A DNA stretch of 64,000 nucleotides from Blastocatellia bacterium (GTDB taxonomy: Bacteria; Acidobacteriota; Blastocatellia; UBA7656; JADIYM01). The number at the start of each line of letters is the position of its first letter. Position 1 is the first letter of the stretch. The notes under the pieces were generated by a model. That model ran no database searches. It was not told the origin of the DNA and saw nothing but the letters and a program-made list of their open reading frames with translations. The stretch is from positions 35,319 through 99,318 of the forward strand of contig JAJTWZ010000003.1 in NCBI GenBank assembly GCA_021463145.1. Reading direction: 5' to 3'. The position numbers and the translations under genes are program-made. Shown here piece by piece: positions 1 through 64,000 of this stretch.

Positions 1-272
1 AAATGGTCCTGGCTCTCGCCGACACTGCAGGCTGCCTGGTAACGGTCGAGGATCATTTCCTGGACGGAGGATTCGGAAGCGCCATCCTCGAGACGCTGGA
101 AGCCCACGGCAGGTCCGGCGTGAAGATCGCAAGGCTTGGCGTGCCGGTTGGCGTGCACCAGCATGGTCCCCCGGAAGTCCTGCGGGCTCGGTTCGGCATC
201 GACGCGGCTGGCATCGCTCAACGCGTGCGCGACCTGATCGCTGCCGACCGGCGACTCGGAGTGCATCGATAG
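1..272 (+). CDS. dxs: 1-deoxy-D-xylulose-5-phosphate synthase, C-terminal fragment (5' end outside window)
   Basis: The 89-aa frame ending at 272 resembles the transketolase-like C-terminal domain of DXS (…GVPDRF…HG…GIDAAGIAQRV…). It is followed by tlyA, which is a common neighbour. Confidence 0.65.
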   Translation, partial: MVLALADTAGCLVTVEDHFLDGGFGSAILETLEAHGRSGVKIARLGVPVGVHQHGPPEVLRARFGIDAAGIAQRVRDLIAADRRLGVHR

Positions 273-326
273 CGGGTTCAGGTCGGCTGGCTGCCAAGCG
301 CTGGTCCCAAGCCGGGAGGTTGCGAC

Positions 327-1100
327 GTGCCGAAAGTGCCGGCAACCAGGGAGAGGATCGACAGACTGCTCGTCGAGCGAGCTTTAGCCGACTCGCGCGA
401 GAAGGCGCAGGCGCTGGTGCTGGCCGGACTGGTACTCGCGGACGAGCAGCGGGTCGACAAGCCGGGTCAGACAGTGCGGCGTGATGCGACGATTCGTGTC
501 AAGGGCGCCATCCACCCTTACGTTGGACGGGGAGGCGTCAAGCTTGCGGCGGCGCTAGACGCATTCGGCATTGATCCCGGCGGCGGTACTTTCATCGATG
601 TCGGCGCGTCGACAGGCGGATTCACCGACTGCCTTCTGAAGCGCGGTGCGTCGCGAGTAGTGGCCGTCGACGTTGGCCACAATCAGCTCGACTACAGGAT
701 CAGGACCGATAAGCGAGTCGAGGTGCGCGAAGGAGTCAACGCGCGGCACCTCGTGCCCTCGAATTTCGAAGCGCCATTCGACGGGGCGGTCATCGACGTG
801 TCGTTCATCTCGCTCCGGCTGATACTGCCGGCTGTGATTCCGCTGGTGCGGCCAGGGGGATTCGTGGTCGCGCTCGTGAAGCCGCAGTTCGAAGTTGGGA
901 GGGCGGACGTCGGAAGAGGCGGCATCGTCCGCGACGACGCAAAGCGGATCGCTACGTTGCGTGACATCGAGGCCTTTGCCATTGAACTTGGCGCAAGCTC
1001 GATCGGTACGATCGAGTCGCCGATCGCCGGGGCGGACGGAAATCGGGAGTTCCTGCTGGCGCTGAAGGTTCCCGCCGCGCCGCAGCTACTGGCCGGATGA
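327..1100 (+). CDS. tlyA: TlyA-family rRNA (cytidine-2'-O)-methyltransferase / haemolysin A
   Basis: 257 aa with an S4-like N-terminus and an FtsJ-like methyltransferase core (FIDVGASTGGFTDCLL, VVAVDVG, LVKPQFE). Confidence 0.85.
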   Translation: MPKVPATRERIDRLLVERALADSREKAQALVLAGLVLADEQRVDKPGQTVRRDATIRVKGAIHPYVGRGGVKLAAALDAFGIDPGGGTFIDVGASTGGFTDCLLKRGASRVVAVDVGHNQLDYRIRTDKRVEVREGVNARHLVPSNFEAPFDGAVIDVSFISLRLILPAVIPLVRPGGFVVALVKPQFEVGRADVGRGGIVRDDAKRIATLRDIEAFAIELGASSIGTIESPIAGADGNREFLLALKVPAAPQLLAG

Positions 1101-1913
1101 GGCGCCCGGGTCGCGACGGGTCTCCGAGTACTTCACCATGGTCAGAGCGTTGCCGCACCCGCTGTATTCGACTTCGTCCATGATGCTCCGAATCAGGAGC
1201 AGGCCGCGCCCGCTCGGGCGCAACAGGTTCTCGGGAGCGCAAGGGTCGGGAACGTCTTTCTCGCTGAATCCGGGACCTTCGTCGGCAATTGTGAACCGGG
1301 CCAGCTCTGCTGAAATCTCAGCCTCGATCGTGACCAGTTTCTCGGCGTCGTAGCCGTTGCCGTGCTTGATTGCGTTAACGATGGCTTCGTCGAGTGCGAC
1401 GACGACATCGATCGACTCGGGCCGGATGATGCCGAACTGCACGAGCCGCTCGGTCAGGTGATTGAGCACCCCGTCGAGGAACTCGACCCTGCTCGGAATG
1501 ACGAATCGGACCGTCTCGGCAAGATAGGGAAGGATCTTGAGCGTGTCGCCGTGCGATTGCTGCAGCGCGAGCACCCTCTCGATCGCTTCGTCAATGGATT
1601 CTTCGGTGAAAGGACACTCGAGCGTGTCGACGCGGACCGGGCCGAGCGCGCCGCGCAGATCGGCCGGCTTTCCGTTAGTCGTGATGACGAGCGGAATCGG
1701 CTGACGCTGGGCGTGGATGCTGCGAAGCATTGCCCGATCGCGAGTGGATGCGTTCGGCAGGTCGGCTACTACCAAGTCGACGACTCCTGCGTCGATCCAG
1801 CGCACGGCCTCGTCGGTCGAATCTACGGGCGTGACAGTATGTCCACGCCTGGCGAACGCCGTAGAGAGGTTCTCGCGCAGTCCGGCGTCAGTCTCGACGA
1901 CGATCACTCGCAT
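1086..1913 (-). CDS. response-regulator receiver fused to an RsbW-like anti-sigma-factor kinase (HATPase_c) domain
   Basis: The REC domain starts MRVIVVETD… with a VDLVVADL acceptor Asp. The C-terminal half has GHKL/RsbW-like motifs (AIVNAIKHGNGYD, DEGPGF). The ORF is open up to 2033, so alternative starts exist at 1961 and 2033. Confidence 0.65.
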   Translation of the reverse strand: MRVIVVETDAGLRENLSTAFARRGHTVTPVDSTDEAVRWIDAGVVDLVVADLPNASTRDRAMLRSIHAQRQPIPLVITTNGKPADLRGALGPVRVDTLECPFTEESIDEAIERVLALQQSHGDTLKILPYLAETVRFVIPSRVEFLDGVLNHLTERLVQFGIIRPESIDVVVALDEAIVNAIKHGNGYDAEKLVTIEAEISAELARFTIADEGPGFSEKDVPDPCAPENLLRPSGRGLLLIRSIMDEVEYSGCGNALTMVKYSETRRDPGASSGQ

Positions 1914-2026
1914 CCGCTCACTGGACCCCGCGGCCGGCTGCTCGGGCGGCTGTGCTCCCATCTCCTGCAGCTTACACGACCGTTTTAATTCGAAACAAGC
2001 ACGGGGTGCTAGAATCGCATCGCTCA

Positions 2027-2956
2027 ATGGCACGAATCGAGGGCAAGGCGCATCCGTCAGGAAGCCGTCGCACGCGGGCGGCGACAGTTTCGGTCGTGGT
2101 CGCCGTCACCCTCGTGATGGTGAAAGTAGCTGCTGGAGTCTGGACCAACTCGCTCAGCGTCTTCGCCTCCGCGGTAGATTCCACGACCGACATCTTCGCC
2201 TCAGCGGTAAACCTGGTGGCGGTTCGTGCGGCCTCGATGCCGGCCGATCACGAACACGTTTACGGGCACGGAAAGGCCGAGGGACTCGCCGGGCTATTCC
2301 AGGCCCTCGTGATCGGGGCGTCCGGATCATACCTGGCCTACGAGTCGACGCACCGTCTCGTGACGCCGGAGCCGATCATGGCCGAGGCCACCGGAATCGT
2401 AGTGATGGCCCTGTCGATCGTTGCAAGCGTGTGCCTAGTTCGCTATCTGCGTCGCGTCGCGCGGGAGACGGGATCTATCGCGCTGGAGGCCGACAGTCTG
2501 CACTACGCTACGGATGTACTGTCGAACGCAGGAGTGCTCGTGCTCCTGGCGGTCGTCGCGGTTACAGGGATGCCGATACTGGATCCCATTGTCTCGCTCC
2601 TCATCTCGGCATATATCGTATGGTCGGCGATTCGCGTGCTGCGGACGTCGATCGATCACCTGATGGATCGTGCACTGCCGGATGAGGTACTCGAAACCGT
2701 GGCGCGAACGGCGATGTGCAGCGAGCACGTGCGCGGAGTTCATGACATCCGGTCGCGTGTGGCGGGAACGCAGTCATTTATCGAAATGCACCTCGAGATG
2801 GACGGCGGGATGACTCTTCGCGACAGCCACGATGCGGCCGTCGCAGTTCTTCGAGCCGTCGAGGCAGGCGTGCCGAACGCCAAGGTGTTCGTTCACGTGG
2901 ACCCGGTGGAGGGGGAAGATGCGCTGCAGGCCGGCCCGGGAATGCCGGACGGATGA
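2027..2956 (+). CDS. cation diffusion facilitator (CDF) family metal-ion transporter
   Basis: Six predicted TM helices with the HEHVYGHGKAEG and HxxxD motifs and a C-terminal cytoplasmic dimerisation domain. The ORF is open from 1952; the likely ATG is at 2027. Confidence 0.8.
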   Translation: MARIEGKAHPSGSRRTRAATVSVVVAVTLVMVKVAAGVWTNSLSVFASAVDSTTDIFASAVNLVAVRAASMPADHEHVYGHGKAEGLAGLFQALVIGASGSYLAYESTHRLVTPEPIMAEATGIVVMALSIVASVCLVRYLRRVARETGSIALEADSLHYATDVLSNAGVLVLLAVVAVTGMPILDPIVSLLISAYIVWSAIRVLRTSIDHLMDRALPDEVLETVARTAMCSEHVRGVHDIRSRVAGTQSFIEMHLEMDGGMTLRDSHDAAVAVLRAVEAGVPNAKVFVHVDPVEGEDALQAGPGMPDG

Positions 2957-3042
2957 ATGGAATCGGAACCCTGGTTCAGATCCACTTCAGCCGTCCGATC
3001 CATCCCGACTGCGTCATATCCTGATCTTCGCGGTCCGGCTAC

Positions 3043-5109
3043 TCAGTACTCGATCAGCTTTAGCGCCTTGTCGTAGACGTCCTCGACCTGAGGCAATACC
3101 GCGCGCTCGAGGATTCGCGAAAAGGGAATCGGAGCGTAAGCGGCTCCGACGCGCCCGATAGGCGCATCCAGATATTCGAAGCACTCCTCGGATATCCGGG
3201 CCGCGATCTCGCCGCCAACGCCGCCGATCGTCGTGTCCTCGTGGACGATGAGGACGCGGTTGGTCTTCTGCACCGATTGAGCGACCGCCGCCATGTCGAA
3301 GGGCACTATCGAGCGAAGATCGATTACCTCGACCTCGACTCCGTGCTCCTCCTTCAGCTGATTGGCGGCGCGAAGCGACCAGTGAACGGTCGTGCCATAG
3401 GTAACGATCGTGAGGTCGGTGCCGGGGCGCCGGATCCTGGCCTTGCCGAACGGGATGCGGTAATCCGGGCCAGGGTCGGAAGCCTTCGCGAAGATCTGGT
3501 TGTAGAGGTACTTCGGCTCGAGAAAAATCGTGATGCCACGGCTGCGGAATGCCTGCCGCAGCAAGCCGGCTGCGTCGTCGGCGAACGCCGGCATCACGAC
3601 TCGCAGCCCCGGCAGCGTCTGGAAGAACGCTTCCAGAGTCTGCGAATGGTAGAGCCCGCCGCCTATGTACCCGCCGCAAGAGAGCCGGATCACCAGGTTT
3701 GGACAGAACTGTCCGTTCGAGCGGTAATAATCGTGCGACGTATCGACGATCTGCTCTGCCGCCGGCCAGTAATAGTCGGCGAACTGGGCGCCCTCGATGC
3801 AGACCCACAAGTCGTCGCGATACCGCGACATGCCGTTCGCCGTGCCGCTGATGAAGTCCTCGGCGATCGGTGCGTTGAACACCCGGCTGTCGCCGAACTC
3901 CTGCACCATTCCCTTCGTGACGTTGAACACGCCGCCCTTCTCGAACGACGCAACGTCCTGGCCCCAGATGTAGGTGTGCGGATTGCGCCGGAATTCGCCG
4001 ATCAGCGTGTGGTTGATCGCTTCGCGGAGGGTGACGATCTCTCCACCGGGCCGCTCGACCAATTCCGACTCCTCGACGTCGGCCTGCTCCGGTACGACGA
4101 ACATCGTTGCCGTCTCGGGATCAGGATCCGGAGCGGCCTCGCCGCGATTGGCAGCGTCGTCGACCAGCGCCGTGTTCTCCGCCTCGATCGCATCGAGCTC
4201 TCCGGCCGAAATGCCGTGTTCGAGCATGTAGTTACGGAGACGAGGGAACGGGTCCATCGTCTCGCACTCAGCGATTTCTTCGGGTGTGCGGTACAACTCG
4301 TGCCGATCCGAGTTCGAGTGCGCGTAAATCCGCCGGCAGAGCGCGTGAACGAGCACGGGGCCCGCGCCGGAATGAACGTAGGCGAGTGCCTCCTGCATTG
4401 CACGGTGCGAGTCGAACGGATTCGTGCCGTCACAGTTGACGATCAGCAGGTTTTTCAGCCCGCGATAGTTCTCCGAGACGATGGGATTTGCGGACTGGAC
4501 GCTGACGGGCACCGAGATGCCGTAGCCGTTGTTCTGGACGACGAAGATGACCGGAAGCTTCTCCCTTGTGGCGCCGTTGAGAGCCTCGTAGACGTAGCCT
4601 TCCGACGTCGACGACTCACCCTGGCTCGAAAAGGCAATGCGGTCCTCTCCGTAGGTCTTAGCTGCCCGAGCGATACCCACGGCGTGCAACGTGTGGTTTC
4701 CAGTCGCCGACGAGACGTTCCAGATTCCGATCGGCAGCTTCGCGAAGTGATTCGACATGTGGCGGCCGCCAGATGCTGGGTCGTCCGCCTTGGAGAGTCC
4801 GTTCAAAATGAGTTCGTATGGCGTGATTCCAGCCGCAAGGCAGGTGAGCATGTCGCGGTAGTAGGGAAAGAGCCAATCCCTGCCTTGCCGGAACGCCATG
4901 CCGAGCGCGACCTGAATGCCGTCGTGGCCGGCGTGTGACGCGTGATAGGACCAGCCTTTCGCCTGGCGGAGATACTTTCGGGCGCGGTCGTCGACGAGGC
5001 GAGCCTGGTGAATCAGGCGGTACCACGACTTCTGGGTTTCAATGTCTACTTTGACTCCGGCGTCGTTCAGTGGTTTGAACTGGATACTTGCTACCGTCTC
5101 TGTACTCAT
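3043..5109 (-). CDS. 2-oxoacid (branched-chain/acetoin-type) dehydrogenase E1 component, fused alpha-beta subunits
   Basis: 688 aa. The N-terminal half has a TPP-binding E1-alpha signature (GxxSEG…N). The C-terminal half is E1-beta / transketolase C-like. The AAGAGAAG RBS precedes the ATG. Confidence 0.85.
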   Translation of the reverse strand: MSTETVASIQFKPLNDAGVKVDIETQKSWYRLIHQARLVDDRARKYLRQAKGWSYHASHAGHDGIQVALGMAFRQGRDWLFPYYRDMLTCLAAGITPYELILNGLSKADDPASGGRHMSNHFAKLPIGIWNVSSATGNHTLHAVGIARAAKTYGEDRIAFSSQGESSTSEGYVYEALNGATREKLPVIFVVQNNGYGISVPVSVQSANPIVSENYRGLKNLLIVNCDGTNPFDSHRAMQEALAYVHSGAGPVLVHALCRRIYAHSNSDRHELYRTPEEIAECETMDPFPRLRNYMLEHGISAGELDAIEAENTALVDDAANRGEAAPDPDPETATMFVVPEQADVEESELVERPGGEIVTLREAINHTLIGEFRRNPHTYIWGQDVASFEKGGVFNVTKGMVQEFGDSRVFNAPIAEDFISGTANGMSRYRDDLWVCIEGAQFADYYWPAAEQIVDTSHDYYRSNGQFCPNLVIRLSCGGYIGGGLYHSQTLEAFFQTLPGLRVVMPAFADDAAGLLRQAFRSRGITIFLEPKYLYNQIFAKASDPGPDYRIPFGKARIRRPGTDLTIVTYGTTVHWSLRAANQLKEEHGVEVEVIDLRSIVPFDMAAVAQSVQKTNRVLIVHEDTTIGGVGGEIAARISEECFEYLDAPIGRVGAAYAPIPFSRILERAVLPQVEDVYDKALKLIEY

Positions 5110-5286
5110 TGATCACTTCTCTTTCGGAGTTATTGGCCGCAGTACAATATCAGGGCAAACGCCTCGATTCAAACTGGGTCATGTCGGCCCATGAAGCAAC
5201 TCTTGGGTCCTTTCTTTCGATCATGGGGCGCCGCTCGGGTCGTTCAATCGCCTGACGGTCATACATCGACGAAGGAGAGTCTCATC

Positions 5287-5892
5287 ATGTTGAAAGTTGT
5301 ACGGACGGTGTTGGGAACGGTTCTGGCTACCGTTGTCGCGATTACGGGCGCAAGCGCCGCTGGAAAGAAGGCGGTCACCGGCTCGGTGCCGGGTGAAGAA
5401 GACTTTCGCAGTGCGACCGGTTACACGGTTGTACTGATGGAGCATTGCAAGGCCGTCAATCGGCTCGCGCGGGGCAAAGGGGCGTTCAACGTGGAACTGG
5501 CGCGTGAACACGCCGCTGAGATCACCCGCAGCGCCGCGTCGGCGTCACGTCACGTAAAGGACTACCTTGCCTCGCTGGGCCAGGACCAGAAGGTGCTCGT
5601 GACGGCACAGTCGGGGGCCCAACAGGCGGGAGAAACCGCGGTTGTGCAGCTGGCGGGAAAACTGGACAGCGTTCTTCAGCAGGCTTCGCCCGATCGCGCA
5701 GCGGTTTCGAACACGGTTACGGAGCTCTATCTGGCCGCCAAGGACCTGCTTGTCTCTCACAAGGCGGCCGGTAAGACGCTTGGGATCGCGGCTGCTACTC
5801 CGCCGCGAAAGGCGGCTCCCCGGAAGCCCAGGGCGCCAAAGGCGCCGAAGGCAGCCAACGCGCCCGAAACGACTGCTGCAGTCTCGAAATAG
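5287..5892 (+). CDS. secreted hypothetical protein with Lys/Ala/Pro-rich C-terminal tail
   Basis: GAAGGAGAG RBS lies 8 nt before the ATG at 5287. The signal peptide reads MLKVVRTVLGTVLATVVAITGASAAGKK. The C-terminus is a KAP-repeat low-complexity tail. Confidence 0.55.
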   Translation: MLKVVRTVLGTVLATVVAITGASAAGKKAVTGSVPGEEDFRSATGYTVVLMEHCKAVNRLARGKGAFNVELAREHAAEITRSAASASRHVKDYLASLGQDQKVLVTAQSGAQQAGETAVVQLAGKLDSVLQQASPDRAAVSNTVTELYLAAKDLLVSHKAAGKTLGIAAATPPRKAAPRKPRAPKAPKAANAPETTAAVSK

Positions 5893-5998
5893 CGGGAAGA
5901 CAGGGTCGCAGAGAAGAGATCCCGGACGAAGTTCTTCGTCCGGGATCCGGCGTCAGTACACCTTGTGCACAAGTAACGGGTAAGAGGCCTGAAGCGGT

Positions 5999-6868
5999 CT
6001 ATGGGAGGGCGTCGCCGCGCATTCGTCCGGTCAGATTCTCTTCGCGCTCGTCGAACGCCCGCCGGGCAGCTTCGGGCGCATTCGGCTTGATGCTGACGGG
6101 GCGCGCGGGAATGCCGGTCGCTATGTTGAAGTCCGGAATCGCCTTCGTCACGACTCCAAAGCTGCCCACCATCGCGTCGTCACCAACGCTGGTCCCCGAT
6201 AGGACGGTCGCGTGATATGTGATTCTGGCGCGATGGCCGATCGTCGTGCTGTCGGTGCGGACACTGTCGATTTCGACAATGTCGTGCGAGTGCGAATATA
6301 TGTTCGCGTAGTCCGAGATCGACACGTCATCCCCGATCGTTACCTTCCCGCGGTCGTCGATCAGCACGTTCTTGTGGACGACCACATTGTCCCCGAACGT
6401 CAGGTTGTAACCGAATGACCACTCCACGAAATGCCAGGATTTGAAGTTGGCGCCGACCTTCTCGAAGATGTACGGCGCCAGAACGCGGCGGAAGCGATGC
6501 CCGAGTCCCGCGTGCAATCCGGCCGGAGACCGGTCGAACATCTGCCACAGCCACGTCAGCGGTTTTCGCGGGTAGTAGCGCACCGGATCGCAGTTGGCGT
6601 AGTACTCGGGCTCGAGGGTCGTATTCCGGGGATCGAGGCACGCGAGCATCGATTGCGCGGCAAGCGAGAGGCTTGCGTCGTTGATCCGCTCGAAGTCGCC
6701 CGGCGTACCGAAGTAAAGATCGTGAAGCGTCGCCCGCACGAGCTCGTTCCGGTCGACAGCGTCGCTATTGAGCCGCTCTTCCAGTTCGAGCAGGAATCTA
6801 TCGAAGACCACCTCGGCTTCCGGAAGCGGCCTGAGCTGGCGAAACGGCATCGGAACGTACTTCGGCAT
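5999..6868 (-). CDS. hexapeptide-repeat (left-handed beta-helix) acyl/acetyl-transferase
   Basis: Repeated [LIV]GxxxxI hexapeptides (VTIGDDVSISDYANIYSHSHD…). GGGAGCG RBS precedes the ATG at 6868; the ORF is open to 6934. Confidence 0.7.
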   Translation of the reverse strand: MPKYVPMPFRQLRPLPEAEVVFDRFLLELEERLNSDAVDRNELVRATLHDLYFGTPGDFERINDASLSLAAQSMLACLDPRNTTLEPEYYANCDPVRYYPRKPLTWLWQMFDRSPAGLHAGLGHRFRRVLAPYIFEKVGANFKSWHFVEWSFGYNLTFGDNVVVHKNVLIDDRGKVTIGDDVSISDYANIYSHSHDIVEIDSVRTDSTTIGHRARITYHATVLSGTSVGDDAMVGSFGVVTKAIPDFNIATGIPARPVSIKPNAPEAARRAFDEREENLTGRMRGDALP

Positions 6869-6957
6869 CGGCTGATCGCTCCCGCAAAGTGAAATTCGAC
6901 CTGAGGTAATAGCCCCGTTGTCAGCGGGCGTCAACCCGCGGCGCCGGAACGGTTCGA

Positions 6958-8760
6958 ATGGCTGTGCTACGATCCGCCTCGATGCGAGCGCCGAGGATTC
7001 GGTTGGTTCTTGCCGGCGTCGCGGCGTCGCTCGCCGTCATTGCATTGGCCTGGTGGATGACGAGGCCGCGACCGAGCGTCGACATGGCCGGATTCGCTCC
7101 CGAGTCGGCTGCTTTGTACGTCGAGCTCAACAGCCTGCCCGACCTCGCGGAGGGACTCACCGAATCGGACGCGTGGGCCAGGCTCGCCGCACCGCTCGGC
7201 CTATCGAGTCAACTCGACTACGCCGGACCGGTGGCTGAGATGCTCGGCCGGTTCGAGCTGGGGTCAGACGACGCTGCCGTGCTCGGCCGTTCCCAGTTTG
7301 CCATCGTCGTGACGAGCATTTCAGCCGGCGCCGATGAAGAAGGCGACGCGGGCGCACTGGTGGTACGGCCTCGATTCGCGCTCGTGGTGAAAACGCACTC
7401 CGGTGCGTCGGCCGCAGAACGCATAGCGGCGGATCGCCTCCCTCAACTGGCTCGAAAGGCCTACGGCCCGGACGTTCCGATCGCGGAAGTGCCGGGACCG
7501 GGCGACCGGATGACATTCGCGCAGGGACCGGCGGCTGCGCGCCGAATGGTCTGGGCCACGAAGGAAGATGTCGTGATCCTGGGTAACGACGTCGACTCTG
7601 TCAGGGCCGTTCTGGACGCGAGCGCAACTCGCATCCCTTCGCTTGCGGGCTCGTTTCATCTCGAGAAGGCTCGGAAGCTGGTCGAGGCGTCGAACTCGCT
7701 CGTGTTCGCGTATGCATCCGCCGCGACCGGCGGAGATCTCGTGGCTTCGTCGCTTGGCGGCGTGACGCCGGAGGAGGCGCCGGCGGCTGGCTCGAGTGCC
7801 ACCTCCGATGCGCCTCCGCCACCTCTTGGAGGGCTCTTGTCAGGTATCGCGAAGGGCGCGGCTGTGGGCGTGGGTTACTCGGGGCGATTCGAGAACGGCC
7901 GCTTCGTCGAACGGACGGCGACGCTGCTGTCGCCGCGCATGGCCGAGGCGATGACGGCCACGGTCGTGCCGGCGGAGGGCGAGCCGACGTCGCTCCCATT
8001 GATTCCGGCAGGCATCGAGGAAGTCAACGTAGTCCGTGTCGCGCGACCGGGCGAAACCGTCGAGTCACTCCTCAATTCGCTGTCCGGCAGTGTGGACGTA
8101 GCGGTCAGCGCAACGCTGACGCAGATGGCCATCGGATCGCGCAGGGAATTTGGCGCGCAAGCGACGGACCTGGTGTCGCCGATGATTGGCAACGAAGTGG
8201 CATTTCTCGATTTCGGCAACGGCGACCCGTTTGCGGTTGCATTCGAAGTCGTCGACAGGGAAGGAGCACTGCCGGTGGTGGCGCGCTATCTGTCCGACGG
8301 AGGAAACCGCTCGACGAGCGAATTGTACGGAGGATTCGAGATCCTCAAGTCGACCAATGACGACGGCCGCTGCTTCGCATTCCTTGGGCGGTACGGAGTT
8401 TACGGAACGCGCGATCAACTCGTGAAAATGATCGACGCGCGCGCGGCGGGCGCACGCGAGAATTCCGATCTCGCAAGAGTATTGGCAGGTCCGCCGCCCG
8501 CAATCGTCGGAACCGAAAGGCGCGACGATCGCGACGCTCCCGAACTGCTTCTTGCCATTTCCGTTGCATTTCGCACGTCGGATGGCGCCGTCGACACGCT
8601 CGAGCGAGATGACGTGAAGACCGCAAGGAATGCACTTTCGCCCGCGACGAGCCGATGGGAACTTCGCGACCAGGCGCTAGTCGTCGAGTCGCGTTCCGCC
8701 GTTGGAAATCTCTCGTTCCTTACTTCCTTTCTTGCGGAGCCCTCCGAAAAGAAGTCCTAG
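6958..8760 (+). CDS. membrane-anchored hypothetical protein (600 aa)
   Basis: Long ORF with an N-terminal TM segment (LVLAGVAASLAVIALAWW). No recognisable catalytic motif. Composition is coding-like. Confidence 0.5.
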   Translation: MAVLRSASMRAPRIRLVLAGVAASLAVIALAWWMTRPRPSVDMAGFAPESAALYVELNSLPDLAEGLTESDAWARLAAPLGLSSQLDYAGPVAEMLGRFELGSDDAAVLGRSQFAIVVTSISAGADEEGDAGALVVRPRFALVVKTHSGASAAERIAADRLPQLARKAYGPDVPIAEVPGPGDRMTFAQGPAAARRMVWATKEDVVILGNDVDSVRAVLDASATRIPSLAGSFHLEKARKLVEASNSLVFAYASAATGGDLVASSLGGVTPEEAPAAGSSATSDAPPPPLGGLLSGIAKGAAVGVGYSGRFENGRFVERTATLLSPRMAEAMTATVVPAEGEPTSLPLIPAGIEEVNVVRVARPGETVESLLNSLSGSVDVAVSATLTQMAIGSRREFGAQATDLVSPMIGNEVAFLDFGNGDPFAVAFEVVDREGALPVVARYLSDGGNRSTSELYGGFEILKSTNDDGRCFAFLGRYGVYGTRDQLVKMIDARAAGARENSDLARVLAGPPPAIVGTERRDDRDAPELLLAISVAFRTSDGAVDTLERDDVKTARNALSPATSRWELRDQALVVESRSAVGNLSFLTSFLAEPSEKKS

Positions 8761-11585
8761 CCGTTCCAGTCTCCCGCCAGAGGCGAACCGGCCCCGGCGC
8801 CGAATCCAAATACGACATCCGCCGGTCCTGAAGCGTTCGTGTTCGAGAGGAACCAGGAGCCGCTCCCCGGATCGTAAATGCCGGGAGTATCGATGCCGTC
8901 GGCATTCCAGTCTCCAGCCAGTGCCGTGTAACCGCCCGGCCCGAACGTGAACGTGAAGTCAGCGGGACCATTGGTGAGGTTGTTTCGCAGGAACCACGTG
9001 CCGGTCAACACATCGTAGAAGCCGACCGAATCGCTTCCATTGCCGTCCCAGTCGCCGGCCACAGGGAAAATCCCGCCTCCACCTGCTCCGAACGTGAATC
9101 CGTGATCCGATGGCCCAGCGGCGTTCGTGTTCTTGAGGAAGTAAACGCCCGTCGACGGATTGAAGATGCCGATCGTGTCGATTCCATCGCCATTCCAATC
9201 GCCGGCAATCGGCAGGTAGATCGACGGCGAACCGAACGAGAAGACGATGTTCGCCGGCCCGTTGGTGCTTGAATTGCGAAGGAAGAACGCACCTGTGGCC
9301 GGATTGTAGAGCCCCGGTGTGTCCGTGCCGTTTCCGTCCCAGTCGCCCGCCAGCGGAATCCAACTGGCGTCCGACGGGCCGTACGAGAGCGTGATATCGG
9401 CCGGACCCGGCGACTGCGAATTACGGAGGAACCACGCCGGCGGCGCAGCACCCTGAAAGACGATGCCCGGCGTATCTCCCGGCTCGGCAATTCGCGTGAT
9501 GAAAACATCGTCAACGCCCGCATTTCCGGGCTGTGCCGCGCCAACGACTGGAAAATTCAAGGATGTCGAATAGCCCGCAACGTACGCGGTTCTGGCGGCA
9601 TCGATTGCGACGGCCTGCGCAATATCTATTCGGTCGCCACCGAGGTACGTCGAATAGATCAACTGCCGGCCTGTCGCCCCGATTCGAGCTACGAACCCAT
9701 CGTTGAGACCATTGCCGCCGTTGTTCGGCTGAGATGGCGACACGACTCGAAAATCGGTCGACCGCGTCTGACCGACGATCACCGCGCTTCCGGTACTGTC
9801 GACTGCAATGGCACGCCCGCGGTCCTCCAGGTCGCCGCCCAGGTAGGACGAGTAGACTCGCGACGTTCCAGCTGCGTTCACCTTGGTTACGAATGCGTCG
9901 AAACCGTTGTCGAGCGCAGGCTGGAACGCATTGATGGACGGAAAATTCGTCGACTTGGTGTAGCCGGTGATGTACGCGTTTCCGGCGGCATCCACTGCAA
10001 TTCCAGTCCCGGCATCTTCCAGGGTGCCGCCCAGTGGCGACGAGTAGACGATCGATGCAAAGCCGGCCGCGATCATTGTGACGAATGCGTCCGTTCCACC
10101 ACCGGCGGTCTGGAAACCGCCAACAACCGGAAATCCGATATTCTGCGTCCGCCCCGTCATGAACACGTTGCCGGCCGCGTCGACCGCGATGTCGTCCACG
10201 AGATCGCTTCCCGCGCCGCCGATGAACGACGAGTTGAGCAGAACTCCGGCCGGGCTCACACGGCCGAAGATGCCATCGGTGCTACCGCCACCGTAAGCGC
10301 CCTGCAGTGGCAGGACGAGCGGATACGTCGTGTCCGATGCAGTGCTGCCGCCAAAACTGACGTTGCCCAATGCGTCGACGCCAATCGCCTCGATCGTCTC
10401 GGTCGTAAATCCGCCGCAGTAACTCGATGTGACCAGAACCGAACCCGAGGCGGACAGTCGTGCGACGAAACCATCGATTCCGCCGCCGGGCAATGCCTGA
10501 AACGGTGAACTGACCGGAAAATTCGACGAACTCGTGTCACCTCCGATGACGACCTCCCCAGCCGCCGTCACGTCCATAGCCAGAGCTTCGTCGAAACCGT
10601 TACCACCGAGAAAGGTCGAGTAGAGTATCGTGGCGCCCGTCGGGTCAAACTTGGTAACGAACGCGTCGTAATCGCCTGCGCGAGTTGCCTGCACGCCGCC
10701 AAGAACGGGGAAGTCAGGCGAAAACGTCCGTCCCGCCACAAAGGTGTTACCCCCCGCATCGAGACCGACCCCCAGCGCCCGATCGTTGTTCGATCCGCCT
10801 AGATAGGAGGAATATACGAGCTTCGGATCGATGACGAGCTCGTGCGTCCGGTCGTACTCGCCGATCGAGAAACCGAAGCCGCGGTCGCCTCGAAGAACAT
10901 AAGCGCTCGGGACCACGATTCGCCTGCCGTCGACTACCTGGTAGGTCATCGGCCGCCGATGCACGACGTCGCCCGTAGGAGTATTCAGGACGAGGTCGCC
11001 TTCGGGCGAGATGCGCATTCGCCTGGCCCCGTCGATGCGTACTTCAACTCTTGCCGGATCGGCCCCGGGAGACACGATCAGGTCGTACTCGATCCCGCCA
11101 GTCACGGAGTAGTACAAGACGTCGATGCCCGGATAAACACCCTCTGCTCGCACGGCGGCGAAACGCTCGACCTCCGTGACCCACGTGGATTTGTCAGTGC
11201 CCTGGAAATAATGTGCTCGTCCCGGAAGCAGCCCTTCGCCCACAAGCGGCGCGTTATCTCGGCCGCCGGCAAAGTCGGTTCGCAGGATCGTCCGGTCGGG
11301 ACCGGAGCCAAGGGTCAGGACACTCCCGGATGCGGTGAGGAACAACGCGGCATTCGCATTGCGCGCTACGAACCTCGAGCGCGCGTCCATCTGACCGTCG
11401 TTGCGTTCGAACGCGAAGGCCGGGTCGCGTTCGGAACGGCCCAAAGAAGCGCCGTTCGCTCGAGTAGGAGTCCCGGTCTCTGGACCGGAAGCGCCCACGA
11501 ACCCAAGCGGCAGCGCGCAAAGCGAACCAGCCGACAACAGAACGAACAGGCGCCGGAAGAAATCGAGGGCGTGACGAGTTGACAT
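8757..11585 (-). CDS. secreted SBBP beta-propeller repeat protein with C-terminal FG-GAP/VCBS-like tandem repeats
   Basis: N-terminal signal peptide; GGAGGA RBS. Many SBBP-type repeats (YSSYLGG…D.A.GIAVD..GN.Y..G.T.S.DFP). The C-terminus carries about six repeats of roughly 55 aa of the form (L)AGDWNGDG.D..G.Y.P..G.WFLRN…GP.D..F.FG. Confidence 0.75.
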   Translation of the reverse strand: MSTRHALDFFRRLFVLLSAGSLCALPLGFVGASGPETGTPTRANGASLGRSERDPAFAFERNDGQMDARSRFVARNANAALFLTASGSVLTLGSGPDRTILRTDFAGGRDNAPLVGEGLLPGRAHYFQGTDKSTWVTEVERFAAVRAEGVYPGIDVLYYSVTGGIEYDLIVSPGADPARVEVRIDGARRMRISPEGDLVLNTPTGDVVHRRPMTYQVVDGRRIVVPSAYVLRGDRGFGFSIGEYDRTHELVIDPKLVYSSYLGGSNNDRALGVGLDAGGNTFVAGRTFSPDFPVLGGVQATRAGDYDAFVTKFDPTGATILYSTFLGGNGFDEALAMDVTAAGEVVIGGDTSSSNFPVSSPFQALPGGGIDGFVARLSASGSVLVTSSYCGGFTTETIEAIGVDALGNVSFGGSTASDTTYPLVLPLQGAYGGGSTDGIFGRVSPAGVLLNSSFIGGAGSDLVDDIAVDAAGNVFMTGRTQNIGFPVVGGFQTAGGGTDAFVTMIAAGFASIVYSSPLGGTLEDAGTGIAVDAAGNAYITGYTKSTNFPSINAFQPALDNGFDAFVTKVNAAGTSRVYSSYLGGDLEDRGRAIAVDSTGSAVIVGQTRSTDFRVVSPSQPNNGGNGLNDGFVARIGATGRQLIYSTYLGGDRIDIAQAVAIDAARTAYVAGYSTSLNFPVVGAAQPGNAGVDDVFITRIAEPGDTPGIVFQGAAPPAWFLRNSQSPGPADITLSYGPSDASWIPLAGDWDGNGTDTPGLYNPATGAFFLRNSSTNGPANIVFSFGSPSIYLPIAGDWNGDGIDTIGIFNPSTGVYFLKNTNAAGPSDHGFTFGAGGGGIFPVAGDWDGNGSDSVGFYDVLTGTWFLRNNLTNGPADFTFTFGPGGYTALAGDWNADGIDTPGIYDPGSGSWFLSNTNASGPADVVFGFGAGAGSPLAGDWNG

Positions 11586-11704
11586 TGGGGGATCCTCCGC
11601 GGTCAGTTTGGAATACGACGATATCCGGGGACCGGCCCTGTTGTCTAATGCAAGGAAGTCAAGAATTCTTTTTTGTATTGGACTGCCGCGGCCTGAAAGG
11701 AACT

Positions 11705-11745
11705 ACAAAAGCAATTCGGCGCCGGGTTAACTTGAACGCCGGCGC
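11705..11745 (-). terminator. putative intrinsic terminator for the minus-strand hslVU-lipoprotein transcript
   Basis: On the minus strand, a GC-rich hairpin GGCGCCGGC-gttcaagttaac-CCGGCGCC is followed by TTGCTTTTGT. Confidence 0.3.
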
Positions 11746-12051
11746 CGATGGATATCGGGGAGAAGCGGTTTGCGGGGAACCCTCCTCCCTTGAGCCGGGT
11801 ACGCCACGTCAAGCGGGGCAGATCCGGTTCGAACTCTTCGCCGCGCCGTAGAGCAAAGTGCGTGCCGTAACGCCGAGCTCGGCCGATAGGGCGCTAAGCG
11901 CTTGTACGTCAGTCACTTCGGCCGTGGATATCCGGCCGCATCGGCGTGCGAAGACTGGGGCTTTTTGGGCTGAAGGTGCCCAAGGCGCCACATACGGGAC
12001 TCTCGGGCGGCCGTCCTTGCCAGCCAAGTCAGTCCGCAAACCGGCACCAGG

Positions 12052-13155
12052 CTACGGACTCGCGATTTCGGAGACCGGCAGGCTGGAAGGGCTCTCGTTC
12101 CCGTACCGATCCACCGCCGTTATCCGGTACGCATAGCGCTGACCGATACGCGCGCGATCGTCTCGAAAAGTCGTCCGGTTCACGGGCTTGTCCGTCAGTT
12201 TCGTCCACAAGGACGCGTCGGCCGGCTCGCCATCGGTCCGGTAAACGAAATACCCAACGACATCGGCTTCAATGTTCGTCGGCCAGAAAAGGCTGACCAC
12301 GCCCCCCGCCGACGCGACAGTCACGTTCGAGGGCGCCAGCGGCGGGAAGGTATCGCGCGGAGTGACCGTCAGCCGATCGCTGTCGCTCGACTCGACCGAG
12401 GCATCGGGAGCTTGCGATACGCTCCGGACCACGTATACGTAGGGCGTCAGGTAATTGAAGCGGCGATCCACGAACCGGGCGCCGGTGATGAGTTGATCGT
12501 TGATTGGCCGCCCAAGCCGCTCCGAGTTCGGCTTTGCCCGGTACACGTTGTACCCGACCACCTGCGCAGGAACGGTGCCATCGACGTTCTCATTCGGTGG
12601 AGTCCAGGTAAGCGCCACTTCGTCTTGTGCCTGTGTGACGGCCAGGCCAGTCGGCGGCCGTGCGATTCCGGGCACCGGTTCGATGGACACGATGTTCGAC
12701 AGCAATTGAGGACGGCCGCGACCGTCGATGTAACGGGCCGCGTACTGGAATCTGGTGTTCGAGAGCAACGACGACTGCTTCGGATCGAGTGGGTCGTCGA
12801 AGCTGATCGAGTCGCCTGCCGAGAGCCGGGATTTCAACTCCTCGTAACCAATGAATCCGATGAGATCGGCAGCCTGTTCGAATTCGGCTGGAAACGCCAC
12901 TGGAGTAGCGTCGCGCGACTGCCGCAGCCGGTATATGTCCGCGCGACGCACCGACGTGGCCACGTCTTCGCGCAGGTCAAGTCTGGGTGCGAGCCACGAA
13001 ACTCGAATCGTGCTTCCAACCTGCAGGGCAATCACCTGGTTCGGACGAACCGGCGACCGCCCGATCGGCGGCTGAGGCGCTCCGACCTTGCCGCAAGCAC
13101 CGGCCGCAAGACAAAGACCGAGGAAAGCGACGATGTGCAGGAAATGGCCGCGCAT
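12052..13155 (-). CDS. lipoprotein with fibronectin type III-like domains
   Basis: Lipobox signal (FLGLCLAAGAC|GK). Fn3-like segments (LAVTQAQDEVALTWTPP…VVGYNVYR; VVSLFWPT…VVGYFVYR). Sits directly downstream of hslU. The ORF is open to a GTG at 13173. Confidence 0.6.
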   Translation of the reverse strand: MRGHFLHIVAFLGLCLAAGACGKVGAPQPPIGRSPVRPNQVIALQVGSTIRVSWLAPRLDLREDVATSVRRADIYRLRQSRDATPVAFPAEFEQAADLIGFIGYEELKSRLSAGDSISFDDPLDPKQSSLLSNTRFQYAARYIDGRGRPQLLSNIVSIEPVPGIARPPTGLAVTQAQDEVALTWTPPNENVDGTVPAQVVGYNVYRAKPNSERLGRPINDQLITGARFVDRRFNYLTPYVYVVRSVSQAPDASVESSDSDRLTVTPRDTFPPLAPSNVTVASAGGVVSLFWPTNIEADVVGYFVYRTDGEPADASLWTKLTDKPVNRTTFRDDRARIGQRYAYRITAVDRYGNESPSSLPVSEIASP

Positions 13156-13173
13156 GGGATCCAGCCCGGTCAC

Positions 13174-14571
13174 CTAGAGGATGTATCGGCTCAAGTCGTG
13201 ATCCTTCACGATGCCGGCAAGCTGCTGCTCCACGTAGGCGCGGTCGACTACGACGTCTTTGTCGGGCAGGTCCGGGCCTTCGAACGATACTTCCTCGAGC
13301 AGGGTCTCCATAATCGTGTGGAGTCGTCTGGCGCCGATGTCTTCGGTGTTCTCGTTGACGGCGAAAGCGAACGACGCGATCGCGTCGACAGCGTCTGTCA
13401 GCACGTCGAGCTTTATCCCCTCGGTCTCGAGCAACGCCACGTATTGCCTGACGAGCGAGTTCTTGGGCTCAACGAGGATCCGTTTGAAGTCTTCGACAGT
13501 CAGCGGGTTCAGCTCGACACGAATTGGGAATCGGCCCTGGAGCTCAGGAATGAGATCGGAGGGCTTCGCGACGTGAAAGGCTCCTGCTGCGATGAAGAGA
13601 ATGTGGTCCGTCCTGATCATCCCGTAACGCGTGTTGACCGTCGTGCCTTCGACAATGGGCAGAATATCGCGCTGGACGCCTTCGCGGGAGACGTCGGGGC
13701 CGTGTCCGGACTCGCGCCCGGCTATCTTGTCCAATTCGTCCAGGAAGATGATGCCGTTAGCCTCGGCACGGCCGATCGCAACCCGAGCCACCTGGTCCAT
13801 GTCGATCAACTTGTTCTCTTCTTCTGCGACCAGGTAGTCGAGCGCCTCGTCGACGGGCATACCGCGCCGGCGGGGCTTCTGGTTGAACAGGTTGGGAAAC
13901 ATGTCCTTGAGGTTGATGTCCATCTCTTCGACGCCCTGCGGCGTGAAGATCTCGAAATGGCCGGGGTTCGCGCGCTCCTGTACATCGATCTCGACTACGC
14001 GACTGTCCAGCCGTCCCTCGCGCAACTGCTGACGCAGCTTCTCGCGAGTACGCTGGAATTGCTCGAGAGTCGTCGCCTCGTCCTGCTCGCCCTCGGCGAC
14101 CTGCTTCGAAGGCGGCAGGAGCAAGTCGAGAAGCCTCTCCTCGGCATTGAGCTCGGCTTTGTCGGCTATTTCGGCGATGCGTTCCTCACGCACGAGGTCG
14201 ATGGCGATCTCGACCAGGTCGCGGATCATCGACTCGACGTCGCGGCCGACGTAGCCGACTTCGGTGAACTTCGAAGCTTCGACTTTCAGGAACGGAGAGC
14301 TCGACAATCGGGCCAGCCGACGCGCGATCTCGGTTTTTCCGACTCCGGTCGACCCGATCATGATGATGTTCTTCGGCATCACGTCCTGGGCCAGATCGGC
14401 GGGCAGTTTCTGCCGGCGGACGCGATTGCGCAGCGCCACCGCAACGGCGCGCTTGGCCGCCGCCTGTCCAACCACGTGTCGATCCAGTTCGGCGACGATC
14501 TGACGGGGCGTGAGGTCGTCGAGCCTGACCGGAGCCTCCTTGTCGACCTCGCCGGCGAGATAAATGACCAT
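13174..14571 (-). CDS. hslU: ATP-dependent protease ATPase subunit HslU
   Basis: AAA+ ClpY signature ([15 protein letters not shown], intermediate domain, sensor motifs). The start overlaps the hslV stop by 1 nt (TGATG). Confidence 0.9.
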
Positions 14572-15182
14572 CAGAGCTCTTCCACCACTACGTTCTGGTT
14601 CGTGTAAATGCAGACCTCGCCAGCGATGCTCAATGCTTCCTCCGCGACCTGGCGCGCGGAGAGTTGCGTGTGGCGGACCAGAGCACGGGCAGCCGACAAC
14701 GCGTATGGCCCGCCAGAGCCAATCGCCACGATCCCGTCGTCAGGTTCGATGACGTCGCCGTTTCCGGAAAGGACGAGCGAGGTCTTGTCGTCGGCGACGA
14801 TCAGCAATGCTTCGAGGTTGCGGAGGTATTTGTCCGTCCGCCACTCCTTGCTCATCTCGACTGCCGCTCGCTGGAGTTGTCCGTGGTATTGCTCGAGCTT
14901 TGACTCGAAGCGGGAAAACAGGGCAAACGCGTCGGCAGTGGACCCGGCGAACCCGGCGATGATTCGGTCGTTGTAGAGGCGCCGCACCTTGCGAGCTCCC
15001 GACTTCATTACCGTGTCACCGAGTGTGACCTGTCCATCGCCAGCCACGGCAACCTTCCCATCCCGCCGGACCGCTATCACCGTTGTACTGCGCCATCGGC
15101 CGGCGTTCGAATGATCGGTTGGCATCGCGGGCGGATCATAGCCCCCGATTTTCGGGAGTGTCAAACCCGCCGTCCCTGGCAA
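14571..15182 (-). CDS. hslV: ATP-dependent protease subunit HslV (with apparent N-terminal extension)
   Basis: Conserved …[29 protein letters not shown]…[10 protein letters not shown]… The ORF has about 30 codons upstream of the catalytic Thr-Thr, with no in-frame start immediately before TTV. The likely start is between 15125 and 15182. Confidence 0.85.
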
Positions 15183-15374
15183 ATCCGGGGTGATCGCGAG
15201 CGTTTCCAGGACTGGAAACCTGAAGCCACACTCGGCGCGTCACTGCCGGCAGCCTGGTGCGGCTTCAGCGTCCGGCCGGGCCATGCTTGGCGGGCCAGTG
15301 ACGCTGCGGTTACACTCCGTCGAGACGTCCGGGCGGTCAGGACGGCAATTCCACCGGTGGAGGCAGTGCGGCGA

Positions 15375-16322
15375 ATGAGAACGTGCCCCGCGTGTGGCCG
15401 GCAGTTTCCGGCTGACGTAGAGTTCTGTGAGGCAGACGGAGAGCCGCTCTCGCCGATGACGGGCGCAGCGGTAAGTCCCGAAGGCGCCGCCGCCGAACCC
15501 GAGACAGTCGTTCGACCCCGGCGGGCCCAGCCGATTCCGTCCGATCCAGGTATCGAGGCGCCGCGATTCACGAAGGTGCGGGTGGACATTCCCGAGTCGA
15601 AGCGGACGTCGGGTCAACTCAACGTGCCCGAGCCGATCGTGGTTCCGACTGGGACGCCGGACCGGGTGTATCGCGAGCGCGCACTCTGGCCCATTTTCAC
15701 GGCGCTCGGAGTCGTCGTCGTAGTGGCCTCGGCGCTGTTCATTTATGTCTGGATGTCGCAGCAGTCCGATTTCGAGGCGGAGGTCAGCACTCAGATTTCG
15801 CAGGCTCGAGTAACCGTGGCAGATGCCAAGGCTCGGCTCGAGTCTCTTTCGGCGGATAGCCCGCTGCGCGGCAAGTTACTGCAGCTGCAGAATTGGGACC
15901 GCGAACTGCAGGACCTCGAACTCGGTCGCGACCGAACCCGCGAGATGGCGCAGAGGGCTCGTGAAATTGGAGACGCTGCCCGCCGAGTCGGCGAGGAAGC
16001 GCGAGCCGCGGGGGCCATGTTGCCTGCGGCGCCACCGCCCGTTGCGCCCGCGGCGCCATCCAACTCGAACGCATCATTGCCGGATTCGCCTGCCTCCCCG
16101 ACGATGGACCCTGCTTCGCCGACGGCGGCCCCCGCCGCACCTGCATCCAGCGGGACCGGCACCGACCCCGCAAAGCCGCCTGAAGGTGGAACAGCACCTG
16201 GACAGCCGCCACCGGTCAAACCTCCGGCGCCGAAGCAGGCGGACCCATCTGCGCCGGCCAAGACTGACGATGCCGCTCAGCCGAAGCCGGACAAGTCCGC
16301 GGCTTCGAAGCCCCCGGCTTAG
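15375..16322 (+). CDS. zinc-ribbon, single-pass membrane protein with coiled-coil and Pro/Ala-rich C-terminus
   Basis: GGAGG RBS precedes the ATG at 15375. The N-terminus has a Cys4 zinc ribbon (MRTCPACGRQF…EFCEADGEPL). A TM helix reads ALWPIFTALGVVVVVASALFIYVW. The C-terminus is a PAPK low-complexity tail. Confidence 0.55.
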   Translation: MRTCPACGRQFPADVEFCEADGEPLSPMTGAAVSPEGAAAEPETVVRPRRAQPIPSDPGIEAPRFTKVRVDIPESKRTSGQLNVPEPIVVPTGTPDRVYRERALWPIFTALGVVVVVASALFIYVWMSQQSDFEAEVSTQISQARVTVADAKARLESLSADSPLRGKLLQLQNWDRELQDLELGRDRTREMAQRAREIGDAARRVGEEARAAGAMLPAAPPPVAPAAPSNSNASLPDSPASPTMDPASPTAAPAAPASSGTGTDPAKPPEGGTAPGQPPPVKPPAPKQADPSAPAKTDDAAQPKPDKSAASKPPA

Positions 16323-16340
16323 GACATCGGTGAAGTTCGG

Positions 16341-17873
16341 ATGACGGCAAACGGTGGCGTCGTCGCGGGTGCGGTGACGCTCGACCCTGATCGCCCGATC
16401 GATCGAGCAATCGAGCGGTGCCTGTTCGGAGCGCTGCTCCTCTTCATACTAGCGGCGCCGCATTCGATTGCCGTGACACAGGGCGCTTTTGCGCTTGGCC
16501 TCGCTCTCTGGGTAGCCAGAATGATCGCCGCGCGACGATTGACGATCGTGCGCACGCCGGTGGATTGGCCCCTTGCGGTTTTTGTCATCTGGACCGGGAT
16601 TTCAGTTGCCACAAGCCTGGATCCAGCGTGGAGTCTCGGACGCATGCGGGGCGTCATGCTCGTCCTGATCCTTTGGCTGTTCGCTTCGAACGTGCAGTCA
16701 CGCCGCACGGCGTGGTTGCTCGCGCTCGCCCTGGTGTTGTCGGTGGCAGGGAACCTGTGGTGGACGTATCTTGAAAGGATTCAGGGCAGGGGAGTCAAGA
16801 TCGCCACAATGGGTGCGAGTCCCTTGAAGAAATGGGGCGTACTGCCCGGCGACACCATTCTGGAGGTTGGTGGCAAGCCCGTCGACGACCTGGAGAGCCT
16901 GAATGCGGCGTTCGAAGGCGGCCGTGGGCGCGAGCCCATCACGGTACGGTTCACCCACGGCGAGTCCGACACAACGACTTCATATCGACGCGGCAGAGTC
17001 CGACGCGAAGGCGACGGCGTCGAGCGACTTGCCGTGACGGTCGAGCCAGGGCGGGACTTCCGAGCTAGAGCCTACTTCTCTCATTCCGCAACTTATGCCG
17101 AGACACTTCAGATTATCGCGTCCATGCTGGCCGCCTGGGTCGTCTGCAGCGCTATTCGAGACCGGAAGTGGGCGTTCTGGATGGGCCTGTTGCTCGTCGC
17201 GACCGCCGGTGCGCTAGTGCAAACGCAGACCCGGGCGCCCATCGTGGCGTTCGGAATTGCCCTGCTGTCAATGGTGTTCCTGAGAGGCGGATCGCGAAAG
17301 ATCCTGCTTGGAGCCGGAATTGCAACTCTGGCCGTTCTGTTCGCCGGAGGCTGGTTCATACTAAGGGGACGTGAAGTGCAGATTCTGAGCCCGGCCGACC
17401 AGAGCACGCAGTGGCGGCTCACCGTCTGGTCCGAGGCGCTACCGATTCTCGCGGCGCATCCGCTTTTCGGAATCGGACCTGACGCCGCCAAGCATCGAGC
17501 CGGTGAATTGCAGCTTTTCGAGGGAGGGAAGTTGCCGCCCGGCCACTTCCACTCCACGCCGCTTCAGATCGCGGTCGATCGCGGCATCCCCGCGCTCCTG
17601 GCCTGGCTGACGTTCGTTGGCGTGCTCGTCGCGAGCCTCGGACGGCTTGTCCGTCGCCTGACCGTAAGAGAGAACGAGGAAGGGTCCGACTGGCGCGTCA
17701 CGGCCACCGTCCTTGGCGCCTGGGGTGGATTGCTCGGGTTCTTCATCAGTTCTCTCGTGCATTTCAACTGGGGAGACAGCGAGCCAATGCAGATGGCGTG
17801 GGCGGTTGCAGGGATCGCGTTCGCGGTCGGGCACCTCGAGAAGAAGCGGGAGGCCGAAGATGCTTTACGCTGA
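16341..17873 (+). CDS. O-antigen ligase-like (Wzy_C family) polytopic membrane protein with inserted PDZ domain
   Basis: Multi-TM protein with the Wzy_C hallmark H-S-T-P-L-Q-I-A-V-D-R-G-I-P-A-L-L. The periplasmic loop carries a PDZ-like segment (GVLPGDTILEVGGKPVDDLESLNAAF…). Confidence 0.6.
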   Translation: MTANGGVVAGAVTLDPDRPIDRAIERCLFGALLLFILAAPHSIAVTQGAFALGLALWVARMIAARRLTIVRTPVDWPLAVFVIWTGISVATSLDPAWSLGRMRGVMLVLILWLFASNVQSRRTAWLLALALVLSVAGNLWWTYLERIQGRGVKIATMGASPLKKWGVLPGDTILEVGGKPVDDLESLNAAFEGGRGREPITVRFTHGESDTTTSYRRGRVRREGDGVERLAVTVEPGRDFRARAYFSHSATYAETLQIIASMLAAWVVCSAIRDRKWAFWMGLLLVATAGALVQTQTRAPIVAFGIALLSMVFLRGGSRKILLGAGIATLAVLFAGGWFILRGREVQILSPADQSTQWRLTVWSEALPILAAHPLFGIGPDAAKHRAGELQLFEGGKLPPGHFHSTPLQIAVDRGIPALLAWLTFVGVLVASLGRLVRRLTVRENEEGSDWRVTATVLGAWGGLLGFFISSLVHFNWGDSEPMQMAWAVAGIAFAVGHLEKKREAEDALR

Positions 17874-19269
17874 CCAGTCCCGCGCATTGAGCCGACTCGA
17901 CAGGATTCGGGCAGCGGCGGCGTTCGTCTTCTCGACGCCAGCGGCGATAGTGCTCATCGCTGGATGGCCGCACGTCGGTCTGGCCGGCAGCCTTCTCGGA
18001 TCTTTGCTGGCCGTCGTTACCATCGCCGCTGCCGGGTATCTTCCCCTCTACCTCGGGTTGACGGTGGAACGCAGAAAGCGGTTCAGCTGGCCTGTCAGAT
18101 TCCGAATCGTCGCGGCCCCGCTGCTCGCCCTGCTTGCGCTGCCTCTCTGTACGAGCTATAGCCGATTGCTTGCGTGGCTTGGATGCCTTGCGATCGCCGC
18201 GATAGCGGTCCTGTCGGCACGACGCGCCTTGAAGCGGCACGCCGACGCAGACTCGATACCGCTCCTTCCTCTGGAACTGCTCGTCGGCGACATCGCGGTC
18301 GTGCTCATCGTGTCGTCGCAGTCGCCACGTGCCGCGACGATCGGCGCCGTCGGCCTGTCGCTCGCTGCTGTCCTGTTTCTCGTCTCCGCCGAGGGACGCG
18401 CGCGCTGGTACGGGATTGCCGTGGTAGCCCTTGCGTTCGTCTGCCTGCCGGCCCCCGACGCGTCGCTTCCCGTCTGGGTCGTCGCGGTCTCAGGCGCGAT
18501 GCTGGTGGGGGCAGCGGCAGGCACCCAGCTTCTGATGGCAGAGTGCACCCGTCACCATTGCGCCAACGTCGCGGCTACGGTCGAAGAATTGACGGCGTTC
18601 GACTCGGTCACGGCCGAGCACGCTGAAGAGATGCTGGCGACCGCGACCGGGATACTGGCGAGGAGCTGGAACGCGAATCCTCCGGCCGATTCGGAAGCGG
18701 TCGGCCGCTGGTACGAAGCGAACTCGGCGTACTACCTCTACGACCTGGCGCAGTTTCACCTGGCGTACAAGCACATCCGGTTCATGCTCGATATCCTCTC
18801 GTTGTCGAAAGGTCGCGTGCTCGATTACGGCGCCGGCATCGGAGACCTATCGCTCGAGCTGGCGCGCCGGGGTCACGACATCACCTACCTTGACGTCGAG
18901 GGGCGGACGAAGGCCTTCGCCAGATGGCGGGCCGAGCGGGATTGGCTCGAAGTGGCCTTTGCAAGCGAGATCGGCGAGGCTCCTGGCCCGTTCGACACGA
19001 TCGTTTCGCTCGACGTTTTCGAGCATCTCTCCGATCCGTTGCCTGTCGTCGATGCGCTCGTCGAACGGCTCGCGCCGGGTGGAAGAATGATCGTTACGGC
19101 CTACTTCGGTGCGACAAAATCCCACCCGATGCATTTCGACCACGACATCGACCTGGGCGCGTACCTTCGAGCCGCCGGGCTCGTCGACCGGAAGTCATTC
19201 GCGATGAAGCATCTTCGCAGCCAGTTCCTCGGAAAGCGCGGAGTGCTCGTCTTCGAGAAACCGGCGTGA
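17860..19269 (+). CDS. polytopic membrane domain fused to class I SAM-dependent methyltransferase
   Basis: GGGAGG RBS lies 8 nt before the ATG at 17860, which overlaps the upstream stop by 14 nt. The N-terminal ~250 aa has multiple TM helices. The C-terminus has methyltransferase motifs (VLDYGAGIGDLSLELARRGHDITYLDVEGR; DTIVSLDVFEHL). Confidence 0.65.
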   Translation: MLYADQSRALSRLDRIRAAAAFVFSTPAAIVLIAGWPHVGLAGSLLGSLLAVVTIAAAGYLPLYLGLTVERRKRFSWPVRFRIVAAPLLALLALPLCTSYSRLLAWLGCLAIAAIAVLSARRALKRHADADSIPLLPLELLVGDIAVVLIVSSQSPRAATIGAVGLSLAAVLFLVSAEGRARWYGIAVVALAFVCLPAPDASLPVWVVAVSGAMLVGAAAGTQLLMAECTRHHCANVAATVEELTAFDSVTAEHAEEMLATATGILARSWNANPPADSEAVGRWYEANSAYYLYDLAQFHLAYKHIRFMLDILSLSKGRVLDYGAGIGDLSLELARRGHDITYLDVEGRTKAFARWRAERDWLEVAFASEIGEAPGPFDTIVSLDVFEHLSDPLPVVDALVERLAPGGRMIVTAYFGATKSHPMHFDHDIDLGAYLRAAGLVDRKSFAMKHLRSQFLGKRGVLVFEKPA

Positions 19270-19304
19270 TCGCGGTTAAGTTGCGGTAAGCTGATCGCGG
19301 TCTT

Positions 19305-20240
19305 ATGCCGGACAAGATCCTCATCGTCGACGACGAACCGCAGGTGCGGCAGTTGCTTCGCACGGCGCTCGGGAAGAGCTACGAGATCGGGGAGGCCGAC
19401 AACGGGGAAGAGGCGATCCGGCTCGCCAAGACGGGGGATTTCAGGCTCGTCCTCCTGGACCTGATGATGCCCGGAACAAGCGGCCACGAGGTGTGCCTGC
19501 GGCTTCGTCGCAACCCCCTCACGTGTCACATGACTGTCGTGATGCTGACGGCCCGCGACCGCGAGGAGGATGTAGTTGACGGGCTGCAATCGGGCGCCGA
19601 CGACTACATCGTAAAGCCGTTCAAGATTTCGGAACTGAAGGCCCGCATCGAAAGCCACCTGCGGAGACAGTGGCGCGAATTGCAGGCGAATCCGCTCACG
19701 GGCCTGCCTGGAAACCGGCAGATCGATCAGGTCATCCGCGCGAGCATCGTCGCGGGGGAGGCTTTCTCGGTCTGTTATGCCGACCTCAACAATTTCAAGG
19801 TGTTCAACGACACTTACGGCTTCGCCTCGGGCGACGAAATGCTCGAGTTTTCGGCGCAACTGCTGACACGGACGGTGGCCGACGCCGGCGATGTCGACAA
19901 CGACTTCGTGGGCCACGTCGGCGGCGACGACTTCGTCATCGTAACCGTGCCGGATCGCGTCGAGAAAATCTGCTCCGCGATTACCGAGCGATTCGATACT
20001 GAAGTGGTGCGGTTCTACTCCGAAGAAGACCGCGCCCGCGGCGGTGTCGAGGCCGTCGACCGGCAAGGCCACAACCTCTTCGTTCCGCTGATGGGGATTT
20101 CCATCGCGGTGGTCAGCGTCAACCCGGGCGTATACGAACATCCGGCCCAGATCGGTCAGACTGCCGCCGAGATCAAGAACTTCCTGAAAAAGTCGCAGGC
20201 GGGCGCCGGCAGCAGCTTCCTCGTCGACCGCCGGGCATAG
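19305..20240 (+). CDS. response regulator with GGDEF (diguanylate cyclase-like) output domain; motif variant GGDDF
   Basis: REC domain (ILIVDDEP…LVLLDLMMPG…DYIVKPF). GGDEF-domain start LTGLPGNRQ. The signature reads HVGGDDFVIV; no RxxD I-site is visible. Confidence 0.8.
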   Translation: MPDKILIVDDEPQVRQLLRTALGKSYEIGEADNGEEAIRLAKTGDFRLVLLDLMMPGTSGHEVCLRLRRNPLTCHMTVVMLTARDREEDVVDGLQSGADDYIVKPFKISELKARIESHLRRQWRELQANPLTGLPGNRQIDQVIRASIVAGEAFSVCYADLNNFKVFNDTYGFASGDEMLEFSAQLLTRTVADAGDVDNDFVGHVGGDDFVIVTVPDRVEKICSAITERFDTEVVRFYSEEDRARGGVEAVDRQGHNLFVPLMGISIAVVSVNPGVYEHPAQIGQTAAEIKNFLKKSQAGAGSSFLVDRRA

Positions 20241-20275
20241 CACGCGCGCGTGGGCGAGATCCCAATGGCCAAGCG

Positions 20276-20845
20276 TCAGTTGACGGTCAGGATTCCGTCG
20301 CCAGGCTTCACGTCTTCGAAAGTTCTTCCGGTGAGGTTCGTCACCAGCGCTTTGAGGATCTTGTCTTCGAGCAGACCGAGCGACGGCGTCTGGATCCACT
20401 GCTGGCCGACTCCCTGACGAAGTCCTTCGAACTTCGCCGAGACTCCAACAAGGGAATTCGACGGCGTGGAGGGAGCGATCTCGACACGAATCTGAACCCG
20501 GGCGCGTGAGATGTCCTGGACGCTGGATGCGCCGATCTCGGCGAAATGGCCGAGCTGAGTCTTCGCGACGATACCGCGGGCGAAAACGACCTGTTCGGTG
20601 ACGATCGTGTGTTTGCCGCCCTCTTCATCGGTCGTCTCGGACATGATCGGAATCTCGTTCTTCTCGAAAAGAGCCTTCGTCTCGGAAATGATGTCGAGGC
20701 GCGATGCGGTGACCGGATACGGGTTTTCCACGGGCTTGAGCGGCTTTTTCTTGTCCCACTCGAGTTGGGCCGATGCCCCGCTGGACATCGTAAGAACGAG
20801 CAGAGACACGATCGCGCAGAACTTGATCACGGCAAAATCCCTCAC
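20276..20845 (-). CDS. secreted hypothetical protein
   Basis: Signal peptide (FCAIVSLLVLTMSSGASAQ). 189 aa with no recognisable motifs. Confidence 0.5.
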   Translation of the reverse strand: MRDFAVIKFCAIVSLLVLTMSSGASAQLEWDKKKPLKPVENPYPVTASRLDIISETKALFEKNEIPIMSETTDEEGGKHTIVTEQVVFARGIVAKTQLGHFAEIGASSVQDISRARVQIRVEIAPSTPSNSLVGVSAKFEGLRQGVGQQWIQTPSLGLLEDKILKALVTNLTGRTFEDVKPGDGILTVN

Positions 20846-20873
20846 CCCACTTGATCTCCCGACTTCGACGAGC

Positions 20874-21353
20874 CTAACAGCGGTCTTCCGCGGTCATCAA
20901 GCGGGCCTCGATCAAGCCGGCTTGCCGCGCCGGAAACGTTCGCGGCCTGCCGTTTCCATTCGTGACGACGTGAGTGGTTGTACCTTCCGCAACGAGTTCT
21001 CGCGAGTCGGCGTCGACGATCTCGTAAGAGAAGCGCATCGTCCGCTTCGACCAGCCGTCGATCCGGGTTCGGACGATCAGTTGGTCGTCGTATCGGGACG
21101 GCCGGCGATAGCGGCATTGCGATTCCACGACCATTAGATACGCATCGTCCTCGCTCTCCATGTCTCGGTAAGAAAAGCCACATTGCCGGCAGAGGTCGGT
21201 TCGCCCGATCTCGAACCAAGTGAAGTAATTGCCGTAATAGACGACGCCCATCTTGTCCGTTTCGGCGTACCGGACCCGAAGCCGGGTTTCGAACCAGAGG
21301 TCGTCCGGGATGTTCAGGTCTCGATTCACGCGATTCGTTCCCGGCGTTGACAC
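20874..21353 (-). CDS. acyl-CoA thioesterase, 4HBT/YbgC hot-dog family
   Basis: YAETDKMGVVYYGNYFTWFEIGRTD… is typical of 4-hydroxybenzoyl-CoA thioesterase-like proteins. Confidence 0.75.
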   Translation of the reverse strand: MSTPGTNRVNRDLNIPDDLWFETRLRVRYAETDKMGVVYYGNYFTWFEIGRTDLCRQCGFSYRDMESEDDAYLMVVESQCRYRRPSRYDDQLIVRTRIDGWSKRTMRFSYEIVDADSRELVAEGTTTHVVTNGNGRPRTFPARQAGLIEARLMTAEDRC

Positions 21354-21553
21354 CGATTCCCGGCGAGGCCGAGAATCGGGCTCGCGAACGGTACACGTTC
21401 GGTGTCGAAACTGTCAAAACTGGCGCTCCCCGCTGTCATGCGCCAGGTCTTCCGCAATGCGTCGCCGGTTCCGGAGTTACCCGATGGAATGCGAACCGGA
21501 CCGGCGCGAATCCGCGCGTCGCAAGCGCACCTGCGCAATGAAGAGGAAAGACT

Positions 21554-23509
21554 ATGGCCGCAACCGTTCCGATGTCTCCGGCTCCCGACGCTTCGTCGCT
21601 CGTTTACCTGCGCGCGCTCGCCATACGCTTTCCGAATACCGCATCGGCGCTTGCCGAGATTGCACACCTTCGCGCGGTGCTTACGCTTCCGAAGGGCACG
21701 ATTCACGTAGTCAGCGACGTGCACGGGGAGGATCGAAAACTCAGGCACATAATCAACAACGCTTCGGGATCGCTGCGTCATCTCGTCGAGCGTGTGTTCG
21801 GGCCACGCCTGACGGACGTGGAGAGTCTCGAGTTGCTCAACCTTATTTACTACCCACGGGAGTTGCTTGCTTTCGTCGGACCGCGACTCTCGACGGTGGA
21901 GGCCAGAAAGTCATTCGTCAGAACGAACGTCCGCCGCCTTTTCGAGCTTGTTCACGAGTTGGCGAGCCGCTACAGCGTGCGGGACATCCAGCGAGTCTTT
22001 CCCGAGGCGAGCCGGTTACTGCTAGTCGAGTTGCTGCTCGAGTCGGGAATTGGACGCCAATCGTCTTACGTCGACGCGATGCTCGACGGGTACGTGGATC
22101 AGGGTTGCGACGGCGACCTGCTTCGCACGGTTTCGCACGTGGTGCGTAACCTGCTCATCTACGAACTGATCGTTGCTGGAGATCTCGGGGACCGGGGCCC
22201 ACGAATCGACCGCGTAATCGATACGATCATGCGCCAGCCTCGGGTGGCCGTAACGTGGGGTAATCACGACGTTACGTGGATGGCTGCGTGCCTCGGCCAC
22301 GCGGCGTCGATAGCGACAGTATTGCGGATTTCGCTCAGGTACAACCGCACTGCGCAGTTGGAGGAAGGCTACGGCATCGCGCTCGCTCCGCTCGAGAAAC
22401 TTGCACGCGAAATCTACGGCGAGGATCCGGCCGAGCGGTTCCGTTGCCGCGGCGAAGGATTGCGCGATGCGCTGACGATGTCTCGAATGCAGAAGGCTGC
22501 GGCGATTCTTCAGTTCAAGCTCGAGGGCCAGGTCGTCGCCCGCCATCCGGAATACGGAATGGACGAACGGTCTATCCTGCACCGGATCGATGCTGTGGAC
22601 GGAAGCGTGGAGATCGACGGCAGGCGGTGGCCGCTTCGCGACACGCATTTTCCGACTATCGACTGGACGGATCCGTACGCATTGTCAGAAGCCGAGTCCG
22701 CGTGCCTTTCTCACCTCACCGAGGCGTTTCTGGCAAGCCCAGTCCTTTGGCAGCAGATGCGTTTCGTCTCGCAGAATGGAAGCACGTTTGCGCTTCGCGA
22801 CAGCAATCTGATTTTTCACGGCTGCGTTCCGGTAGACGATGATGGCCGATTCGTCGCCATGCCGATCGCAGGCCGGCACCTGGCGGGTCGCGAGCTTTTC
22901 GAAGCCATCGATCGGGAGATCCACCAGGCGTTTCGGACTCGCGACCCGGGCGCGCTCGACATGATGTGGTTTCTGTGGACGGGTCCGGCATCGCCGCTCT
23001 TCGGAAAGGATAGGATGGCGACTTTCGAGACGTACTTCGTCGAGGACTCGTCAACGCACAAGGAGACCAAGAATCCGTACTTCAAACTAATCCACGAGCA
23101 GGATTTCTGCGATCGCATACTTCGGGACTTCGGTGCCGACCCGGATGTCGGGCTCATCGTCAACGGCCACGTGCCGGTGAAGATCGAAGCCGGTGAATCT
23201 CCGGTGAAGCAGAGCGGCCGCGCCGTGACGATCGACGGGGCGTTTTCCGAAGCATATGGCGACCGCGGCTATACGCTGGTCATCCGGGCAGGGCGGATCT
23301 TCCTTGCTCAGCATCATCACTTCGAGTCGGTTTCGGATGCGATCACATCCGGAGCCGACATTGTGCCGAGGATTGAGGAGATCCGATCCTGGGACGCAGT
23401 CAGAACCGTCGGCGACACGGAAGCCGGCGACAGGATTCGTGACGAGATCGACGTACTTGAAAGATTAGTGGATGCCTATCGGAACAACCTGTTGCGAGAG
23501 GCGGACTGA
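21554..23509 (+). CDS. fbp: fructose-1,6-bisphosphatase class 3
   Basis: 651 aa metallophosphatase-type FBPase III (VVSDVHGE, GDLGDRGP, GNHD). AGAGGAAAG RBS. Confidence 0.85.
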   Translation: MAATVPMSPAPDASSLVYLRALAIRFPNTASALAEIAHLRAVLTLPKGTIHVVSDVHGEDRKLRHIINNASGSLRHLVERVFGPRLTDVESLELLNLIYYPRELLAFVGPRLSTVEARKSFVRTNVRRLFELVHELASRYSVRDIQRVFPEASRLLLVELLLESGIGRQSSYVDAMLDGYVDQGCDGDLLRTVSHVVRNLLIYELIVAGDLGDRGPRIDRVIDTIMRQPRVAVTWGNHDVTWMAACLGHAASIATVLRISLRYNRTAQLEEGYGIALAPLEKLAREIYGEDPAERFRCRGEGLRDALTMSRMQKAAAILQFKLEGQVVARHPEYGMDERSILHRIDAVDGSVEIDGRRWPLRDTHFPTIDWTDPYALSEAESACLSHLTEAFLASPVLWQQMRFVSQNGSTFALRDSNLIFHGCVPVDDDGRFVAMPIAGRHLAGRELFEAIDREIHQAFRTRDPGALDMMWFLWTGPASPLFGKDRMATFETYFVEDSSTHKETKNPYFKLIHEQDFCDRILRDFGADPDVGLIVNGHVPVKIEAGESPVKQSGRAVTIDGAFSEAYGDRGYTLVIRAGRIFLAQHHHFESVSDAITSGADIVPRIEEIRSWDAVRTVGDTEAGDRIRDEIDVLERLVDAYRNNLLREAD

Positions 23510-23573
23510 CGTTACACAAGCCGGGGATGGATTTGGCCGTGCAATTGAGGCGACGGATATTCCGTGCCGCGCT

Positions 23574-25190
23574 CTAGGGTCGCCGGAATTTCCCGACTGG
23601 CACTGGTAGCTTGAGAACCGCTTCGGAGCGGCGGACGCTGAGCTCGACGACAGTCTTTCCACCGCGAGCCGCGTTGAGGATGAACTCGGCAAGCTCGTCC
23701 TCGGCCATCACGACTGCGTCGCCCGCCATGACAATGATGTCACCGGCCTTCAGGCCGGCCTGGTCGCCGATTGATCCGGCCTTTACGTTGCTGATGAGGA
23801 TCCCGCCGTTCACTCCAAAGTGCCTGGCCAGCTGTTCCGAAAGGGGCACACCTTCCAGTCCGAGATCCACGAGGATCGTGTCGTCGAACAGGGCGTCGAA
23901 CTGTGCGTCCCCCGACTCCGTTTCGCCTCGGAGCAACGCAAGCTCGGCCTCCACATCCCGAATTTCGGCTTCGAGAGTTGCCCGGGATTCGGGACTCTTC
24001 GTTCTACTGAGCTGCGAGCGAAGCATCGACAATCGGAGCTCAGCGGCGCGCACAGGCGACGGCAGGACCACCGCGGGATTTCCGGGCGCAAACGGCTGCC
24101 CTCCCAACACTGCCGCAAGAATCATTGGCTTGCCGTCGCGGATGAGCTCGACGCTCACACTCGTCCCTGCCGGCGTTGCAAGTACGGAGGTCGCGAGGTC
24201 AGCGGAAGTCCGGACCGGAACGCGGTCGAACGCGACGATGCAGTCGCTTCGCTGCAGGCCCGCGATATCGGCCGGACCCTTTGGCGAAACATTACGCACG
24301 AGCACTCCCGCATCGGGCGCCCACGAAGGCTTTTGATCGTCCGGCGTGCCTGAAAGCGAAGATCCGTCGGCACCGAGCCATCCAGCAGCGACGCTGCCGT
24401 TGGCCGATAGAACCCGCCGCGCGACTACGTCGCGAAGGAACGAGACAGTGAGAACGTGCGCCCGTCCAACGGCTGCGAATCGCGCAATTCCCACCAGTTT
24501 GCCATCCGGCGTCTCCACCGAACTGAGGTCCTTCGATGACGTCAAGGCCGCGCTCTCCACGATGGCGTGCACGCCCGCGCGCTCGAGCGCGGGCGTCAAC
24601 GACGACGTCGAAGCGCGAGCCGGATTCTCGACCAGTGCCGGAAACAGCGCGACGCGCTCTACCGGCACCGAAATCTGGGACAACTTGTAGTCCGCGCTCA
24701 CAAGCCGGAGTGTGGCTCCGTCGGCCAGGGGCGCAATCGGTGTGCCCGGTGCGGGCCTGACGCCGCGAAGCCCTGGAACGAACAGGAGCGCAAGGCCAGT
24801 CGGGCCGTCGAATCCCACGAACCTGGCGGGCAGGATGCTACCTGAGGCCGTCGTGATCTGAATGTCGTGCTCGGCCACTCGCGGGTCGAGGTTCACGAGT
24901 CGCGTCACGACGTGTCCGTCCTCGTCGATCAGGACGCCGGACGCCAGATTGATGGTCCGGCCCCTGCCTTGCCTCAACACGCGGACTTCCTGGCCGTTGT
25001 TCAATCCGCCGAGCTGCTGGGCGTGTGCGTTCAAATCGATCCGGTGGTTGACGGACACGATCCAGGGCTCCGGCTTGTGTTGAACCAACTGAGCACTGGC
25101 AGGCCCGGCGCTCGGTAAGAGCACCAAGGCAACGACTACGGCAATCCCGAATCTGCGGAGCAACGAAAGTTCCTGGGCCCTTCCGAACAT
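23574..25190 (-). CDS. HtrA/DegP-like periplasmic protein with two PDZ domains; protease core appears degenerate
   Basis: Signal peptide, trypsin-like N-terminal region, coiled-coil linker and two PDZ domains. No GNSGG catalytic-Ser motif was found by eye. Confidence 0.65.
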   Translation of the reverse strand: MFGRAQELSLLRRFGIAVVVALVLLPSAGPASAQLVQHKPEPWIVSVNHRIDLNAHAQQLGGLNNGQEVRVLRQGRGRTINLASGVLIDEDGHVVTRLVNLDPRVAEHDIQITTASGSILPARFVGFDGPTGLALLFVPGLRGVRPAPGTPIAPLADGATLRLVSADYKLSQISVPVERVALFPALVENPARASTSSLTPALERAGVHAIVESAALTSSKDLSSVETPDGKLVGIARFAAVGRAHVLTVSFLRDVVARRVLSANGSVAAGWLGADGSSLSGTPDDQKPSWAPDAGVLVRNVSPKGPADIAGLQRSDCIVAFDRVPVRTSADLATSVLATPAGTSVSVELIRDGKPMILAAVLGGQPFAPGNPAVVLPSPVRAAELRLSMLRSQLSRTKSPESRATLEAEIRDVEAELALLRGETESGDAQFDALFDDTILVDLGLEGVPLSEQLARHFGVNGGILISNVKAGSIGDQAGLKAGDIIVMAGDAVVMAEDELAEFILNAARGGKTVVELSVRRSEAVLKLPVPVGKFRRP

Positions 25191-25201
25191 CGATTTCCCG
25201 A

Positions 25202-25894
25202 TCAGAAAGACACCGTCTCTGATCCGTCGCCAGCTCCGCCCAGGTCAGCCGGGACAATGGTCTCGGAACCGACGAGGAACGAGGGAACGTCGACCAGCCG
25301 TGTGCCGCGATCGTCGGTAACGAGCAGCATTGCGTCATCAGACCCGGCCGGCTGGTAAGCGCGACGCCCTCTGACGACTGCACGGCCCGTGTGTCCCTCA
25401 CGTGCAATGGTAACGACAGGAGAGGAGGCATTCGAGTCGGAGTCCACGAAGCCACTCGAATCGGCATCCGCCGGCCTTGCCGCGGACGCGGGTTCCGCGG
25501 CCGGACGATTCGTAGCAACGACAGCCGTTGATCCTGCCTCAGGCTGTGTACTGGTAGCGTAGCGCGAAACGAAGAGCGTGACGGAGCACACCAGCAGGAA
25601 AGCGGCAGCAGCCGCAAGTCGGGCCTGAGGCCGGAGCGACCAGGGCATCGCGACGCGCGACGGGGTCGAGGACTTTGCCGCTCTAAGTCGCCGATTGAGC
25701 TCCTGATCGAAATCCGCGGGTGCCGTTACTCGCGCCGGCTCGCGCAGCAGCACGCGCAGTGCAATCAATTCGGCACCGAACCTGGAACACGCGGCGCAGT
25801 TGGCCACGTGTCGCGCGGCATCGCTCGGCAACCGGTCAAGGTCGCCTATGTCATCGATCAGCAACTGACACTCTGAACAGTTCATAGACACCAC
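25202..25894 (-). CDS. membrane-spanning zinc-binding (ZAS-type) anti-sigma factor
   Basis: N-terminal C…HxxxCxxC (MNCSECQ…HVANCAAC), a central TM helix and a C-terminal extracytoplasmic part. Sits directly downstream of the ECF sigma gene. Confidence 0.65.
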   Translation of the reverse strand: MVSMNCSECQLLIDDIGDLDRLPSDAARHVANCAACSRFGAELIALRVLLREPARVTAPADFDQELNRRLRAAKSSTPSRVAMPWSLRPQARLAAAAAFLLVCSVTLFVSRYATSTQPEAGSTAVVATNRPAAEPASAARPADADSSGFVDSDSNASSPVVTIAREGHTGRAVVRGRRAYQPAGSDDAMLLVTDDRGTRLVDVPSFLVGSETIVPADLGGAGDGSETVSF

Positions 25895-25903
25895 TTCGGT
25901 CCC

Positions 25904-26554
25904 TCAGTCTCGCGCCGGCGCTTCAGCCATGAATTTCTCTAGCTTCTCGCGCAGCAGGTTTCGCGCCCGATTGATGCGCGACTTCACGGTTCCTTCTGAC
26001 AGGTCGAGGATCTCTGCAATCTGCTCGTAGCTGTGATCCTCGATGTCCCGAAGAACGAGCGCGGTGCGGTACTTTTCGGGCAGAGTGGCAATGGCCTTCT
26101 TCACGGCGTGACGACGCTCGTCCTCGAGAAGCGCATCCTCGGCCAGCTGCCTGTTGTCCGGAGGATCATGTTCGATGCTCTCCCCGTCGTCGGACTGAAA
26201 AATGCTGAAGAACGAGACCACGCGCCGGCGTTTCCTCTTCCGGAGCTCCGAAATAGCAAGATTGGAAGCGATCCGGTAGATGTATGTAGAGAAGCTGTAA
26301 TTCGCTTCGTACCTGCCCAGAGACGTGTAAATGCGGACGAAAGTCTCCTGCGAGAGGTCGACCGCCAACTCGTAGTCGTTCAGCATTCGGTAAACGAAGT
26401 TTGTGATCGGAGTTCTATAGCGCCGGACGACTTCCTGGAAAGCCAGTTCGTCTCCATCGCGCGCGGCCGCGACCAGTTCGTGATCGCTCAGCGCTTCGAC
26501 GTTCACTGCCGAATTCACGGCCACCTGCGCCTGGAGGACGTTTGCCTGATACAT
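25904..26554 (-). CDS. ECF (sigma-24/RpoE-like) RNA polymerase sigma factor
   Basis: Sigma-70 region 2 (ELAFQEVVRRY…FVYRML) and region 4 (LPEKYRTALVLRDIEDHSYEQIAEILDLSEGTVKSRINRAR). AAGGTAG RBS. Confidence 0.85.
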   Translation of the reverse strand: MYQANVLQAQVAVNSAVNVEALSDHELVAAARDGDELAFQEVVRRYRTPITNFVYRMLNDYELAVDLSQETFVRIYTSLGRYEANYSFSTYIYRIASNLAISELRKRKRRRVVSFFSIFQSDDGESIEHDPPDNRQLAEDALLEDERRHAVKKAIATLPEKYRTALVLRDIEDHSYEQIAEILDLSEGTVKSRINRARNLLREKLEKFMAEAPARD

Positions 26555-26674
26555 AGCACTACCTTTGCGAGTATACCTGACGCTCGAACGGCTTCATTAG
26601 CTCGAGGTTCCGGAAGTTTCCACTGGATGAAAACGCGATTCCGCCACGCCCGAGTGCCACTCGGCGGTTCGCAC

Positions 26675-27976
26675 CTATTTCGCGAACAGAGGCCGGTAAC
26701 CGAGCAGTCTCGCAGGTTTGTTTCGTTTCGGAGTCATTGCGGCAAGCGCCACGAATCCGGAATCGGAGATGGCTGGACGTCCGATGGATCCCCACGTCGC
26801 AGGCTCGCCCGTCCAGACAACGCGTCCAGTCGCGGCGTCCAACGCCGAAAGTCTTACGTCGAGAGTGTCCGCCAACGCATCGCCGCCGGTGGATTTGACG
26901 ATCGGCCGTCGAAGCGCGCCGTAGTGAAATTCACTCGAAGGAAAGTAAATCCGCCCGCCGGCCGCGACCAGGTCGTCGGCTGCGGGGAGCGGCGCAACTG
27001 CAAATCGGGCCTTCAACTCTCCAGTCGCAAGTTCGTAGACCCGCAGGTATCCGTCTTCGAGCTCCGAGTTGCTCGCACGGCCTCGCATCGTTAGAAGTTG
27101 GGAGCCCGACAAGGTCGGCGGTATCGGACGGGAGGATTCGTAGGCTTCGAAACGCCAGCGCGAGGCCCCTGTTTCGGCGTCGAAGACGCTCCAACCTCGC
27201 CGGCCGGTCACGACTACGAATCCATCACTCACCTGGATCGCGGAGTTCGTGGTATCGATTGCCTGCACCCATCGCTCGATACCGCTCGGTACGTCGATCG
27301 CCGCAACTGTCGATCCTGACGTGACGAACGCTCTGCCCGCTATTGCCGCAACTCGTGAAGACGAGGAGAGTTGCTGCATCCATAACGGTTTCTTGTCGAA
27401 CAGGGTACGGCTCCCCGTTCGAGCGTCGAATGCGAGCAGTGAGTAACCGCGCCCAATCGCGTAGAAGCGGCCCCCGCCGGAACCGAGCACGGCTTCGATA
27501 TCGGCCTCGTTCCATAACTCGCGACCAGAGGTCGCCTCGAAGGCGCGAATTCGTCCGTCCTGCGATAAAACGACGGCCACATCGCCCTCGACGAGCGCAA
27601 ACGTTCCCGGACGATGCTCGCCATTCCTGGCTGCCAATGCTCGAAGGTCAAGGATCGTGTGAAAACGTTCGGCTCCGGTTGCCACCGAATAGACGACGAG
27701 CCGCAGTGGCTGAAAGTCGGAACTCAGATCGCCATCCGACCCCAGGCAGAACACCGCGTCTCCAGCGAGGGCAACCGTATCGACCTGGTTGAACGGCAAC
27801 TCGATATCCCAGTCGGGGCTAGCCCCGGCTCCCGAGCCACACGCCGACGTCAGGAGGGCAAGCGCAAGGAGGAAAGACCAGGCGAGAACATTACTCTCAA
27901 AGCCGCGAATCGGGCCGGGTGTCGGTGGAGAACAGCGGCGGGCAAACTGAACACGCTGCTTTGCTATTATCGGCAT
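26675..27976 (-). CDS. PQQ-like beta-propeller repeat lipoprotein (BamB-like)
   Basis: Lipobox (LLALALLTSAC|GSG). Repeated A.D..TG..LW motifs typical of PQQ/BamB propellers. The ORF is open to 28219; the proposed ATG is at 27976. Confidence 0.55.
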   Translation of the reverse strand: MPIIAKQRVQFARRCSPPTPGPIRGFESNVLAWSFLLALALLTSACGSGAGASPDWDIELPFNQVDTVALAGDAVFCLGSDGDLSSDFQPLRLVVYSVATGAERFHTILDLRALAARNGEHRPGTFALVEGDVAVVLSQDGRIRAFEATSGRELWNEADIEAVLGSGGGRFYAIGRGYSLLAFDARTGSRTLFDKKPLWMQQLSSSSRVAAIAGRAFVTSGSTVAAIDVPSGIERWVQAIDTTNSAIQVSDGFVVVTGRRGWSVFDAETGASRWRFEAYESSRPIPPTLSGSQLLTMRGRASNSELEDGYLRVYELATGELKARFAVAPLPAADDLVAAGGRIYFPSSEFHYGALRRPIVKSTGGDALADTLDVRLSALDAATGRVVWTGEPATWGSIGRPAISDSGFVALAAMTPKRNKPARLLGYRPLFAK

Positions 27977-27980
27977 CGAG

Positions 27981-30053
27981 ATGTCCGCCCTCGAGATCGT
28001 GATGCTCGTGGGGTTCGCGTCGGGCGCGGCCCTCCATCTATATATAACTTGGTTAATAGCGCGGCGCGAAGATCGATGGGGTCCCGAGCCGGCATTCGTT
28101 GCGCTCGGACTCACTCTAGGTCTGTGGCACGCCGGCAGTCTGATTGCAGCACTGCTGCGTATACTCGGCGTGCCGGACGGGAACGTCGTGCTGCGCGTCT
28201 CGGACACGCTGGTATTCACGGCGCTCGCGTTCCTCCCGGCCTCGCTGGCCCACGCCCACGTCGCCTTTCTCGGTTGGCGCGACGGTTATCACCGCTTCAC
28301 GCGCCGGCTGGTTCGCTCCTTCACGATTCTGGGCTATTCGCCGTTGGCGCTGCTTCCGTTTGCGCTCGGGCGGCTCTGGCACAGCGTGTACGCCAGTCCC
28401 GTCGACGCAATGGGACCGTGGCTCATAGCCTTTTCGATCTGGCACGTGGCGGTTCTGTTCCAGGCTTCGATCGTGGACAAGTTCCTGCGCCGGTACTTCA
28501 CTGACCCGCGTGAGCGCGACTTCTTCGACCGCCTGTCGGCCGCTCTTGTCGTGATCGCGGTCTTCTATCTGATCGTGTATCCCGGCGGGCTGCGACAGGT
28601 TCCATCCATTGGACCGTGGCTGGAAGTTCTCGTACAGCTGGCGTCAATCGTGCCGACTACGATCGTGGCGTACTACATTTTCCGTTACAACCTCTACAAG
28701 CTCGTGATTCAGCGCAGCCTCGCGTACGCATTGCTGGCTGGCATCGCGGCGGTCGTCTACGTTTTCGTGGTCCGCTCTTTCGATCAGTATCTCGTCGCGG
28801 CTTTCGGTGCCCGGCCAGGAGTGATCGAGGCCATCGGTGTCGTATGCATGGTTCTCGTGGCCTGGCCGATGCGGCGGCTGATGGACCGAAGCGTCCGACA
28901 TCTTTTCGTGACCGAAATTGGACACTATCGAACGGTCGTGGAACAGGTCTCGACGGAGTCGCACAGTTTCAATCAGCTCCGCGAGCTGCTGCCGTACGTA
29001 GAGACGGTTGTAACTAGAGCCCTGGGAGTCGATGCGGTCCGAATCAGGTTGGCCGACGGTAACGACGAGACACAGCACGGAGATCTCGACGAGCGCGCCT
29101 TTGCGGCACTGTGGCACGAGATGGTTAGGGATCGGCTGGATTTTGCGGAGGATGGCGCAAGGCTCGCCGCGCTCGGTGCAACGGCCGCGTGGGGACTATG
29201 GCGTGATGACGACATGGTCGGCGTCATGCTCATAACGGCGAGTCCAGGGACGCTCGACGACCAGCGAACGGCCGTGCTGGGCGTGCTTTCGGGGCAGATT
29301 GCGACGGCAATCGAGAACACCCGCCTTGTAGAGGAGAAAGTCAGACTCGAGCGAGCATTGATGACGAAGGAGCGGCTCGCTTCGCTCGGGCAGATGGCGG
29401 CAACAGTCGCTCACGAGATCAAGAATCCGCTCAGCGCAATCAAGTCCATAGTTCAGGTGCTCCGAGAGGAATCCAGTGGCGCGGGACAGGACGAGGACCT
29501 TCGGCTGATAGTCGGGGAAGTGGACAGACTCAATCGCACGGTGACCCAGCTCCTGAGCTTCTCTCGCCCGGCAATCGCGGAATCGACGCCAGCCATGCTC
29601 GGCGAGATCGCGAAGACGGTTGGCCGGCTTCTCGATCCAGACGCACGCGCTGGAGGCGTCAACGTGGGGATGCAGGTCCATGGGGATAGGCTGGTGAGCG
29701 GGGCGACATCGAACGCCCTGCGCGAGGTGCTGATCAATCTCGGGTTGAATGCGGTTCAATCAACTCCGGACGGTGGACACGTGGAGATCCGGATCGACGG
29801 TGGCGGCGAGACGGTTCGGCTCAGTGTCGAGGACACTGGCGCAGGAATCCCCGATGAACTCCAGTTGAAGGTACGCGAGCCGTTCTTTACGACCAGGCAG
29901 CGAGGAACCGGCCTCGGCCTTGCCATCGTCGAACGTAGGCTCACGGAGTTGGGTGGCTTCATGCGCATCGAGAGTCCGATAACGTCAGGACTTGGTACAC
30001 GTGTCAGTTTCGAGATCCAGGCAGAACTCCTGGAAGGATCACCTCGGAGCTGA
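27981..30053 (+). CDS. sensor histidine kinase (multi-TM sensor, GAF, HisKA, HATPase_c)
   Basis: N-terminal ~300 aa polytopic membrane domain, a GAF-like region, H-box (AATVAHEIKNPLSAI), N/G boxes (NLGLNAVQS; DTGAGIP; GTGLGLAIV). Confidence 0.8.
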   Translation: MSALEIVMLVGFASGAALHLYITWLIARREDRWGPEPAFVALGLTLGLWHAGSLIAALLRILGVPDGNVVLRVSDTLVFTALAFLPASLAHAHVAFLGWRDGYHRFTRRLVRSFTILGYSPLALLPFALGRLWHSVYASPVDAMGPWLIAFSIWHVAVLFQASIVDKFLRRYFTDPRERDFFDRLSAALVVIAVFYLIVYPGGLRQVPSIGPWLEVLVQLASIVPTTIVAYYIFRYNLYKLVIQRSLAYALLAGIAAVVYVFVVRSFDQYLVAAFGARPGVIEAIGVVCMVLVAWPMRRLMDRSVRHLFVTEIGHYRTVVEQVSTESHSFNQLRELLPYVETVVTRALGVDAVRIRLADGNDETQHGDLDERAFAALWHEMVRDRLDFAEDGARLAALGATAAWGLWRDDDMVGVMLITASPGTLDDQRTAVLGVLSGQIATAIENTRLVEEKVRLERALMTKERLASLGQMAATVAHEIKNPLSAIKSIVQVLREESSGAGQDEDLRLIVGEVDRLNRTVTQLLSFSRPAIAESTPAMLGEIAKTVGRLLDPDARAGGVNVGMQVHGDRLVSGATSNALREVLINLGLNAVQSTPDGGHVEIRIDGGGETVRLSVEDTGAGIPDELQLKVREPFFTTRQRGTGLGLAIVERRLTELGGFMRIESPITSGLGTRVSFEIQAELLEGSPRS

Positions 30054-30112
30054 ACCCGGCTGGCGGCCATGGAACGATGAAAACAGCCGCTGTTCCCATA
30101 TTTGGCCGTTCG

Positions 30113-30141
30113 GTTGACACCCTCTGTGCGGGTCCGTACAT
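30113..30141 (+). promoter_or_regulatory. putative sigma-70 promoter of serA
   Basis: TTGACA (30113-30118), a 17-nt spacer, then TACATT (30136-30141). A GGGGAGGA RBS follows before the ATG at 30176. Confidence 0.4.
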
Positions 30142-30175
30142 TGCCCGCTTCAATTGACGGGGAGGACTCTTCGCC

Positions 30176-31756
30176 ATGCGCGTGCTCGTGACCGACAACC
30201 TGGATCCAATCGGTGCGGAGGTGCTGTCTCGCGACGGCACCATCGTGGTTGACGTCGATCACGGCATTTCGCCGGAGGGTCTACTGTCGTGCATTGGAGA
30301 CTATGACGGGCTTGTCGTGCGTTCGCGGTCGAAGGTGACAGCTGCCGTAATCGAAGCTGGAACGAAGCTCAAGGTGATTGGCCGAGCGGGAACTGGCGTC
30401 GACAACATCGACGTTGCGGCCGCTACTCGTCGCGGCATCGTGGTAATGAACGCCGCTGCCGGAAACACCGTCACGACAGCCGAGCACGCAATCGCATTGA
30501 TGATGGCGCTGGCCAGGAATATTCCGATCGCGTCGGCGACGACGAAAGCCGGAGTCTGGGAAAAGAAGAAGTTCACCGGCGTAGAAGTCTTCAACAAGGT
30601 GCTTGGCATAGTTGGAATGGGCAAGATCGGCTCCGTGGTGGCAAATCGCGCAATTGGCCTGGGTATGCACGTCGTGGCCTACGATCCGTATCTCACTGCC
30701 GAACAGGCGGCAAAGACCGGCGTGGAACGGGCTTCACTCGACGAGCTGTTCGCAAAGGCCGACTTTGTCACCGTCCACACTCCAATGACGGCGGAAACGC
30801 GAGGGATCATCGGCAGAGAAGCCTTTTCCCGGATGAAACGAGGCGTTCGAATCGTCAACTGCGCGCGTGGAGGGCTCGTCGACGAGACCGCGCTTTACGA
30901 AGCGCTGATGAGTGGCAAGGTCGCCGGGGCGGCCTTGGACGTGTTCGAGAAAGAGCCAGTGGCGCCCGATCATCCGCTTCTACAGCTTGATTCCGTCATC
31001 GCCACTCCGCACCTCGGGGCGTCGACCGGAGAAGCTCAGGCGGGCGTGGCCGTGCTGATCGCCGACCAGATGGCGGATTACTTGTCGAGGGGAACAATCC
31101 GTGGCGCGGTCAACTTTCCGGCGCTCGGGGCGGAGCAGCTCGAGCAGCTCCGCCCGTACCTGTCGCTCGGCGAAAAGCTAGGAAGCTTCGTCGGGCAGGC
31201 CTTCGGCCACGATCTTACGGAGATCGAAATCGAGTTCAGCGGTGTCGTCGCCGACTACGACGTGCGGCCGATCGCGGATGCCGTGCTAAAGGGGCTGCTG
31301 TCGCCGGTCATCGAGAGGATCAACTTCGTGAACGCGTCTGTCATAGCGACGGAGCGTGGAATTCGCGTCCGTCAGACGACCGACCGGCACGCCAGGGACT
31401 ATACGAGCACGGTATCGATTCGCACGAAGATCGAAGGCGTAGAGCACGAAGCGGTTGGAGCAGTGTTTGGAAGCAGGGATGTGAGGATCGTCCGCGTGGA
31501 CGGTTTCACCCTCGACGCGATTCCCGAAGGTCACCTGGTCCTCACGCGAAGCCGCGATGTTCCTGGGGTGATTGGCCTGATAGCGACAGGACTGGGAGAT
31601 GCGGGCATCAACATTGGCCGGTTCTATCTTGGCCGCCAGGCCGCGGGTGAAGAGGCGATGGCGCTGATTCAGGTCGACGGTCCGGTGGAAGCCGGGCAGA
31701 TTGACGCGATATCGCAACTGCCAAACGTGTTGTCGGCGCGCCGCATCCGTCTTTGA
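30176..31756 (+). CDS. serA: D-3-phosphoglycerate dehydrogenase
   Basis: 526 aa 2-hydroxyacid dehydrogenase with NAD-binding GxGxxG (GIVGMGKIGS) and a C-terminal ASB/ACT regulatory domain. Confidence 0.9.
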   Translation: MRVLVTDNLDPIGAEVLSRDGTIVVDVDHGISPEGLLSCIGDYDGLVVRSRSKVTAAVIEAGTKLKVIGRAGTGVDNIDVAAATRRGIVVMNAAAGNTVTTAEHAIALMMALARNIPIASATTKAGVWEKKKFTGVEVFNKVLGIVGMGKIGSVVANRAIGLGMHVVAYDPYLTAEQAAKTGVERASLDELFAKADFVTVHTPMTAETRGIIGREAFSRMKRGVRIVNCARGGLVDETALYEALMSGKVAGAALDVFEKEPVAPDHPLLQLDSVIATPHLGASTGEAQAGVAVLIADQMADYLSRGTIRGAVNFPALGAEQLEQLRPYLSLGEKLGSFVGQAFGHDLTEIEIEFSGVVADYDVRPIADAVLKGLLSPVIERINFVNASVIATERGIRVRQTTDRHARDYTSTVSIRTKIEGVEHEAVGAVFGSRDVRIVRVDGFTLDAIPEGHLVLTRSRDVPGVIGLIATGLGDAGINIGRFYLGRQAAGEEAMALIQVDGPVEAGQIDAISQLPNVLSARRIRL

Positions 31757-32081
31757 CATCGATTGACTTGCGCCAGGAGTGTGCTGAGCCGTCGTGGCTG
31801 GTTCAACCTCCCGCTTCCCTTGGTCCAGGCTTCGAGAGTTTGCAATTTGTGGGACGTAAGTACTGACACTTTTTGTCAGAATGACCGATCACGGCCAAGT
31901 GACGGGTGTCATGGATCTCCGGATTTCAGATCAAATCACTTACATTTGGCTGGGATTTTGCCAGTAGTCATTTCAGCTGGTGATTTTGAGACGAAATGCC
32001 CCGACTCAGGCGCGAAAATTGCCTAGTGTCCGATCCAGAAGGGTTTCACAGCGGCTCGAATCCAAACCTGAGGGATCTTAC

Positions 32082-32801
32082 ATGAGTCTCGGATCGGGCG
32101 ATTTTCGAAAGCGCGGCCGACTGGAGTTGCATATTCCGGTCCGGGTTCGAGTAAAGGAGACGGATGGGCGGGAGTGGGGGGAACTCTCGCACATTCTGGA
32201 CGTGACTCAGATTGGCGCCTCATTCACTCTCGATGGGCACATCGAACAGGGTCGAATCCTTCACCTTAGCCTCCCGCTGCCATGGCGTCTCCGCCAATTC
32301 GATCATTCGGAAGAACTGTATCGAATCTACGCACTCGTCCGATGGGTGCGCCCCCGCGACGAGGGAGGTTACGCGGTTGGAGTCGCTTTCGTCGGCAAGA
32401 ATCCTCCGGCGAGCTGGATCCATGATCCGTCGCGGATTTATGGGACGTCGAAGGTCGATGACGACAACATTCCTCAGCCGCCCTCGCGAGAAGGTGTGGA
32501 TGACAGGCGCGAAGGCCGGATTCAGGCGGCGTTGATGGTCCAGCTCGATCTGCTGGATGACAGGGGGCACTCGGTAGGGTCGGAAGTGACAGTCACCGAG
32601 AACATCAGCCGGCATGGCGCGGCCTGCTATACGTCGATGAAGCCCAATCCTGGCAGTCTGGTTCGTGTGACGTCTCAGCAGACCGCCTTCGCAACGAATG
32701 CTGTGGTGTTGCGATGCCGCACCGGTGAAGACAATATTGCCCGGGTTCACCTGGAGTTTCAGGACGGCGAGTGGCCGCTGGATATTGACGACGCCGAATA
32801 G
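32082..32801 (+). CDS. tandem PilZ-domain protein (putative c-di-GMP receptor)
   Basis: GAGGGA RBS lies 7 nt before the ATG. There are two RxxxR…(D/N)x(S/T)xxG PilZ signatures (RKRGR…DVTQIGA; DRREGR…NISRHGA). The ORF is open from 31980. Confidence 0.6.
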   Translation: MSLGSGDFRKRGRLELHIPVRVRVKETDGREWGELSHILDVTQIGASFTLDGHIEQGRILHLSLPLPWRLRQFDHSEELYRIYALVRWVRPRDEGGYAVGVAFVGKNPPASWIHDPSRIYGTSKVDDDNIPQPPSREGVDDRREGRIQAALMVQLDLLDDRGHSVGSEVTVTENISRHGAACYTSMKPNPGSLVRVTSQQTAFATNAVVLRCRTGEDNIARVHLEFQDGEWPLDIDDAE

Positions 32802-32853
32802 GGCGTCCCGATTGCCTACGATCCCGCACTGACGCAGCGGTTCGCCCCTGAGC

Positions 32854-32896
32854 GTCGGCGCCTCGGCTTTCTTCCTCCTGAGAGCCGAGGCGTCGG
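32854..32896 (+). terminator. putative intrinsic terminator after the PilZ gene
   Basis: Inverted repeat CGCCTCGGCT-N14-AGCCGAGGCG followed by a T-rich stretch. Confidence 0.3.
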
Positions 32897-33231
32897 TCTG
32901 TTGATCGAGCCCCAGGCCAGGACCGAATCGGGCGTAGAAGGTGTGCTGGCGAGATCGGCGGGAACTGATTTCGGCAGGGACCGGTTGACAAGAACCGGAT
33001 CTGTTTTCAGTTGCGCCTCGCGCGGGGCACCGGTCGAACCGCCCTCGGTTCCTGGATGCCCGCCTGGGTGAATCGATCTCCCGAACCGGGACGCCGATTC
33101 TGTGCGAGTCCGCGACCCCGCGGCCTCGAGTCGACGTCGCCCTCCGCATATGACGGTGCCTGGATTACCTATTTCTCTAGCTAACTAGCGATTATTGAAA
33201 ATAGCCGGCTTGCTGTGGTATCCAAATCGCC

Positions 33232-34194
33232 GTGAATCGATCGAAGCAAGGTGGTGAACCCAGTGGCATAGTCCTCAGGCGGGCCGCCGGTCTTCCGGTT
33301 TACCTTCAGTTGGTTGACCAGTTCAGATACTTGATTGCCGCCGGTCGCTTCCGCGTAGGTGAATACTTGCCCCCGATGCGACAGATTGCGGACGAAATCG
33401 GGCTCAACTTGAACACGGTCCTTCGTGCGTACTCCGAGCTTCAGCGCGACGGACTCATTCGGAGTACGCGCGGGAAGGGCGCCGTGGTTATTCGCAGTGC
33501 CCCAGTCGTCTCGCCGCCCGCGAATCCTGGCGCGGAGGGCTGCAGCGATTCCATCGACGAAATCATTGCGACCGCAGTCGAACGGGCATTGTCGGCTGGA
33601 TTGAACCCGTCCGATGTTCTTGCTCGAACGCAAGCGGCCATCGATTCAGCCGGGACTCGGGCGCCGACGGGGCCGGCGGTCGTGGTACTGGCCGCGCCAG
33701 TCTGGCGCGCGCGTGTTTTCGCCGACGCGCTTCGCGCTATCGGCCTCGGGCGCGTGCGCGCCGCTTCCCCTCAGGGTGCAATTGCCGCGAACGAGATAGT
33801 CGTTCTGCCGGTGTTCGGAGTTACTGCCCCTGAAAGCGATGCGGTCGGCGCGCCGACATTGACTGTCAGCGTGCAACTCGACCGGGCCTCGATCAGGGAG
33901 TTGCTCGAGCTCGACCCCCGCGCGGTCGTAGCTGTAGTGGCAGGCGATGAGGTCGCGGCTAAATGGCTCTCGGATGCCGTAGCGGGCTATGCCGGCAGTG
34001 CAAGGATCAATCGCTTAGTTGCGGAGACGCAGGCAGAGGCTGAGGTGGGGGAGGCGTCAGTTGTGGTGGTGGAGGCCGGAATGCCGAACGGGGGTCGTCT
34101 GATATCGGCTGCGCGGCTAATCATGGCCGGTGTCTCGATTCCGATCTCGTTCGCGGAGTCACTCGGAGAGTTGGCAGAGACGCTCAAGCAGTAG
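33232..34194 (+). CDS. GntR-family transcriptional regulator
   Basis: N-terminal winged-HTH typical of GntR (LPPMRQIADEIGLNLNTVLRAYSELQRDGLI). GTG start. The C-terminal domain is unclassified. Confidence 0.7.
   Translation: MNRSKQGGEPSGIVLRRAAGLPVYLQLVDQFRYLIAAGRFRVGEYLPPMRQIADEIGLNLNTVLRAYSELQRDGLIRSTRGKGAVVIRSAPVVSPPANPGAEGCSDSIDEIIATAVERALSAGLNPSDVLARTQAAIDSAGTRAPTGPAVVVLAAPVWRARVFADALRAIGLGRVRAASPQGAIAANEIVVLPVFGVTAPESDAVGAPTLTVSVQLDRASIRELLELDPRAVVAVVAGDEVAAKWLSDAVAGYAGSARINRLVAETQAEAEVGEASVVVVEAGMPNGGRLISAARLIMAGVSIPISFAESLGELAETLKQ
33843..33858. repeat. 16-bp GC-rich palindrome, 15/16 copy (GGTCGGCGCGCCGACA), inside GntR gene
   Basis: Read directly from the sequence. Frame GTC GGC GCG CCG ACA (VGAPT). 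Confidence 0.9.
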
Positions 34195-34334
34195 CCGCGC
34201 TAGTGTGCCTCGCTTGGGGCGCTGAGGATTAGTGGCCGGTCCAGGCCTGCGCGAGGCGCGAACTCTGCTGACCTTGCCGGCGCGTAAGTGCGGGCGTGTT
34301 GAATGAAGCCGTCCTGGCGCCCGACCTTTTTTCG

Positions 34335-34378
34335 TTGACGGCTGACCTGCGGTCGGTTATTTTCCGACCAGCGGTCAG
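34335..34378 (+). promoter_or_regulatory. putative promoter overlapping a nested palindromic operator upstream of the TetR gene
   Basis: TTGACG, a 16-nt spacer, then TTATTT. This overlaps CTGACC-tgc-GGTCGG-ttatttt-CCGACC-agc-GGTCAG (34342-34378), a nested inverted repeat. Confidence 0.35.
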
Positions 34379-34393
34379 TAAGCGAGGTAAGCG

Positions 34394-35068
34394 GTGGCAG
34401 TTTCGATCCGACAGAGAGCCCGCAACACCGAGCACAAGTTGGAGCGACGTGAAGCGTTGCTCGCGGCTGCTCGCGAGATCTGGGATCTGGGCTCCTACGA
34501 GTCCACGACGATGGCCGGAATTGGTCAACGTGCCGGCGTGTCAAAGGCTACGGTATACCTGTATTTCGACACCAAGGAGCAACTTCTGCTCGAGATACTT
34601 CGAGAGAAGCTCGAAGACTGGTTCACGGCGCTCGATGGCGCGCTGGATTCGTCGTTCGGGTCCTGGAGCAGTGATCGCGCGGCGCGAGAGATAGCGCTCT
34701 CGTTCGAGGGGCGAAGGTCGCTCGTCCGACTCCTTTCGTCGCTTGAATCCGTTATCGAGCACAACGTCGATGTCGACACGCTTCGTGTCTTCAAGCGATG
34801 GTTTGCCGGCCGGACGTCGGCAACGGGGCAGCGGCTCGAACGTCGGCTGACGTTTCTGCGTCAGGGAGAGGGCGTCCACCTGATTCTTCAGATTCGCGCG
34901 TTTTTGCTTGGCCTTGCGATGCTCTCGGCGCCGTCACCGGCGACCGAGCGGGTGATCGCCGACGACCGGAGTCTTGCGCTTTTCGCGCTCGACTTCGATC
35001 GCGAGTTCACGGACGGACTCCGAACGCTGTTTCGTGGCTACGAGGCGGGCGGATCCGCTTCTGGTTGA
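34394..35068 (+). CDS. TetR-family transcriptional regulator
   Basis: N-terminal TetR HTH (ESTTMAGIGQRAGVSKATVYLYFDTKEQLL). GTG start, close to the RBS and possibly leaderless. Confidence 0.75.
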   Translation: MAVSIRQRARNTEHKLERREALLAAAREIWDLGSYESTTMAGIGQRAGVSKATVYLYFDTKEQLLLEILREKLEDWFTALDGALDSSFGSWSSDRAAREIALSFEGRRSLVRLLSSLESVIEHNVDVDTLRVFKRWFAGRTSATGQRLERRLTFLRQGEGVHLILQIRAFLLGLAMLSAPSPATERVIADDRSLALFALDFDREFTDGLRTLFRGYEAGGSASG

Positions 35069-36924
35069 CCTCCGGGCGTGGCCCATTAGTTGAGCAGTCG
35101 CACGCCCTTTGCCGATTTAAGAACTGGCGACTTGCGGCGCCTTAATTTACGTGGAACCTGAGATCTGCGTCGCTTGCTGCGCCTCTCTGAGAAGTTACTT
35201 CCAGTGAGCGAAGGCATCTAGCTCTCTTCTATTGATTTTCCCGGCGTCGCTGGCGATGGAGAGAAGGGAAAGGGCGCTCAAACCGGTGTATGCCAGGAAG
35301 GTTCCTACCTGAGATCAAGACTGGAGGACGCGTGACCCCGGTCGGGGTTGAGCCGCACGACCGGATCCGCTCTCGGTGAATGCCCGCATTTCGATTCCGG
35401 TGGCCATTGCGCCTCATCCTGGATGCTTCTCGAGGTGCAATGCAGATCAGCCGCCAGCTACAGCTGGATCAGGCACCTGGATCGAAACTGTTCAGTTGCT
35501 GGTGCGCAACCTGCCTTCATCGGACGCGACTCGGCTGGCAAAGGCCATTGCGTGTCCAGCCGTTTCGTGCGCAACATCGAGTGATACTTGATTTCCTGAC
35601 CAACAACTAATCGCAAACAAAAGCGAACTGGCAGTTAATGCGTGATCGTGAGGCCGGCCTTCATCGACCGAGAGCCACCTGATGACGCGATACAGGGGGT
35701 TCGGCCGGGCAGGGACGGCCCATTTTCGTGCATTACCGCAATAGTCACTATGGCCTGCATTTTGGAAAGCCCGCGGATTGGCGACCCGCCGTCTCGGGCG
35801 ATGTTGGGAGGCAAATGCCGGCGTCGGTGCGTGCGACCAGGGCGGAACGTCTCGGTCAGTTCGGCGACTTTCAGGATCTCTGACGTTCGGCGAGATTCTA
35901 GCGATGCACTCGCACGAGTGCGTGAGCTCAAGAGCCTGGCCGGAAGTCAACTCCGGCGATCGGAAAGGCCTGTTCTCGCGAAAAACCGGAAACGCCTGCG
36001 TTGCGAAGTCGATTACGGTACGAGGCGCGAAGACTGGCGCGAGGAGCCTGCCGGGCCACCAGCGGCCAGTCCTTGTAGCCGTTTCCCCGAATGCAGCCGT
36101 GGTGACTGGGAATGACGGCACCCGCAAAGGATCGAGCGGAGAGATCGATCGCTGGTTGCTATTCAGGTGCAGGCAGCAGACAGGCTGCTCTTGTGCTGAG
36201 CGGAGTGCGCCTCAGTGCCGTGCACTGAAGGAACAAGGTGATACTCGAGTTTGGGATGTGAGATTCTGAGGGGCTCGATGTTGAACTTCTCCAGAGAGAC
36301 AAGGGCGGACTGAGATGCAGACTGGACCGCCTTGCGGTCGGAATCTGCTGGAAGTGGGTCGCAGTTAACCGAATTGTCTCGCTCGGACCACCCGGCTCCG
36401 CTTCGACAGGTGGCTCGAGCAGGAGAGCAAGAGACTCGAATTCGAGATCTGCGGGCAAAACGGTTAAGTGACCGATCGAGAACCGGACCAACTCTGATGG
36501 CTCAGCAGGCGAGGTTTACGCCCCGATTTACCGCGTGCCGTCGCTTTGTCTGGACGCGGGCGCAGATTCGAGCGCCGCAGCGCTCAGCAAGTTGGGATGA
36601 CTCGCGGCCACGCGTGCACAGCGACCGCGATTCCGATGCCTCTAATCGGCGCGAGGCCCGAACTGGGAGATCCCTCAAACGCGCCCGGAGCTTCCAGTTG
36701 CGGACTTTGCCGCCACGGGAATCTCCCAGCCCGAGTGCGCCTCGATCCCAACGGGGACCGACGGAAATGAAACTATCGCCCCGGCGCGCGACTCAACGCA
36801 GCGCACGACTCGGGAATCACGAATGAGCTCGAGCAGTGAAGTTCAACGAGAGATAGGTGTGCACACGGCCTACAGGTTGGCCGCATATCGGATGACCAAG
36901 CGCCCCCCTTCGCTTCAGAATCAA

Positions 36925-36940
36925 TGTCGGCGCGCCGACA
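36925..36940. repeat. 16-bp perfect palindrome TGTCGGCGCGCCGACA, non-coding copy in gene-free block
   Basis: Read directly. The flank caaTGTCGGCGCGCCGACAgcgccgtgg resembles the flank of the copy at 40980. Confidence 0.95.
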
Positions 36941-37555
36941 GCGCCGTGGCTGAGTCCCGGCGAACGCCACTGGGATTGTCAGCTTGCGTCAATCGTTTCT
37001 ACTCGGGTGCTTCGACATGTGGCAGTCGGGAGTGTGGCGGGAGAGGGAACTCGGACCGGAACGACAGGGGGTTGATCGCCGTGTGCCTGAGTAAGGAGTC
37101 GTATTTCAATCCGGCACGTGCACGGCAATGATCGTGTGTGGCAATGTGTCCTGACACTAGGCCGATGCTCTCTCTCAATGTCCCCAAAGTGCACCCCGAC
37201 CCCGCTGAGAGGGGGTGCTCAACTGCACCGAAGACCATCAGCAATCCGTCGCAGTTGACTCGCCGTCAACCTGGGACGGGCTCGTCAGGTTCAGATTGCG
37301 GATTGGGATCCAAAAACGGCAATGATGGCCGACATGTTGAGGCGCTTCGGTTCGCGTGGCACTAGAGGATCAGAGGCGAGCTGAAATGCTATGACGCCGC
37401 TTGAGTGTGCGTATAGTAAACTGCTGCCGTGGAACGCGAAAACGTATAGAGCTCTGGCGGAACTTTAAGTCGGATCAAGCCGGTTCCGCGTATCGGAAAT
37501 CGAACTCTGGTCTCCCTAAGAGGCGGTCGAGCGCTTAAACTCCCCGGCAATTCAG

Positions 37556-38329
37556 TCAGAGTGTACGCGTCTGACCGCCATCGACATCGACTATCGAGCC
37601 GTTGCAGTAGCCGGCGGCCTCCGAAGCCAGGAATGCAACGACGCGCGCTACCTCATCAGGCTCTCCAAAGCGTGAAACGCGCAGGGCGCCGGCTATTGCC
37701 TCCGCCGCCTTGTGCTCGTCGATGCGGCGCTCGTTCGCCGTGCTCGAGACGCGCGCCTTCAGCCTCTCGGTGGCAATCGAACTCGGATTCACGGCGTTCA
37801 CGCGCACGCCGTCGCGAACGCCGCGATCGGCGAGAGCCTTCGTAAGATTGAGCAAGGCAGCGTTTACGGATCCGCCGATGGTGAAATCGGCACTTCCAGT
37901 TCGGCCACCGATTCCCACAACGTTCACGATCGAACCGCGAGTCGCCATCAGATGTGGCCAGGCGGCACGACTGCAACGTACCGCACCCCTGAATTTCAGC
38001 GAGAACCCCAGATCCCACTCCTCGTCCGTCAGTTCAAGAAAGTCCCCTCGCCTGGTGTCTCCGGCATTGTTTACGAGGATGTCGAGTCGCCCGAAGTGGC
38101 GAATTGCCGATTCAACTGCTCGCTCAGGCTCGCCCGGTTCTCGTAGATCCATCGAAATCCGGAGGTTCGGCGATTGGAGCACCTCGCCAAGCGCCTCGAG
38201 TGCGTCGGCCGATCGCGCAACTAGAACAACCAGTGCGCCTTCGCCGGAAAACGTTTCAACAATCGCACGACCTATTCCGCGACTGGCGCCGGTGACTAAA
38301 GCAACTTTTCCGGAAAGGTGTAGATCCAC
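37556..38329 (-). CDS. SDR-family short-chain dehydrogenase/reductase
   Basis: TGxxxGIG (VALVTGASRGIGRAI), NNAG and catalytic S…Y..K-like motifs. 257 aa. Confidence 0.8.
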   Translation of the reverse strand: MDLHLSGKVALVTGASRGIGRAIVETFSGEGALVVLVARSADALEALGEVLQSPNLRISMDLREPGEPERAVESAIRHFGRLDILVNNAGDTRRGDFLELTDEEWDLGFSLKFRGAVRCSRAAWPHLMATRGSIVNVVGIGGRTGSADFTIGGSVNAALLNLTKALADRGVRDGVRVNAVNPSSIATERLKARVSSTANERRIDEHKAAEAIAGALRVSRFGEPDEVARVVAFLASEAAGYCNGSIVDVDGGQTRTL

Positions 38330-38491
38330 GGGTCCGCCAACAGGGCCGACTCCGGTGGGCTTTGTCGGCGCGCCGACACCTCGAAGAGGAGTCGTGGAAA
38401 ATCGCAGGAGTAGGGAAGAACGGGGGGCCGCCTGGGCACCGGATTGGAAGGAGGCCGTCGGAAACGGCCCCCTTCGTCGACAAACTCCGGA

Positions 38492-38941
38492 CTAGAACGG
38501 AATGTCGTCGTCGCCGATCGTGTCATTCGCGGGCGGAGGGTTCTCACGCGAAGGCGCTTGCGATGCGCCCCGATTTCCACCAGATGCGCCTGCGGCCATC
38601 TCGTCACCGCGCGATCCGATGAACTGCATGTCGGTGCCGTTGACTTCGAGGCTCGTACGCTTGTTGCCTTCTCGGTCCGTGTATTCACGTTGGCTCAGCC
38701 GGCCTTCGATGTAGACCTGACGACCCTTCGTCAGGTATTGGTTCGCAAGCTCTGCCTGCTTACCCCAGAGCGAAACGCGAAACCAGGTAGTGATCTCGTC
38801 AGTGTCTCCACCGTCGCGGCGTCCTTTGCGTTCCGACGTAGCTATCGAGAAATCGCAAACAGCCGTCCCTGACGGGGTGTAACGCAATTCGGGATCGCGC
38901 CCGAGATGACCGACGATCGTGATCTTGTTGAATGAAGCCAT
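38492..38941 (-). CDS. ssb: single-stranded DNA-binding protein
   Basis: OB fold (NKITIVGHLGRDPELRYTPSGTAV…) and an acidic C-terminal tail ending in DDDIPF. Confidence 0.9.
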   Translation of the reverse strand: MASFNKITIVGHLGRDPELRYTPSGTAVCDFSIATSERKGRRDGGDTDEITTWFRVSLWGKQAELANQYLTKGRQVYIEGRLSQREYTDREGNKRTSLEVNGTDMQFIGSRGDEMAAGASGGNRGASQAPSRENPPPANDTIGDDDIPF

Positions 38942-39046
38942 ATCTTCCTCCGCTGCTATCGTGGCGCCTCTCGGCCGTCAATCTAACAGAGCCTCGCACG
39001 GCCTGTCCAACGCGCGCCTGTGTTAGACTGCGCGCTCCATGCCCGT

Positions 39047-40750
39047 ATGCTCAAACTGATTCGGATCAGGAACTTCGCTGTCGTGACCGAAGCTTCGATC
39101 GAGCTCGGTCCGGGGCTGAATCTGCTTACCGGCGAGACCGGGTCGGGCAAGTCGATCTTCGTCGACGCGCTATCGTTGCTGCTCGGGGCGCGGGCCTCCG
39201 CGGATGTGATCCGATCTGGTGCCGATGTGGCTACCGTACAGGGAATTTTCGATGTCGAAGGCAACGCCGCGGCGCTGGAGTTGCTCGTGTCCGCAGGGAT
39301 CGAGACTCCCGACGGGGAACTGATCCTGCGACGCGAGATCAACGACAAGGGAAGAAGCCGCGCCTTTGCAAACGACATCGTCGTGACGACTACGCTGCTT
39401 CGCGAGCTTCGGCCGAGCCTCGTCGATATTCACGGGCAAGGGGATCAGCAATCACTTCTCGATCCGTCATCTCACATAGAACTCCTTGACGAGTTTGCGG
39501 AACTCTCCGACGTTCGCTCGGACGTCGAAGCCGCCTACCGAAAGTGGAATCAGGCGCGCCTAGAGCGAGACGAACTGGCGCGGTCAGCTTCCGGCCGATT
39601 GCAGCGCGCCGACGTTCTCGAGTTCCAGATCTCGGAGATCGAGCGCGCGGCGCTCCGGACCGGCGAGGATGAGGAACTCGAGCGCGAGAAGCAGATTCTG
39701 GTGAATGCCGAACGCATCACCGAGGCCGCGTCGGAGGCCTACGACGGACTCTTCGACGCCGAAGGCTCGGTGCTGGAGCTTCTCTCGCAAGTGGATCGCC
39801 GGCTGGATAGTCTCTGCCGCTACGACGACCGGGTGCTGCCGCACCTCGAACAGCTTCGAAATGCGAAGTATACGCTCGACGACCTCGCGCACTACTTGAG
39901 GGATTATTTGCAGGCGATCGATTTCTCGGCGGATCGGCTGCGGGTGGTCGACGAGCGTCTCGCCGAGATCGACCGGCTCCGGCGCAAGTATGGCGGCACC
40001 GTCGCCGCTGTGATGGCGAAGCTCGAGGATTTCGAGAACGAGCGTCGCCAGATTGATGACTCGACTGCGCGGGCCGAGGCAAATGCGCAAGTAATTGCCG
40101 ATAGTTGTGCTGCGTTTCTTAAGGCGGCCCGGCAGCTTTCCGGGCTGCGGATCAAGGCCGCCGATCGCCTCTCGAGGGCGGTTCTCGGGGAACTCTCCGA
40201 ACTGGCTATGGAGGATTCCAGGTTTGAGGTCGCCATCGCGACGGCCGGCGAGGTCGAGGAAGACGGGTTCAGGTCGAGCGGAATCGACCGGGTCGAGTTC
40301 CTTGTCGCGACGAATCCCGGGGACGAACCGCGAGCGCTCGCGCGCATCGCCTCCGGTGGTGAGACCTCCAGGCTGATGCTTTCGCTGAAGACCGTTTCCG
40401 CGCCGCCGGAGATTCCTCGGACACTCGTTTTCGACGAGATCGACGTCGGCATCGGCGGGCGTGTCGCCGAGGCGATAGGAGTTCGTCTGGCTCGATTGAG
40501 CCGCGTCAACCAGGTGCTCTGCGTGACGCATCAGGCTCAGATCGCGAGGTTCGCCGATGTCCACGTCCGGGCGCGAAAGGACACGATGGATGATCGAGCG
40601 GTAACGGTGATCGAGCGACTCGATGTCAGGGGCCAGGTAGAAGAACTCGCGCGAATGATCGGCGGGACGGTCGAGACGGCGCGGCGCCACGCTAAGGAAC
40701 TGTTGAAGGCGCGCGAACTCCCGGATCCCACATTGAACAATCGGAAGTGA
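39047..40750 (+). CDS. recN: DNA repair protein RecN
   Basis: SMC-like protein with a Walker A (LTGETGSGKS), long coiled coils and C-terminal signature/Walker B motifs. The ORF is open from 39020. Confidence 0.9.
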   Translation: MLKLIRIRNFAVVTEASIELGPGLNLLTGETGSGKSIFVDALSLLLGARASADVIRSGADVATVQGIFDVEGNAAALELLVSAGIETPDGELILRREINDKGRSRAFANDIVVTTTLLRELRPSLVDIHGQGDQQSLLDPSSHIELLDEFAELSDVRSDVEAAYRKWNQARLERDELARSASGRLQRADVLEFQISEIERAALRTGEDEELEREKQILVNAERITEAASEAYDGLFDAEGSVLELLSQVDRRLDSLCRYDDRVLPHLEQLRNAKYTLDDLAHYLRDYLQAIDFSADRLRVVDERLAEIDRLRRKYGGTVAAVMAKLEDFENERRQIDDSTARAEANAQVIADSCAAFLKAARQLSGLRIKAADRLSRAVLGELSELAMEDSRFEVAIATAGEVEEDGFRSSGIDRVEFLVATNPGDEPRALARIASGGETSRLMLSLKTVSAPPEIPRTLVFDEIDVGIGGRVAEAIGVRLARLSRVNQVLCVTHQAQIARFADVHVRARKDTMDDRAVTVIERLDVRGQVEELARMIGGTVETARRHAKELLKARELPDPTLNNRK

Positions 40751-40979
40751 GGGAGAAAAATCGAGCCGCGACCGCTCCCGCCCCCGATCGTGGATTCGGG
40801 GTTCTCGCTTTTGAAAAGGGATAATGCGTCGCTGTGGATGTTCCACGAATGAGGATCGTGACAACGGTGCTGCGGCCGGCAGGCGCGGCGCCGGCCAGAT
40901 GTTCAGGCCGATGCTACGGATACGCGGCCGCCGTGCTCCATCAGCCTGAAATCGATTGGCTTCAAAGGCTTAGTTCCAA

Positions 40980-40995
40980 TGTCGGCGCGCCGACA
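40980..40995. repeat. 16-bp perfect palindrome TGTCGGCGCGCCGACA, intergenic copy (recN-miaB spacer)
   Basis: Read directly. Flank caaTGTCGGCGCGCCGACAcgcccggtgg. Confidence 0.95.
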
Positions 40996-41136
40996 CGCCC
41001 GGTGGTGCTCGCGTTGCTGGCGCCTTTGCGCGCATCGTGGTAGACTGCGGCGCGTTTCCGGGCGACCACCACTGATTGTGACGGTGCCACGTGGAACATA
41101 CACTATCTCGTAGGTAGCTCCCGTTCGATCACGATC

Positions 41137-42612
41137 GTGCCCGTTCTCAAGCTTCCCGTCCTTGCGGGGCCATCGAGCTCCGATTCGGTCGCATTCGACG
41201 ATGCGCCCGTCGCCCGGATTTCGCGCGAATCGTGCGATCCGCGATCCAAGAGGCGAGTCTTCATCGAGACGCACGGCTGTCAGATGAACGTTCACGATTC
41301 CGAGAAAGCGTTGTCGCTTCTTGGACCGCTTGGATATTCGGAGACGGATGATCCGGCGCGAGCGGATCTGATTCTGCTTAATACTTGCAGTGTTCGCGAG
41401 AAGGCGGCCGAGAAGGTTTTCCACCGTGTCCGCGCGCTGACAGGGCAAGCCGGAGGCCGTGATCAGGTCGTGGGGGTGCTGGGCTGCGTTGCACAGTCCG
41501 AAGCGGAGCAGATTTTCGAGCGCGCTCCGGGCGTTCGCCTCGTTATCGGCCCGCAGGCAATTGACGGAATCGGAGAACTGCTCGGACAACTGGATCGTGG
41601 TTTCGAGCGCGCGCTCGATCTCAGGCAGGACAACCGCCCCGATTTCATCGACGTCGACGCCAGCGCCCGCAGGAAGGGCAGCGTCGCATTCGTCACTATC
41701 ATCGAGGGCTGCAACAAGAACTGCTCTTACTGCATCGTGCCTTTCACCCGCGGGCGCGAGCGTAGTCGTTCGATGGATTCTGTCGTAGACGAGGTTCGAG
41801 CATTAGGCGAATCGGGCTACAAGGAGATTCATCTCCTTGGTCAGAATGTAAACTCCTACGCGGCGTGGGTAGAAAGGCGCTCGGGGCGTAAGTTTGAGGA
41901 GAACGCCTTCCCGGAACTCTTAAGTCGAGTTGCGCGCGAGTCGGGGGTCAAGCGGATCAAGTACACCACTTCACACCCGCGCGACTTCTCGGAAGAGATC
42001 GTCAGGGTGATGGACGATAACCAGGAACTCTGTGACTGGATCCACCTGCCGGTTCAGTCCGGGTCGAATCGTACGTTGAAGCGAATGTACCGTGGATACA
42101 CCAGGGAGCGATACCTTGGACTGGTCGACTCGATCCGGAAGGCCGGGCGCGACTACACGCTCACGTCAGACATCATCGTTGGGTTTCCCGGCGAGACCGA
42201 CTATGACTTCGAAGAGACTCTCGATCTCGTTCGAACGGTCGAGTTCGACTCCCTTTACACTTTCAATTATTCGCCACGTCCCCATACACCAGCTGCCGAC
42301 TGGGGTGACGACGTCTTGCCCGAAGTTAAACGGGAACGATTCGACAGGCTTCTCGCATTGCAGTCGGAGATTCAGAATGCTCGCGCCCGAAGGACTTTAG
42401 GGTCGATTCATGAGGTCCTGGTCGATGGGAAATCGGCTCGTAACGAAAGCGACCTGACAGGGCATTCGACCTCTAACGCCGTTGTGAATTTCCCTGCGGT
42501 TCCTGGAATCGGTCCCGGAGACGTTGTTCCCGTCCAGATTACTGAAATTAAGGCGCATAGTCTGTTTGGAAAGCTCGCGCAAAACACGAACTTAGACGCC
42601 TTATCTGATTGA
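41137..42612 (+). CDS. miaB: tRNA-2-methylthio-N6-dimethylallyladenosine synthase (radical-SAM methylthiotransferase)
   Basis: UPF0004 domain (RVFIETHGCQMN), a radical-SAM CxxxCxxC (CNKNCSYC) and a TRAM domain. GTG start with a ~45-aa N-terminal extension. Confidence 0.85.
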   Translation: MPVLKLPVLAGPSSSDSVAFDDAPVARISRESCDPRSKRRVFIETHGCQMNVHDSEKALSLLGPLGYSETDDPARADLILLNTCSVREKAAEKVFHRVRALTGQAGGRDQVVGVLGCVAQSEAEQIFERAPGVRLVIGPQAIDGIGELLGQLDRGFERALDLRQDNRPDFIDVDASARRKGSVAFVTIIEGCNKNCSYCIVPFTRGRERSRSMDSVVDEVRALGESGYKEIHLLGQNVNSYAAWVERRSGRKFEENAFPELLSRVARESGVKRIKYTTSHPRDFSEEIVRVMDDNQELCDWIHLPVQSGSNRTLKRMYRGYTRERYLGLVDSIRKAGRDYTLTSDIIVGFPGETDYDFEETLDLVRTVEFDSLYTFNYSPRPHTPAADWGDDVLPEVKRERFDRLLALQSEIQNARARRTLGSIHEVLVDGKSARNESDLTGHSTSNAVVNFPAVPGIGPGDVVPVQITEIKAHSLFGKLAQNTNLDALSD

Positions 42613-42629
42613 CGAAGAAGGAGTTGGTA

Positions 42630-43184
42630 ATGGTCGAAGTGGAGATGAAGATCCGAGGTCTGATGATGGATCCGACGGCGAACACTCCCATTGTTATCCT
42701 CAAGGACGTCATCAGCGACCGCATGCTCCCGATCTGGGTCGGTCCGTACGAAGCTAACGCGATCGCGCTCGAGATCGAAAAGAGCGCTCCCCAGAGACCA
42801 ATGACGCACGACCTTCTGCGGAACCTGATCTCGCAGGTGGGCGCCAGGGTGGACCGAATAGTCGTGACCGACCTGATTGAAAACACGTTCTTCGCGGTGA
42901 TCGAGATGACGGTGGACGGAAAGCGGATGATGCTGGATTCGAGGCCTTCTGATGCCATAGCGCTGGCGTTACGAGTCGACTGTCCGATATTCGTCAACGA
43001 GGACGTCATCAACTCGTCACGGAACACTATTGCGGCTGCTGGAGTCGGCGACGAGGACGACCTCGACGCAGACCTCGACGACGATGACGACGTCGACGAC
43101 GATCCGTTCGGGGACGATGACGACGACGAACCGGATTGGCCGGACGACTTCGATGACGACGTTAGCAGCGATTACAAGATGTGA
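42630..43184 (+). CDS. bifunctional-nuclease (BFN/DUF151) domain protein with poly-acidic C-terminal tail
   Basis: AAGGAG RBS lies 7 nt before the ATG at 42630. BFN-like core. The tail is Asp/Glu-rich (DEDDLDADLDDDDDVDDDPFGDDDDDEPDW…). Confidence 0.65.
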   Translation: MVEVEMKIRGLMMDPTANTPIVILKDVISDRMLPIWVGPYEANAIALEIEKSAPQRPMTHDLLRNLISQVGARVDRIVVTDLIENTFFAVIEMTVDGKRMMLDSRPSDAIALALRVDCPIFVNEDVINSSRNTIAAAGVGDEDDLDADLDDDDDVDDDPFGDDDDDEPDWPDDFDDDVSSDYKM

Positions 43185-43202
43185 GGAGGAGGTTCGACTT
43201 CC

Positions 43203-43964
43203 GTGACGCCAGTAATTGCCGTAGCAAATCAGAAGGGCGGTGTCGGCAAGACCACCACGGCGATCAACGTCGCCGCGGGGCTCTCGCTCCTCGGAAAGCG
43301 CGTCCTGCTCGTCGACCTCGATCCACAGGCCAATTCGTCGATATCGTTCATCGACGCGAGTTCGATTGGACTGTCGATCTACGACTTGCTGACGGATTCC
43401 TCGATCACCGTGAGCGAGTGCACGCTGGCTACATCGGTAGATGGGCTCTTCGTGCTTCCGTCGCGGATCTCGCTCGCCAAAGTCGAAGCCAAGCTGATCG
43501 GGGAATTCGACGCGCCATTTCGGCTGAAGGACCGGATCGATCCCGTGCGGCACAACTACGACTTCGTTATCGTCGACACGCCGCCGACACTCGGGTTGAT
43601 AACCGTCAATGCCCTTGTGGCGTCGTCTCACCTCATAATTCCGATCCAGTCCAGTTATTTTGCACTCGAAGGCACTGAAGACCTGCTTGAAACTGTCGAA
43701 AAGGTCAAGCAGCGCCCAAACCCTAATCTGCAGGTGCTTGGCGTTGTCATCACGCTTCACGACAAGCGAACAACACTTGCCCGTGACATCTACAGGCAGA
43801 TCTGCGGCGTTTTCGGCGACAAGGTATTCGATACGGTCATTTCGAAATCGGTACGGCTCGAAGAGAGTCCAGCCTACAAGGAACCCATCTTCACCTTTGC
43901 GCCAACTTCGACTGGCGCCAACGAGTACGCCAAGCTCTGCCAGGAGGTAATTGCACGTGTCTAA
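43203..43964 (+). CDS. parA: chromosome partitioning ATPase ParA/Soj
   Basis: Deviant Walker A (KGGVGKTTT). GGAGGAGG RBS. GTG start. Confidence 0.9.
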
Positions 43965-44802
43965 GCGAGGTCTTCCGACGGATTTCAAGCTCCGCCACGA
44001 CCAGCATTATGTCGAGCAACTCGCAACGCGCTCGGTCGGCGCTCCTATCGGTCGTCTGGTGCCGATAGACAGGCTGGAGCCCAACCCGGGTCAGCCGCGC
44101 GTCGAGATTGGCGACCTCACGGAGCTCATCGCTTCGATCAAGTCAGTTGGCGTTCTCGAGCCTTTGCTCGTGCGGCCGGCCGAGATCGGCGGACGGTTCA
44201 TGATCATATCCGGGGAACGTCGCTACAGAGCGAGTCTCGCAGCGGGTCTGCAGGAACTTCCCTGCATCGAGATGCACGTCGACGACCGTACTGTCGCTGA
44301 GATTGCCCTGATCGAGAACCTGCAGCGCAAGGACTTGACACCTTTCGAGGAGTCCGAGGGACTCGAGGCACTGGCCACTCGATACGGCTACACGCACGAG
44401 ATGATCGCTCAGCGAATCGGCAAGTCGAGGTCGACTATCACGGAAGCTCTTTCGATCGCCACGCTGCCTGCGGACGTCAAGGACATGTGTCGGCGCGCCG
44501 ACATCTCCTCGAAGTCGCTTCTCCTCCAGGTCGTTCGATTGAAGGATCACGATCAGCAAGTTGCGTTCGTGGAGCGAATCCGAAAACAGGGAATGACGCG
44601 AGACGAAGCCCGCGCCGCCCGAAAGCCGGAGGCCTCGTCGCGGCCTCGACCTTATGAGTTCCGTTATCAGCCGACTTCCAGGGAGTTCTCGATTCAGTTG
44701 CGCTTCAGGCGCGCGGAAGTTTCCGACGGCGAACTGGCAGATGCACTTCGCTCGGCACTCCGAGAGGTCGAAGAGCGGTTGAACGGGAATGTGAAGGGCT
44801 AA
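43951..44802 (+). CDS. parB: chromosome partitioning protein ParB/Spo0J
   Basis: ParB N-terminal GERRYRA box and an HTH ([25 protein letters not shown]). Overlaps parA by 14 nt. Contains one copy of the 16-bp palindrome at 44488-44503. Confidence 0.9.
44488..44503. repeat. 16-bp perfect palindrome TGTCGGCGCGCCGACA inside parB
   Basis: Read directly. Frame TGT CGG CGC GCC GAC (CRRAD). Confidence 0.95.
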
Positions 44803-44987
44803 TGCGGGTTTAGTGAAAGCCAAACAGGGCATATACTGTCGATTGCCTCGAAGCGGCCTTCACTGGACAGGCATAAGACGCTGATTAATATGATGATTTT
44901 CGCGCTGGTTCGGTAGGGAACCGATCGGAAAGTGCTGAAATTCTATCCGCGGCCAACTCTGTCTGGCATCGCAAACTCCCACGAACG

Positions 44988-46196
44988 ATGAAATTCCACC
45001 TGACACTGCGCCTGACCGAAATAGGGGCGAGGCTTCCGGGGCCTGGTCCCCGGAGAACCGGCACATTGTCTGCCGCGATCCTCCTCGTTGTGATCTCATT
45101 GGGTTGTACAGGTGCGTTGCCAATGGTGAGCGCCAAGGGTGCGGAGCAGAAGTCGAAGGGAAAGAAGGCCGATCCCGGCAATCAGAAGAAGCGTGGTCCG
45201 AAGCCGCCAGCGGCAAAGAGTTCGCCGGTCACCGGGCGTTCCTACGACGACATCATGGCCGAGAGCGGACCGATTCGCCGGCGCGCCTGGACTCCAAGGC
45301 CGGTCGTCGCCATTCTGGGCGACCGTCTGGTTGCGATCGTGGGGGGGCGCGCTCACTCGAGCGTGGATGGTGGCCACAACTGGAAGGCAGGCGGACTTGT
45401 CGGGGCGGCTGGCGACGAAGCCGTTGCCGCCGGAAGTTGCGACGGAGTTGTCTGGACTTCAGTCCTCCGGTCTGGATTGGTAGTTGAGTCGCGCGACGAC
45501 GGTATGACCTGGGCCAAGCGTGCGGAACTCGGGCCAATGTCTGAAATCCCCGGACCGCTCGCCGTCGAGGCAGCTGGAGTGGGACCGGCGGGAGCGTGGG
45601 CTATCGTACGGGGCTACAGTGAGCCGTTGCCGTCTTCGGCTCTTCTGGTTTGCGACGAAGGAGGCTGGCGACTCGGAACTGCGATCCCGGGAGCGGCGGT
45701 TGCCGCTTGGCGATCGGATCGGCATTTTGCGGCTATAGTGGGGTCAACAGTGATTCTGGGCGGGGCGAATGGCGAAGACCAGACGCGCGGCGCAACGCTT
45801 TCGGGAGCAAGTCTCAACGACATTGCCTTCGTCAACCCTTCGACTGCGTGGATCGCGGCGGATGGCGGCCTTGTAATCGAGTCCAACGATGGGGGGAGGA
45901 CCTGGCTCCCGCGTCCAGTGCTTGCCGGGCAGGACCTCGACGCCATTGGGTCCGTCGACGGCCGGGTGAACTGGGTCCTCGGCCGAACCGGCGGACGCGG
46001 CAACCTCGCCGTCAACCGCGCTGGCCGCCCGGAGTGGAAAGTCTCGCTTCAGGCGGTCGCGCCGTTATCCAGACCCATTCATAGCGGCGGCGCGGGCTTC
46101 GTGGTGCTCGACGGAGGCGGTGCTGTCTGGACTGCACGTGATCTGGGTGGCCCCTGGACTCGACGGGGCGGACTTCCAGCGACTCTGCGATCTTGA
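44988..46196 (+). CDS. membrane-anchored BNR/Ycf48-like repeat protein
   Basis: Signal anchor, then repeated S.D.G.TW (BNR/Asp-box) motifs (SVDGGHNWK, SRDDGMTWA, SNDGGRTWL). Confidence 0.55.
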   Translation: MKFHLTLRLTEIGARLPGPGPRRTGTLSAAILLVVISLGCTGALPMVSAKGAEQKSKGKKADPGNQKKRGPKPPAAKSSPVTGRSYDDIMAESGPIRRRAWTPRPVVAILGDRLVAIVGGRAHSSVDGGHNWKAGGLVGAAGDEAVAAGSCDGVVWTSVLRSGLVVESRDDGMTWAKRAELGPMSEIPGPLAVEAAGVGPAGAWAIVRGYSEPLPSSALLVCDEGGWRLGTAIPGAAVAAWRSDRHFAAIVGSTVILGGANGEDQTRGATLSGASLNDIAFVNPSTAWIAADGGLVIESNDGGRTWLPRPVLAGQDLDAIGSVDGRVNWVLGRTGGRGNLAVNRAGRPEWKVSLQAVAPLSRPIHSGGAGFVVLDGGGAVWTARDLGGPWTRRGGLPATLRS

Positions 46197-46382
46197 AGGC
46201 TGGCGGTCAGCTCAGAACCTGATTTCAAAAGCGACCGTGCCGCAGACAAGCGAACGGAAGGTTTTCGCGGTCTGCTCCTGAAAGGCGATTCGACCTGCCT
46301 TGGCTATCCGGGGAGAATCAAGCGACTACTTGAATTCGACTGGTACAATTCGGACTGTCTTTCGACAGGGGATGCGAAACAA

Positions 46383-48695
46383 ATGAATAGACTTGTGGCG
46401 GTTGCGATCGTTTTGTGTCTGGCGTTCTCGTTTTGCGCCAGGACGCGTGTGGCTCACGCGGACACGAGGGGGAAGACGATGATCTGGGACGTCAAGACGA
46501 CATCCCAGATTGGGCAGCGATCCGTCTACAACACCGACGCCGATGGCACTACGCTTGGCATGCCTTGCGCGTCCGGTGATCTCGATGGCGACGGTGACGA
46601 CGAGGCGATCCTTGCGCCATTCCTTGCTCCTTCTGGGTCGGACAATACAAGGACGCGTGCAGGTGAGTTACAGGTGCATTTCGGTGCATCCGGATCCATC
46701 GGCGGAACGGTCACCGATCAGACTGCGGCGGCCGGGATGCTGACGACGATCTATGGTGCCCGTCCAGGCGACTTCCTTGGTAACGAAGTCGAAGCCGGCG
46801 ACGTTACCGGAGACGGGCTCGAAGATATCCTGGTGGGCGCTCAGAACGCGGACGGCTTTGGCACGGTCGCGGATCGGCCTCTCGCGGGCAAGCTCTACGT
46901 CATCAACGGCCGAACAAGCTGGCCAGCCACCATCGACCTCGCGACCACGCCTATGACAGGGGTGACCGAGATTCTAGGCGCGGCGGCGAGCGAACGTTGC
47001 GGCTTCTGGCCCTCCTTCGGAGACGTCAACGGCGACGATATCAACGACATCATCGTTTCTGCGGACCTTGCCAAGAGTTCGAGCGGCGCCGGCGCCGCTC
47101 GCGGCAAGATCTATATCATTCCCGGGAGCGCATCGCTTCCGGCACAGATCGATCTCGCCAGTTCGACGCAGCTTGCAAACCTCGACATTACAATCATCTA
47201 CGGCATTGACGACTGCGATCATTTCGGTTCGTGTATCGCTTCCGGCGATTTCGACCGTGACGGCTTCGACGATATCGTCTGTTCAGCGGGACTGGCCAGG
47301 TCGGGAGCGTTCCCGACATCCAAGATCGACGAACCCGAAGGCGTTTTCTGTTCTCTCGGACTTGGCGGTGGATCAGGGCCGAACAACGACCGTAACGAGG
47401 CCGGCGAGGTATACATCATCTACGGCCGGGCGAACTGGCCGGCTACGATGGAACTCTCGAGCCCGACCTCCGATGTTGCGATCTATTACGGTCAGAACGC
47501 CGGCGATCATTTCGGGGAAGACGTGCGCGTCGGCGACTTCGACGGGGACGGGATCCTGGAACTGGCGGTGGGAGCGTTGACGGCGTCCGCGCCGTCAGGC
47601 TCGCCCGGAGTTCCGCCTCGCAACGATGCCGGGGTTGGATACATATTCTGGGGGTCGTTCATCACACGCGGAGAGAGAGTCGACACGAAGCTCATCGGAA
47701 CTTCCGACCTCAGGTTGACGAGAATCTATGGCGAAGCCGAGGGCGACATCGGGTCGGACACGATTGCGCTTGCCGATGTGAACGCCGATGGACGAGCCGA
47801 GATGATTTTCGCGAGTCCGACTTACGACCCTTCGGCCCGGCCGCAGGCCGGAGACGTCAAGGTGATTTTCGGAAAGCCTGATCGTCTGCCGACGGTAGTT
47901 GATTTCGCGAATCCGCCGGCCACGGTCGATGTCTACCAGATCATCGCGGCCGATCCTGGCGACATGTTCGCCTATTCTTTTACGGTTGGCGACTTCGACG
48001 CAGATGGATTCACGGATCTGATGCCGAACGGCATGGGCGGCGACGGTCTCGCAAACTGCTGCCGCGACGCCGGGGAGTTGTACATCCTTTCCGGAAAGGA
48101 GTTCAGCATTCGCGCCGGACGCGGTCCGGCCGGAACGCCGTGCCTGACGAAGGTGAACGCGTCGCCAGTGGCGTCGATCTATTACGCGGGGCAGCCCGGG
48201 ATTCAATTGACTCTGCTATGCGAAACTGACCAGGCCGACGGGCTCTACGTTGAGGGCGCGGTGGCGATACTCAACGGCGTCGAAGTGGCCGCCGAATTCG
48301 TTTCGAACAAGCAGCTTCGAGTGAATCTGGACGATGCCCCGTCGGTTCTGAATACACCCGGTCCGGTGACCGCGAGAGTCAAGAATCCCGGGTCCGACGC
48401 ATCTATCGGCGTCTCGGCAATCAACCTCGTGGGCCCGACGATCGATTCGGTCAAGCCCAAGAAAAAGAGCGGTAACCTGAGACTAACCTTGAAGGGTGCG
48501 AATTACCTGCCTGGCGCGACCGTTGAAGTGGCGAACTCGAACGGCGATCCGATCGCGACCATCTCCGTCGTCCGAAAGAGCGCAACTAAACTTCGAGCGA
48601 CGATCGCCGCACAGACTGCCGGGACTGTTCTACTCGTTCGCGCCGCCAATCCGGGACCGGCATATTCCGGCCCGTCAACCGTAGTCGCTCCTTAG
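46383..48695 (+). CDS. secreted FG-GAP (integrin-alpha-like) repeat protein with C-terminal IPT/TIG-like domains
   Basis: Signal peptide. Multiple GDxDGDGxxD FG-GAP repeats (GDVTGDGLEDILVGA; GDFDRDGFDDIV; GDFDGDGILELAVGA; GDFDADGFTDLM). The C-terminus has Ig-like repeats. Confidence 0.7.
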   Translation: MNRLVAVAIVLCLAFSFCARTRVAHADTRGKTMIWDVKTTSQIGQRSVYNTDADGTTLGMPCASGDLDGDGDDEAILAPFLAPSGSDNTRTRAGELQVHFGASGSIGGTVTDQTAAAGMLTTIYGARPGDFLGNEVEAGDVTGDGLEDILVGAQNADGFGTVADRPLAGKLYVINGRTSWPATIDLATTPMTGVTEILGAAASERCGFWPSFGDVNGDDINDIIVSADLAKSSSGAGAARGKIYIIPGSASLPAQIDLASSTQLANLDITIIYGIDDCDHFGSCIASGDFDRDGFDDIVCSAGLARSGAFPTSKIDEPEGVFCSLGLGGGSGPNNDRNEAGEVYIIYGRANWPATMELSSPTSDVAIYYGQNAGDHFGEDVRVGDFDGDGILELAVGALTASAPSGSPGVPPRNDAGVGYIFWGSFITRGERVDTKLIGTSDLRLTRIYGEAEGDIGSDTIALADVNADGRAEMIFASPTYDPSARPQAGDVKVIFGKPDRLPTVVDFANPPATVDVYQIIAADPGDMFAYSFTVGDFDADGFTDLMPNGMGGDGLANCCRDAGELYILSGKEFSIRAGRGPAGTPCLTKVNASPVASIYYAGQPGIQLTLLCETDQADGLYVEGAVAILNGVEVAAEFVSNKQLRVNLDDAPSVLNTPGPVTARVKNPGSDASIGVSAINLVGPTIDSVKPKKKSGNLRLTLKGANYLPGATVEVANSNGDPIATISVVRKSATKLRATIAAQTAGTVLLVRAANPGPAYSGPSTVVAP

Positions 48696-48705
48696 TGGCC
48701 CTTTC

Positions 48706-50679
48706 ATGAAAAGAGCATCGTTCATCGCATTCGTCGTCTTCTGGTTTGGGCTGATGTTCGGGCCCTGGACGGTCGAATTTGCCGCTCCACAGCAGACAAT
48801 CACCGGCCGGGTCGTCGACACTGTCACCGGAGCTCCGATCGCAAACGCCGATGTTCGCATCCAGGCAAGTCTGACGGAGCAGGCAACTACTGCCGCGGAC
48901 GGCACTTTTACGCTTCGAACGTCACGGGCAAATGGGGAGCCCGTTACCATCGCGGCTGGTTCACTGGATCCCGAGTCTGCACACGCTGCTTTTTACAACT
49001 CGAAAGTATCGGTTCTCGTTGGCGATTCCGGGATCGAACTGACACTCACGGCCGCCGCGCTCTCGGACGATACGAGTTACGAGTTCACAAGTCCGCTCGA
49101 CTGCAGGCTTTGTCACGGAACTCTATTCGACTATTGGCAGGACTCGGCGCATCGAAACGCGGCCAGGAACACGTGGGTTCGCGACATGTACGACGGGCAG
49201 GGAACGCCCGGGACCGGTGGTAACGGATTCGTATACAAGGACCTGCACCCGGGCTTCAAGGGCGACTGCGCGGAGTGCCACGCCCCGATGGACTCGGCAA
49301 AGAACCCGGGTGACAACACGGATCTTGGGACAATCTCACCATTTGCCCGCGAGTTCGGAGTCTCGTGCGATGTCTGTCACAAGACCTACGACGTGACGAA
49401 CGTCAAACTGCCCGGTGTACAGGGGATGGTGATGGCTCGATCTTCGCGCGAGACCGTTTTCGGTCCGCTGCCGGACTCGGCTCCGAATTTTCCGGGGGTG
49501 ATGCGTGCTTCCTACAGCAAGATTCACACGACCGGACTCCTTTGCGCCTCCTGCCACGAAGATAACAACGACCACGACTTCGACCTCGATTACCTGGACG
49601 AGGGAAGCGTGGTCAGCGAGGAAACGTGGTCGGAATGGCTTGCCAGTCCGTTCGCTGTCCCCGGTCCTGGAATGAAAACCTGTATGGACTGCCATATGGC
49701 GCCCAAAGGCGACCGCGCCATGTGCGAGCAGTACCAGCCGGTTGCCCGCAATCCGTCGCAGGTGTATTCCCACGACTTCGAAGGCACGACGGATGAATTC
49801 GTCCAGAATGCCGCCACTTTACATGCAGTTGCTCGACGTGAAGGTTCAACGCTGCGTGTTTCGGTAGCGGTGACAAATGACCGCACTGGGCACGACCTGC
49901 CTGGAGGCCAGGCGATTCGCCACGCGCTATTGCTGGTGACGGCAACCTCCGCCGATGGCGCGTCTTTGACTTTCGAGGCCGCCGGCGGCGATACGATCCC
50001 CGATATCGGTGGCACAGGGGACCCGGCGCAGGGCTATTACGCGGGCTTGCCCGGAAAAGCGTTCGCGAAGATCTTTGGAAACGACGGTGAAACGGGGGTG
50101 TTCTTCACCGAGGCCACTCGAATCGTTTCCGACAACCGGATTCCGGCAGGCGCTACGGACTGGAGCGATTATGCGTTTTCAATGCCCGAAGCGTTCGATC
50201 CCGTTTCAATCTCGGCGAAGTTGATCTACCGTCGCGCGCCGCGTGAGCTTGTCGACATCAAGGGATGGACGATGACGGGTCACGGGCGACCGAATCCGGA
50301 CCTGATCGGCCCGAACTTCGGAGTGTTGATGGCGGCCGACGTCAGGGAAGTTCCGTTGCCTGGCGCCGATGTCAATCGCGACAAGATCGTCAACAAAGAG
50401 GGGCTCCGCCTGCGAGTGGTTTCCGGAGCGACCCGGCAGTTCACACCGGGGGTACTGGTGGCAATCACCGACGACACCGGTGCCTGGGTGACGTTCGACT
50501 CTCCCGCCAAGGTCTCGTCATCCGGTGCAAAGCTCACGCAGAAAGGGAGGATCGGCGGGCTAAAACTCAGCCAATTCTGGCCTTCTGGTGTTACGAGGTT
50601 CCTTCGAGTGACGAATTCCGACGGAACGGAGACGGTTCTTCGCCTGCAGCGCTCAGGGTCCAAGTACCTTCCGCTCTGA
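48706..50679 (+). CDS. secreted multihaem c-type cytochrome (5 CxxCH) with N-terminal CarboxypepD_reg-like domain
   Basis: Signal peptide. An N-terminal Ig-like domain (ITGRVVDTVTGAPIANADVRI). Five CxxCH motifs (CRLCH, CAECH, CDVCH, CASCH, CMDCH). Confidence 0.75.
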   Translation: MKRASFIAFVVFWFGLMFGPWTVEFAAPQQTITGRVVDTVTGAPIANADVRIQASLTEQATTAADGTFTLRTSRANGEPVTIAAGSLDPESAHAAFYNSKVSVLVGDSGIELTLTAAALSDDTSYEFTSPLDCRLCHGTLFDYWQDSAHRNAARNTWVRDMYDGQGTPGTGGNGFVYKDLHPGFKGDCAECHAPMDSAKNPGDNTDLGTISPFAREFGVSCDVCHKTYDVTNVKLPGVQGMVMARSSRETVFGPLPDSAPNFPGVMRASYSKIHTTGLLCASCHEDNNDHDFDLDYLDEGSVVSEETWSEWLASPFAVPGPGMKTCMDCHMAPKGDRAMCEQYQPVARNPSQVYSHDFEGTTDEFVQNAATLHAVARREGSTLRVSVAVTNDRTGHDLPGGQAIRHALLLVTATSADGASLTFEAAGGDTIPDIGGTGDPAQGYYAGLPGKAFAKIFGNDGETGVFFTEATRIVSDNRIPAGATDWSDYAFSMPEAFDPVSISAKLIYRRAPRELVDIKGWTMTGHGRPNPDLIGPNFGVLMAADVREVPLPGADVNRDKIVNKEGLRLRVVSGATRQFTPGVLVAITDDTGAWVTFDSPAKVSSSGAKLTQKGRIGGLKLSQFWPSGVTRFLRVTNSDGTETVLRLQRSGSKYLPL

Positions 50680-50938
50680 CAGCGGACATCGTCTCGTTGC
50701 CTCGCTTTGACAGTACGGACTTGATAGTCAAATGTGTGTTTGTTGATTCTACGGGACACCCGGTAGAGTCTGATTGGAGCGGGTCGGACCGATAGCAAAT
50801 TGTACCGTGTCGCAGTTTCTGACAATGCCGGGAGCACGCCGGAGAGCGACCCGAACCGCCAGCCCAATTTGCGGAACAAGATCCGCGCGCCTCAATCCAG
50901 GAACTCTTTTGCGAACGCTGGGAAGCAACTCGATTCGG

Positions 50939-51487
50939 TCACTTGCCGGCTTTCTTTCGCGCCTGTTCGAGTTGGTACTTGCGAGCTGACTTCTGCCACT
51001 TCTCGAGATACGGCACGAGTGGACGGAAGAGCTTCGCGCGCCATCCGGACTGCCTGTCGCGCCAGACCTTGAAGTAGCGCTCTACGTACTCCCGAACCGC
51101 ACGTTCGATTTCCGGTCCCTTCTTCTTCTTGCTCGAGACCGTGACGAGGTAGTGCTGCGCGATCAGCGACATCACCGACTGTGCAATCATCGCCTTCAGT
51201 TGCGCCTTTGCCGCGAGTTTCTTGAACCAGTTCAGGTCGGGCGGCTGCAGCACCAGCAAGGCGATGTCGCCGAATGCCGAGGCCGCTCCGGGCTGTTTCG
51301 GCCGGTATAGAGCCGGCAGACCCTTGAGCAGGTCCTGGGGGAGCCTCGAATCCTCGATCCGATCAACGAACCGGATCTTGCTGAAACCCCGGAGGTGCTC
51401 GACCGGCAGGCATTCGATAGCCGCCTGAACCTGTTTCTCGAGATCCTTGACCTCGATCGATGCCTGATGCTCAATCCTGATCGCCAT
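50939..51487 (-). CDS. Lys-rich hypothetical protein
   Basis: 182-aa ORF with protein-like, K-rich composition that is atypical for a random high-GC frame. No recognisable motif. Confidence 0.45.
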   Translation of the reverse strand: MAIRIEHQASIEVKDLEKQVQAAIECLPVEHLRGFSKIRFVDRIEDSRLPQDLLKGLPALYRPKQPGAASAFGDIALLVLQPPDLNWFKKLAAKAQLKAMIAQSVMSLIAQHYLVTVSSKKKKGPEIERAVREYVERYFKVWRDRQSGWRAKLFRPLVPYLEKWQKSARKYQLEQARKKAGK

Positions 51488-51582
51488 AAGGGGGCGAAGG
51501 GTACAGGCTAGCGGCGGAGTGCGTCAAACATCGACCTTGGCAGAACCCCCGGACTTTGCGCATCGTGGTAGGATTCGCGCCA

Positions 51583-54063
51583 ATGATGAAACACGTCAAG
51601 CTGTTACTTCTCGGCCTGTTTGCGTTTGTGGCGTTACTTTCCGTCTCTTTCTCGCAACGAGTAGAAGCGCTTTCGACCGGCCCGTTCCTGGAACGCACCG
51701 CTGCACCCGAGGAGCAGAATTGCACGGCCTGTCACCGTACATATCAACTGGATTCCGGACCCGGCCGGGTTTCGATCGAAGGACTTCCCAGTCAGTACGC
51801 ACCCGGTCAGACTTACCCGGTTACTGTCCGATTGTCTGATCCGGCCGCAAACATCTGGGGCTTCCAGATCACGTCGATCACCGATCAGGGAACTGCGGCT
51901 GGATTCTTCCAATCCAACACCGTCGCAATTGCTGCACTTGGTCCGTCGCAGAGACTCGGGCGTTTCTACGCGCAGCACACGGCAAACGGAACATACGGAG
52001 GCTCGCGTGGAGAGGTGGCCTGGTCCTTCTTCTGGAAGGCACCTTCTACCGATCTAGGTCCTGTCTCCTTCTATGCTGCCGGGAACGCCGGAAACGGGGA
52101 TCACACGGACTTCTACGATTACATTTATACAACTAACGTAACTATTGATGGATTAAGGCGATTGGTACGCATCAAGCTCGAGTCTCCGGCTGCCACGACC
52201 GGGCTGGGGTCAGGCGAGCACGTCGTGGTGCGCTGGAGTGCCACCGACGGCGACACAGCGGTTCCGGACCATTTCAGAGTTCTGCTCTCGACCGACGGCG
52301 GCGAGAACTACCCGACGGTTCTGGCCGACAACCTACCCTCGACCGCTCGCTCATTTGTCTGGACGATTCCTGAGGCACTGGTCACCCCCTATGCCCGCAT
52401 TCGAGTCGTGGTCGTCGACTCGGAAGGCAACGAGCGAACGGATCAGTCCCGAACCGACATTTCGATAGGACCGCTCGGCTTGACCGCGGCTACCGGCGTC
52501 GCCGATGCGCCGCTTGGAGGCGATTTCACTCGTCAAGCGTGGGCCGACGTCAATGGTGACGGACGCCAGGATGTCGTCGTTGGACGCAATGCGGGAGGTG
52601 TACTCCTGTATGTCCAGAACGCCGACGGCTCCTTTGCGGAAGCTACTGATGAGGCTGGGCTTACGATGCCGGGAGATATTCGCGCGCTCGCCTGGGGCGA
52701 CGCGGACGGCGATGGCCATCCTGACCTTGCAGTACTGGGCGTGAACGCAACCAGCCTTTGGCGCAACAATGGCGACGGAACCTTCGACAGTGTCGGCGCG
52801 CCGACATCGTTTCCGAGACAAGCTGATCCGCGTGCGGTCGTCTGGACCGACGTGGACCGGGATGGAAGACTCGACGTCGTTGCGGGCGGGCAGTCGGGCC
52901 TGTTTGCGCTTCACAACACCGAAGGCGGGTTCGAGGATGCGACATCGGCCTGGAACGCGCCTGCCGGCCCGGTGACCGGCATCGCTGCGGGGCCGAAGCT
53001 TCTGTTGGCTTCAGGTTCGAGCTTGAAGGTGATCGGTTTCGATGGCGGGCGTTTCCTGGACGAGACCGGCGCACTGGGAGATCCGGTCGCCTTTGGAGCA
53101 AGCGCCGTTGCGTGGGCCGATCTGACGGGCGACGGCTGGCTCGACATCGTGGCATCCGGCGCGTCCGGGAATGCCGTCTTCGCGGGAGTCGAAGGTGAGC
53201 TTCGCTACCGGAATGCGACGGCCGAGCTCTCGCTGGCTTCTCTTGCGGGTGGGAGCCGGGTGTTGCCGGCGGATTTTGACACCGATGGCGACGTGGATTT
53301 ACTAGTCTTCGACGTTGCCGGTGCGCCGCACGTCCTGCGAAACCGGGGTGTCTCCGGCTTCGACGATGTCTCCGGCCGATTCAGCTTCACGGGAGAAGTG
53401 ACCTCGGCCGCCTGGGTCGATCACGACGGTGGCGGGGCGGTCGAACTGAGCCTGACGACTTCCGATGGGCTTGGTGTTATGGCCAATCCCAGGTCGGGAG
53501 CCGGATCGATTCGAGTCCGTCCGCTTACGGACCTCGATGCCGATGCACACGCCGCTGACGCCGAACCCGACCGCGACGCAATTGGGGCGGTCGTGCGAGT
53601 CGACCTCGATGGCGACGGCGACTGGATCACGGGGCCGAAGATCGCAATTGTAGTGGAGCAGTCGGCATCGCCCGTTGTCGTGATCGGTGCAACTCTCGAG
53701 AGCGCAACGGTACGTGTCGATTTCGCGGACGGCGAAGGCCGTGAGGTGACGATCGAATCCGGTGCGCTGCCGGTTGAAGTTCTGGATCCAGACGCTCCAA
53801 GGGTCGTTTCCGCCAGGCCTTCGTCGACAGGGAAGAAGCTCACGGTCGACGGAATGGGGCTTCCGGCGACGGGGGGGCGCATTCTTGTTGGCTCGACAGC
53901 CTTGGCGAGCGTGAAAGCGCCCGCGCGCTTCGTCGGGTCCGACGGGACCAGCACTCGCCTGGTGGGTAAGGATTCGCGGCTCTCGCTCCTTATTCAGACG
54001 AAGCCGGTTGCCGTTCGCATTGAGCTCGCCGGCGTATTTTCGGCGCCGGTCGTGTTGCGGTAA
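51583..54063 (+). CDS. secreted VCBS/FG-GAP-like repeat protein with N-terminal CxxCH-containing domain
   Basis: Signal peptide (MMKHVKLLLLGLFAFVALLSVSF). An N-terminal CTACH. Numerous D.NGDG..D repeats (ADVNGDGRQDVVVG; GDADGDGHPDLAV; TDVDRDGRLDVVAG; ADLTGDGWLDIVA; ADFDTDGDVDLLV). The ORF is open from a TTG at 51556. Confidence 0.65.
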   Translation: MMKHVKLLLLGLFAFVALLSVSFSQRVEALSTGPFLERTAAPEEQNCTACHRTYQLDSGPGRVSIEGLPSQYAPGQTYPVTVRLSDPAANIWGFQITSITDQGTAAGFFQSNTVAIAALGPSQRLGRFYAQHTANGTYGGSRGEVAWSFFWKAPSTDLGPVSFYAAGNAGNGDHTDFYDYIYTTNVTIDGLRRLVRIKLESPAATTGLGSGEHVVVRWSATDGDTAVPDHFRVLLSTDGGENYPTVLADNLPSTARSFVWTIPEALVTPYARIRVVVVDSEGNERTDQSRTDISIGPLGLTAATGVADAPLGGDFTRQAWADVNGDGRQDVVVGRNAGGVLLYVQNADGSFAEATDEAGLTMPGDIRALAWGDADGDGHPDLAVLGVNATSLWRNNGDGTFDSVGAPTSFPRQADPRAVVWTDVDRDGRLDVVAGGQSGLFALHNTEGGFEDATSAWNAPAGPVTGIAAGPKLLLASGSSLKVIGFDGGRFLDETGALGDPVAFGASAVAWADLTGDGWLDIVASGASGNAVFAGVEGELRYRNATAELSLASLAGGSRVLPADFDTDGDVDLLVFDVAGAPHVLRNRGVSGFDDVSGRFSFTGEVTSAAWVDHDGGGAVELSLTTSDGLGVMANPRSGAGSIRVRPLTDLDADAHAADAEPDRDAIGAVVRVDLDGDGDWITGPKIAIVVEQSASPVVVIGATLESATVRVDFADGEGREVTIESGALPVEVLDPDAPRVVSARPSSTGKKLTVDGMGLPATGGRILVGSTALASVKAPARFVGSDGTSTRLVGKDSRLSLLIQTKPVAVRIELAGVFSAPVVLR
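52791..52806. repeat. 16-bp perfect palindrome TGTCGGCGCGCCGACA inside VCBS-repeat gene
   Basis: Read directly. Frame GTC GGC GCG CCG ACA (VGAPT). Confidence 0.95.
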
Positions 54064-54123
54064 AGCCGATCCTCGAGGTCCAACTGACGGGAAAGCGACG
54101 ACCTCAGGTTTCACCGCCGCCTG

Positions 54124-55164
54124 TCAGGGTTCGTCGATCGCGGACTTCTCGAGTGACATTGCTCTCTCGAGACGGCGGACTGATTTCTGCAATTCGGGAA
54201 GTCTGTTGAAGACCGCCGAGGACTTGAGCCACGACCGATTGTCGATTGCCGGATAGCCAGAGACGAGTTTCCCGGCACTCACCGAGCTCGGAATTCCGGT
54301 TTGTGCGGTCGCAACGACGCCGTCGCCGATCTCACAGTGCCCGGCAACACCCACCTGGCCGGCAAGCGTGACGCCTCGCCCGACGGTTGTAGAGCCGGCT
54401 AGTCCAACCTGTGCGCAGAGAATCGTGTTCTCTCCGACGACGACGTTGTGCCCGATCTGCACGAGGTTGTCGATCTTGGCGCCAGTGCGTATGCGAGTCT
54501 CGCCAAAAGTAGCCCGATCGATGGTCGAACCTGCGCCGATTTCCACGTCGTCTTCGATTACTACGACCCCGAGCTGTTCGATCTTCTCGTAGTGACCGTC
54601 GGCGTCGCGCGCGAAGCCGAAGCCGTCGCTTCCAACCACCACGCCGGGCTGAAGCACGCATCGGTCTCCGATCTTCGTTCCTTCCCGGACGATGCACCCA
54701 GCCTGAATCACGGTGTCGCGGCCGACCTCCACACAGTCGTAGAGAACTGTCCGCGCGTGGATCTCCGAGCCATCGCCGACCGTAACGTGATCGCCGACGA
54801 CCACGAAGGCTCCCACGTGCGCCTCGTTCGACACGATCGCCGACGGCGCCACCACGGCCGTTTCGTGAATTCCAGTTGGCAGCCGACGGCGCGGATGGAA
54901 CACGCGCGTCGCGCGCGCGAAGTCGGCTCCAGGGCTTTTACTTATGAGGCAGGGAATCGGCGACTCTCCTGCGTGCTCAGGACGGCAGATCGCGGCAGAA
55001 GCCTGTGTTGTCGCAAGTGCCTGCACGTGCTTGGCTTCGGCGGTGTAGGTCAATTGTCCAGTTCGCGCGTCCGCGAGTCCGCCAACACCGGTGATCTCGA
55101 TTTCCGATGCGACGACACCGCCAACCTCGAGGCCCAACACCCTGGCCAGCTCAGTCAATTTCAT
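54124..55164 (-). CDS. lpxD: UDP-3-O-acylglucosamine N-acyltransferase
   Basis: LpxD N-terminal domain followed by hexapeptide repeats and a C-terminal helix. 346 aa. Confidence 0.85.
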
Positions 55165-55293
55165 TCTTGACGTCTCCCCGAAACGAACATATCGTCTGAT
55201 AACGCAATGGGTTGGCGCCGGATCAGAGGTCCGGCGCGAGTCGCCGCAAGACTACAGCCGTTTCCAGGACCTTACAAGGAGCCCCAAGAGCCG

Positions 55294-56175
55294 ATGCCGC
55301 GCGACCTCTGCAAGGACTTCCTTCGTTATCTTCGGGTTGAGAAGGGACTTTCTCCAAATACAATGGAGGCTTATGAGCGTGATCTTCTAAAGCTCATGAG
55401 CTTTGCAGCTTCCTGCGGGCGGGAAATTCTCACTATTGAGCGGGCCGACCTGCTTAACTTCATCCGATCTCTCAGGGAAAGCGGCCTCGAGCCGCAATCC
55501 TGTGCGCGCACAATGGTTACCGTTCGTAACCTCTACAAGTTTCTCATCCTGGACGGTCACATTCACCACGATCCGACGGTGAATATCGAGACACCCCGAA
55601 GCTGGCAGACACTGCCGAAGTTCCTGACTCGGGAGGAGGTCGACCGTTTGCTCGAGGAGCCGGATGTAACAACGGACGTGGGACTTCGTGACCGAGCGAT
55701 GACCGAGCTGTTGTATTCATCAGGGCTCCGAGTCTCCGAGATGGTGTCCCTGAAGCTTTCCGACGTCGATATCGACGCCGGACTCGTCACGTGTCTTGGA
55801 AAGGGATCGAAGGAACGCCGGGTGCCGGTAGGCAGTGCGGCAATCGAGGCAATCCGTCGATACCTCCCGGCCAGGCGTCGAACCGTTGGCGATCGCAACG
55901 TCGAGCAACTCTTCGTGACGTCTCGGGGCACTCCGGTGACACGGCAGATCTATTGGAAGCGTCTCGTCGAATATGGCGAACGCGCCAAGCTTGGCCGTGT
56001 CACTCCACACATGTTGCGCCACACGTTTGCCACGCACCTGCTGGAGCACGGTGCCGATCTACGGTCGGTTCAGATGATGCTCGGTCACAGCGACATTTCG
56101 ACGACGCAGATCTATACGCACGTAACGAACGAACGGCTGCGCGAGGCGTACCGCAAGTTCCATCCGCGAGCCTGA
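55294..56175 (+). CDS. xerD: tyrosine site-specific recombinase XerD
   Basis: Phage-integrase fold with the R…HxxR…Y catalytic motifs (LRHTFATHLLEHGADLRSVQMMLGHSDISTTQIYTHV) and a XerD-like C-terminus ending in …HPRA. AAGGAG RBS. The ORF is open from 55207. Confidence 0.8.
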   Translation: MPRDLCKDFLRYLRVEKGLSPNTMEAYERDLLKLMSFAASCGREILTIERADLLNFIRSLRESGLEPQSCARTMVTVRNLYKFLILDGHIHHDPTVNIETPRSWQTLPKFLTREEVDRLLEEPDVTTDVGLRDRAMTELLYSSGLRVSEMVSLKLSDVDIDAGLVTCLGKGSKERRVPVGSAAIEAIRRYLPARRRTVGDRNVEQLFVTSRGTPVTRQIYWKRLVEYGERAKLGRVTPHMLRHTFATHLLEHGADLRSVQMMLGHSDISTTQIYTHVTNERLREAYRKFHPRA

Positions 56176-56181
56176 CATCAA

Positions 56182-58986
56182 ATGAGCGCACTTGGTGTTT
56201 CCGAACTGGCAACGATCGGGGAAGCGCTCGTCTCCATCGTTCCATTGCCATACATCGTCGCTGACGACGTCAGCTGGCGCGTAGTGCTGGCCAACGGACA
56301 CGCTGAAGCGCTCTACGGCGGTCCACTGGCCGGTGTCGCTCTCGAGTCGCTACTGACGCTTGGCGCCGAACGGGCCGTCGAAGGCACGATCTGGCGGGCG
56401 CAGACATCCGACGAGCCGGTCGAACTGTTTTTCGAGCGGCAAGACGGCAGTTCAGCGGAGGTGCTGGTGCGGGCGCATCGCCTGGATCTGAACGGCTGTA
56501 CGGCGTCTTTAATTGTGCTCGAGGATGTATCGCGTGTCCGCCTGCTGGCGCGAAGCCTTGCGCACGCGGCCACGGAGCGCCGTGACCTGTTCGACGCGTT
56601 GGGACTGGGCGTCGTCGAAATCGACTCGACCGGACGGATTCTGGCTCATAACGGATTCGGGCCGATCGAAACGCTGTTTCCGAGCGGTCTGGCCGGTCGG
56701 AACTTCTTCCGTGACGTCGCAGCCGGATCCGGTCCCGTAGAAGTCCTCCGGCAATACGAGCTCTGGACGTCGGCGATCATCGACGCGCCGTTCCGAGCTC
56801 CATTCGAGTTCGAGCTAGGCCGCCATTTCATTGAAGCGGAGATGCTGGCCGGTTCCTTCACGACCTGCGATGCGATCGTGCGCCTTTCGGACGCGACTTT
56901 GCGGCGACAAGCGGAGGCCGAACTGCGGCAGCAGACGGCGCAGGCCGAAGAAGCTGCTCGCCGGTCGCGACTCGTCTACCAGACTACGAGCCTGCTCCAT
57001 CAGACGCTGGACCTCGACACCGTGCTCGCCACTGCCGTCGAGGAAACTGGCAGGTTGCTCGGGGCGTGTTGTTGCCAGATAGCGTTCGTCGACTCGCTGG
57101 GTGACGTGCGAATCGCGCACGAGTACCTTCGTTCTCCTCGTGAAGTCACGCAGGGACTGGTTGCGGCGTTCGACCTTTTGCCCGCCACGGCAGAGGCAGT
57201 CCGAACGTTGCTGCCCGTCGTCGTCGAGCTCTCGAACGCAGCGGCCTTCCAGTCCGACTCGGGGATGCGCGGGCGCTCCGGGGCCGCGTCCGCAATCGTG
57301 GTGCCGATCGCAGTGAGGCGGGAACCGTGTGGCGTGCTTGCCATTCTCCAGTCGGACAAGACGAGGTCGTGGACCGAAGCGGACATCGAGCTTGGCGTCT
57401 CTGTCGCGGCGCAAGTAGGCCTTGCCATTGGTCATTCGGAGATTCATGAACGGTTGCGCCTCCAGGCGGAACGCGACGCGATGGTTGGCCGCTTCGCCGT
57501 CGCGATTCACGCGGCGCCGTCGCTCGACGAAGCGCTCCGGCGCGCCGCCGAACTGCTGTTGACTCAAACCGAGTGCGACGGGGTGTCCGTTCGTTGCCGC
57601 GATCCGCGGCTCAGTCACGATCGCACCTGGTGTTGGGACGTTGCGCCCGATGGAGCCGTTCGTAGCGTGGATCCAGCCGTGTGCGAGCTCGCAGACAGGA
57701 CGCGCCGCGTGCTTGACGGCGAGGCCGCGGACGACGATCCGGCGATTGCGTTCTCGCCGTTCACGGCGCGGGACGGTGTGCTTGGCCTGCTTGCGATCCG
57801 CTTTCGGCGAAGTATCGGCAGCACTGACGTTCAAGCGCTCGTCGATGCCGTGGCGGTTCACGTCGGAATCGCTGTTGGAGCCTCGACGCTGCTCAGCACG
57901 GTCACCGAAGCTCAGAAGGTCTGGGAGGGCGCATTCGATGCGCTTCCTGATGGCGTCGTCGTCGTCGACCGCTCGATGTCGGTCCTCCGATCGAACCGAG
58001 CGCTGGCGTCCCAGCTCCGCGCGAAGCCGTCGACGATGATTGGACAGCGGCTGCTTGGGTTTTTCTCGGATACGATGGCCGACGCGATCGCGAACGCCGT
58101 CGGGTTGGTCGACTCCGGCCGCAAGCCGGTGCAGGTCGAAGTCGAGGATTCGTCACTCTGCAAGTGGTTCGCTCTTTCGGCGTCTCGGTTGCCGATGTCG
58201 GATCAGGATGCCTTCATTCTTTCTATTCGTGACGTCACACGCGAGCGGACGATCTCGGAGAACCTCGCTCAGTCAACCAGGCTCGCGTCGATCGGGCGGC
58301 TGGCAGCGGGAGTCGCGCACGAGATCAACACGCCGCTTGCGACGATCGCGGGATCGGCGCAGTCATTGGACCGGCAGCTTTCGTCTATCGCCGAGTTGCA
58401 GGAGTCGGAACGCTGGCAGTCGATCCGCGAGCGAATCGACGCGATCGTCGAGCAGGCGTTCCGGTGCAAGAGGATCACGCGAGACCTGCTCGATTACGCC
58501 GCTCCTACGAGACCCAAGTTTCAGGAATGTTCGATTGCCGCCGTCGTCGAAACGTCGATAAATACAATTGCGCGCGAGCGCGGAACGGAGCGGATCACCG
58601 TGACCGAGAAGGGAACCGCCGCGCCAGTATTCACCGATCCCGAGCGAGTCGCACAGGTCCTGATCAACCTCGTGGCGAACGGTCTGGATGCGATCGCCGA
58701 GAAGCCGAAGGGCAGGTTGTCGGTCGAAATCCGGCACCTTCTTCGCGAGGTGCGCTTGGCGGTTCGAGACACGGGCTCCGGAATCTCCCCAGCAGACAGA
58801 GAAAGGATTTTCGAACCGTTCTTCACGACAAAACCGCCCGGTCGCGGCACAGGTCTAGGTCTCTCGATATCGATGAGCATAGTGTCTCGACTTGGTGGAC
58901 GGCTGGAAGCGAAGAGCAGGCCCGGACGGGGTTCGACTTTTACGGTCACGCTTCGCCGGAACCGGCCCGGCGAGGAGTCAAACTGA
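56182..58986 (+). CDS. cytoplasmic multi-sensor histidine kinase (PAS/GAF, HisKA, HATPase_c)
   Basis: 934 aa with several PAS/GAF-like regions, H-box (AAGVAHEINTPLATI) and G-boxes (DTGSGISP; GTGLGLSIS). Confidence 0.8.
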   Translation: MSALGVSELATIGEALVSIVPLPYIVADDVSWRVVLANGHAEALYGGPLAGVALESLLTLGAERAVEGTIWRAQTSDEPVELFFERQDGSSAEVLVRAHRLDLNGCTASLIVLEDVSRVRLLARSLAHAATERRDLFDALGLGVVEIDSTGRILAHNGFGPIETLFPSGLAGRNFFRDVAAGSGPVEVLRQYELWTSAIIDAPFRAPFEFELGRHFIEAEMLAGSFTTCDAIVRLSDATLRRQAEAELRQQTAQAEEAARRSRLVYQTTSLLHQTLDLDTVLATAVEETGRLLGACCCQIAFVDSLGDVRIAHEYLRSPREVTQGLVAAFDLLPATAEAVRTLLPVVVELSNAAAFQSDSGMRGRSGAASAIVVPIAVRREPCGVLAILQSDKTRSWTEADIELGVSVAAQVGLAIGHSEIHERLRLQAERDAMVGRFAVAIHAAPSLDEALRRAAELLLTQTECDGVSVRCRDPRLSHDRTWCWDVAPDGAVRSVDPAVCELADRTRRVLDGEAADDDPAIAFSPFTARDGVLGLLAIRFRRSIGSTDVQALVDAVAVHVGIAVGASTLLSTVTEAQKVWEGAFDALPDGVVVVDRSMSVLRSNRALASQLRAKPSTMIGQRLLGFFSDTMADAIANAVGLVDSGRKPVQVEVEDSSLCKWFALSASRLPMSDQDAFILSIRDVTRERTISENLAQSTRLASIGRLAAGVAHEINTPLATIAGSAQSLDRQLSSIAELQESERWQSIRERIDAIVEQAFRCKRITRDLLDYAAPTRPKFQECSIAAVVETSINTIARERGTERITVTEKGTAAPVFTDPERVAQVLINLVANGLDAIAEKPKGRLSVEIRHLLREVRLAVRDTGSGISPADRERIFEPFFTTKPPGRGTGLGLSISMSIVSRLGGRLEAKSRPGRGSTFTVTLRRNRPGEESN

Positions 58987-60383
58987 TGCCGAAGGCGGCT
59001 GAGCGAATCGAGCTCGGGAGAGTGCTCGTCGTCGAGGACGATGACGCTTACCGACAATTCCTCGTCGCTGAGCTGCGCGATTTCGGATTTCCGGTCGAGG
59101 GTGCCGGCGACGGTCAATCGGCAGTCGCGGCAATCGAATCGACGTCGCCTGCGGTAGTACTGCTCGACATCAGGCTGCCTGGGCTCTCGGGAATCGATGT
59201 GCTCAGGCGGTTGGCCTCGAGCGCGGATGGCGGCCCGCAGGTCGTAATGCTCACGGGCCACGGCACTATCGACACGGCGATCGAGGCTATGAAGCTGGGC
59301 GCTTACGACTATCTGACAAAGCCCTGCGATCTCTCCGAAATGCGGGCCGTGATCGAACGAGCGCTGGAGCGCCGCGAGCTGCAGCGCGAGAATGCCGCGC
59401 TGCGAACGATCCTTCGCCGCAAGGAAGGTGAGGTCGAGCTCATTGGCAGAAGCCGAACGATGAACGATCTCGAGCAGCGCATCGCGAGGATTGCGCCAAC
59501 GGACGCGAACGTGCTTCTGATTGGCGAATCGGGCACCGGAAAGGAGCTCGCGGCGCAACTCGTACACCGGCACAGTCGGCGCGCCGACAAAGCCTTCGTC
59601 GACGTGAATTGCGGCGCCTTGCCAGAGACCCTGTTCGAAAGTGAGTTCTTCGGTCACGAAAAGGGGGCGTTCACCGGCGCAGCCAGCCGAAAATCTGGAT
59701 TGGTCGAAGCCGCGGACGGGGGCACTCTCTTCCTCGACGAGGTTTCGGAAATGCCTCAGGCATCGCAAGTCAAACTACTGCGATTTCTGGAAACTGGCGG
59801 GTTCAGGCGTCTCGGTGGCGTCACGCAGTTAACGGCAAGCGTCCGCGTCGTCGCTGCTTCGAATCGTTCGATCGAGTCCCTCATCGACGGCGGAGGATTT
59901 CGCCGGGATCTCTTTTTTCGCCTGGCCGTCGTCACACTGGAGGTGGCGCCGCTGAGGGAACGCCGCGACGACGTGCCGCTCCTCTCGGAGCACTTCATGC
60001 GGCGCGCGGCATTGGACACGGGCTGTCGTGTGAGTTCGATCGAGCCGGCTGCGCTGGATGCGCTTTCACGGTACGACTGGCCGGGCAACGTGCGCGAACT
60101 GAGGAATGCAGTCGAGAGCGCCGTCATTCTCTGCGACGGTAACATCCTGCGGCTAAGGGATTTGCCGGCACGCGTGCTGACTGGTCCGTCCCGGCCCGGG
60201 CTGTTGCCCGAACCGGGCCCATTCAGCGCAACTGCGATACGGACCCTTGCCGAGGTCGAACGCATGCATATCGAAGCGATGCTGGGATATTTCGACGGGC
60301 ATCGAGAAAGGACTGCACGCGCACTCGGAATCGCCACGAAGACCCTGTATCGAAAGCTTCGGGAATTCGAGGAGTCAAAATGA
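58986..60383 (+). CDS. sigma-54-dependent response regulator (NtrC family: REC, AAA+ sigma-54 activator, Fis-type HTH)
   Basis: GAGGAG RBS. The ATG overlaps the kinase stop. REC domain (VLVVEDD…VLLDIRLPG). Walker A GESGTGKE. GAFTGA sigma-54 contact motif. A C-terminal HTH. Confidence 0.9.
   Translation: MPKAAERIELGRVLVVEDDDAYRQFLVAELRDFGFPVEGAGDGQSAVAAIESTSPAVVLLDIRLPGLSGIDVLRRLASSADGGPQVVMLTGHGTIDTAIEAMKLGAYDYLTKPCDLSEMRAVIERALERRELQRENAALRTILRRKEGEVELIGRSRTMNDLEQRIARIAPTDANVLLIGESGTGKELAAQLVHRHSRRADKAFVDVNCGALPETLFESEFFGHEKGAFTGAASRKSGLVEAADGGTLFLDEVSEMPQASQVKLLRFLETGGFRRLGGVTQLTASVRVVAASNRSIESLIDGGGFRRDLFFRLAVVTLEVAPLRERRDDVPLLSEHFMRRAALDTGCRVSSIEPAALDALSRYDWPGNVRELRNAVESAVILCDGNILRLRDLPARVLTGPSRPGLLPEPGPFSATAIRTLAEVERMHIEAMLGYFDGHRERTARALGIATKTLYRKLREFEESK
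59574..59589. repeat. 16-bp palindrome, 15/16 copy (AGTCGGCGCGCCGACA), inside sigma-54 activator gene
   Basis: Read directly. Frame CGG CGC GCC GAC (RRAD). Confidence 0.9.
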
Positions 60384-60487
60384 CCGAAGGCGGCCAGAAT
60401 TACCGGTCACACCGGGATTCGTAGACGGGAAGGTCATTGGTATCCAGGCGATGTCGCAGGCGGCAAGTCGATGTAGATAGAGAAGTT

Positions 60488-60516
60488 GGGGTGAAATGCC
60501 CCTTATTGCGTTTGTG
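60488..60516 (+). terminator. weak putative terminator after the activator gene
   Basis: GGGG-tgaaatg-CCCC hairpin followed by TTATTGCGTTTGTG. Confidence 0.25.
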
Positions 60517-60531
60517 TGGCACCGGAGTTGC
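60517..60531 (+). promoter_or_regulatory. sigma-54 (-24/-12) type promoter
   Basis: TGGCAC-cggag-TTGC matches the TGGCACG-N4-TTGCW consensus, with GG and GC correctly spaced. It lies in intergenic DNA directly downstream of the sigma-54 activator gene. Confidence 0.5.
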
Positions 60532-60542
60532 CTATAGATTGG

Positions 60543-60625
60543 CGAACTTACAGGGGCGAAAGCCGCAGCCACGCGCACTCCGGGAACTCCTCAGGAATTG
60601 ACGTATGGCTGCGGCATTTTTTTTT
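60543..60625 (+). ncRNA. candidate sigma-54-dependent small RNA (~83 nt) ending in an intrinsic terminator
   Basis: There is no coding potential between the predicted start and the terminator. A 10-bp perfect stem GCCGCAGCCA / TGGCTGCGGC (60562-60615) is followed by T9 (60617-60625). The next gene is convergent on the minus strand. Confidence 0.35.
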
Positions 60626-60709
60626 GTTCGGGCGGACTGGATGTCTCCGCAGAGGACGGACTTACAAGCGCTGGCCGCGGGCTCAGGTTCTGGATTCCAC
60701 TATCGATGC

Positions 60710-62338
60710 TCAGCGTTCGAAGAGAAACACCTCGACGTCCCCGTTGTAGCCAGGCTCCTTGACGCGTGACCGCAGCTTCATGTTTTCGTTGAGCCAGGTT
60801 AGTCCAATTCCTTGAGGATCGGAGATGCTAGCCGTCGCCGTCATTCTGACGAACCATACGCGATCTCGGCCTCGCACAAGCGGCAGCAGCCATCTGTCGG
60901 TGTTGTCGGGAGTAATTCGAACGCCACCGACTTCAGGATAGCCGTCGACGTCCACACCCGGCTTCCGCGTGAAGTACCGCTCGAACGCGATCAACTGGTG
61001 CGGTTCGTTTATCAGGATCGCATCGCCGCTTCGGCTCTGATCCGAGATCAGCGTAGCGACTCGCCGCCACGGCTGTTTGTCCATACCCGGTGAGAAGTAC
61101 CAACTGACCGCCAAAACGCTCGGTATCAGTACGGTGGCAAGCCCTATGACACGAATCCAGTTGCCTGGCGCGGACTCGAGTCCTAGAGCCAGCAGTAGCG
61201 CCATCATCGGTGCAAGGCTCAAGTAAAACCTAAGCTGCTCGGGTCCAACCATCATAATCAGAATAGGCATTGGAAGCAGTGCGGCGAAGAGCACCACGAG
61301 AATGATCGGGCGCCGAATGTCGCTCTTCCACATAAACCAGCTCGCGGCCAGGGCGACGACGTCGAACGCAAGGATGGCCGGAATTCGATACCACGCGACC
61401 ACGAGCCATTTCAGGGACGTTCCCGGCAACACGTCGACGAGCAGGCTCTTTGGAAGGGCAATCAGCCGGTCGCCCGGATTTGAGAATATGGCCTGGTTCA
61501 CGCCTCCAAGGTTGACGAGGAAATCGGCCGCAACTCCGGCCTTTCGCCCATAGCCAAGTCCGAAGATCGCGACAGTCCCGGCCAGGATTGCGGGAACTTG
61601 AAGGACGGCGAGACGAACGACTATTTCGCGACATTCGCGAAAGCAGACGAGCAAGCCGATCGCCTGTCCAGCGATCGGAAGCAGGGAAAGATAGTGAGTG
61701 CCGATGGCCAAATACGCCGCTCCGGTATATCCGGCCGCGAGCAGCCATTTCGTCCTGTTCGTCGACGTTGGCCAGCGTCGGAGGAGTTCCGCAAGGGCCA
61801 CTGTGGCGACAGTGACGAAGAATGTCGCGAGCGCGTACATCCGTACTTCCTGGGAGTACTCCACGTGCAGCGACGCGACGGCCAGAACGCTCGCGGCGAC
61901 CACGCCGGCGCGCTCGTTACAGAGACGCCAGCCGGCCACGAACACAGCGGCTACGGTCAGCGATCCGGGGATCGCCGATACGAGCCTGACGAGCGCATCC
62001 GAGTCCTCGGCAAACGGCAGCCATGCATGAAGAAGGTAGTAGAACGTTGGCGGGTGATAGCCAGAACCGAACCCGTGCTGCAACGAATTTGAATCGGCAA
62101 TGGAGAGGGCCTCGTCGAACCAGAGGCTCTTGCCGCCCAAATCCCAGCAGCGGACGACGGTGGCCGCGATCGTGACTGTCAGGGCGAGCCACGTCCAGAT
62201 CGTGGGTTGCCATCGCGACGGGTCTGCTTTCGTGATGATGGCAGGCGAGACAGGGGTTACCAGCGCGTCGGGGACCTCATCGGTCGCGCTGCCTGCCTTT
62301 CTGCCTGTCCGAGGGGTGCGTGGTGACTTCCTGGCCAT
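60710..62338 (-). CDS. glycosyltransferase family 39 (ArnT/PMT-like) polytopic membrane protein
   Basis: 542 aa with about 12 TM helices and a GT-C fold periplasmic loop. The N-terminal motifs are typical of dolichyl-phosphate-mannose / undecaprenyl-phosphate sugar transferases. Confidence 0.7.
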   Translation of the reverse strand: MARKSPRTPRTGRKAGSATDEVPDALVTPVSPAIITKADPSRWQPTIWTWLALTVTIAATVVRCWDLGGKSLWFDEALSIADSNSLQHGFGSGYHPPTFYYLLHAWLPFAEDSDALVRLVSAIPGSLTVAAVFVAGWRLCNERAGVVAASVLAVASLHVEYSQEVRMYALATFFVTVATVALAELLRRWPTSTNRTKWLLAAGYTGAAYLAIGTHYLSLLPIAGQAIGLLVCFRECREIVVRLAVLQVPAILAGTVAIFGLGYGRKAGVAADFLVNLGGVNQAIFSNPGDRLIALPKSLLVDVLPGTSLKWLVVAWYRIPAILAFDVVALAASWFMWKSDIRRPIILVVLFAALLPMPILIMMVGPEQLRFYLSLAPMMALLLALGLESAPGNWIRVIGLATVLIPSVLAVSWYFSPGMDKQPWRRVATLISDQSRSGDAILINEPHQLIAFERYFTRKPGVDVDGYPEVGGVRITPDNTDRWLLPLVRGRDRVWFVRMTATASISDPQGIGLTWLNENMKLRSRVKEPGYNGDVEVFLFER

Positions 62339-62442
62339 CGACGAGCCTTATACCGCAAGCCGTGCTGACTGTCAGTGTGCGCCTTGTGATATAACCACCA
62401 ATCTTCGGTATCAATACCCCACGTTCTGGAGGCTGGTGGACG

Positions 62443-63051
62443 ATGTCTCTGATCCCCGACGACACTCAGGTAATGGACGTATTCAGGAAGACGGGTGCAT
62501 TTCGCGAAGGCGTTTTCGAGCATCCAGCTGGCTATTTCACGTCCTTCTACTTTCAGATACCGCTGGCGCTGCGTTACGCGGACAATGCGCGACGTCTTGG
62601 CGTCAGCTTGAGCCGAGTCCTCCGCCGGTCTCGTGAGCTCGTGTCCGCGCTTCCGAGCGTCTCGATCGTTGCCCCGGGTCCAGGCGGAGTGCCCGTTGCG
62701 TTCGAAGTTCGTCAGGCCCTCAGGGCCGAACAGACATTCTGGTCCGAGCGCGAAGGCGGCGAGTACCGATTCCGGCAGTACAACGAGATCAAGCCGGGAC
62801 AGAAATGCGTGATCGTCGACGACATCGCCCGTTCGGGAGATGCCGTCCGTAAGGTCCACGACCTGATCGCGAGCGCGGGTGGCGATGTGCTCGCCGTTGC
62901 CGTATTGGTCCGGTTGTCGACAGCTAAACTCGACCTGCCGGACACGTTGCCGGTCTACAGTCTCGTTGAATTCGAGGCTACGAAGTACGAGAAGCCCGAG
63001 GCCTGCCCGACCTGGCACGAAGGTGTAACGGTCGAGCGTGTTCGCTTCTGA
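62443..63051 (+). CDS. type I phosphoribosyltransferase (orotate PRTase-like)
   Basis: PRPP-binding motif VIVDDIARSGDAV. 202 aa. Confidence 0.65.
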   Translation: MSLIPDDTQVMDVFRKTGAFREGVFEHPAGYFTSFYFQIPLALRYADNARRLGVSLSRVLRRSRELVSALPSVSIVAPGPGGVPVAFEVRQALRAEQTFWSEREGGEYRFRQYNEIKPGQKCVIVDDIARSGDAVRKVHDLIASAGGDVLAVAVLVRLSTAKLDLPDTLPVYSLVEFEATKYEKPEACPTWHEGVTVERVRF

Positions 63052-63125
63052 TCCATTACGGGAATAGATCGTCTGGCACGGTCCGGCAGTAGTCGGGCCG
63101 TGCCTTATGAACCGGGCTGCGGCCG

Positions 63126-64000
63126 TCAGCTTCCAAGCTCGATACCGAGGGCGCGGGCGAGCGCAAGCAGAGGAGCGTCCAGCGATACGCGCCTGACGCG
63201 CCCGGCTACTTCAGATATCGGAACGGTTACGACGTCGCTGCCGCTCAATGCCACGACGCAGGCTGACCGTCCTTCGGCCAGCGCCGCCACAGCGGCAGTA
63301 CCGAACGCCGTTGCGAGCAACCTGTCGAACGCGGAAGGCGTGCCACCGCGCTGAAGGTGTCCGAGGACCACGGTGCGGCATTCCTTTCCGGTGGAAGCCT
63401 CCAATTCCTCGGCTACAAGCTCGCCGATTCCACCTAGCCGGCGCCGCCGGCCCTCGATCTCGCCACCTTGGTAGGAAGGCGAGCCCCCGATAGGCGAGGC
63501 TCCCTCGGCAACCACAACGATCGAGAAGTTGTGGCCGAGGCGCTCACGCCGGCCAACAGCCGCGGCTACCCTAGACAGGTCAAAGGGAATCTCTGGAATC
63601 AGGCAGGCGTCTGCGCCGCCCGCGATCGCGGCGTGGACGGCGATCCACCCGGCCGTCCTTCCCATGACTTCGAGGACCATAACGCGACCGTGACTTTCCG
63701 CCGTCGTGTGCAGCCGGTCGATGGCGTCGGTGGCGACTGCCACGGCCGAACTGAATCCGAAGGTTCCGTCGGTGCCGCCAAGATCGTTGTCAATCGTTTT
63801 CGGAACGCCGACGACGCGCACTCCGCGCCGCGCGAACGCATCGGCGATTGCCTGAGAACCGTCACCTCCGATCACGATCAGGGCATCGGCTCCGAGCCGT
63901 TCGAGCGCGGCTACGGCCTCTTCGACGGGTTTGGCGGGCACGATGGCCGTGCCGTCAGGCAGGTGCGTGCGGTTGAACTTTCCACGGTTCGACGTTCCGA
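63126..64000 (-). CDS. pfkA: ATP-dependent 6-phosphofructokinase (5' end beyond window)
   Basis: PFK motifs (LIVIGGDGS; PKTIDNDL; MGRTAGWIA). The reading frame stays open to the window edge at 64000. Confidence 0.85.
   Translation of the reverse strand, partial: GTSNRGKFNRTHLPDGTAIVPAKPVEEAVAALERLGADALIVIGGDGSQAIADAFARRGVRVVGVPKTIDNDLGGTDGTFGFSSAVAVATDAIDRLHTTAESHGRVMVLEVMGRTAGWIAVHAAIAGGADACLIPEIPFDLSRVAAAVGRRERLGHNFSIVVVAEGASPIGGSPSYQGGEIEGRRRRLGGIGELVAEELEASTGKECRTVVLGHLQRGGTPSAFDRLLATAFGTAAVAALAEGRSACVVALSGSDVVTVPISEVAGRVRRVSLDAPLLALARALGIELGS

Follow-up and report, generated by a model that had tools for sequence, protein, structure and literature searches.

The window, a 64-kb stretch from the MAG of a soil acidobacterium (Blastocatellia, Acidobacteriota), carries parA and parB, overlapping by 14 nt, in the conserved chromosomal context ssb-recN-miaB-BFN-parA-parB. 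Distributed around the two genes are copies of the 16-bp perfect palindrome TGTCGGCGCGCCGACA (Table 1): five exact, three at 15/16 and one at 14/16. The sequence-only reading had counted six. All six were present, namely the exact copies at 36925, 40980, 44488 (inside parB) and 52791 and the 15/16 copies at 33843 and 59574, but the count was too low, having missed the exact copy at 38363, the 15/16 copy at 599 and the 14/16 copy at 41427. Membership of the last is doubtful because both of its arms are mismatched. The 14-mer core GTCGGCGCGCCGAC occurred seven times, and TGTCGGCGCGCCGACA was the only 16-bp perfect palindrome found more than once in the window.

Table 1. Partition genes and palindrome copies, in window coordinates.
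Feature	Position	Strand	Context
15/16 copy, TGTCGGCGCGTCGACA	599..614		in FtsJ/TlyA-like methyltransferase gene; 44 kb upstream of parB; candidate outlying, degenerate site
15/16 copy, GGTCGGCGCGCCGACA (GGTC...)	33843..33858		in GntR-family gene, in-frame VGAPT
Exact copy	36925..36940		within a small ORF without annotation, or non-coding; position shared by near-identical contigs L007, L008
Exact copy	38363..38378		between SDR gene and ssb; syntenic with L001 position 4275
Exact copy	40980..40995		between recN and miaB-like gene
14/16 copy, TGTCCGCGCGCTGACA	41427..41442		in miaB-like gene; one mismatch per arm
parA	43203..43964	+	253 aa, Soj-type P-loop partition ATPase; AAA_31 8e-58, CbiA, MipZ
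parB	43951..44802	+	283 aa; ParB_N (GERRYRA, ENLQR) and HTH_ParB with variant recognition helix
Exact copy	44488..44503		in parB, codons C180-R-R-A-D-I185
Exact copy	52791..52806		in FG-GAP repeat protein gene
15/16 copy, AGTCGGCGCGCCGACA (AGTC...)	59574..59589		in sigma-54 response-regulator gene

The repetition exceeded chance, as had been supposed. At two or fewer mismatches, nine matches to TGTCGGCGCGCCGACA were found in the window versus 0.20 ± 0.49 in 100 dinucleotide-preserving shuffles, none of which gave nine. With the two central bases free and at most one mismatch, TGTCGGCNNGCCGACA gave eight matches versus 0.03 expected. The sequences around the copies share no similarity, which indicates that the repeat unit is the 16-mer alone and rules out an extended unit. 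Of the eight best copies (exact or 15/16), seven lie between −10.6 and +15.1 kb from the parB copy, and the cluster of candidate sites spans roughly 26 kb around parAB. Annotated protein-coding genes contain five of the eight, and a small unannotated ORF one more (36925); the other two, at 38363 and 40980, fall between genes. Where translated, the motif reads C/S-R-R-A-D (parB, the sigma-54 response regulator and the small ORF) or V-G-A-(P/S)-T (the GntR, FG-GAP and FtsJ-like genes). The frame independence that had been claimed for it was thus borne out by two reading frames and by the intergenic copies.

Canonical parS, tGTTNCACGTGAAACa, was absent from the window, in agreement with the sequence-only reading; the closest sequences, at 41083 and 8981, matched at 12/16. 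The motif has 6 of 16 positions in common with canonical parS, the outer TGT/ACA, and so falls outside the canonical sequence class. No dnaA gene was found in the window and the cumulative GC skew was monotonic, with no switch, which places the replication origin outside the window.

Being GC-rich and palindromic, the motif could be a REP-like dispersed element or the hairpin of an intrinsic terminator, with no centromere role. The copy at 36925 fits a loose terminator pattern, and A-run and T-run flanks in Acidoferrales (see below) resemble a bidirectional terminator. This explanation is nevertheless highly unlikely. Terminator-like sites were rarer in the window than in shuffles (4 versus 8.6), with one motif copy loosely qualifying, and terminators were ruled out. 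The motif also lacks the character of REP elements, its copies being mostly genic, in two frames and with unrelated flanks, and the Blastocatellia matches listed being confined to the parAB block in 16 of the 17 sampled. Its sequence is identical between classes and over 28–69% GC, unlike that of terminators or REPs. Searches of the window with Rfam (also of seven Acidoferrales chunks) and with ARAGORN (also of 12 chunks) found no RNA families and no tRNAs, respectively, ruling out a structured RNA or tRNA.

The variant ParB helix and its covariation with the site

The window ParB is a member of the ParB family, with Pfam matches to PF02195 (2e-23) and PF17762 (1e-17) and a TIGR00180 score of 138.7 (cut-off 58.45). 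The Noc model TIGR04285 gave 145.7, below its cut-off of 315, and the gene is paired with parA. Thermus Spo0J was the best PDB match (7e-37), and identity to the Thermus and Myxococcus ParB proteins was 40–48% over the core. GERRYRA and ENLQRKDL are both present, and there is a weak match to a KorB domain.

The recognition helix had been quoted correctly in the sequence-only reading. In every motif-adjacent ParB this helix reads SRxx(I/V)TExLS, followed by KSLLL, versus SRSTVANxLRLL and GHAR in canonical ParB; in the window protein the canonical GHARALL is replaced by the variant sequence. Contact residues were compared with those of Jalal et al.; the conserved parS-contact residues include N178 and R204 (Caulobacter numbering; PMC7383237). 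The window ParB retains G, K, S and R173 among them, while N178 is replaced by E165, R204 by S, and G201-H202 is deleted; the position of Q162 is occupied by H. E165 was invariant across 14 diverse variant ParBs (in the ParB alignment L085 was taken in place of L054, which has an in-frame stop). The changes at N178 and R204 and the deletion of G201-H202 set this ParB apart as a recognition class of its own in the ParB family.

The motif and the helix vary together. Among 80 metagenome loci selected by protein, 15 encoded a variant-type and 65 a canonical ParB. The motif, with the central 2 bp free, was present at 8 of the 15 variant-type loci and at none of the 65 canonical loci; at one mismatch or fewer the figures were 5/15 and 0/65 (Fisher p ~1e-4). 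The converse held for canonical parS, found at 0/15 variant-type versus 33/65 canonical loci (Fisher p ~2e-4). In these 80 loci, each site therefore kept to its own protein type: the motif to the variant helix, canonical parS to canonical ParB. The comparison of orthologous ParB helices with the motif, which the sequence-only reading had suggested, thus went in its favour, and the conventional parS that it had named as contrary evidence did not appear beside any variant-type parAB. The variant helix is found in at least 90 of the 150 best representative clusters (50% identity).

Conservation of the motif and its linkage to parAB

Related genomes carry the motif, the absence of which would have counted against a centromere. 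In relatives with ParB identity of 66–89% and GC content of 52–68%, the 16-mer occupies identical parB codons and syntenic intergenic spots. In six species chosen by protein rather than by motif (the window, L001 and L009–L012), the codons TGT CGG CGC GCC GAC A were invariant, while flanking synonymous positions varied. The internal parB site was found at the same codons in approximately 28 other loci, again with constant arms and variable adjoining synonymous sites. Outside parB, the copy at 40980 has syntenic counterparts in L001 (7019), L009 (7028) and L010 (7010, with one central mismatch), and that at 52791 in L001 (18818), L009 (18392) and L010 (17293). Conservation in parB and at syntenic intergenic positions reaches relatives at about 40% ParB identity.

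Because the CRRADI peptide is itself conserved, the copy in parB is partly confounded as evidence at the DNA level. In two loci the peptide has changed, to CRLADI (L135) and CRQADI (L145), and each amino-acid change alters only the central 2 bases, leaving both arms intact. In P0080 (66% ParB identity), known from contigs of 1.6–1.7 kb only, parB reads CREAGI and has no internal site.

Linkage to parAB was assessed with an exact scan for the 16-mer over 185,579 GTDB species genomes, from which 120 8-kb chunks were sampled among the matches listed. About 45 of these 120 contained parA or parB, versus roughly 0.2 expected for a randomly placed site by our estimate, which assumes a genome of ~5 Mb. 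In the linked chunks, which include L060 (Cloacimonadota, 28% GC) and L071 (Binatia), the site was internal to parB at the same codons, 14–139 bp past the parB stop, or directly upstream of parA. Within Blastocatellia/Pyrinomonadaceae the sampled matches, with the one exception, fell in the parAB synteny block; the REP-like spread that had been named as refuting a parS was thus not seen in the class.

It could be argued that the motif is the operator of another DNA-binding protein, either a nearby GntR or TetR or a phylum-wide regulator, and that it lies close to parAB through gene order only. GntR and TetR genes do occur inside the cluster, and operators are typically 16-bp palindromes. Among the matches listed, however, parA and parB (33 and 32 loci) were the only neighbours that recurred across lineages, other recurrent neighbours reflecting lineage-specific synteny, and most of those loci have neither GntR nor TetR. 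Copies are mostly in coding sequence rather than in promoters, and the motif follows the ParB helix type exactly. These data make such an operator quite improbable.

In Acidoferrales (Terriglobia) the sites are arranged more loosely than in a classical parS cluster. Acidoferrales ParB is of the same variant type as the window ParB, and parAB was found in none of the 25 Acidoferrales motif chunks sampled among the matches listed, nor was the motif found within 10 kb of parAB at two Acidoferrales loci (L136, L213). The sites cluster instead at recO-glyQS-ppdK, lie up to ~2.4 Mb apart on one contig, and are often intergenic with flanking A-runs and T-runs. On the broader reading given below, the pair of site and ParB would have moved away from parAB in Acidoferrales, a hint of a rearranged or extended role. 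Repeats of ~74 nt adjoin the Acidoferrales sites; given the absence of a tRNA match from ARAGORN, they are not tRNAs.

Such distant, intergenic and AT-flanked sites, spread over megabases, also suit a ParB that binds the motif chiefly to regulate genes or to organise the nucleoid, as KorB or Noc do, the sites being operators or organising sites. The site directly upstream of parA in some lineages would suit autoregulation, and the weak KorB-domain match points the same way. Against this, the sites in the window and in Blastocatellia are concentrated around parAB and mostly fall within coding genes of unrelated kinds; parB shares a transcript with a Soj-type parA, and its product retains the CTPase motifs. 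The Noc threshold was failed, and neither a membrane-targeting helix nor a second paralog was seen. A chiefly regulatory or organising ParB is, on balance, improbable.

A candidate variant parS among known systems

Clustering, conservation, association with parAB and covariation all agree with the non-canonical parS and altered ParB helix proposed in the sequence-only reading. The 16-mer is very probably a chromosomal parS of variant sequence, matched by a ParB lineage that varies with it. It seems likely, on the sequence evidence, that TGTCGGC-NN-GCCGACA (with a GC centre here) serves as the chromosomal parS of this Blastocatellia genome and is read by the ParB encoded at 43951–44802. A second, canonical ParB/parS may exist elsewhere in the genome. 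By homology to characterised ParABS systems, the variant recognition helix and the following KSLLL helix of a ParB dimer would contact both 7-bp arms. Binding of CTP to the GERRYRA/ENLQR N-terminal domain would then close the dimer as a clamp, which would slide off the site so that more ParB could be loaded over the ~26-kb cluster. The partition complex would be moved by the ParA ATPase, giving the sites a predicted role in segregation, and would probably load SMC.

On a broader reading, towards which we lean only slightly, a large ParB lineage has switched its primary chromosomal centromere to the GC-rich parS. The switch would extend over most Acidobacteriota classes and reach Cloacimonadota and Binatia, and would have been made through N178 to E, R204 to S and deletion of GH, both residues being otherwise invariant in ParB/Noc.

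The proposed system has much in common with the canonical Spo0J/ParB-parS of Bacillus, Caulobacter, Thermus and Myxococcus. There too parS is a 16-bp perfect palindrome with outer TGT...ACA, present in multiple copies around parAB with one in parB, and ParB has the same domain order (a ParB_N CTPase with GERRxRA, then HTH) and a Soj-type ParA partner. The sites differ in the five inner base pairs of the arms, CGGCG in the motif and TTCAC in canonical parS, and the ParB proteins in the residues given above.

Noc of Firmicutes is likewise a ParB-family protein with a different 16-bp palindrome, NBS (ATTTCCCGGGAAAT). Its specificity moved to that site through a small number of changes in the helix-turn-helix and the helix after it, a precedent within the fold; N178 and R204 were kept, and residues 173, 179, 184 and 201 changed (PMC7383237). 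The window ParB, by contrast, retains R173 and has substitutions at N178 and R204. The variant thus uses positions that were conserved in the ParB-to-Noc work, and hence falls outside the known four-residue code. Noc is furthermore a paralog that coexists with ParB, has no ParA partner and has sites chromosome-wide, whereas the window parB is paired with parA.

Palindromic centromeres that differ from one another and pair with different ParB helices are also found in Vibrio cholerae ParB2-parS2, Burkholderia c2/c3 and KorB-OB. These secondary-chromosome and plasmid systems belong to plasmid-like clades and tell replicons apart within one cell. The window system differs from such replicon-specific pairs in its conserved chromosomal context, and throughout a phylum the variant appears to serve as the main system of the chromosome.

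Canonical parS is regarded as nearly universal for bacterial chromosomes and is the basis of genome-wide parS prediction. A search of the accessible literature found no description of the motif, of a non-canonical parS or of an acidobacterial ParB/parS, the parS survey of Livny et al. (2007), made when two acidobacterial genomes were available, falling outside its scope. If the broader reading is correct, the pairing would rank as a third natural class of specificity among ParB/Noc proteins and would account for failures of parS prediction in Acidobacteriota and allied lineages. The motif could then be used to locate partition complexes and likely SMC-loading sites, and the pair could provide an orthogonal ParB/parS for DNA-labelling systems. 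The variant ParB would also represent a natural experiment in the evolution of specificity. In its many copies, mostly genic and extending over tens of kb around parAB, the window cluster resembles the multi-parS clusters of Myxococcus, Corynebacterium and Streptomyces, which, unlike the window motif, have the canonical sequence.

Copies of the palindrome in the window

A search of the 64-kb window for TGTCGGCGCGCCGACA, a 16-bp GC-rich perfect palindrome, returned nine matches at up to two mismatches, against 0.20 expected from dinucleotide-preserving shuffles. The six copies in the sequence-only reading were all correct, and its view that the 16-mer exceeds chance was borne out; it had overlooked an exact copy (38363), a 15/16 copy (599) and the 14/16 copy (41427). 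No other 16-bp perfect palindrome occurred more than once in the window. Seven of the eight good copies lay within −10.6 to +15.1 kb of the copy in parB. Canonical parS was absent from the window, as that reading had stated, with best matches of 12/16.

The genes that contain a copy are GntR, parB, FG-GAP, response-regulator and FtsJ-like; a small ORF and two intergenic stretches also contain copies. The copies in genes were read in two frames (CRRAD and VGAPT), in agreement with the frame independence claimed earlier. The sequences around the copies had nothing in common, so that the repeat unit is the 16-mer alone. It is extremely unlikely that the motif is a REP element or a terminator, given these unrelated flanks, the copies in coding sequence, the identity of the motif across 28–69% GC, and a terminator scan of the window that gave fewer sites than shuffles.

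By Pfam, the gene order was GntR, TetR, small ORFs, SDR(−), ssb(−), recN, miaB-like and bifunctional nuclease, then parA, parB, a BNR protein, FG-GAP proteins, a multihaem cytochrome and lpxD(−), and finally a XerC/D-like recombinase, a histidine kinase and a sigma-54 response regulator. The window held no dnaA and its cumulative GC skew climbed monotonically, so that the origin lies outside it. No tRNA or Rfam family was found in the window. The longest parB ORF starts at TTG; in public annotation the protein has 281 aa and is shorter by two residues. The XerC/XerD-like gene, a few kb to ~10 kb downstream of parAB, recurred in distant Blastocatellia. A 182-aa ORF, whose relatives have no recorded Pfam family, was also called near parAB in Blastocatellia loci L001–L003 and L009–L012.

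Coordinates of features in the window and at loci from other genomes or metagenomes (L numbers)
Feature	Sequence	Position	Remark
TGTCGGCGCGCCGACA, 15/16	window	599-614	in FtsJ-like gene, 44 kb upstream
TGTCGGCGCGCCGACA, 15/16	window	33843	
TGTCGGCGCGCCGACA, exact	window	36925	
TGTCGGCGCGCCGACA, exact	window	38363-38378	SDR/ssb intergenic region
TGTCGGCGCGCCGACA, exact	window	40980	
TGTCGGCGCGCCGACA, 14/16	window	41427-41442	in miaB-like gene
parA	window	43203-43964	
parB	window	43951-44802	14-nt overlap with parA (43951-43964)
TGTCGGCGCGCCGACA, exact	window	44488	
182-aa ORF	window	50939-51487 (−)	
TGTCGGCGCGCCGACA, exact	window	52791	
XerC/XerD-like tyrosine recombinase gene	window	55207-56175 (+)	
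TGTCGGCGCGCCGACA, 15/16	window	59574	
XerC/XerD-like gene	L011	12658-13607	Blastocatellia
XerC/XerD-like gene	L012	11690-12577	Blastocatellia
66-bp perfect palindrome	L128	3083-3148	Blastocatellia; centred on motif
TGTCGACATGTCGACA	L144	3795-3810	~75 bp upstream of parA
Motif cluster	L110	4582-7657	Acidoferrales
~74-nt direct repeats	L078	1560-1900	Acidoferrales

Conservation and distribution in other genomes

Homologues of its ParB showed the window to come from a Blastocatellia (Acidobacteriota) MAG. Loci of relatives were chosen by ParB protein and not by motif (L001 and L009–L012; ParB identities of 89, 81, 78, 66 and 66%, GC 52–68%). As the earlier reading would predict, the exact 16-mer occurred in every one, at identical parB codons, and most also had it at positions syntenic with the SDR/ssb, recN/miaB and FG-GAP copies. 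In the codon alignment, TGT CGG CGC GCC GAC A was invariant while adjacent codons varied freely at synonymous positions. In proteins reading CRLADI or CRQADI, changes were restricted to the two central nucleotides, with both 7-bp arms retained. As the codons and arms are invariant while the synonymous neighbours and centre vary, selection at the parB copy appears to act on DNA, and the predicted functional motif is TGTCGGC-NN-GCCGACA.

The exact 16-mer was then sought in 185,579 species genomes, and at least 120 8-kb chunks matched. About 75 of the 120 listed were from Acidobacteriota (Blastocatellia, Thermoanaerobaculia, Vicinamibacteria, Holophagales, Aminicenantes, Polarisedimenticolia and Acidoferrales); the remainder were mostly single matches in high-GC genomes, as chance predicts. 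parA or parB was detected by tblastn in ~45 of the 120. With groups assigned by taxon label, the listed chunks lay in or adjoining the parAB block in 16 of 17 cases for Blastocatellia/Pyrinomonadaceae, 8 of 10 for Thermoanaerobaculia and 0 of 25 for Acidoferrales/Terriglobia. Counting protein-selected loci, the motif lay inside parB at CRRADI codons at ~28 loci, with ParB identity down to 40%; at other parAB loci it followed parB, 14–139 bp from the stop codon, or came shortly before parA. The parAB-linked loci among the matches listed included one Cloacimonadota contig of 28% GC and one contig from Binatia.

Two chunks labelled as other phyla share Acidobacteriota synteny blocks (L014, Heliomicrobium, ssb/accA/dnaE; L122, Dormiibacterota, glyQS), and their MAG bins are probably contaminated. 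Two matches (L049/L132, Dongiaceae) came from one alphaproteobacterial MAG. The palindrome of L128, whose 25-nt flanks are exact reverse complements, adjoins accA, and a second exact motif copy lies 111 bp away.

Pairing of the site with a ParB recognition helix

The window ParB carries ParB_N, with GERRYRA and ENLQRKDL, and HTH_ParB; it scored above the TIGR00180 threshold and below that of the Noc model. Among proteins of solved structure, its best matches are Thermus Spo0J and Myxococcus ParB. These canonical proteins read GK(A/E)RSTVANALRLL...(A/M)GHARALL, whereas the aligned region of the window ParB contains S--KSLLLQV. Of the known contacts (Caulobacter numbering; Jalal et al., PMC7383237), the window protein retains G, K, S and R173, while Q162 is H, N178 is E, R204 is S, and G201 and H202 are deleted. 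The altered helix proposed earlier thus held. Plausibly, the outer TGT common to both sites would be read by the retained K/S/R contacts, and the new inner bases by the residues that differ.

Every ParB beside the motif, in all lineages among the matches listed, had this xxTE..S/KSLLL pattern, and E165 (window numbering) was invariant in 14 diverse variant ParBs. A metagenome scan with a ParB alignment gave 80 protein-selected loci, 15 with the variant helix and 65 with the canonical one. The GC-rich motif at up to one mismatch occurred at 5/15 variant and 0/65 canonical loci (Fisher p = 1.2e-4), or 8/15 and 0/65 with the centre free; canonical parS at up to two mismatches occurred at 0/15 and 33/65, respectively (p = 2e-4). 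Variant loci with no site were mostly contigs <5 kb, plus one Acidoferrum-type locus. At L144 (34% GC), the ParB is of variant type (helix GKSRVTITELLRITDL), and TGTCGACATGTCGACA, changed symmetrically in both arms, may be a sub-variant of the GC-rich site.

That the motif is the operator of another regulator is improbable: parA and parB were the only gene families recurring beside it across lineages among the matches listed, and it tracks ParB helix type exactly. Linkage to parAB, DNA-level conservation and helix covariation instead support the original reading: TGTCGGCGCGCCGACA is very probably a non-canonical chromosomal parS, matched to a separate class of ParB recognition and apparently conserved across Acidobacteriota and beyond. 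No description of TGTCGGCGCGCCGACA or of any acidobacterial parS was found in the searchable literature, a scope outside which the 2007 parS survey lies.

The variant lineage is large: the TE helix was present in at least 90 of the 150 best representatives (50% identity). Further recognition-helix variants also occurred, in that other ParB-like representatives (P0299, P0314, P0331, P0340, P0356 and others) had SRTYVTKT, INETL or ITQTM helices, with KSxLL replacing GHAR. Additional site specificities may exist among such variants.

The Acidoferrales clusters

Acidoferrum-type ParB has the variant helix, and no motif was found within 10 kb of parAB at two Acidoferrales loci (L136, L213). Among the matches listed, three to four exact copies clustered instead at a conserved recO-glyQ-glyS-ppdK block in ~10 species (L056, L110, L016 and about seven more chunks), typically with A-run/T-run flanks. 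Other copies lay in long non-coding regions, also flanked by A-runs/T-runs, and matches on one 3.7-Mb contig were up to 2.4 Mb apart. The pattern would agree with displacement of the parS cluster from parAB; a broader part in regulation or organisation may also be involved. That ParB binds the motif for a role other than segregation is, overall, unlikely. Direct repeats of ~74 nt (at most 93% identical), neither tRNAs nor members of any Rfam family searched, lay beside the motif in long non-coding regions of Acidoferrales genomes (L078, L091, L059, L065 and L090).

Follow-up and report, generated by a model that had tools for sequence, protein, structure and literature searches.

The window analysed here, a stretch of 64 kb of Blastocatellia DNA, contains a gene-free block of ~2.5 kb (35069-37555) lying between two convergent and intact genes. 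The left flank is a gene for a TetR-family regulator (34394..35068, plus strand), with TetR_N and TetR_C_34 matches on an identical product; its NCBIfam matches were the positive control of our six-frame scan, and its orthologs in relatives are 84-85% identical. The right flank is a gene for an SDR-family oxidoreductase (37556..38329, minus strand), with adh_short and NCBIfam matches on its product, which is 96% identical in a sister strain. The edges of the block were drawn exactly in an earlier sequence-only reading of this DNA: 35068 is the last position of the TetR ORF, and the minus-strand SDR ORF terminates at 37556.

That reading had described the interval as devoid of long ORFs, without GC bias at third codon positions and lower in GC than its surroundings, and the first two descriptions were confirmed. 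No ORF exceeds 211 aa (the longest is at 35492-36127, minus strand), and the longest stop-free stretch, 239 codons, is within the range of dinucleotide shuffles (206 +/- 48, p=0.21). GC is spread over the codon positions by 0.01-0.11 in the block against 0.16-0.30 in the flanking genes; the period-3 chi-square (60-360 nt) equals that of shuffled sequence, with coding controls 2-20 times higher, and codon-usage log-odds are negative for all long open frames of the block. Moreover, this is the sole stretch of the window above 1 kb that lacks a long coding ORF; the other apparent gaps contain ORFs of 350-530 aa. The drop in GC is present but small, 0.593 versus 0.615 for the window, and is the same as in pooled ordinary intergenic DNA (0.592).

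The SDR-TetR interval in sister lineages

Relatives lack the block, and intact genes occupy its place, which is the outcome that the sequence-only reading had associated with pseudogenisation when it proposed an alignment to orthologous loci. Their gene order is SDR, yfhO (818-839 aa, PF09586), in some cases traces of a second SDR gene (SDR2), and TetR, with yfhO downstream of SDR, on the same strand and before TetR. The order SDR-yfhO-TetR was seen in L100/L101, L104/L105, L106-L108 and L012/L091, where the SDR is 70-73% identical and the SDR-to-TetR interval measures 2.9-3.4 kb, compared with 2.49 kb here. Where present, SDR2 overlaps the end of TetR. Its state varies: L011/L102 have an intact gene, L104/L105 a split one and L012 a frameshifted relic, while L100 lacks it altogether. 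At this locus, decay of genes is frequent.

A relic of SDR2 beside TetR was considered and rejected, the score of the block (50) being within the shuffle null (53.5 +/- 6.5), while 481 was obtained for the positive control, the L012 SDR2 relic. The idea that the block once held a gene or element controlled by the adjacent TetR regulator is not borne out either: yfhO is on the other strand and downstream of SDR, and no trace of SDR2, which overlaps TetR in relatives, can be detected in the block.

A relic of yfhO in the right part of the block

The segment 36583..37247 (minus strand) is what remains of the 5' third of yfhO; this relic corresponds to YfhO residues 24-247 and is interrupted by about ten frameshifts and one stop codon. 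It spans 665 nt, about a quarter of the block, and 69 of its 218 aligned codons (32%) are identical to those of the L012 ortholog. In a frameshift-tolerant profile alignment it scored 120.8 against 48.7 +/- 6.3 (maximum 73.5) for 150 dinucleotide shuffles, 11 SD above them; decoys were null-like (52.5 for the plus strand, 47.7 for the reversed profile), and the sister-strain copy scored 104.7. The best hmmsearch match in the relic, at HMM positions 111-137, exceeds 300/300 shuffles and contains the motif IPVAFAG, which is invariant in YfhO and retained in the relic alignment. Similarity was also obtained by tblastn with the L100 YfhO ortholog (E=2.6e-4), by hhalign against YfhO (E=0.0013) and by an nhmmer DNA profile (E=1.3e-4 in the window strain, 1.4e-5 in the sister strain), and tblastx gave two weak colinear matches between the relic and L012 7465-7772.

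The YfhO profile is thin, consisting of four sequences only, three of them closely related, and an unrelated window coding for a membrane protein scored 106 in the frameshift-tolerant alignment. Because the alignment score is thus partly composition-driven, the relic is assigned on the strength of five concordant methods together with its position. The relic is on the strand expected for yfhO and begins as far from the stop codon of SDR as in relatives; a 53-nt DNA match to the L100 yfhO, which contains the 16-bp palindrome discussed below in exact form on both sides, is placed 580-632 nt from that stop in the window and 586-638 nt from it in L100. The remaining segment next to the SDR gene, 37248..37555 (minus strand), comprises the SDR-yfhO spacer and the first ~23 codons of yfhO, which are unalignable; the spacer length remaining is ~239 nt, and it is 207-319 nt in relatives.

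Since it combines these frameshifts and the stop codon with short open frames (the longest overlapping one on the minus strand has 88 codons, 37002-37265) and no periodicity, the relic is a pseudogene. Plain tblastn of the L012 YfhO and L011 SDR2 proteins against the whole window gave no match in the block, ungapped-frame BLAST being unable, with a database of that size, to pick up so fragmented a relic. The curated Pfam YfhO model had no match in the six-frame scan at E<=10, a search of low power here because the model covers only residues 744-804 of the intact L012 ortholog; this C-terminal region has no detectable counterpart in the block. A decayed gene remnant had been among the identities proposed from the sequence, and this proposal holds for the 665 nt of the relic and would probably extend to the rest of the block; likewise, frameshift-tolerant searching, put forward there both as a check and as a possible refutation, reveals a disrupted gene that explains the right third of the block and may explain all of it.

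Divergence between two strains

A second strain (L092-L099), ~98% identical over 20 kb, carries the same block at nearly equal length (2487 bp in the window, 2483 bp in the second strain). The right part of the block differs between the two at 132 of 997 sites (13.2%) and by 8 indel nt, while in the nine genes to the right 118 of 1767 four-fold sites (6.7%) differ, and codon positions 1+2 by 1.2%. The right part diverges twice as fast as the four-fold sites (Fisher p=1.7e-8) and is therefore unconstrained. It evolves at the neutral rate or faster; its divergence above that of four-fold sites could also reflect an older allele introduced by recombination. Indels between the strains are 1-3 nt long in this part and some frameshifts are strain-specific; the quickest-diverging piece is 37248..37555, at 15.6%.

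The picture changes to the left. Over 9 kb of the window (27553-36552) there are 12 differences between the strains, 8 of which form a cluster of substitutions at 35243..35282 inside the otherwise almost identical tract, so that the left part of the block, nearly identical in both strains, carries no rate information. The breakpoint between the near-identical tract on the left and divergent sequence on the right is at 36553..36573; dense differences begin at 36573, where the last long identical run ends. The breakpoint thus lies ~10-30 nt from the end of detectable yfhO homology at 36583, and this adjacency is not predicted by simple decay. For the window's own strain, 10 of the 17 contigs with this SDR, from different sequencing runs, were compared; nine were 100% identical and one had a single mismatch, and hence they give no information on polymorphism.

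Origin of the block

The block is probably dead DNA from gene loss, mostly and perhaps entirely the remains of an old yfhO pseudogene. In the ancestor of this Blastocatellia group the SDR-TetR interval would have held a yfhO of ~2.5 kb, on the SDR strand and downstream of SDR, encoding a polytopic membrane protein of the YfhO family, and usually also an SDR2 overlapping the end of TetR. In this lineage yfhO would have been inactivated, after which substitutions, small indels and frameshifts would have piled up without selection; SDR2 was presumably once present here and has since been lost. The block would then be without RNA or protein function, the 16-bp palindrome inherited from yfhO and discussed below being the only piece of it likely to matter. 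Dead DNA is usually deleted by bacteria, and the survival of 2.5 kb until periodicity was lost is therefore somewhat unexpected.

The left 1.5 kb (35069..36582) makes up 60% of the block; it is non-coding. Most likely it is the further-decayed remainder of yfhO, with ~0.4 kb deleted; alternatively, it is unrelated filler. It shows no codon periodicity or codon-usage signal, six-frame scans with Pfam, NCBIfam and PHROGs gave nothing in it, and its long ORFs, searched against 1.84 billion representative proteins, match only their own ORF calls. Local alignment to YfhO residues 248-830 does not reach significance (p=0.07-0.29), and hhalign against YfhO gives nothing significant (E>=0.17). The global colinear YfhO score is weakly raised on the minus strand (z=2.1, p~0.03), against z=0.7 on the plus strand. 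Single-sequence scoring that extended YfhO over the whole block (172-190 versus 58-122 for decoys) was discarded, as the left part alone is null (z=0.4-1.4). The C-terminal two thirds of YfhO are poorly conserved (24-61% identity between L012 and L100, against 66-70% over the first 200 residues), so that non-detection is expected even if they are present in the left part.

A composite origin is an unlikely alternative explanation of the same features. According to it, only the right 1 kb would derive from yfhO, which would have been cut after about codon 250 with removal of its 3' part and of SDR2, and the left 1.5 kb would be unrelated, for example what is left of a mobile element, or DNA attached through illegitimate recombination. 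Significant similarity to YfhO or SDR2 is in fact missing to the left of 36583, where yfhO homology stops abruptly, and the coincidence of this point with the identity boundary 10-30 nt away is expected if a recombination donor had no homology to the left of the 36583 region. Moreover, the plus-strand GC skew changes sign, from positive over the left part to negative at 36450-36900, inside the relic. On the other hand, the block has neither terminal or internal repeats nor target duplications, there is no plasmid or phage DNA match, and the dinucleotide signature of the block shows the TA depletion of the host. The six-frame scans contain no transposase, integrase or phage family, but the same scans missed the yfhO relic, and the weak colinear YfhO signal of the left part falls on the correct strand.

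Two further candidates were rejected: a mobile element or prophage remnant, for which neither terminal or tandem repeats nor plasmid or phage similarity were found (protein scans being insensitive to old relics), and an oriC, as no DnaA box occurs in the block even when 1 mismatch is allowed, and the cumulative skew rises monotonically with no switch.

A 16-bp palindrome shared with the parAB region

The relic contains, at 36925..36940, an exact copy of the 16-bp palindrome TGTCGGCGCGCCGACA. The sequence-only reading had listed it among the local structures of the block; it is real but not particular to the block, as with up to 2 mismatches there are 9 copies across the 64-kb window against 0.2 expected, one of them inside parB. 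The intact yfhO of L100 carries the identical 16-mer at homologous codons, and this correspondence indicates that the palindrome of the block is inherited from yfhO coding sequence. Copies of the palindrome are arranged around parAB; they occupy matching positions in distant relatives and syntenic sites across the class, and L100 has the same four sites.

Chromosomal parS sites are 16-bp palindromes bound by ParB and clustered near parAB, with the consensus TGTTNCACGTGAAACA. TGTCGGCGCGCCGACA resembles them in being a 16-bp palindrome with TGT...ACA ends that occurs in many copies around parAB and once in parB; unlike them, its central 10 bases are wholly different, only TGT...ACA being common, and the likeness covers 16 bp and not the whole block. 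A search allowing 3 mismatches found no canonical parS in the window, nor did one allowing 2 in 1.33 Mb of related loci, and a literature search on the palindrome and parS in Acidobacteria returned nothing relevant.

Some of these observations would fit a block that is retained as DNA, as the carrier of one member of a conserved parAB-palindrome set and a possible ParB loading site: the excess of copies, their conserved places in the absence of canonical parS, the presence of the palindrome already in the L100 coding sequence, and its exact conservation in both strains, where it falls within the longest run without differences in the divergent part. We nevertheless regard such retention as very improbable. 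A 16-bp site cannot account for the keeping of 2.5 kb, the identical run is only 47 nt long and not significant alone (P=0.14), and the palindrome has been lost within the intact yfhO of L012, L104 and L106-L108, which means that it is dispensable at this position. There is a small chance that part of the block is retained for a reason, in that the TGTCGGCGCGCCGACA set is a putative non-canonical, parS-like centromere of Blastocatellia, or else that the left 1.5 kb is an unrelated, lineage-specific functional non-coding element with an edge that fixed the breakpoint at 36553-36573. The palindrome cluster is more interesting than the pseudogene itself, and its position around parAB, with no canonical parS in the region examined, offers a lead on chromosome segregation in Acidobacteriota.

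RNA-coding potential

A large structured ncRNA or a cluster of small RNAs had also been proposed for the block, and we find either hardly credible. What speaks for it is that the block is long, non-coding and located between convergent genes, which need no promoter there, and that it has kept nearly the same length in the two strains. A covariance-model scan with Rfam 15, of the kind proposed in the sequence-only reading, gave 0 matches at the gathering threshold in the whole window; at E<=10 no family matched apart from two chance miRNA models of 19-20 bits, and no tRNA or tmRNA was found. Folding shows no excess: in 160-nt windows the energy z averages -0.33 (plus strand) and +0.03 (minus strand), and the lowest value in 58 tests is -2.2; the flanking genes have more negative averages than the block. 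The numbers of promoter-like sites, terminator-like sites and short inverted repeats in the block are those expected by chance. The GTTGAC/GTCAAC inverted repeat is present, but at 37254-37270, 2 nt from the position first given, and its right arm is broken in the sister strain with no compensation. In addition, the comparable 1 kb diverges at twice the four-fold rate and accumulates short indels, part of the block is demonstrably ex-protein-coding, and relatives carry intact genes in its place. For 36553-37555 an RNA is close to refuted.

Comparison with known systems

YfhO proteins (PF09586) are tied to teichoic acid glycosylation in Firmicutes. The block agrees with the intact yfhO of sister Blastocatellia in position, strand, residues 24-247, the IPVAFAG motif and the shared palindrome; unlike them it has neither open reading frame nor constraint, and as a pseudogene it makes no protein. 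With OLE, GOLLD, ROOL and HEARO, the large ncRNAs of Rfam, the block has only its length and the lack of ORFs in common; it differs from them in having no covariance-model match, thermodynamic signal or conservation, and in being partly ex-coding.

A pseudogene derived from gene loss is a known kind of object, ordinary genomic debris. Old bacterial pseudogenes, or gene relics, have been described in decaying genomes such as that of Mycobacterium leprae, and the block shares with them frameshifts, stops, small indels, loss of periodicity, a neutral rate and intact syntenic orthologs in relatives. It differs from those relics in being isolated in a densely coding, free-living genome and in being old enough to go unnoticed in standard six-frame searches with Pfam, NCBIfam and phmmer. 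This calls for caution, because a relic without periodicity can evade six-frame Pfam, NCBIfam and PHROGs scans and even exhaustive phmmer, and is still recognisable through synteny and frameshift-tolerant alignment to orthologs of sister species. Moreover, gene callers convert dead DNA of this kind into orphan 'proteins' in public databases (P0005, P0007, P0009, P0130 and P0131).

Limits of the gene-free block and absence of coding signal

The block between the TetR and SDR genes (35069-37555) is an old pseudogene region. About a quarter of its length is shown to be one; for the other three quarters, this is the most parsimonious interpretation. The exact edges of the block are two stop codons, on the left that of the TetR-family gene (plus strand, 34394-35068) and on the right that of the SDR gene (minus strand, 37556-38329). 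The two genes are convergent, so that neither needs a promoter within the block. The sequence-only reading found no ORF longer than 211 codons and no third-position GC bias, and both observations hold: the longest ORF is 211 aa, the longest stop-free frame (239 codons) is not unusual against dinucleotide shuffles (206 +/- 48, p=0.21), and GC spread by codon phase is 0.01-0.11, versus 0.16-0.30 in flanking genes. The period-3 signal (chi-square, six scales, 60-360 nt) equals that of shuffled sequence, with eight coding controls 2-20 times above the block, and codon log-odds are negative for every long open frame, real genes giving +0.08 to +0.28 per codon. No other stretch of the window above 1 kb lacks a long coding ORF. 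GC content is indeed lower (0.593 vs 0.615), but the drop is slight and brings the block to the level of pooled ordinary intergenic DNA (0.592).

Gene callers predict 'proteins' of 91-209 aa in this DNA (35495-36127, 35778-36269, 36332-36826 and 36823-37131; in the second strain, L092 11372-11647). They stand as orphans in public collections (P0005, P0007, P0009, P0130, P0131), their homologs among 1.84 billion representatives being same-locus copies only.

The SDR-TetR interval in relatives

By its RecN relatives the window belongs to the Acidobacteriota, class Blastocatellia, and the closest public genomes show 69-70% RecN identity. The SDR protein of the window strain is carried by 17 contigs from various sequencing runs; nine of the ten same-strain contigs compared are 100% identical to the window, and L004 has one mismatch in 6.8 kb. 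Among the loci fetched from relatives, L100 and L101 have in this interval an 839-aa YfhO-family membrane protein gene on the SDR strand, and no SDR2, the second SDR gene; L104 and L105 have yfhO and a split SDR2; L012/L091 have yfhO and a frameshifted SDR2 relic, 52-65% identical to the intact protein; L106-L108 share the L012 layout, with yfhO and then about 590 nt up to TetR in which no gene is called; L011 and L102 have only SDR2, overlapping the TetR stop. The interval measures 2.49 kb in the window versus 2.9-3.4 kb in yfhO-bearing genomes.

SDR2 is found in the clade at every stage of loss: intact (L011 7487-8299; L102 7952-8761), split (L104 6351-7059; L105), frameshifted (L012 5021-5560) and absent (L100, 10502-10713, and the window), while the TetR regulator stays 84-85% identical. 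The proposal that the block once held a gene controlled by the adjacent TetR regulator is not supported: in relatives it is SDR2 that is coupled to TetR, and the block keeps no trace of SDR2, whereas yfhO lies on the SDR side.

A decayed yfhO in the right part of the block

When a YfhO profile built from four sequences was searched against the six frames of the block, the best matches fell on the minus strand, one at HMM 111-137 ('IPVAFAG...') and one at HMM 170-206, in a different frame but with an equal offset; the top score exceeded all 300 dinucleotide shuffles. We also implemented a frameshift-tolerant local alignment of profile to DNA, permitting +/-1-nt shifts, which scored 120.8 on the minus strand, against 48.7 +/- 6.3 (maximum 73.5) in 150 shuffles, 52.5 on the plus strand and 47.7 for a reversed-profile decoy; one unrelated 2.5-kb window encoding a polytopic membrane protein scored 106, so the method responds partly to hydrophobic composition. 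The traceback assigns YfhO residues 24-247 to 36583-37247 (minus strand), with 69 of 218 aligned codons identical to L012; one stop and about 10 frameshifts interrupt the alignment. In the sister strain the score is 104.7, over residues 58-253. Other methods agree: tblastn with the L100 ortholog (E=2.6e-4), hhalign of the open frame 36776-36988 with YfhO 111-137 (E=0.0013) and nhmmer with a DNA profile of the relatives' interval (E=1.3e-4 and 1.4e-5 in the two strains). Moreover, blastn matches a 53-nt segment to L100, and its distance from the SDR stop is 580-632 nt in the window and 586-638 nt in L100. The 308 nt between relic and SDR stop leave, after the first ~23 codons of yfhO that cannot be aligned, a spacer of about 239 nt, within the range of 207-319 nt in relatives.

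Six-frame translations of the block match no Pfam, NCBIfam or PHROGs family, the NCBIfam scan recovering both the TetR and SDR genes as positive controls. The Pfam YfhO model matches only residues 744-804 of 830 in the intact L012 protein (5612-8104), and such Pfam scans are therefore almost powerless for N-terminal yfhO relics. An exhaustive phmmer search, run with the seven longest open frames (1,132 aa in all) on 1.84 billion representatives, matched only ORF calls of the same locus; a concatenated query of a word-indexed database missed exact copies present there and carries no weight as a negative.

Divergence between two strains

The SDR search also returned a 96%-identical protein in a second strain (L092-L099), which has the architecture of the window and a block of 2483 bp. 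The strains are nearly identical over 27553-36552 (12 differences) and densely divergent from 36573 on. Within the block, the divergent part differs at 132 of 997 sites (13.2%), plus 8 indel nt, with 12.3% in the relic and 15.6% in the spacer; the nine genes to the right show 6.7% at four-fold sites (Fisher p=1.7e-8 against the block's divergent part) and 1.2% at codon positions 1+2, and ordinary spacers 1.3-9.0%. Indels are of 1-3 nt and some frameshifts are strain-specific. The right part of the block behaves as unselected DNA.

Relatedness over 27553-48000, compared with L092, is mosaic: near identity over about 9 kb gives way to 2-5% divergence (per 250 nt, in genes) that continues to at least 48000. 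The breakpoint falls inside the block, at 36553-36573, within 10-30 nt of the end of detectable yfhO homology. This suggests a recent recombination event that stopped where homology ended. Within the otherwise identical 9-kb tract, eight substitutions between the strains crowd into 40 nt (35243-35282), perhaps as a short conversion patch, perhaps as a mutation cluster. The SDR gene has 10 amino-acid differences between strains at just 3.1% four-fold divergence, and parB has none at 8.9%; constraint on SDR may have relaxed once yfhO, its neighbour downstream, was lost.

The left 1.5 kb and other readings

The decayed gene suggested from the sequence is borne out, by frameshift-tolerant search, for the yfhO quarter of the block; the left part (35069-36582) gives no significant match. 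Local alignment with YfhO 248-830 reaches p=0.07 (profile) and p=0.11-0.29 (single sequences), SDR2 scores at null level, hhalign of six minus-strand frames gives E>=0.17, and tblastx against all fetched loci returns noise. Detection power is low here because the C-terminal two thirds of YfhO are poorly conserved even among intact orthologs (24-61% identity, versus 66-70% for the first 200 residues). Alternatively, the left part would be unrelated DNA joined at about 36580, a reading supported by one fact: the strain-identity breakpoint (36553-36573) falls almost exactly where yfhO homology ceases to be detectable. Two weak pointers lean instead towards a more decayed remainder of yfhO: a global colinear YfhO score of z=2.1 on the minus strand versus 0.7 on the plus strand, and an hhalign match of 35833-35931 with YfhO residues 594-626 (E=0.17). 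If about 0.4 kb was also lost in a single deletion, this match would bring the remaining interval into line with the L100 layout.

A structured ncRNA or sRNA cluster, also proposed, is not supported. Across the whole window Rfam gave zero matches at gathering thresholds, and relaxing the limit to E<=10 brought up just two miRNA models, both chance hits; no tRNA or tmRNA was found, the mean folding-energy z of the block (160-nt windows) is -0.33 on the plus and +0.03 on the minus strand, flanking genes being at about -0.5, and promoter-like and terminator-like sites occur at chance level. For the right kilobase or so, between-strain divergence excludes a conserved structured RNA. Nor is a mobile element evident: plasmid and phage DNA show no resemblance to the block, and it has no terminal, direct or tandem repeats above chance. 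A replication origin was rejected, the block having neither DnaA boxes nor a skew switch.

A palindrome around parAB

The pseudogene block is an ordinary phenomenon; the item worth following is a 16-bp palindrome clustered around parAB. TGTCGGCGCGCCGACA has 9 copies in 64 kb (up to 2 mismatches) versus 0.2 expected, at 599, 33843, 36925, 38363, 40980, 41427, 44488, 52791 and 59574, both in spacers and within genes (parB, yfhO, a GntR-like gene), and centred on parA/parB (43203-44802). Canonical parS (TGTTNCACGTGAAACA) is absent from the window and from 1.33 Mb of related loci, and no mention of TGTCGGCGCGCCGACA was found in the literature searched; the palindrome is a candidate for a non-canonical parS or for some other conserved site of protein binding. 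Copies occur in L100 (845, 4352, 6920, 8396) and L011 (6151, 9343, 12068, 15575), and exact copies hold the same syntenic places in Blastocatellia of only about 45% RecN identity. In the intact yfhO of L100, exact TGTCGGCGCGCCGACA stands at the codons homologous to the block copy (…CRRAD…; DNA alignment), and the palindrome of the block was therefore inherited from coding sequence.

Follow-up and report, generated by a model that had tools for sequence, protein, structure and literature searches.

In Vibrionaceae, LuxO, an NtrC-family regulator, acts together with sigma-54 to drive the Qrr sRNAs, which are short, terminator-ended and multicopy, with one qrr gene adjoining luxO. An sRNA also adjoins a kinase/NtrC-type pair in the NtrBC–NrsZ (Pseudomonas), GlrKR–GlmY (enterobacteria) and Nla19/Pxr (Myxococcus) systems, for which sigma-54 dependence has been shown or proposed. 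In the cbrA–cbrB–crcZ locus, a kinase gene and an NtrC-family regulator gene are followed immediately 3' by an sRNA gene that forms a separate unit; CbrB activates the CrcZ sigma-54 promoter directly through three upstream subsites, some genomes have additional sRNA copies (CrcY, CrcX), and transcription can also read through from the regulator gene (PMC8871633). In Desulfovibrio vulgaris, where the sigma-54 regulome includes four non-coding RNAs (PMC4641369), the mapped target of the sigma-54-dependent response regulator DVU0679 is the Dv_sRNA2 gene just 3' of it. Related species conserve the DVU0679 binding motif 3' of their orthologous regulators; the sRNA itself has no known function (PMC3333781).

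Here we describe a non-coding RNA gene of ~82 nt from an uncultured soil acidobacterium. It lies directly 3' of a sensor-kinase/activator pair and has its own sigma-54-type promoter and candidate activator sites. The analysis covers a 64-kb stretch of DNA (64,000 nucleotides), hereafter the window, and its features are collected in Table 1; samples in which its contig is present include SRR28432764 and SRR34539590. We consider it likely that the unit is a gene for a trans-acting sRNA and that the two-component system encoded immediately 5' of it controls its transcription.

Table 1. Features of the RNA locus and of a second, similarly built promoter region in the window
Feature	Position	Strand	Description
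Second promoter region	31874–32023	+	Matching architecture: sites, GAAATGCCCC box and -24/-12 element
Tandem PilZ-domain protein gene	32082–32801	+	239 aa; Pfam PilZ 4.8e-16, two stretches
Sensor histidine kinase gene	56182–58986	+	GAF, PAS_4, HisKA, HATPase_c (Pfam)
NtrC-family sigma-54 activator (bEBP) gene	58986–60383	+	REC, AAA+, HTH_8
Candidate enhancer (UAS) site 1, AGTCAAAATGACC	60373–60385	.	GGTCA-N3-TGACC palindrome, about -171
Candidate enhancer site 2, GGCCAGAATTACC	60392–60404	.	19 nt 3' of site 1
Candidate enhancer site 3, GGTCACACCGGGA	60405–60417	.	Abuts site 2
GAAATGCCCC box	60493–60502	+	15 nt 5' of the -24 element
Sigma-54 promoter, TGGCAC-N5-TTGC	60517–60531	+	Exact -24/-12 consensus, GG-N10-GC spacing
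Small non-coding RNA gene	60543–60625	+	~82 nt; start predicted to within 2 nt
PMT_2 glycosyltransferase gene	60710–62338	convergent to RNA gene	Next gene 3'

The closest analogues of this locus are cbrAB–crcZ, DVU0679–sRNA2 and LuxO–Qrr, consistent with an earlier note on this DNA, which had likened the arrangement to sigma-54-dependent sRNAs linked to their cognate bEBP. The cbrA–cbrB–crcZ locus has the same gene order, sigma-54 promoter type, three upstream sites and extra copies as are predicted here. CrcZ, however, is ~400 nt in length and sequesters Hfq/Crc through A-rich motifs; the acidobacterial RNA is CU-rich, with 82 nt and a single hairpin. The two RNAs have no sequence or structure homology (no Rfam match), the binding-site motifs differ, and CbrA has an SLC5 transporter domain whereas the acidobacterial kinase is a soluble GAF/PAS protein. 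Because CbrAB has been described in a review as confined to Pseudomonadaceae (PMC8871633), we regard the acidobacterial locus as an analogue and not an orthologue. Regulator binding by DVU0679 is experimental (DAP-chip), whereas binding at the acidobacterial sites is predicted from sequence; Dv_sRNA2 comes from another phylum, we detected no sequence relationship to our RNA, and the covariance model described below has no match in Desulfobacterota paralogue loci. The likeness to LuxO–Qrr lies in an NtrC-type regulator, a short terminator-ended sRNA, multiple copies and a gene beside the regulator. The LuxO site (TTGCA-N3-TGCAA) even has the same 5+3+5 palindrome geometry as the GGTCA-N3-TGACC sites, but qrr1 is divergent from luxO and not downstream of it, and the Qrr RNAs fold into several stem-loops and conserve a different seed. 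NrsZ, GlmY and Pxr differ from the acidobacterial RNA in size and fold. Scanning positions 59500–61500 with Rfam 15 (cmscan, E up to 10) gave only three unrelated chance matches, and none to the models for Qrr (RF00378), CrcZ/CrcY/CrcX, Pxr, NrsZ or GlmY/GlmZ, leaving the RNA without an Rfam family.

The note had placed the unit directly 3' of a histidine kinase/sigma-54 activator pair, which the Pfam domains bear out. A hydropathy scan of the kinase found no convincing transmembrane segment, and the protein is therefore probably cytoplasmic. Its stop codon overlaps the activator start codon (TGATG), and it is presumably the cognate partner of the activator. The activator (Pfam Sigma54_activat 1.3e-64, Response_reg 1.9e-26, HTH_8 2.1e-10) has the full set of parts for sigma-54 activation: a receiver domain with Asp at residue 61 in LLDIRLP, an AAA+ domain with Walker A (GESGTGK, residue 180) and GAFTGA (residue 227) motifs, and an HTH_8 domain. 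It falls under every NCBIfam equivalog cut-off (score/cut-off: AtoC 443/714, NtrC 408/559, PEP_resp_reg 377/503, NtrX 370/600, ZraR 356/760, LuxO 351/800, GlrR 302/763). The next gene is convergent on the other strand, as had also been said; it encodes a PMT_2 protein, and its stop codon lies 85 nt from the end of the RNA terminator. Autoregulation of the kinase operon was considered and rejected: upstream of and inside the operon there are only isolated single enhancer-like sites, none with a -24/-12 element.

To compare the locus among relatives, we collected orthologues by a homologous-protein search and then retrieved the encoding contigs, which come from Blastocatellia MAGs. Among the complete or near-complete MAGs with the locus are GCA_902826415.1, GCA_964641945.1, GCA_041912095.1 and a 4.06-Mb contig that encodes MBK6313437.1. 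A clear identity gap separates orthologues (63–98%) from paralogues (at most 50%), and the loci compared encode activators 63–87% identical to that of the window. The whole unit recurs 3' of every orthologous kinase/activator pair for which DNA was examined, and the loci long enough to show it retain the order kinase, activator, gap and convergent PMT_2 gene. One locus (L183) has an additional 212-aa gene between the unit and PMT_2, and two others (L178 and L179) contain two tandem RNA copies that both have a promoter of their own. The RNA block is 76–89% identical to the window, compared with 51–62% for the spacer and 48–62% for the sequence downstream; the flanking values, 48–62% in all, are about those obtained from unrelated sequence under the scoring used. 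A covariance model of the RNA scores 98.9 bits at 60543–60625 and has no other match in the window. As controls, we used 160 loci from scans of genome contigs with the activator protein and of metagenome contigs with an alignment of orthologues; the back-translated peptide patterns were generic, so that all matches were paralogues with no more than 48% identity. Neither regular-expression nor covariance-model searches found the RNA in any of these 160 loci, demonstrating that, among the loci compared, its linkage is exclusive to this activator family.

The promoter consists of TGGCAC (60517–60522), the spacer CGGAG and TTGC (60528–60531), with the GG at 60518–60519 and the GC at 60530–60531, precisely where the note had placed a sigma-54 element with correct GG/GC spacing. 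The window contains one exact match to the -24/-12 pattern (0.15 expected), which is not significant by itself because at least one is found in 14 of 100 shuffled windows. The feature rises above chance because it is conserved in relatives. G18, G19, C20 and the TTGC are invariant across 13 distinct units, and the GG-N10-GC core is kept, so the lack of conservation in related genomes that had been named as a ground for refutation is clearly not what is observed. Since the exact motif is expected in 14% of shuffled windows, the promoter-like sequence might be a coincidence next to an ordinary terminator, and the RNA might lack a dedicated function. However, promoter, enhancer sites, tail and loop are kept down to 63% activator identity while the flanks are scrambled, and the unit is tandemly duplicated and absent from the 160 paralogous loci. 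The chance explanation is already contradicted by these comparative data, and we give it almost no credence. We found no sigma-70-like promoter in 59800–61200. The GAAATGCCCC box occurs twice in the window (0.19 expected), each time just 5' of a sigma-54-type promoter with the shared type of enhancer site; it is present in L171 too, and degenerate versions are found in L184 and L178.

Three GGTCA-N3-TGACC-like sites of 13 bp lie at about -171, -152 and -139 from the RNA start, and an array of three at fixed offsets precedes 12 of 12 promoters, including the internal promoters of L178 and L179, which stand in front of the second RNA copy. Site 1 has at most one mismatch in 11 of the 12 promoter units, at offsets of -168 to -172 (-175 in L185). 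It overlaps the activator stop codon (TGA, 60381–60383), but coding constraint does not explain it because in L180 the site is a perfect palindrome wholly past the stop codon. The site 2 offset is occupied in all 12 units with 1–4 mismatches. Site 3 is the weakest of the three: only its left half is conserved, with GGTCA or a near match at about -139 in most units and 1–5 mismatches overall. Requiring one site with at most one mismatch and a partner with at most two, 18–20 nt apart, we found 9 paired sites in 9 orthologous loci and, by the identical criterion, 0 in 1.04 Mb of paralogous loci. The inverted repeat CCGGT-cac-ACCGG, proposed earlier as a possible enhancer site, does fall in this region, but it is only the point at which sites 2 and 3 abut. 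The co-occurrence of the sites with the activator encoded at 58986–60383 suggests that this protein binds them.

These upstream sequences also bear on whether the hairpin and T-run are mainly the terminator of the kinase/activator operon, with the RNA processed from a 3' UTR and the sigma-54-like motif contributing little. The weak hairpin previously described between the activator ORF and the unit lacks a T-run on the + strand as well as conservation; it sits inside the enhancer region, where it forms the spacer that separates site 1 from site 2. No terminator separates the activator stop codon from the RNA, so read-through is possible, and CrcZ is likewise produced by read-through from PcbrB (PMC8871633). 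On the other hand, the -24/-12 element and the three upstream sites are found at fixed distances in 12 of 12 units, whereas the sequence from stop codon to promoter is otherwise unconserved. Furthermore, the second tandem copies cannot be operon 3' UTRs because they are located after a terminator. An origin mainly by processing is, in our view, improbable; read-through may supplement promoter-driven transcription but would not replace it.

In every unit the conserved block begins 12–13 nt past TTGC, and from this boundary and the usual sigma-54 spacing we place the transcription start at about 60543. The predicted RNA has a 5' tail, GAACUUACAGGGGCGAA (60544–60560), a 14-bp stem (60562–60575 with 60602–60615) and U9 (60617–60625), and an 87-nt RNA folds with -34 kcal/mol (z = -3.15). 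A stem followed by T9 ~85 nt 3' of the promoter had been reported from the sequence, and all of its elements are in place. The 10-bp perfect stem then described corresponds to GCCGCAGCCA (60562–60571) paired with TGGCTGCGGC (60606–60615) and followed by A and then T9, but the stem is longer, at 14 bp, and the loop is therefore CACUCC...UUGA. This loop (CACUCCGGGAACUCCUCAGGAAUUGA, 60576–60601) is CU-rich and, at 26 nt, unusually large for an intrinsic terminator; a simple terminator scan did not call the hairpin.

The covariation analysis that had been recommended gave a clear result. Compensatory changes are found in 7 of the 14 pairs (both sides altered, 18 cells), and 97.3% of stem cells are paired, compared with 26–47% in slid controls and a level reached in 0 of 500 shuffles. 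RNAalifold recovers the identical 14-bp helix, and U7–U9 is retained in the terminators of the units. Covariation points to a conserved hairpin but does not on its own tell a terminator from a functional RNA. The argument for function comes from unpaired segments that do not vary: the loop motifs CGCACUCC and CUCCUCAGG and 17 nt of the 5' tail are identical in all 13 distinct units.

The lack of coding potential between promoter and terminator also held up, as no start codon or ORF within the unit is conserved across relatives. Gene callers (Logan pipeline) place a 54-aa ORF at 60605–60769, which could be taken for a very small peptide, and the conserved synteny of the convergent PMT_2 gene would fit a promoter that drives a cis antisense or read-through transcript regulating that gene. 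The 54-aa ORF, however, begins inside the terminator stem with an unconserved ATG, and we rejected it. The conserved, GC-rich 14-bp stem with U7–U9 comes to an end 85 nt short of the PMT_2 stop codon, and a gene intervenes in L183 and a second RNA copy in L178 and L179. Regulation of PMT_2 in cis or a peptide product is thus very unlikely.

From this architecture we infer that the RNA is actually transcribed, in dependence on sigma-54 and the activator, and that it acts on targets by pairing. In the trans-acting sRNA model, an intracellular cue sensed by the soluble GAF/PAS kinase would lead to phosphorylation of the NtrC-family activator, which would oligomerise on the three GGTCA-N3-TGACC-type sites (60373–60417). 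Its GAFTGA loop and ATP hydrolysis would then open the sigma-54 holoenzyme bound at the promoter, giving a transcript with its 5' end near 60543 that terminates at the 14-bp hairpin and U9. Two invariant single-stranded segments would be exposed, the 5' tail and the apical loop with CUCC and CUCCUCAGG. Most likely, the RNA would repress translation of its targets through pairing of the CU-rich loop with ribosome-binding sites of the GGAG type, and an RNA chaperone may be recruited through the U-tail of the terminator. Ribosome-binding sites of this type are found in the genome in front of the activator gene (GGAG), the gene at 62443 (GGAGG) and the PilZ gene (GAGGGA). A search for targets complementary to the unpaired loop, as suggested in the earlier note, showed no enrichment in the window: ungapped complementarity of at least 10 nt was found 33 times for the loop and 18 times for the tail, compared with 44 and 18 expected from shuffled queries. 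Ranking all candidate translation-initiation regions of the window by duplex energy mostly brought up GC-rich noise and gave no useful information.

The RNA could also be real and dependent on sigma-54 and the activator, but sequester a protein (CsrA/RsmA-like or Hfq/Crc-like), as CrcZ and RsmY/Z do. The invariant tail carries UACAGGGG, which we take to resemble the CsrA SELEX core, and the loop ends in CAGGA in some members. That the mRNA target searches in the window gave no candidate by energy or complementarity would fit such a role, and the closest genomic analogue, cbrA–cbrB–crcZ, encodes a protein sponge (PMC8871633). However, the RNA has only two GGA-like motifs, the first of which is GGG and the second GGA in 5 of 13 units and GGU elsewhere, and A-rich AANAANAA repeats are absent from it. 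With its 82 nt and single hairpin, it is far below known sponge size, and its invariant CU-rich loop has the classic appearance of an anti-Shine–Dalgarno seed. Membership among CsrA or Hfq sponges was rejected because the required motifs are not conserved in the 13 units, and protein sequestration in general seems unlikely to us.

A lead to a target of the sRNA comes from the second promoter region of similar architecture. A site 1-like sequence, TGTCAGAATGACC (31874–31886), is followed there by degenerate sites 2 and 3, a GAAATGCCCC box (31993–32002) and the -24/-12 element AGGCGC-GAAAA-TTGCC (32008–32023). Here 134 nt separate site 1 from the -24 element, one helical turn less than the 144 nt at the RNA gene. 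Judging from the window sequence alone, this promoter is probably co-regulated with the RNA gene. The gene downstream encodes the tandem PilZ-domain protein, and its ribosome-binding region, CCUGAGGG (32067–32074), has 8-bp complementarity to the RNA loop CUCCUCAGG, one G-U included. The CCTGAGG of this region is 8 nt before the ATG and is the best-placed Shine–Dalgarno for a sizeable ORF when compared with 13 other sites in the window; three other CCTGAGG sites precede only ORFs of 62–106 aa. The PilZ mRNA is thus a candidate target, a lead given by an 8-bp pairing that was noticed post hoc. If the activator drives the tandem-PilZ gene as well, as is probable, the match of its Shine–Dalgarno to the loop would create a feed-forward loop touching c-di-GMP signalling. 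More speculatively, and only as a tentative possibility, the RNA would be the founding member of a Blastocatellia sRNA family that acts by anti-Shine–Dalgarno pairing as the main output of a dedicated kinase and regulator. The PilZ gene, co-activated and perhaps repressed, would complete a feed-forward circuit from an unknown intracellular signal to c-di-GMP behaviour, and copy number (1–2 tandem) would tune the response, as for Qrr.

Acidobacteriota are among the most abundant soil bacteria, and post-transcriptional regulation in this phylum appears unstudied; no paper that brings Acidobacteria together with sigma-54 and sRNA turned up in a full-text literature search. The locus is a well-supported further example, predicted from comparative analysis, of a known regulatory module and introduces no new principle. 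The module is unusually complete, with sensor, activator, enhancer motif, promoter and an RNA with invariant segments in one locus, and it could be rebuilt in a heterologous host to find the RNA targets. The covariance model can be used to annotate the RNA in MAGs, and the candidate motif GGTCA-N3-TGACC, with its 19+13-nt triple array, could serve to map the regulon of an uncharacterised NtrC subfamily. As a phylogenetically distant addition to the design in which a two-component system, sigma-54 and an adjacent sRNA are combined, the locus supports the idea of a repeated origin of that design.

The sigma-54 promoter and terminator-like stem with T9 that the earlier note had reported downstream of an NtrC-family activator gene proved exact in their coordinates when the sequence was re-read. 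The 64-kb window contains a single exact match to the -24/-12 pattern, where 0.15 matches are expected and at least one is found in 14 of 100 shuffles; the promoter match alone is not significant. The 87-nt stretch has a folding energy of -34 kcal/mol (z = -3.15), and a promoter scan of 59800-61200 returned no sigma-70-like promoter. The hairpin was not called by a simple terminator scan because that scan accepts only loops of 3-8 nt.

Features of the RNA locus and of the second promoter region (window positions)
Feature	Position	Strand	Remarks
XerC/D-type recombinase (tyrosine recombinase)	55207-56175	+	
GAF-PAS-HisKA-HATPase_c kinase, 934 aa	56182-58986	+	begins 6 nt past recombinase stop
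REC-AAA+-HTH_8 activator	58986-60383	+	kinase stop overlaps start (TGATG); GGAG ribosome-binding site
Site 1, AGTCAAAATGACC	60373-60385		overlaps activator stop codon
Site 2, GGCCAGAATTACC	60392-60404		
Site 3, GGTCACACCGGGA	60405-60417		
10-mer box, GAAATGCCCC	60493-60502 and 31993-32002		
-24/-12 element, TGGCAC-N5-TTGC	TGGCAC 60517-60522; TTGC 60528-60531	+	exact pattern; 5-nt spacer
Stem arms GCCGCAGCCA and TGGCTGCGGC, then A and T9	60562-60571 and 60606-60615; T9 60617-60625	+	sequence inspection
PMT_2 glycosyltransferase	60710-62338	-	convergent on RNA unit
Second-promoter site 1, TGTCAGAATGACC, then degenerate second and third sites	within 31874-32023	+	
Gene for protein with two PilZ domains	32082-32801 (ATG at 32082)	+	downstream of second promoter

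A protein search gave a clean group of activator orthologues at 63-98% identity, followed by a fall to ≤50%; scans of genome and metagenome collections returned only paralogues (≤48% identical). Orthologue DNA was taken, by exact-sequence look-up, from the window's own lineage (loci L081-L090) and from nine further loci (L171, L174, L177, L178, L179, L180/181, L182, L183, L184 and L185), with two orthologues not represented among the loci compared, and the 160 paralogous loci from those scans (1.04 Mb in total) served as negative controls. Names on the protein-cluster members place the lineage in the Acidobacteriota, class Blastocatellia. The order kinase, activator, gap and convergent PMT_2 is kept in loci that reach far enough downstream, and the RNA-unit arrangement is present in every orthologous gap examined. 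This conservation excludes a chance occurrence. L183 has an additional 212-aa gene (4117-4755), without a Pfam match, between the RNA terminator and PMT_2.

The promoter-like sequence is kept in related genomes: its GG, the next C and TTGC are invariant in 13 distinct aligned units, as are the 17-nt 5' tail GAACTTACAGGGGCGAA and the loop motifs CGCACTCC and CTCCTCAGG, and the T-run is conserved across them. Identity to the window is 76-89% for the RNA segment and 50-82% for the promoter segment; the enhancer–promoter spacer (51-62%) and the DNA past the terminator (48-62%) are at about background level under the scoring used. Conservation sets in 12-13 nt after TTGC, the position expected for a sigma-54 start, which puts the predicted +1 at about 60543. 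Gene callers annotate a 54-aa ORF at 60605-60769 (also in L081-L087) that starts within the terminator stem and runs into the 3' end of PMT_2; it is probably spurious, because its start is not conserved among relatives. The orthologous units share no conserved start codon, in agreement with the absence of coding potential noted earlier. A role as antisense regulator of PMT_2, or as a micro-ORF, is contradicted by this absence, by the strong conserved terminator and by the elements that intervene in relatives.

The covariation check on 60543-60625 was run on a 14-bp helix (60562-60575 with 60602-60615). Standard pairs fill 97.3% of its alignment cells, and seven pairs show compensatory, two-sided changes (18 cells). 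These values were not matched in any of 500 column shuffles, shifting the 3' partner by 1-3 columns reduced pairing to 26-47%, and RNAalifold independently predicts the identical helix. Covariation and controls together indicate that the helix is under selection as a hairpin. The stem sequence is free to vary while the single-stranded tail and loop stay invariant, a combination that argues that the RNA has a function which depends on its sequence and goes beyond termination. The covariance model derived from the 13 RNA sequences scores 98.9 bits at 60543-60625 and elsewhere in the window hits only the palindromic reverse strand of that site; no hit in the 160 paralogous loci rises above noise. 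A core regular expression likewise matches the RNA in orthologous loci only, and a search of Rfam 15 with E up to 10 gave no match.

Three 13-bp sites resembling GGTCA-N3-TGACC, with spacings of 19 and 13 nt, lie at about -171, -152 and -139 before 12 of 12 promoters, a count that includes the second promoters of tandem copies. The CCGGT-cac-ACCGG repeat proposed earlier as an enhancer falls within these conserved sites, but is really the point where sites 2 and 3 abut. The hairpin proposed to follow the activator ORF corresponds to the unconserved stretch that separates sites 1 and 2. In 11 of the 12 units, site 1 departs from the motif at one position at most. Coding constraint does not explain this, because in L180 site 1 is a perfect palindrome lying entirely past the stop codon. 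The nine orthologous loci contain nine instances of a good site paired with another at a distance of 18-20 nt; the 1.04 Mb of paralogue DNA contains none. Two relatives, L178 and L179 (GCA_902826415.1 and an ENA long contig), carry two RNA copies each, ∼260 nt apart (L178 3922-4440; L179 3922-4471), with a separate set of three sites, a -24/-12 element and a terminator for every copy. Because the second copy comes after the first terminator, it cannot be a by-product of the activator-operon 3' end. Processing of the RNA purely from the operon 3' UTR is contradicted by these second copies and by the conserved promoter and enhancer. The comparison supports a sigma-54 promoter with a triple enhancer, linked exclusively to one NtrC-family activator, that drives a short, terminator-ended, non-coding RNA.

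The activator carries GAFTGA, Walker A and the receiver aspartate on motif inspection, and scores under all NCBIfam equivalog cut-offs tested (AtoC, NtrC, LuxO, GlrR, ZraR and others), which marks it, on profile scores, as an uncharacterised NtrC-family member. A hydropathy scan of the kinase gave no convincing membrane segment. The recombinase gene may share an operon with the kinase and activator genes, and it is divergent from lpxD (54124-55164). In L179 (1-2504) the called kinase is only a HisKA-HATPase fragment of 243 aa, with short unannotated ORFs before it, which suggests frameshifts, possibly long-read assembly errors, or genuine decay of the sensor part.

In the proposed mechanism, the cytoplasmic kinase would phosphorylate the activator, which would assemble on the three sites and open the sigma-54 complex, and the RNA would then act in trans. 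The loop CUCC and CUCCUCAGG resemble an anti-Shine–Dalgarno sequence and the source genome uses GGAG-type ribosome-binding sites; for these reasons the most economical mechanism would be translational repression through pairing of the loop at such sites. The invariant 5' tail may serve as an additional seed or bind a protein. A protein-sponge role is disfavoured by the size of the RNA and by the finding that the 13 units conserve neither GGA nor A-rich repeats.

A complementary-target search across the 64-kb window established no target. A search of the window for the site motif, extended to -24/-12 elements close by, yielded a second sigma-54-type promoter. Its element AGGCGC-GAAAA-TTGCC keeps the GG-to-GC spacing of the RNA promoter, and it lies 134 nt from site 1 versus 144 nt at the RNA gene, one helical turn less. 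The box GAAATGCCCC has only two occurrences in the 64 kb, both of them 6-15 nt before a -24 element (15 nt at the RNA promoter), and a bending protein or a second regulator may bind it; in L171 the box is present twice, with one helical turn between the copies. The ribosome-binding region of the PilZ gene, CCUGAGGG, can form 8 bp with the invariant loop sequence CUCCUCAGG and is the best placed before a sizeable ORF compared with 13 other CCTGAGG sites in the window, three of which precede only 62-106-aa ORFs. A stretch of its 5' UTR, UUCACAGCGGCUCGAAUCC, resembles, rather than complements, the RNA 5' tail. Seen in one genome and noticed post hoc, the second promoter and PilZ pairing are a lead, not a result. 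Near-consensus sigma-54-like matches with one mismatch each, TGGCACCGTTCCTGC and TGGCACTACGCTTGG, lie at 12566-12580 (-) and 46544-46558 (+), respectively; no GGTCA-N3-TGACC site was found with either.

The closest analogue of the arrangement is cbrA-cbrB-crcZ, where crcZ is a separate sigma-54 unit directly 3' of cbrB, CbrB acts through three subsites and some species have additional sRNA copies (PMC8871633); the candidate unit has counterparts of all three features. The Desulfovibrio vulgaris Dv_sRNA2 gene similarly lies downstream of the DVU0679 regulator gene (PMC3333781), in a species whose sigma-54 regulome includes four non-coding RNAs (PMC4641369). The RNA matched none of these systems' families in Rfam, and the activator falls in none of the characterised orthologue groups. 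LuxO-Qrr shares short, multicopy sRNAs, and the LuxO binding site has the 5+3+5 palindrome geometry of GGTCA-N3-TGACC. By analogy, the module would work like these systems without being a member of them. The earlier reading of a sigma-54-dependent sRNA is supported, with promoter, RNA stem and linkage conserved in orthologous loci. A full-text literature search found no paper joining Acidobacteria, sigma-54 and sRNA, and RNA regulation in the phylum appears not to have been investigated. On sequence comparison, the RNA represents a new family and the activator a new subfamily inside a known class of regulatory module, a finding that is solid and useful, if not surprising in principle.
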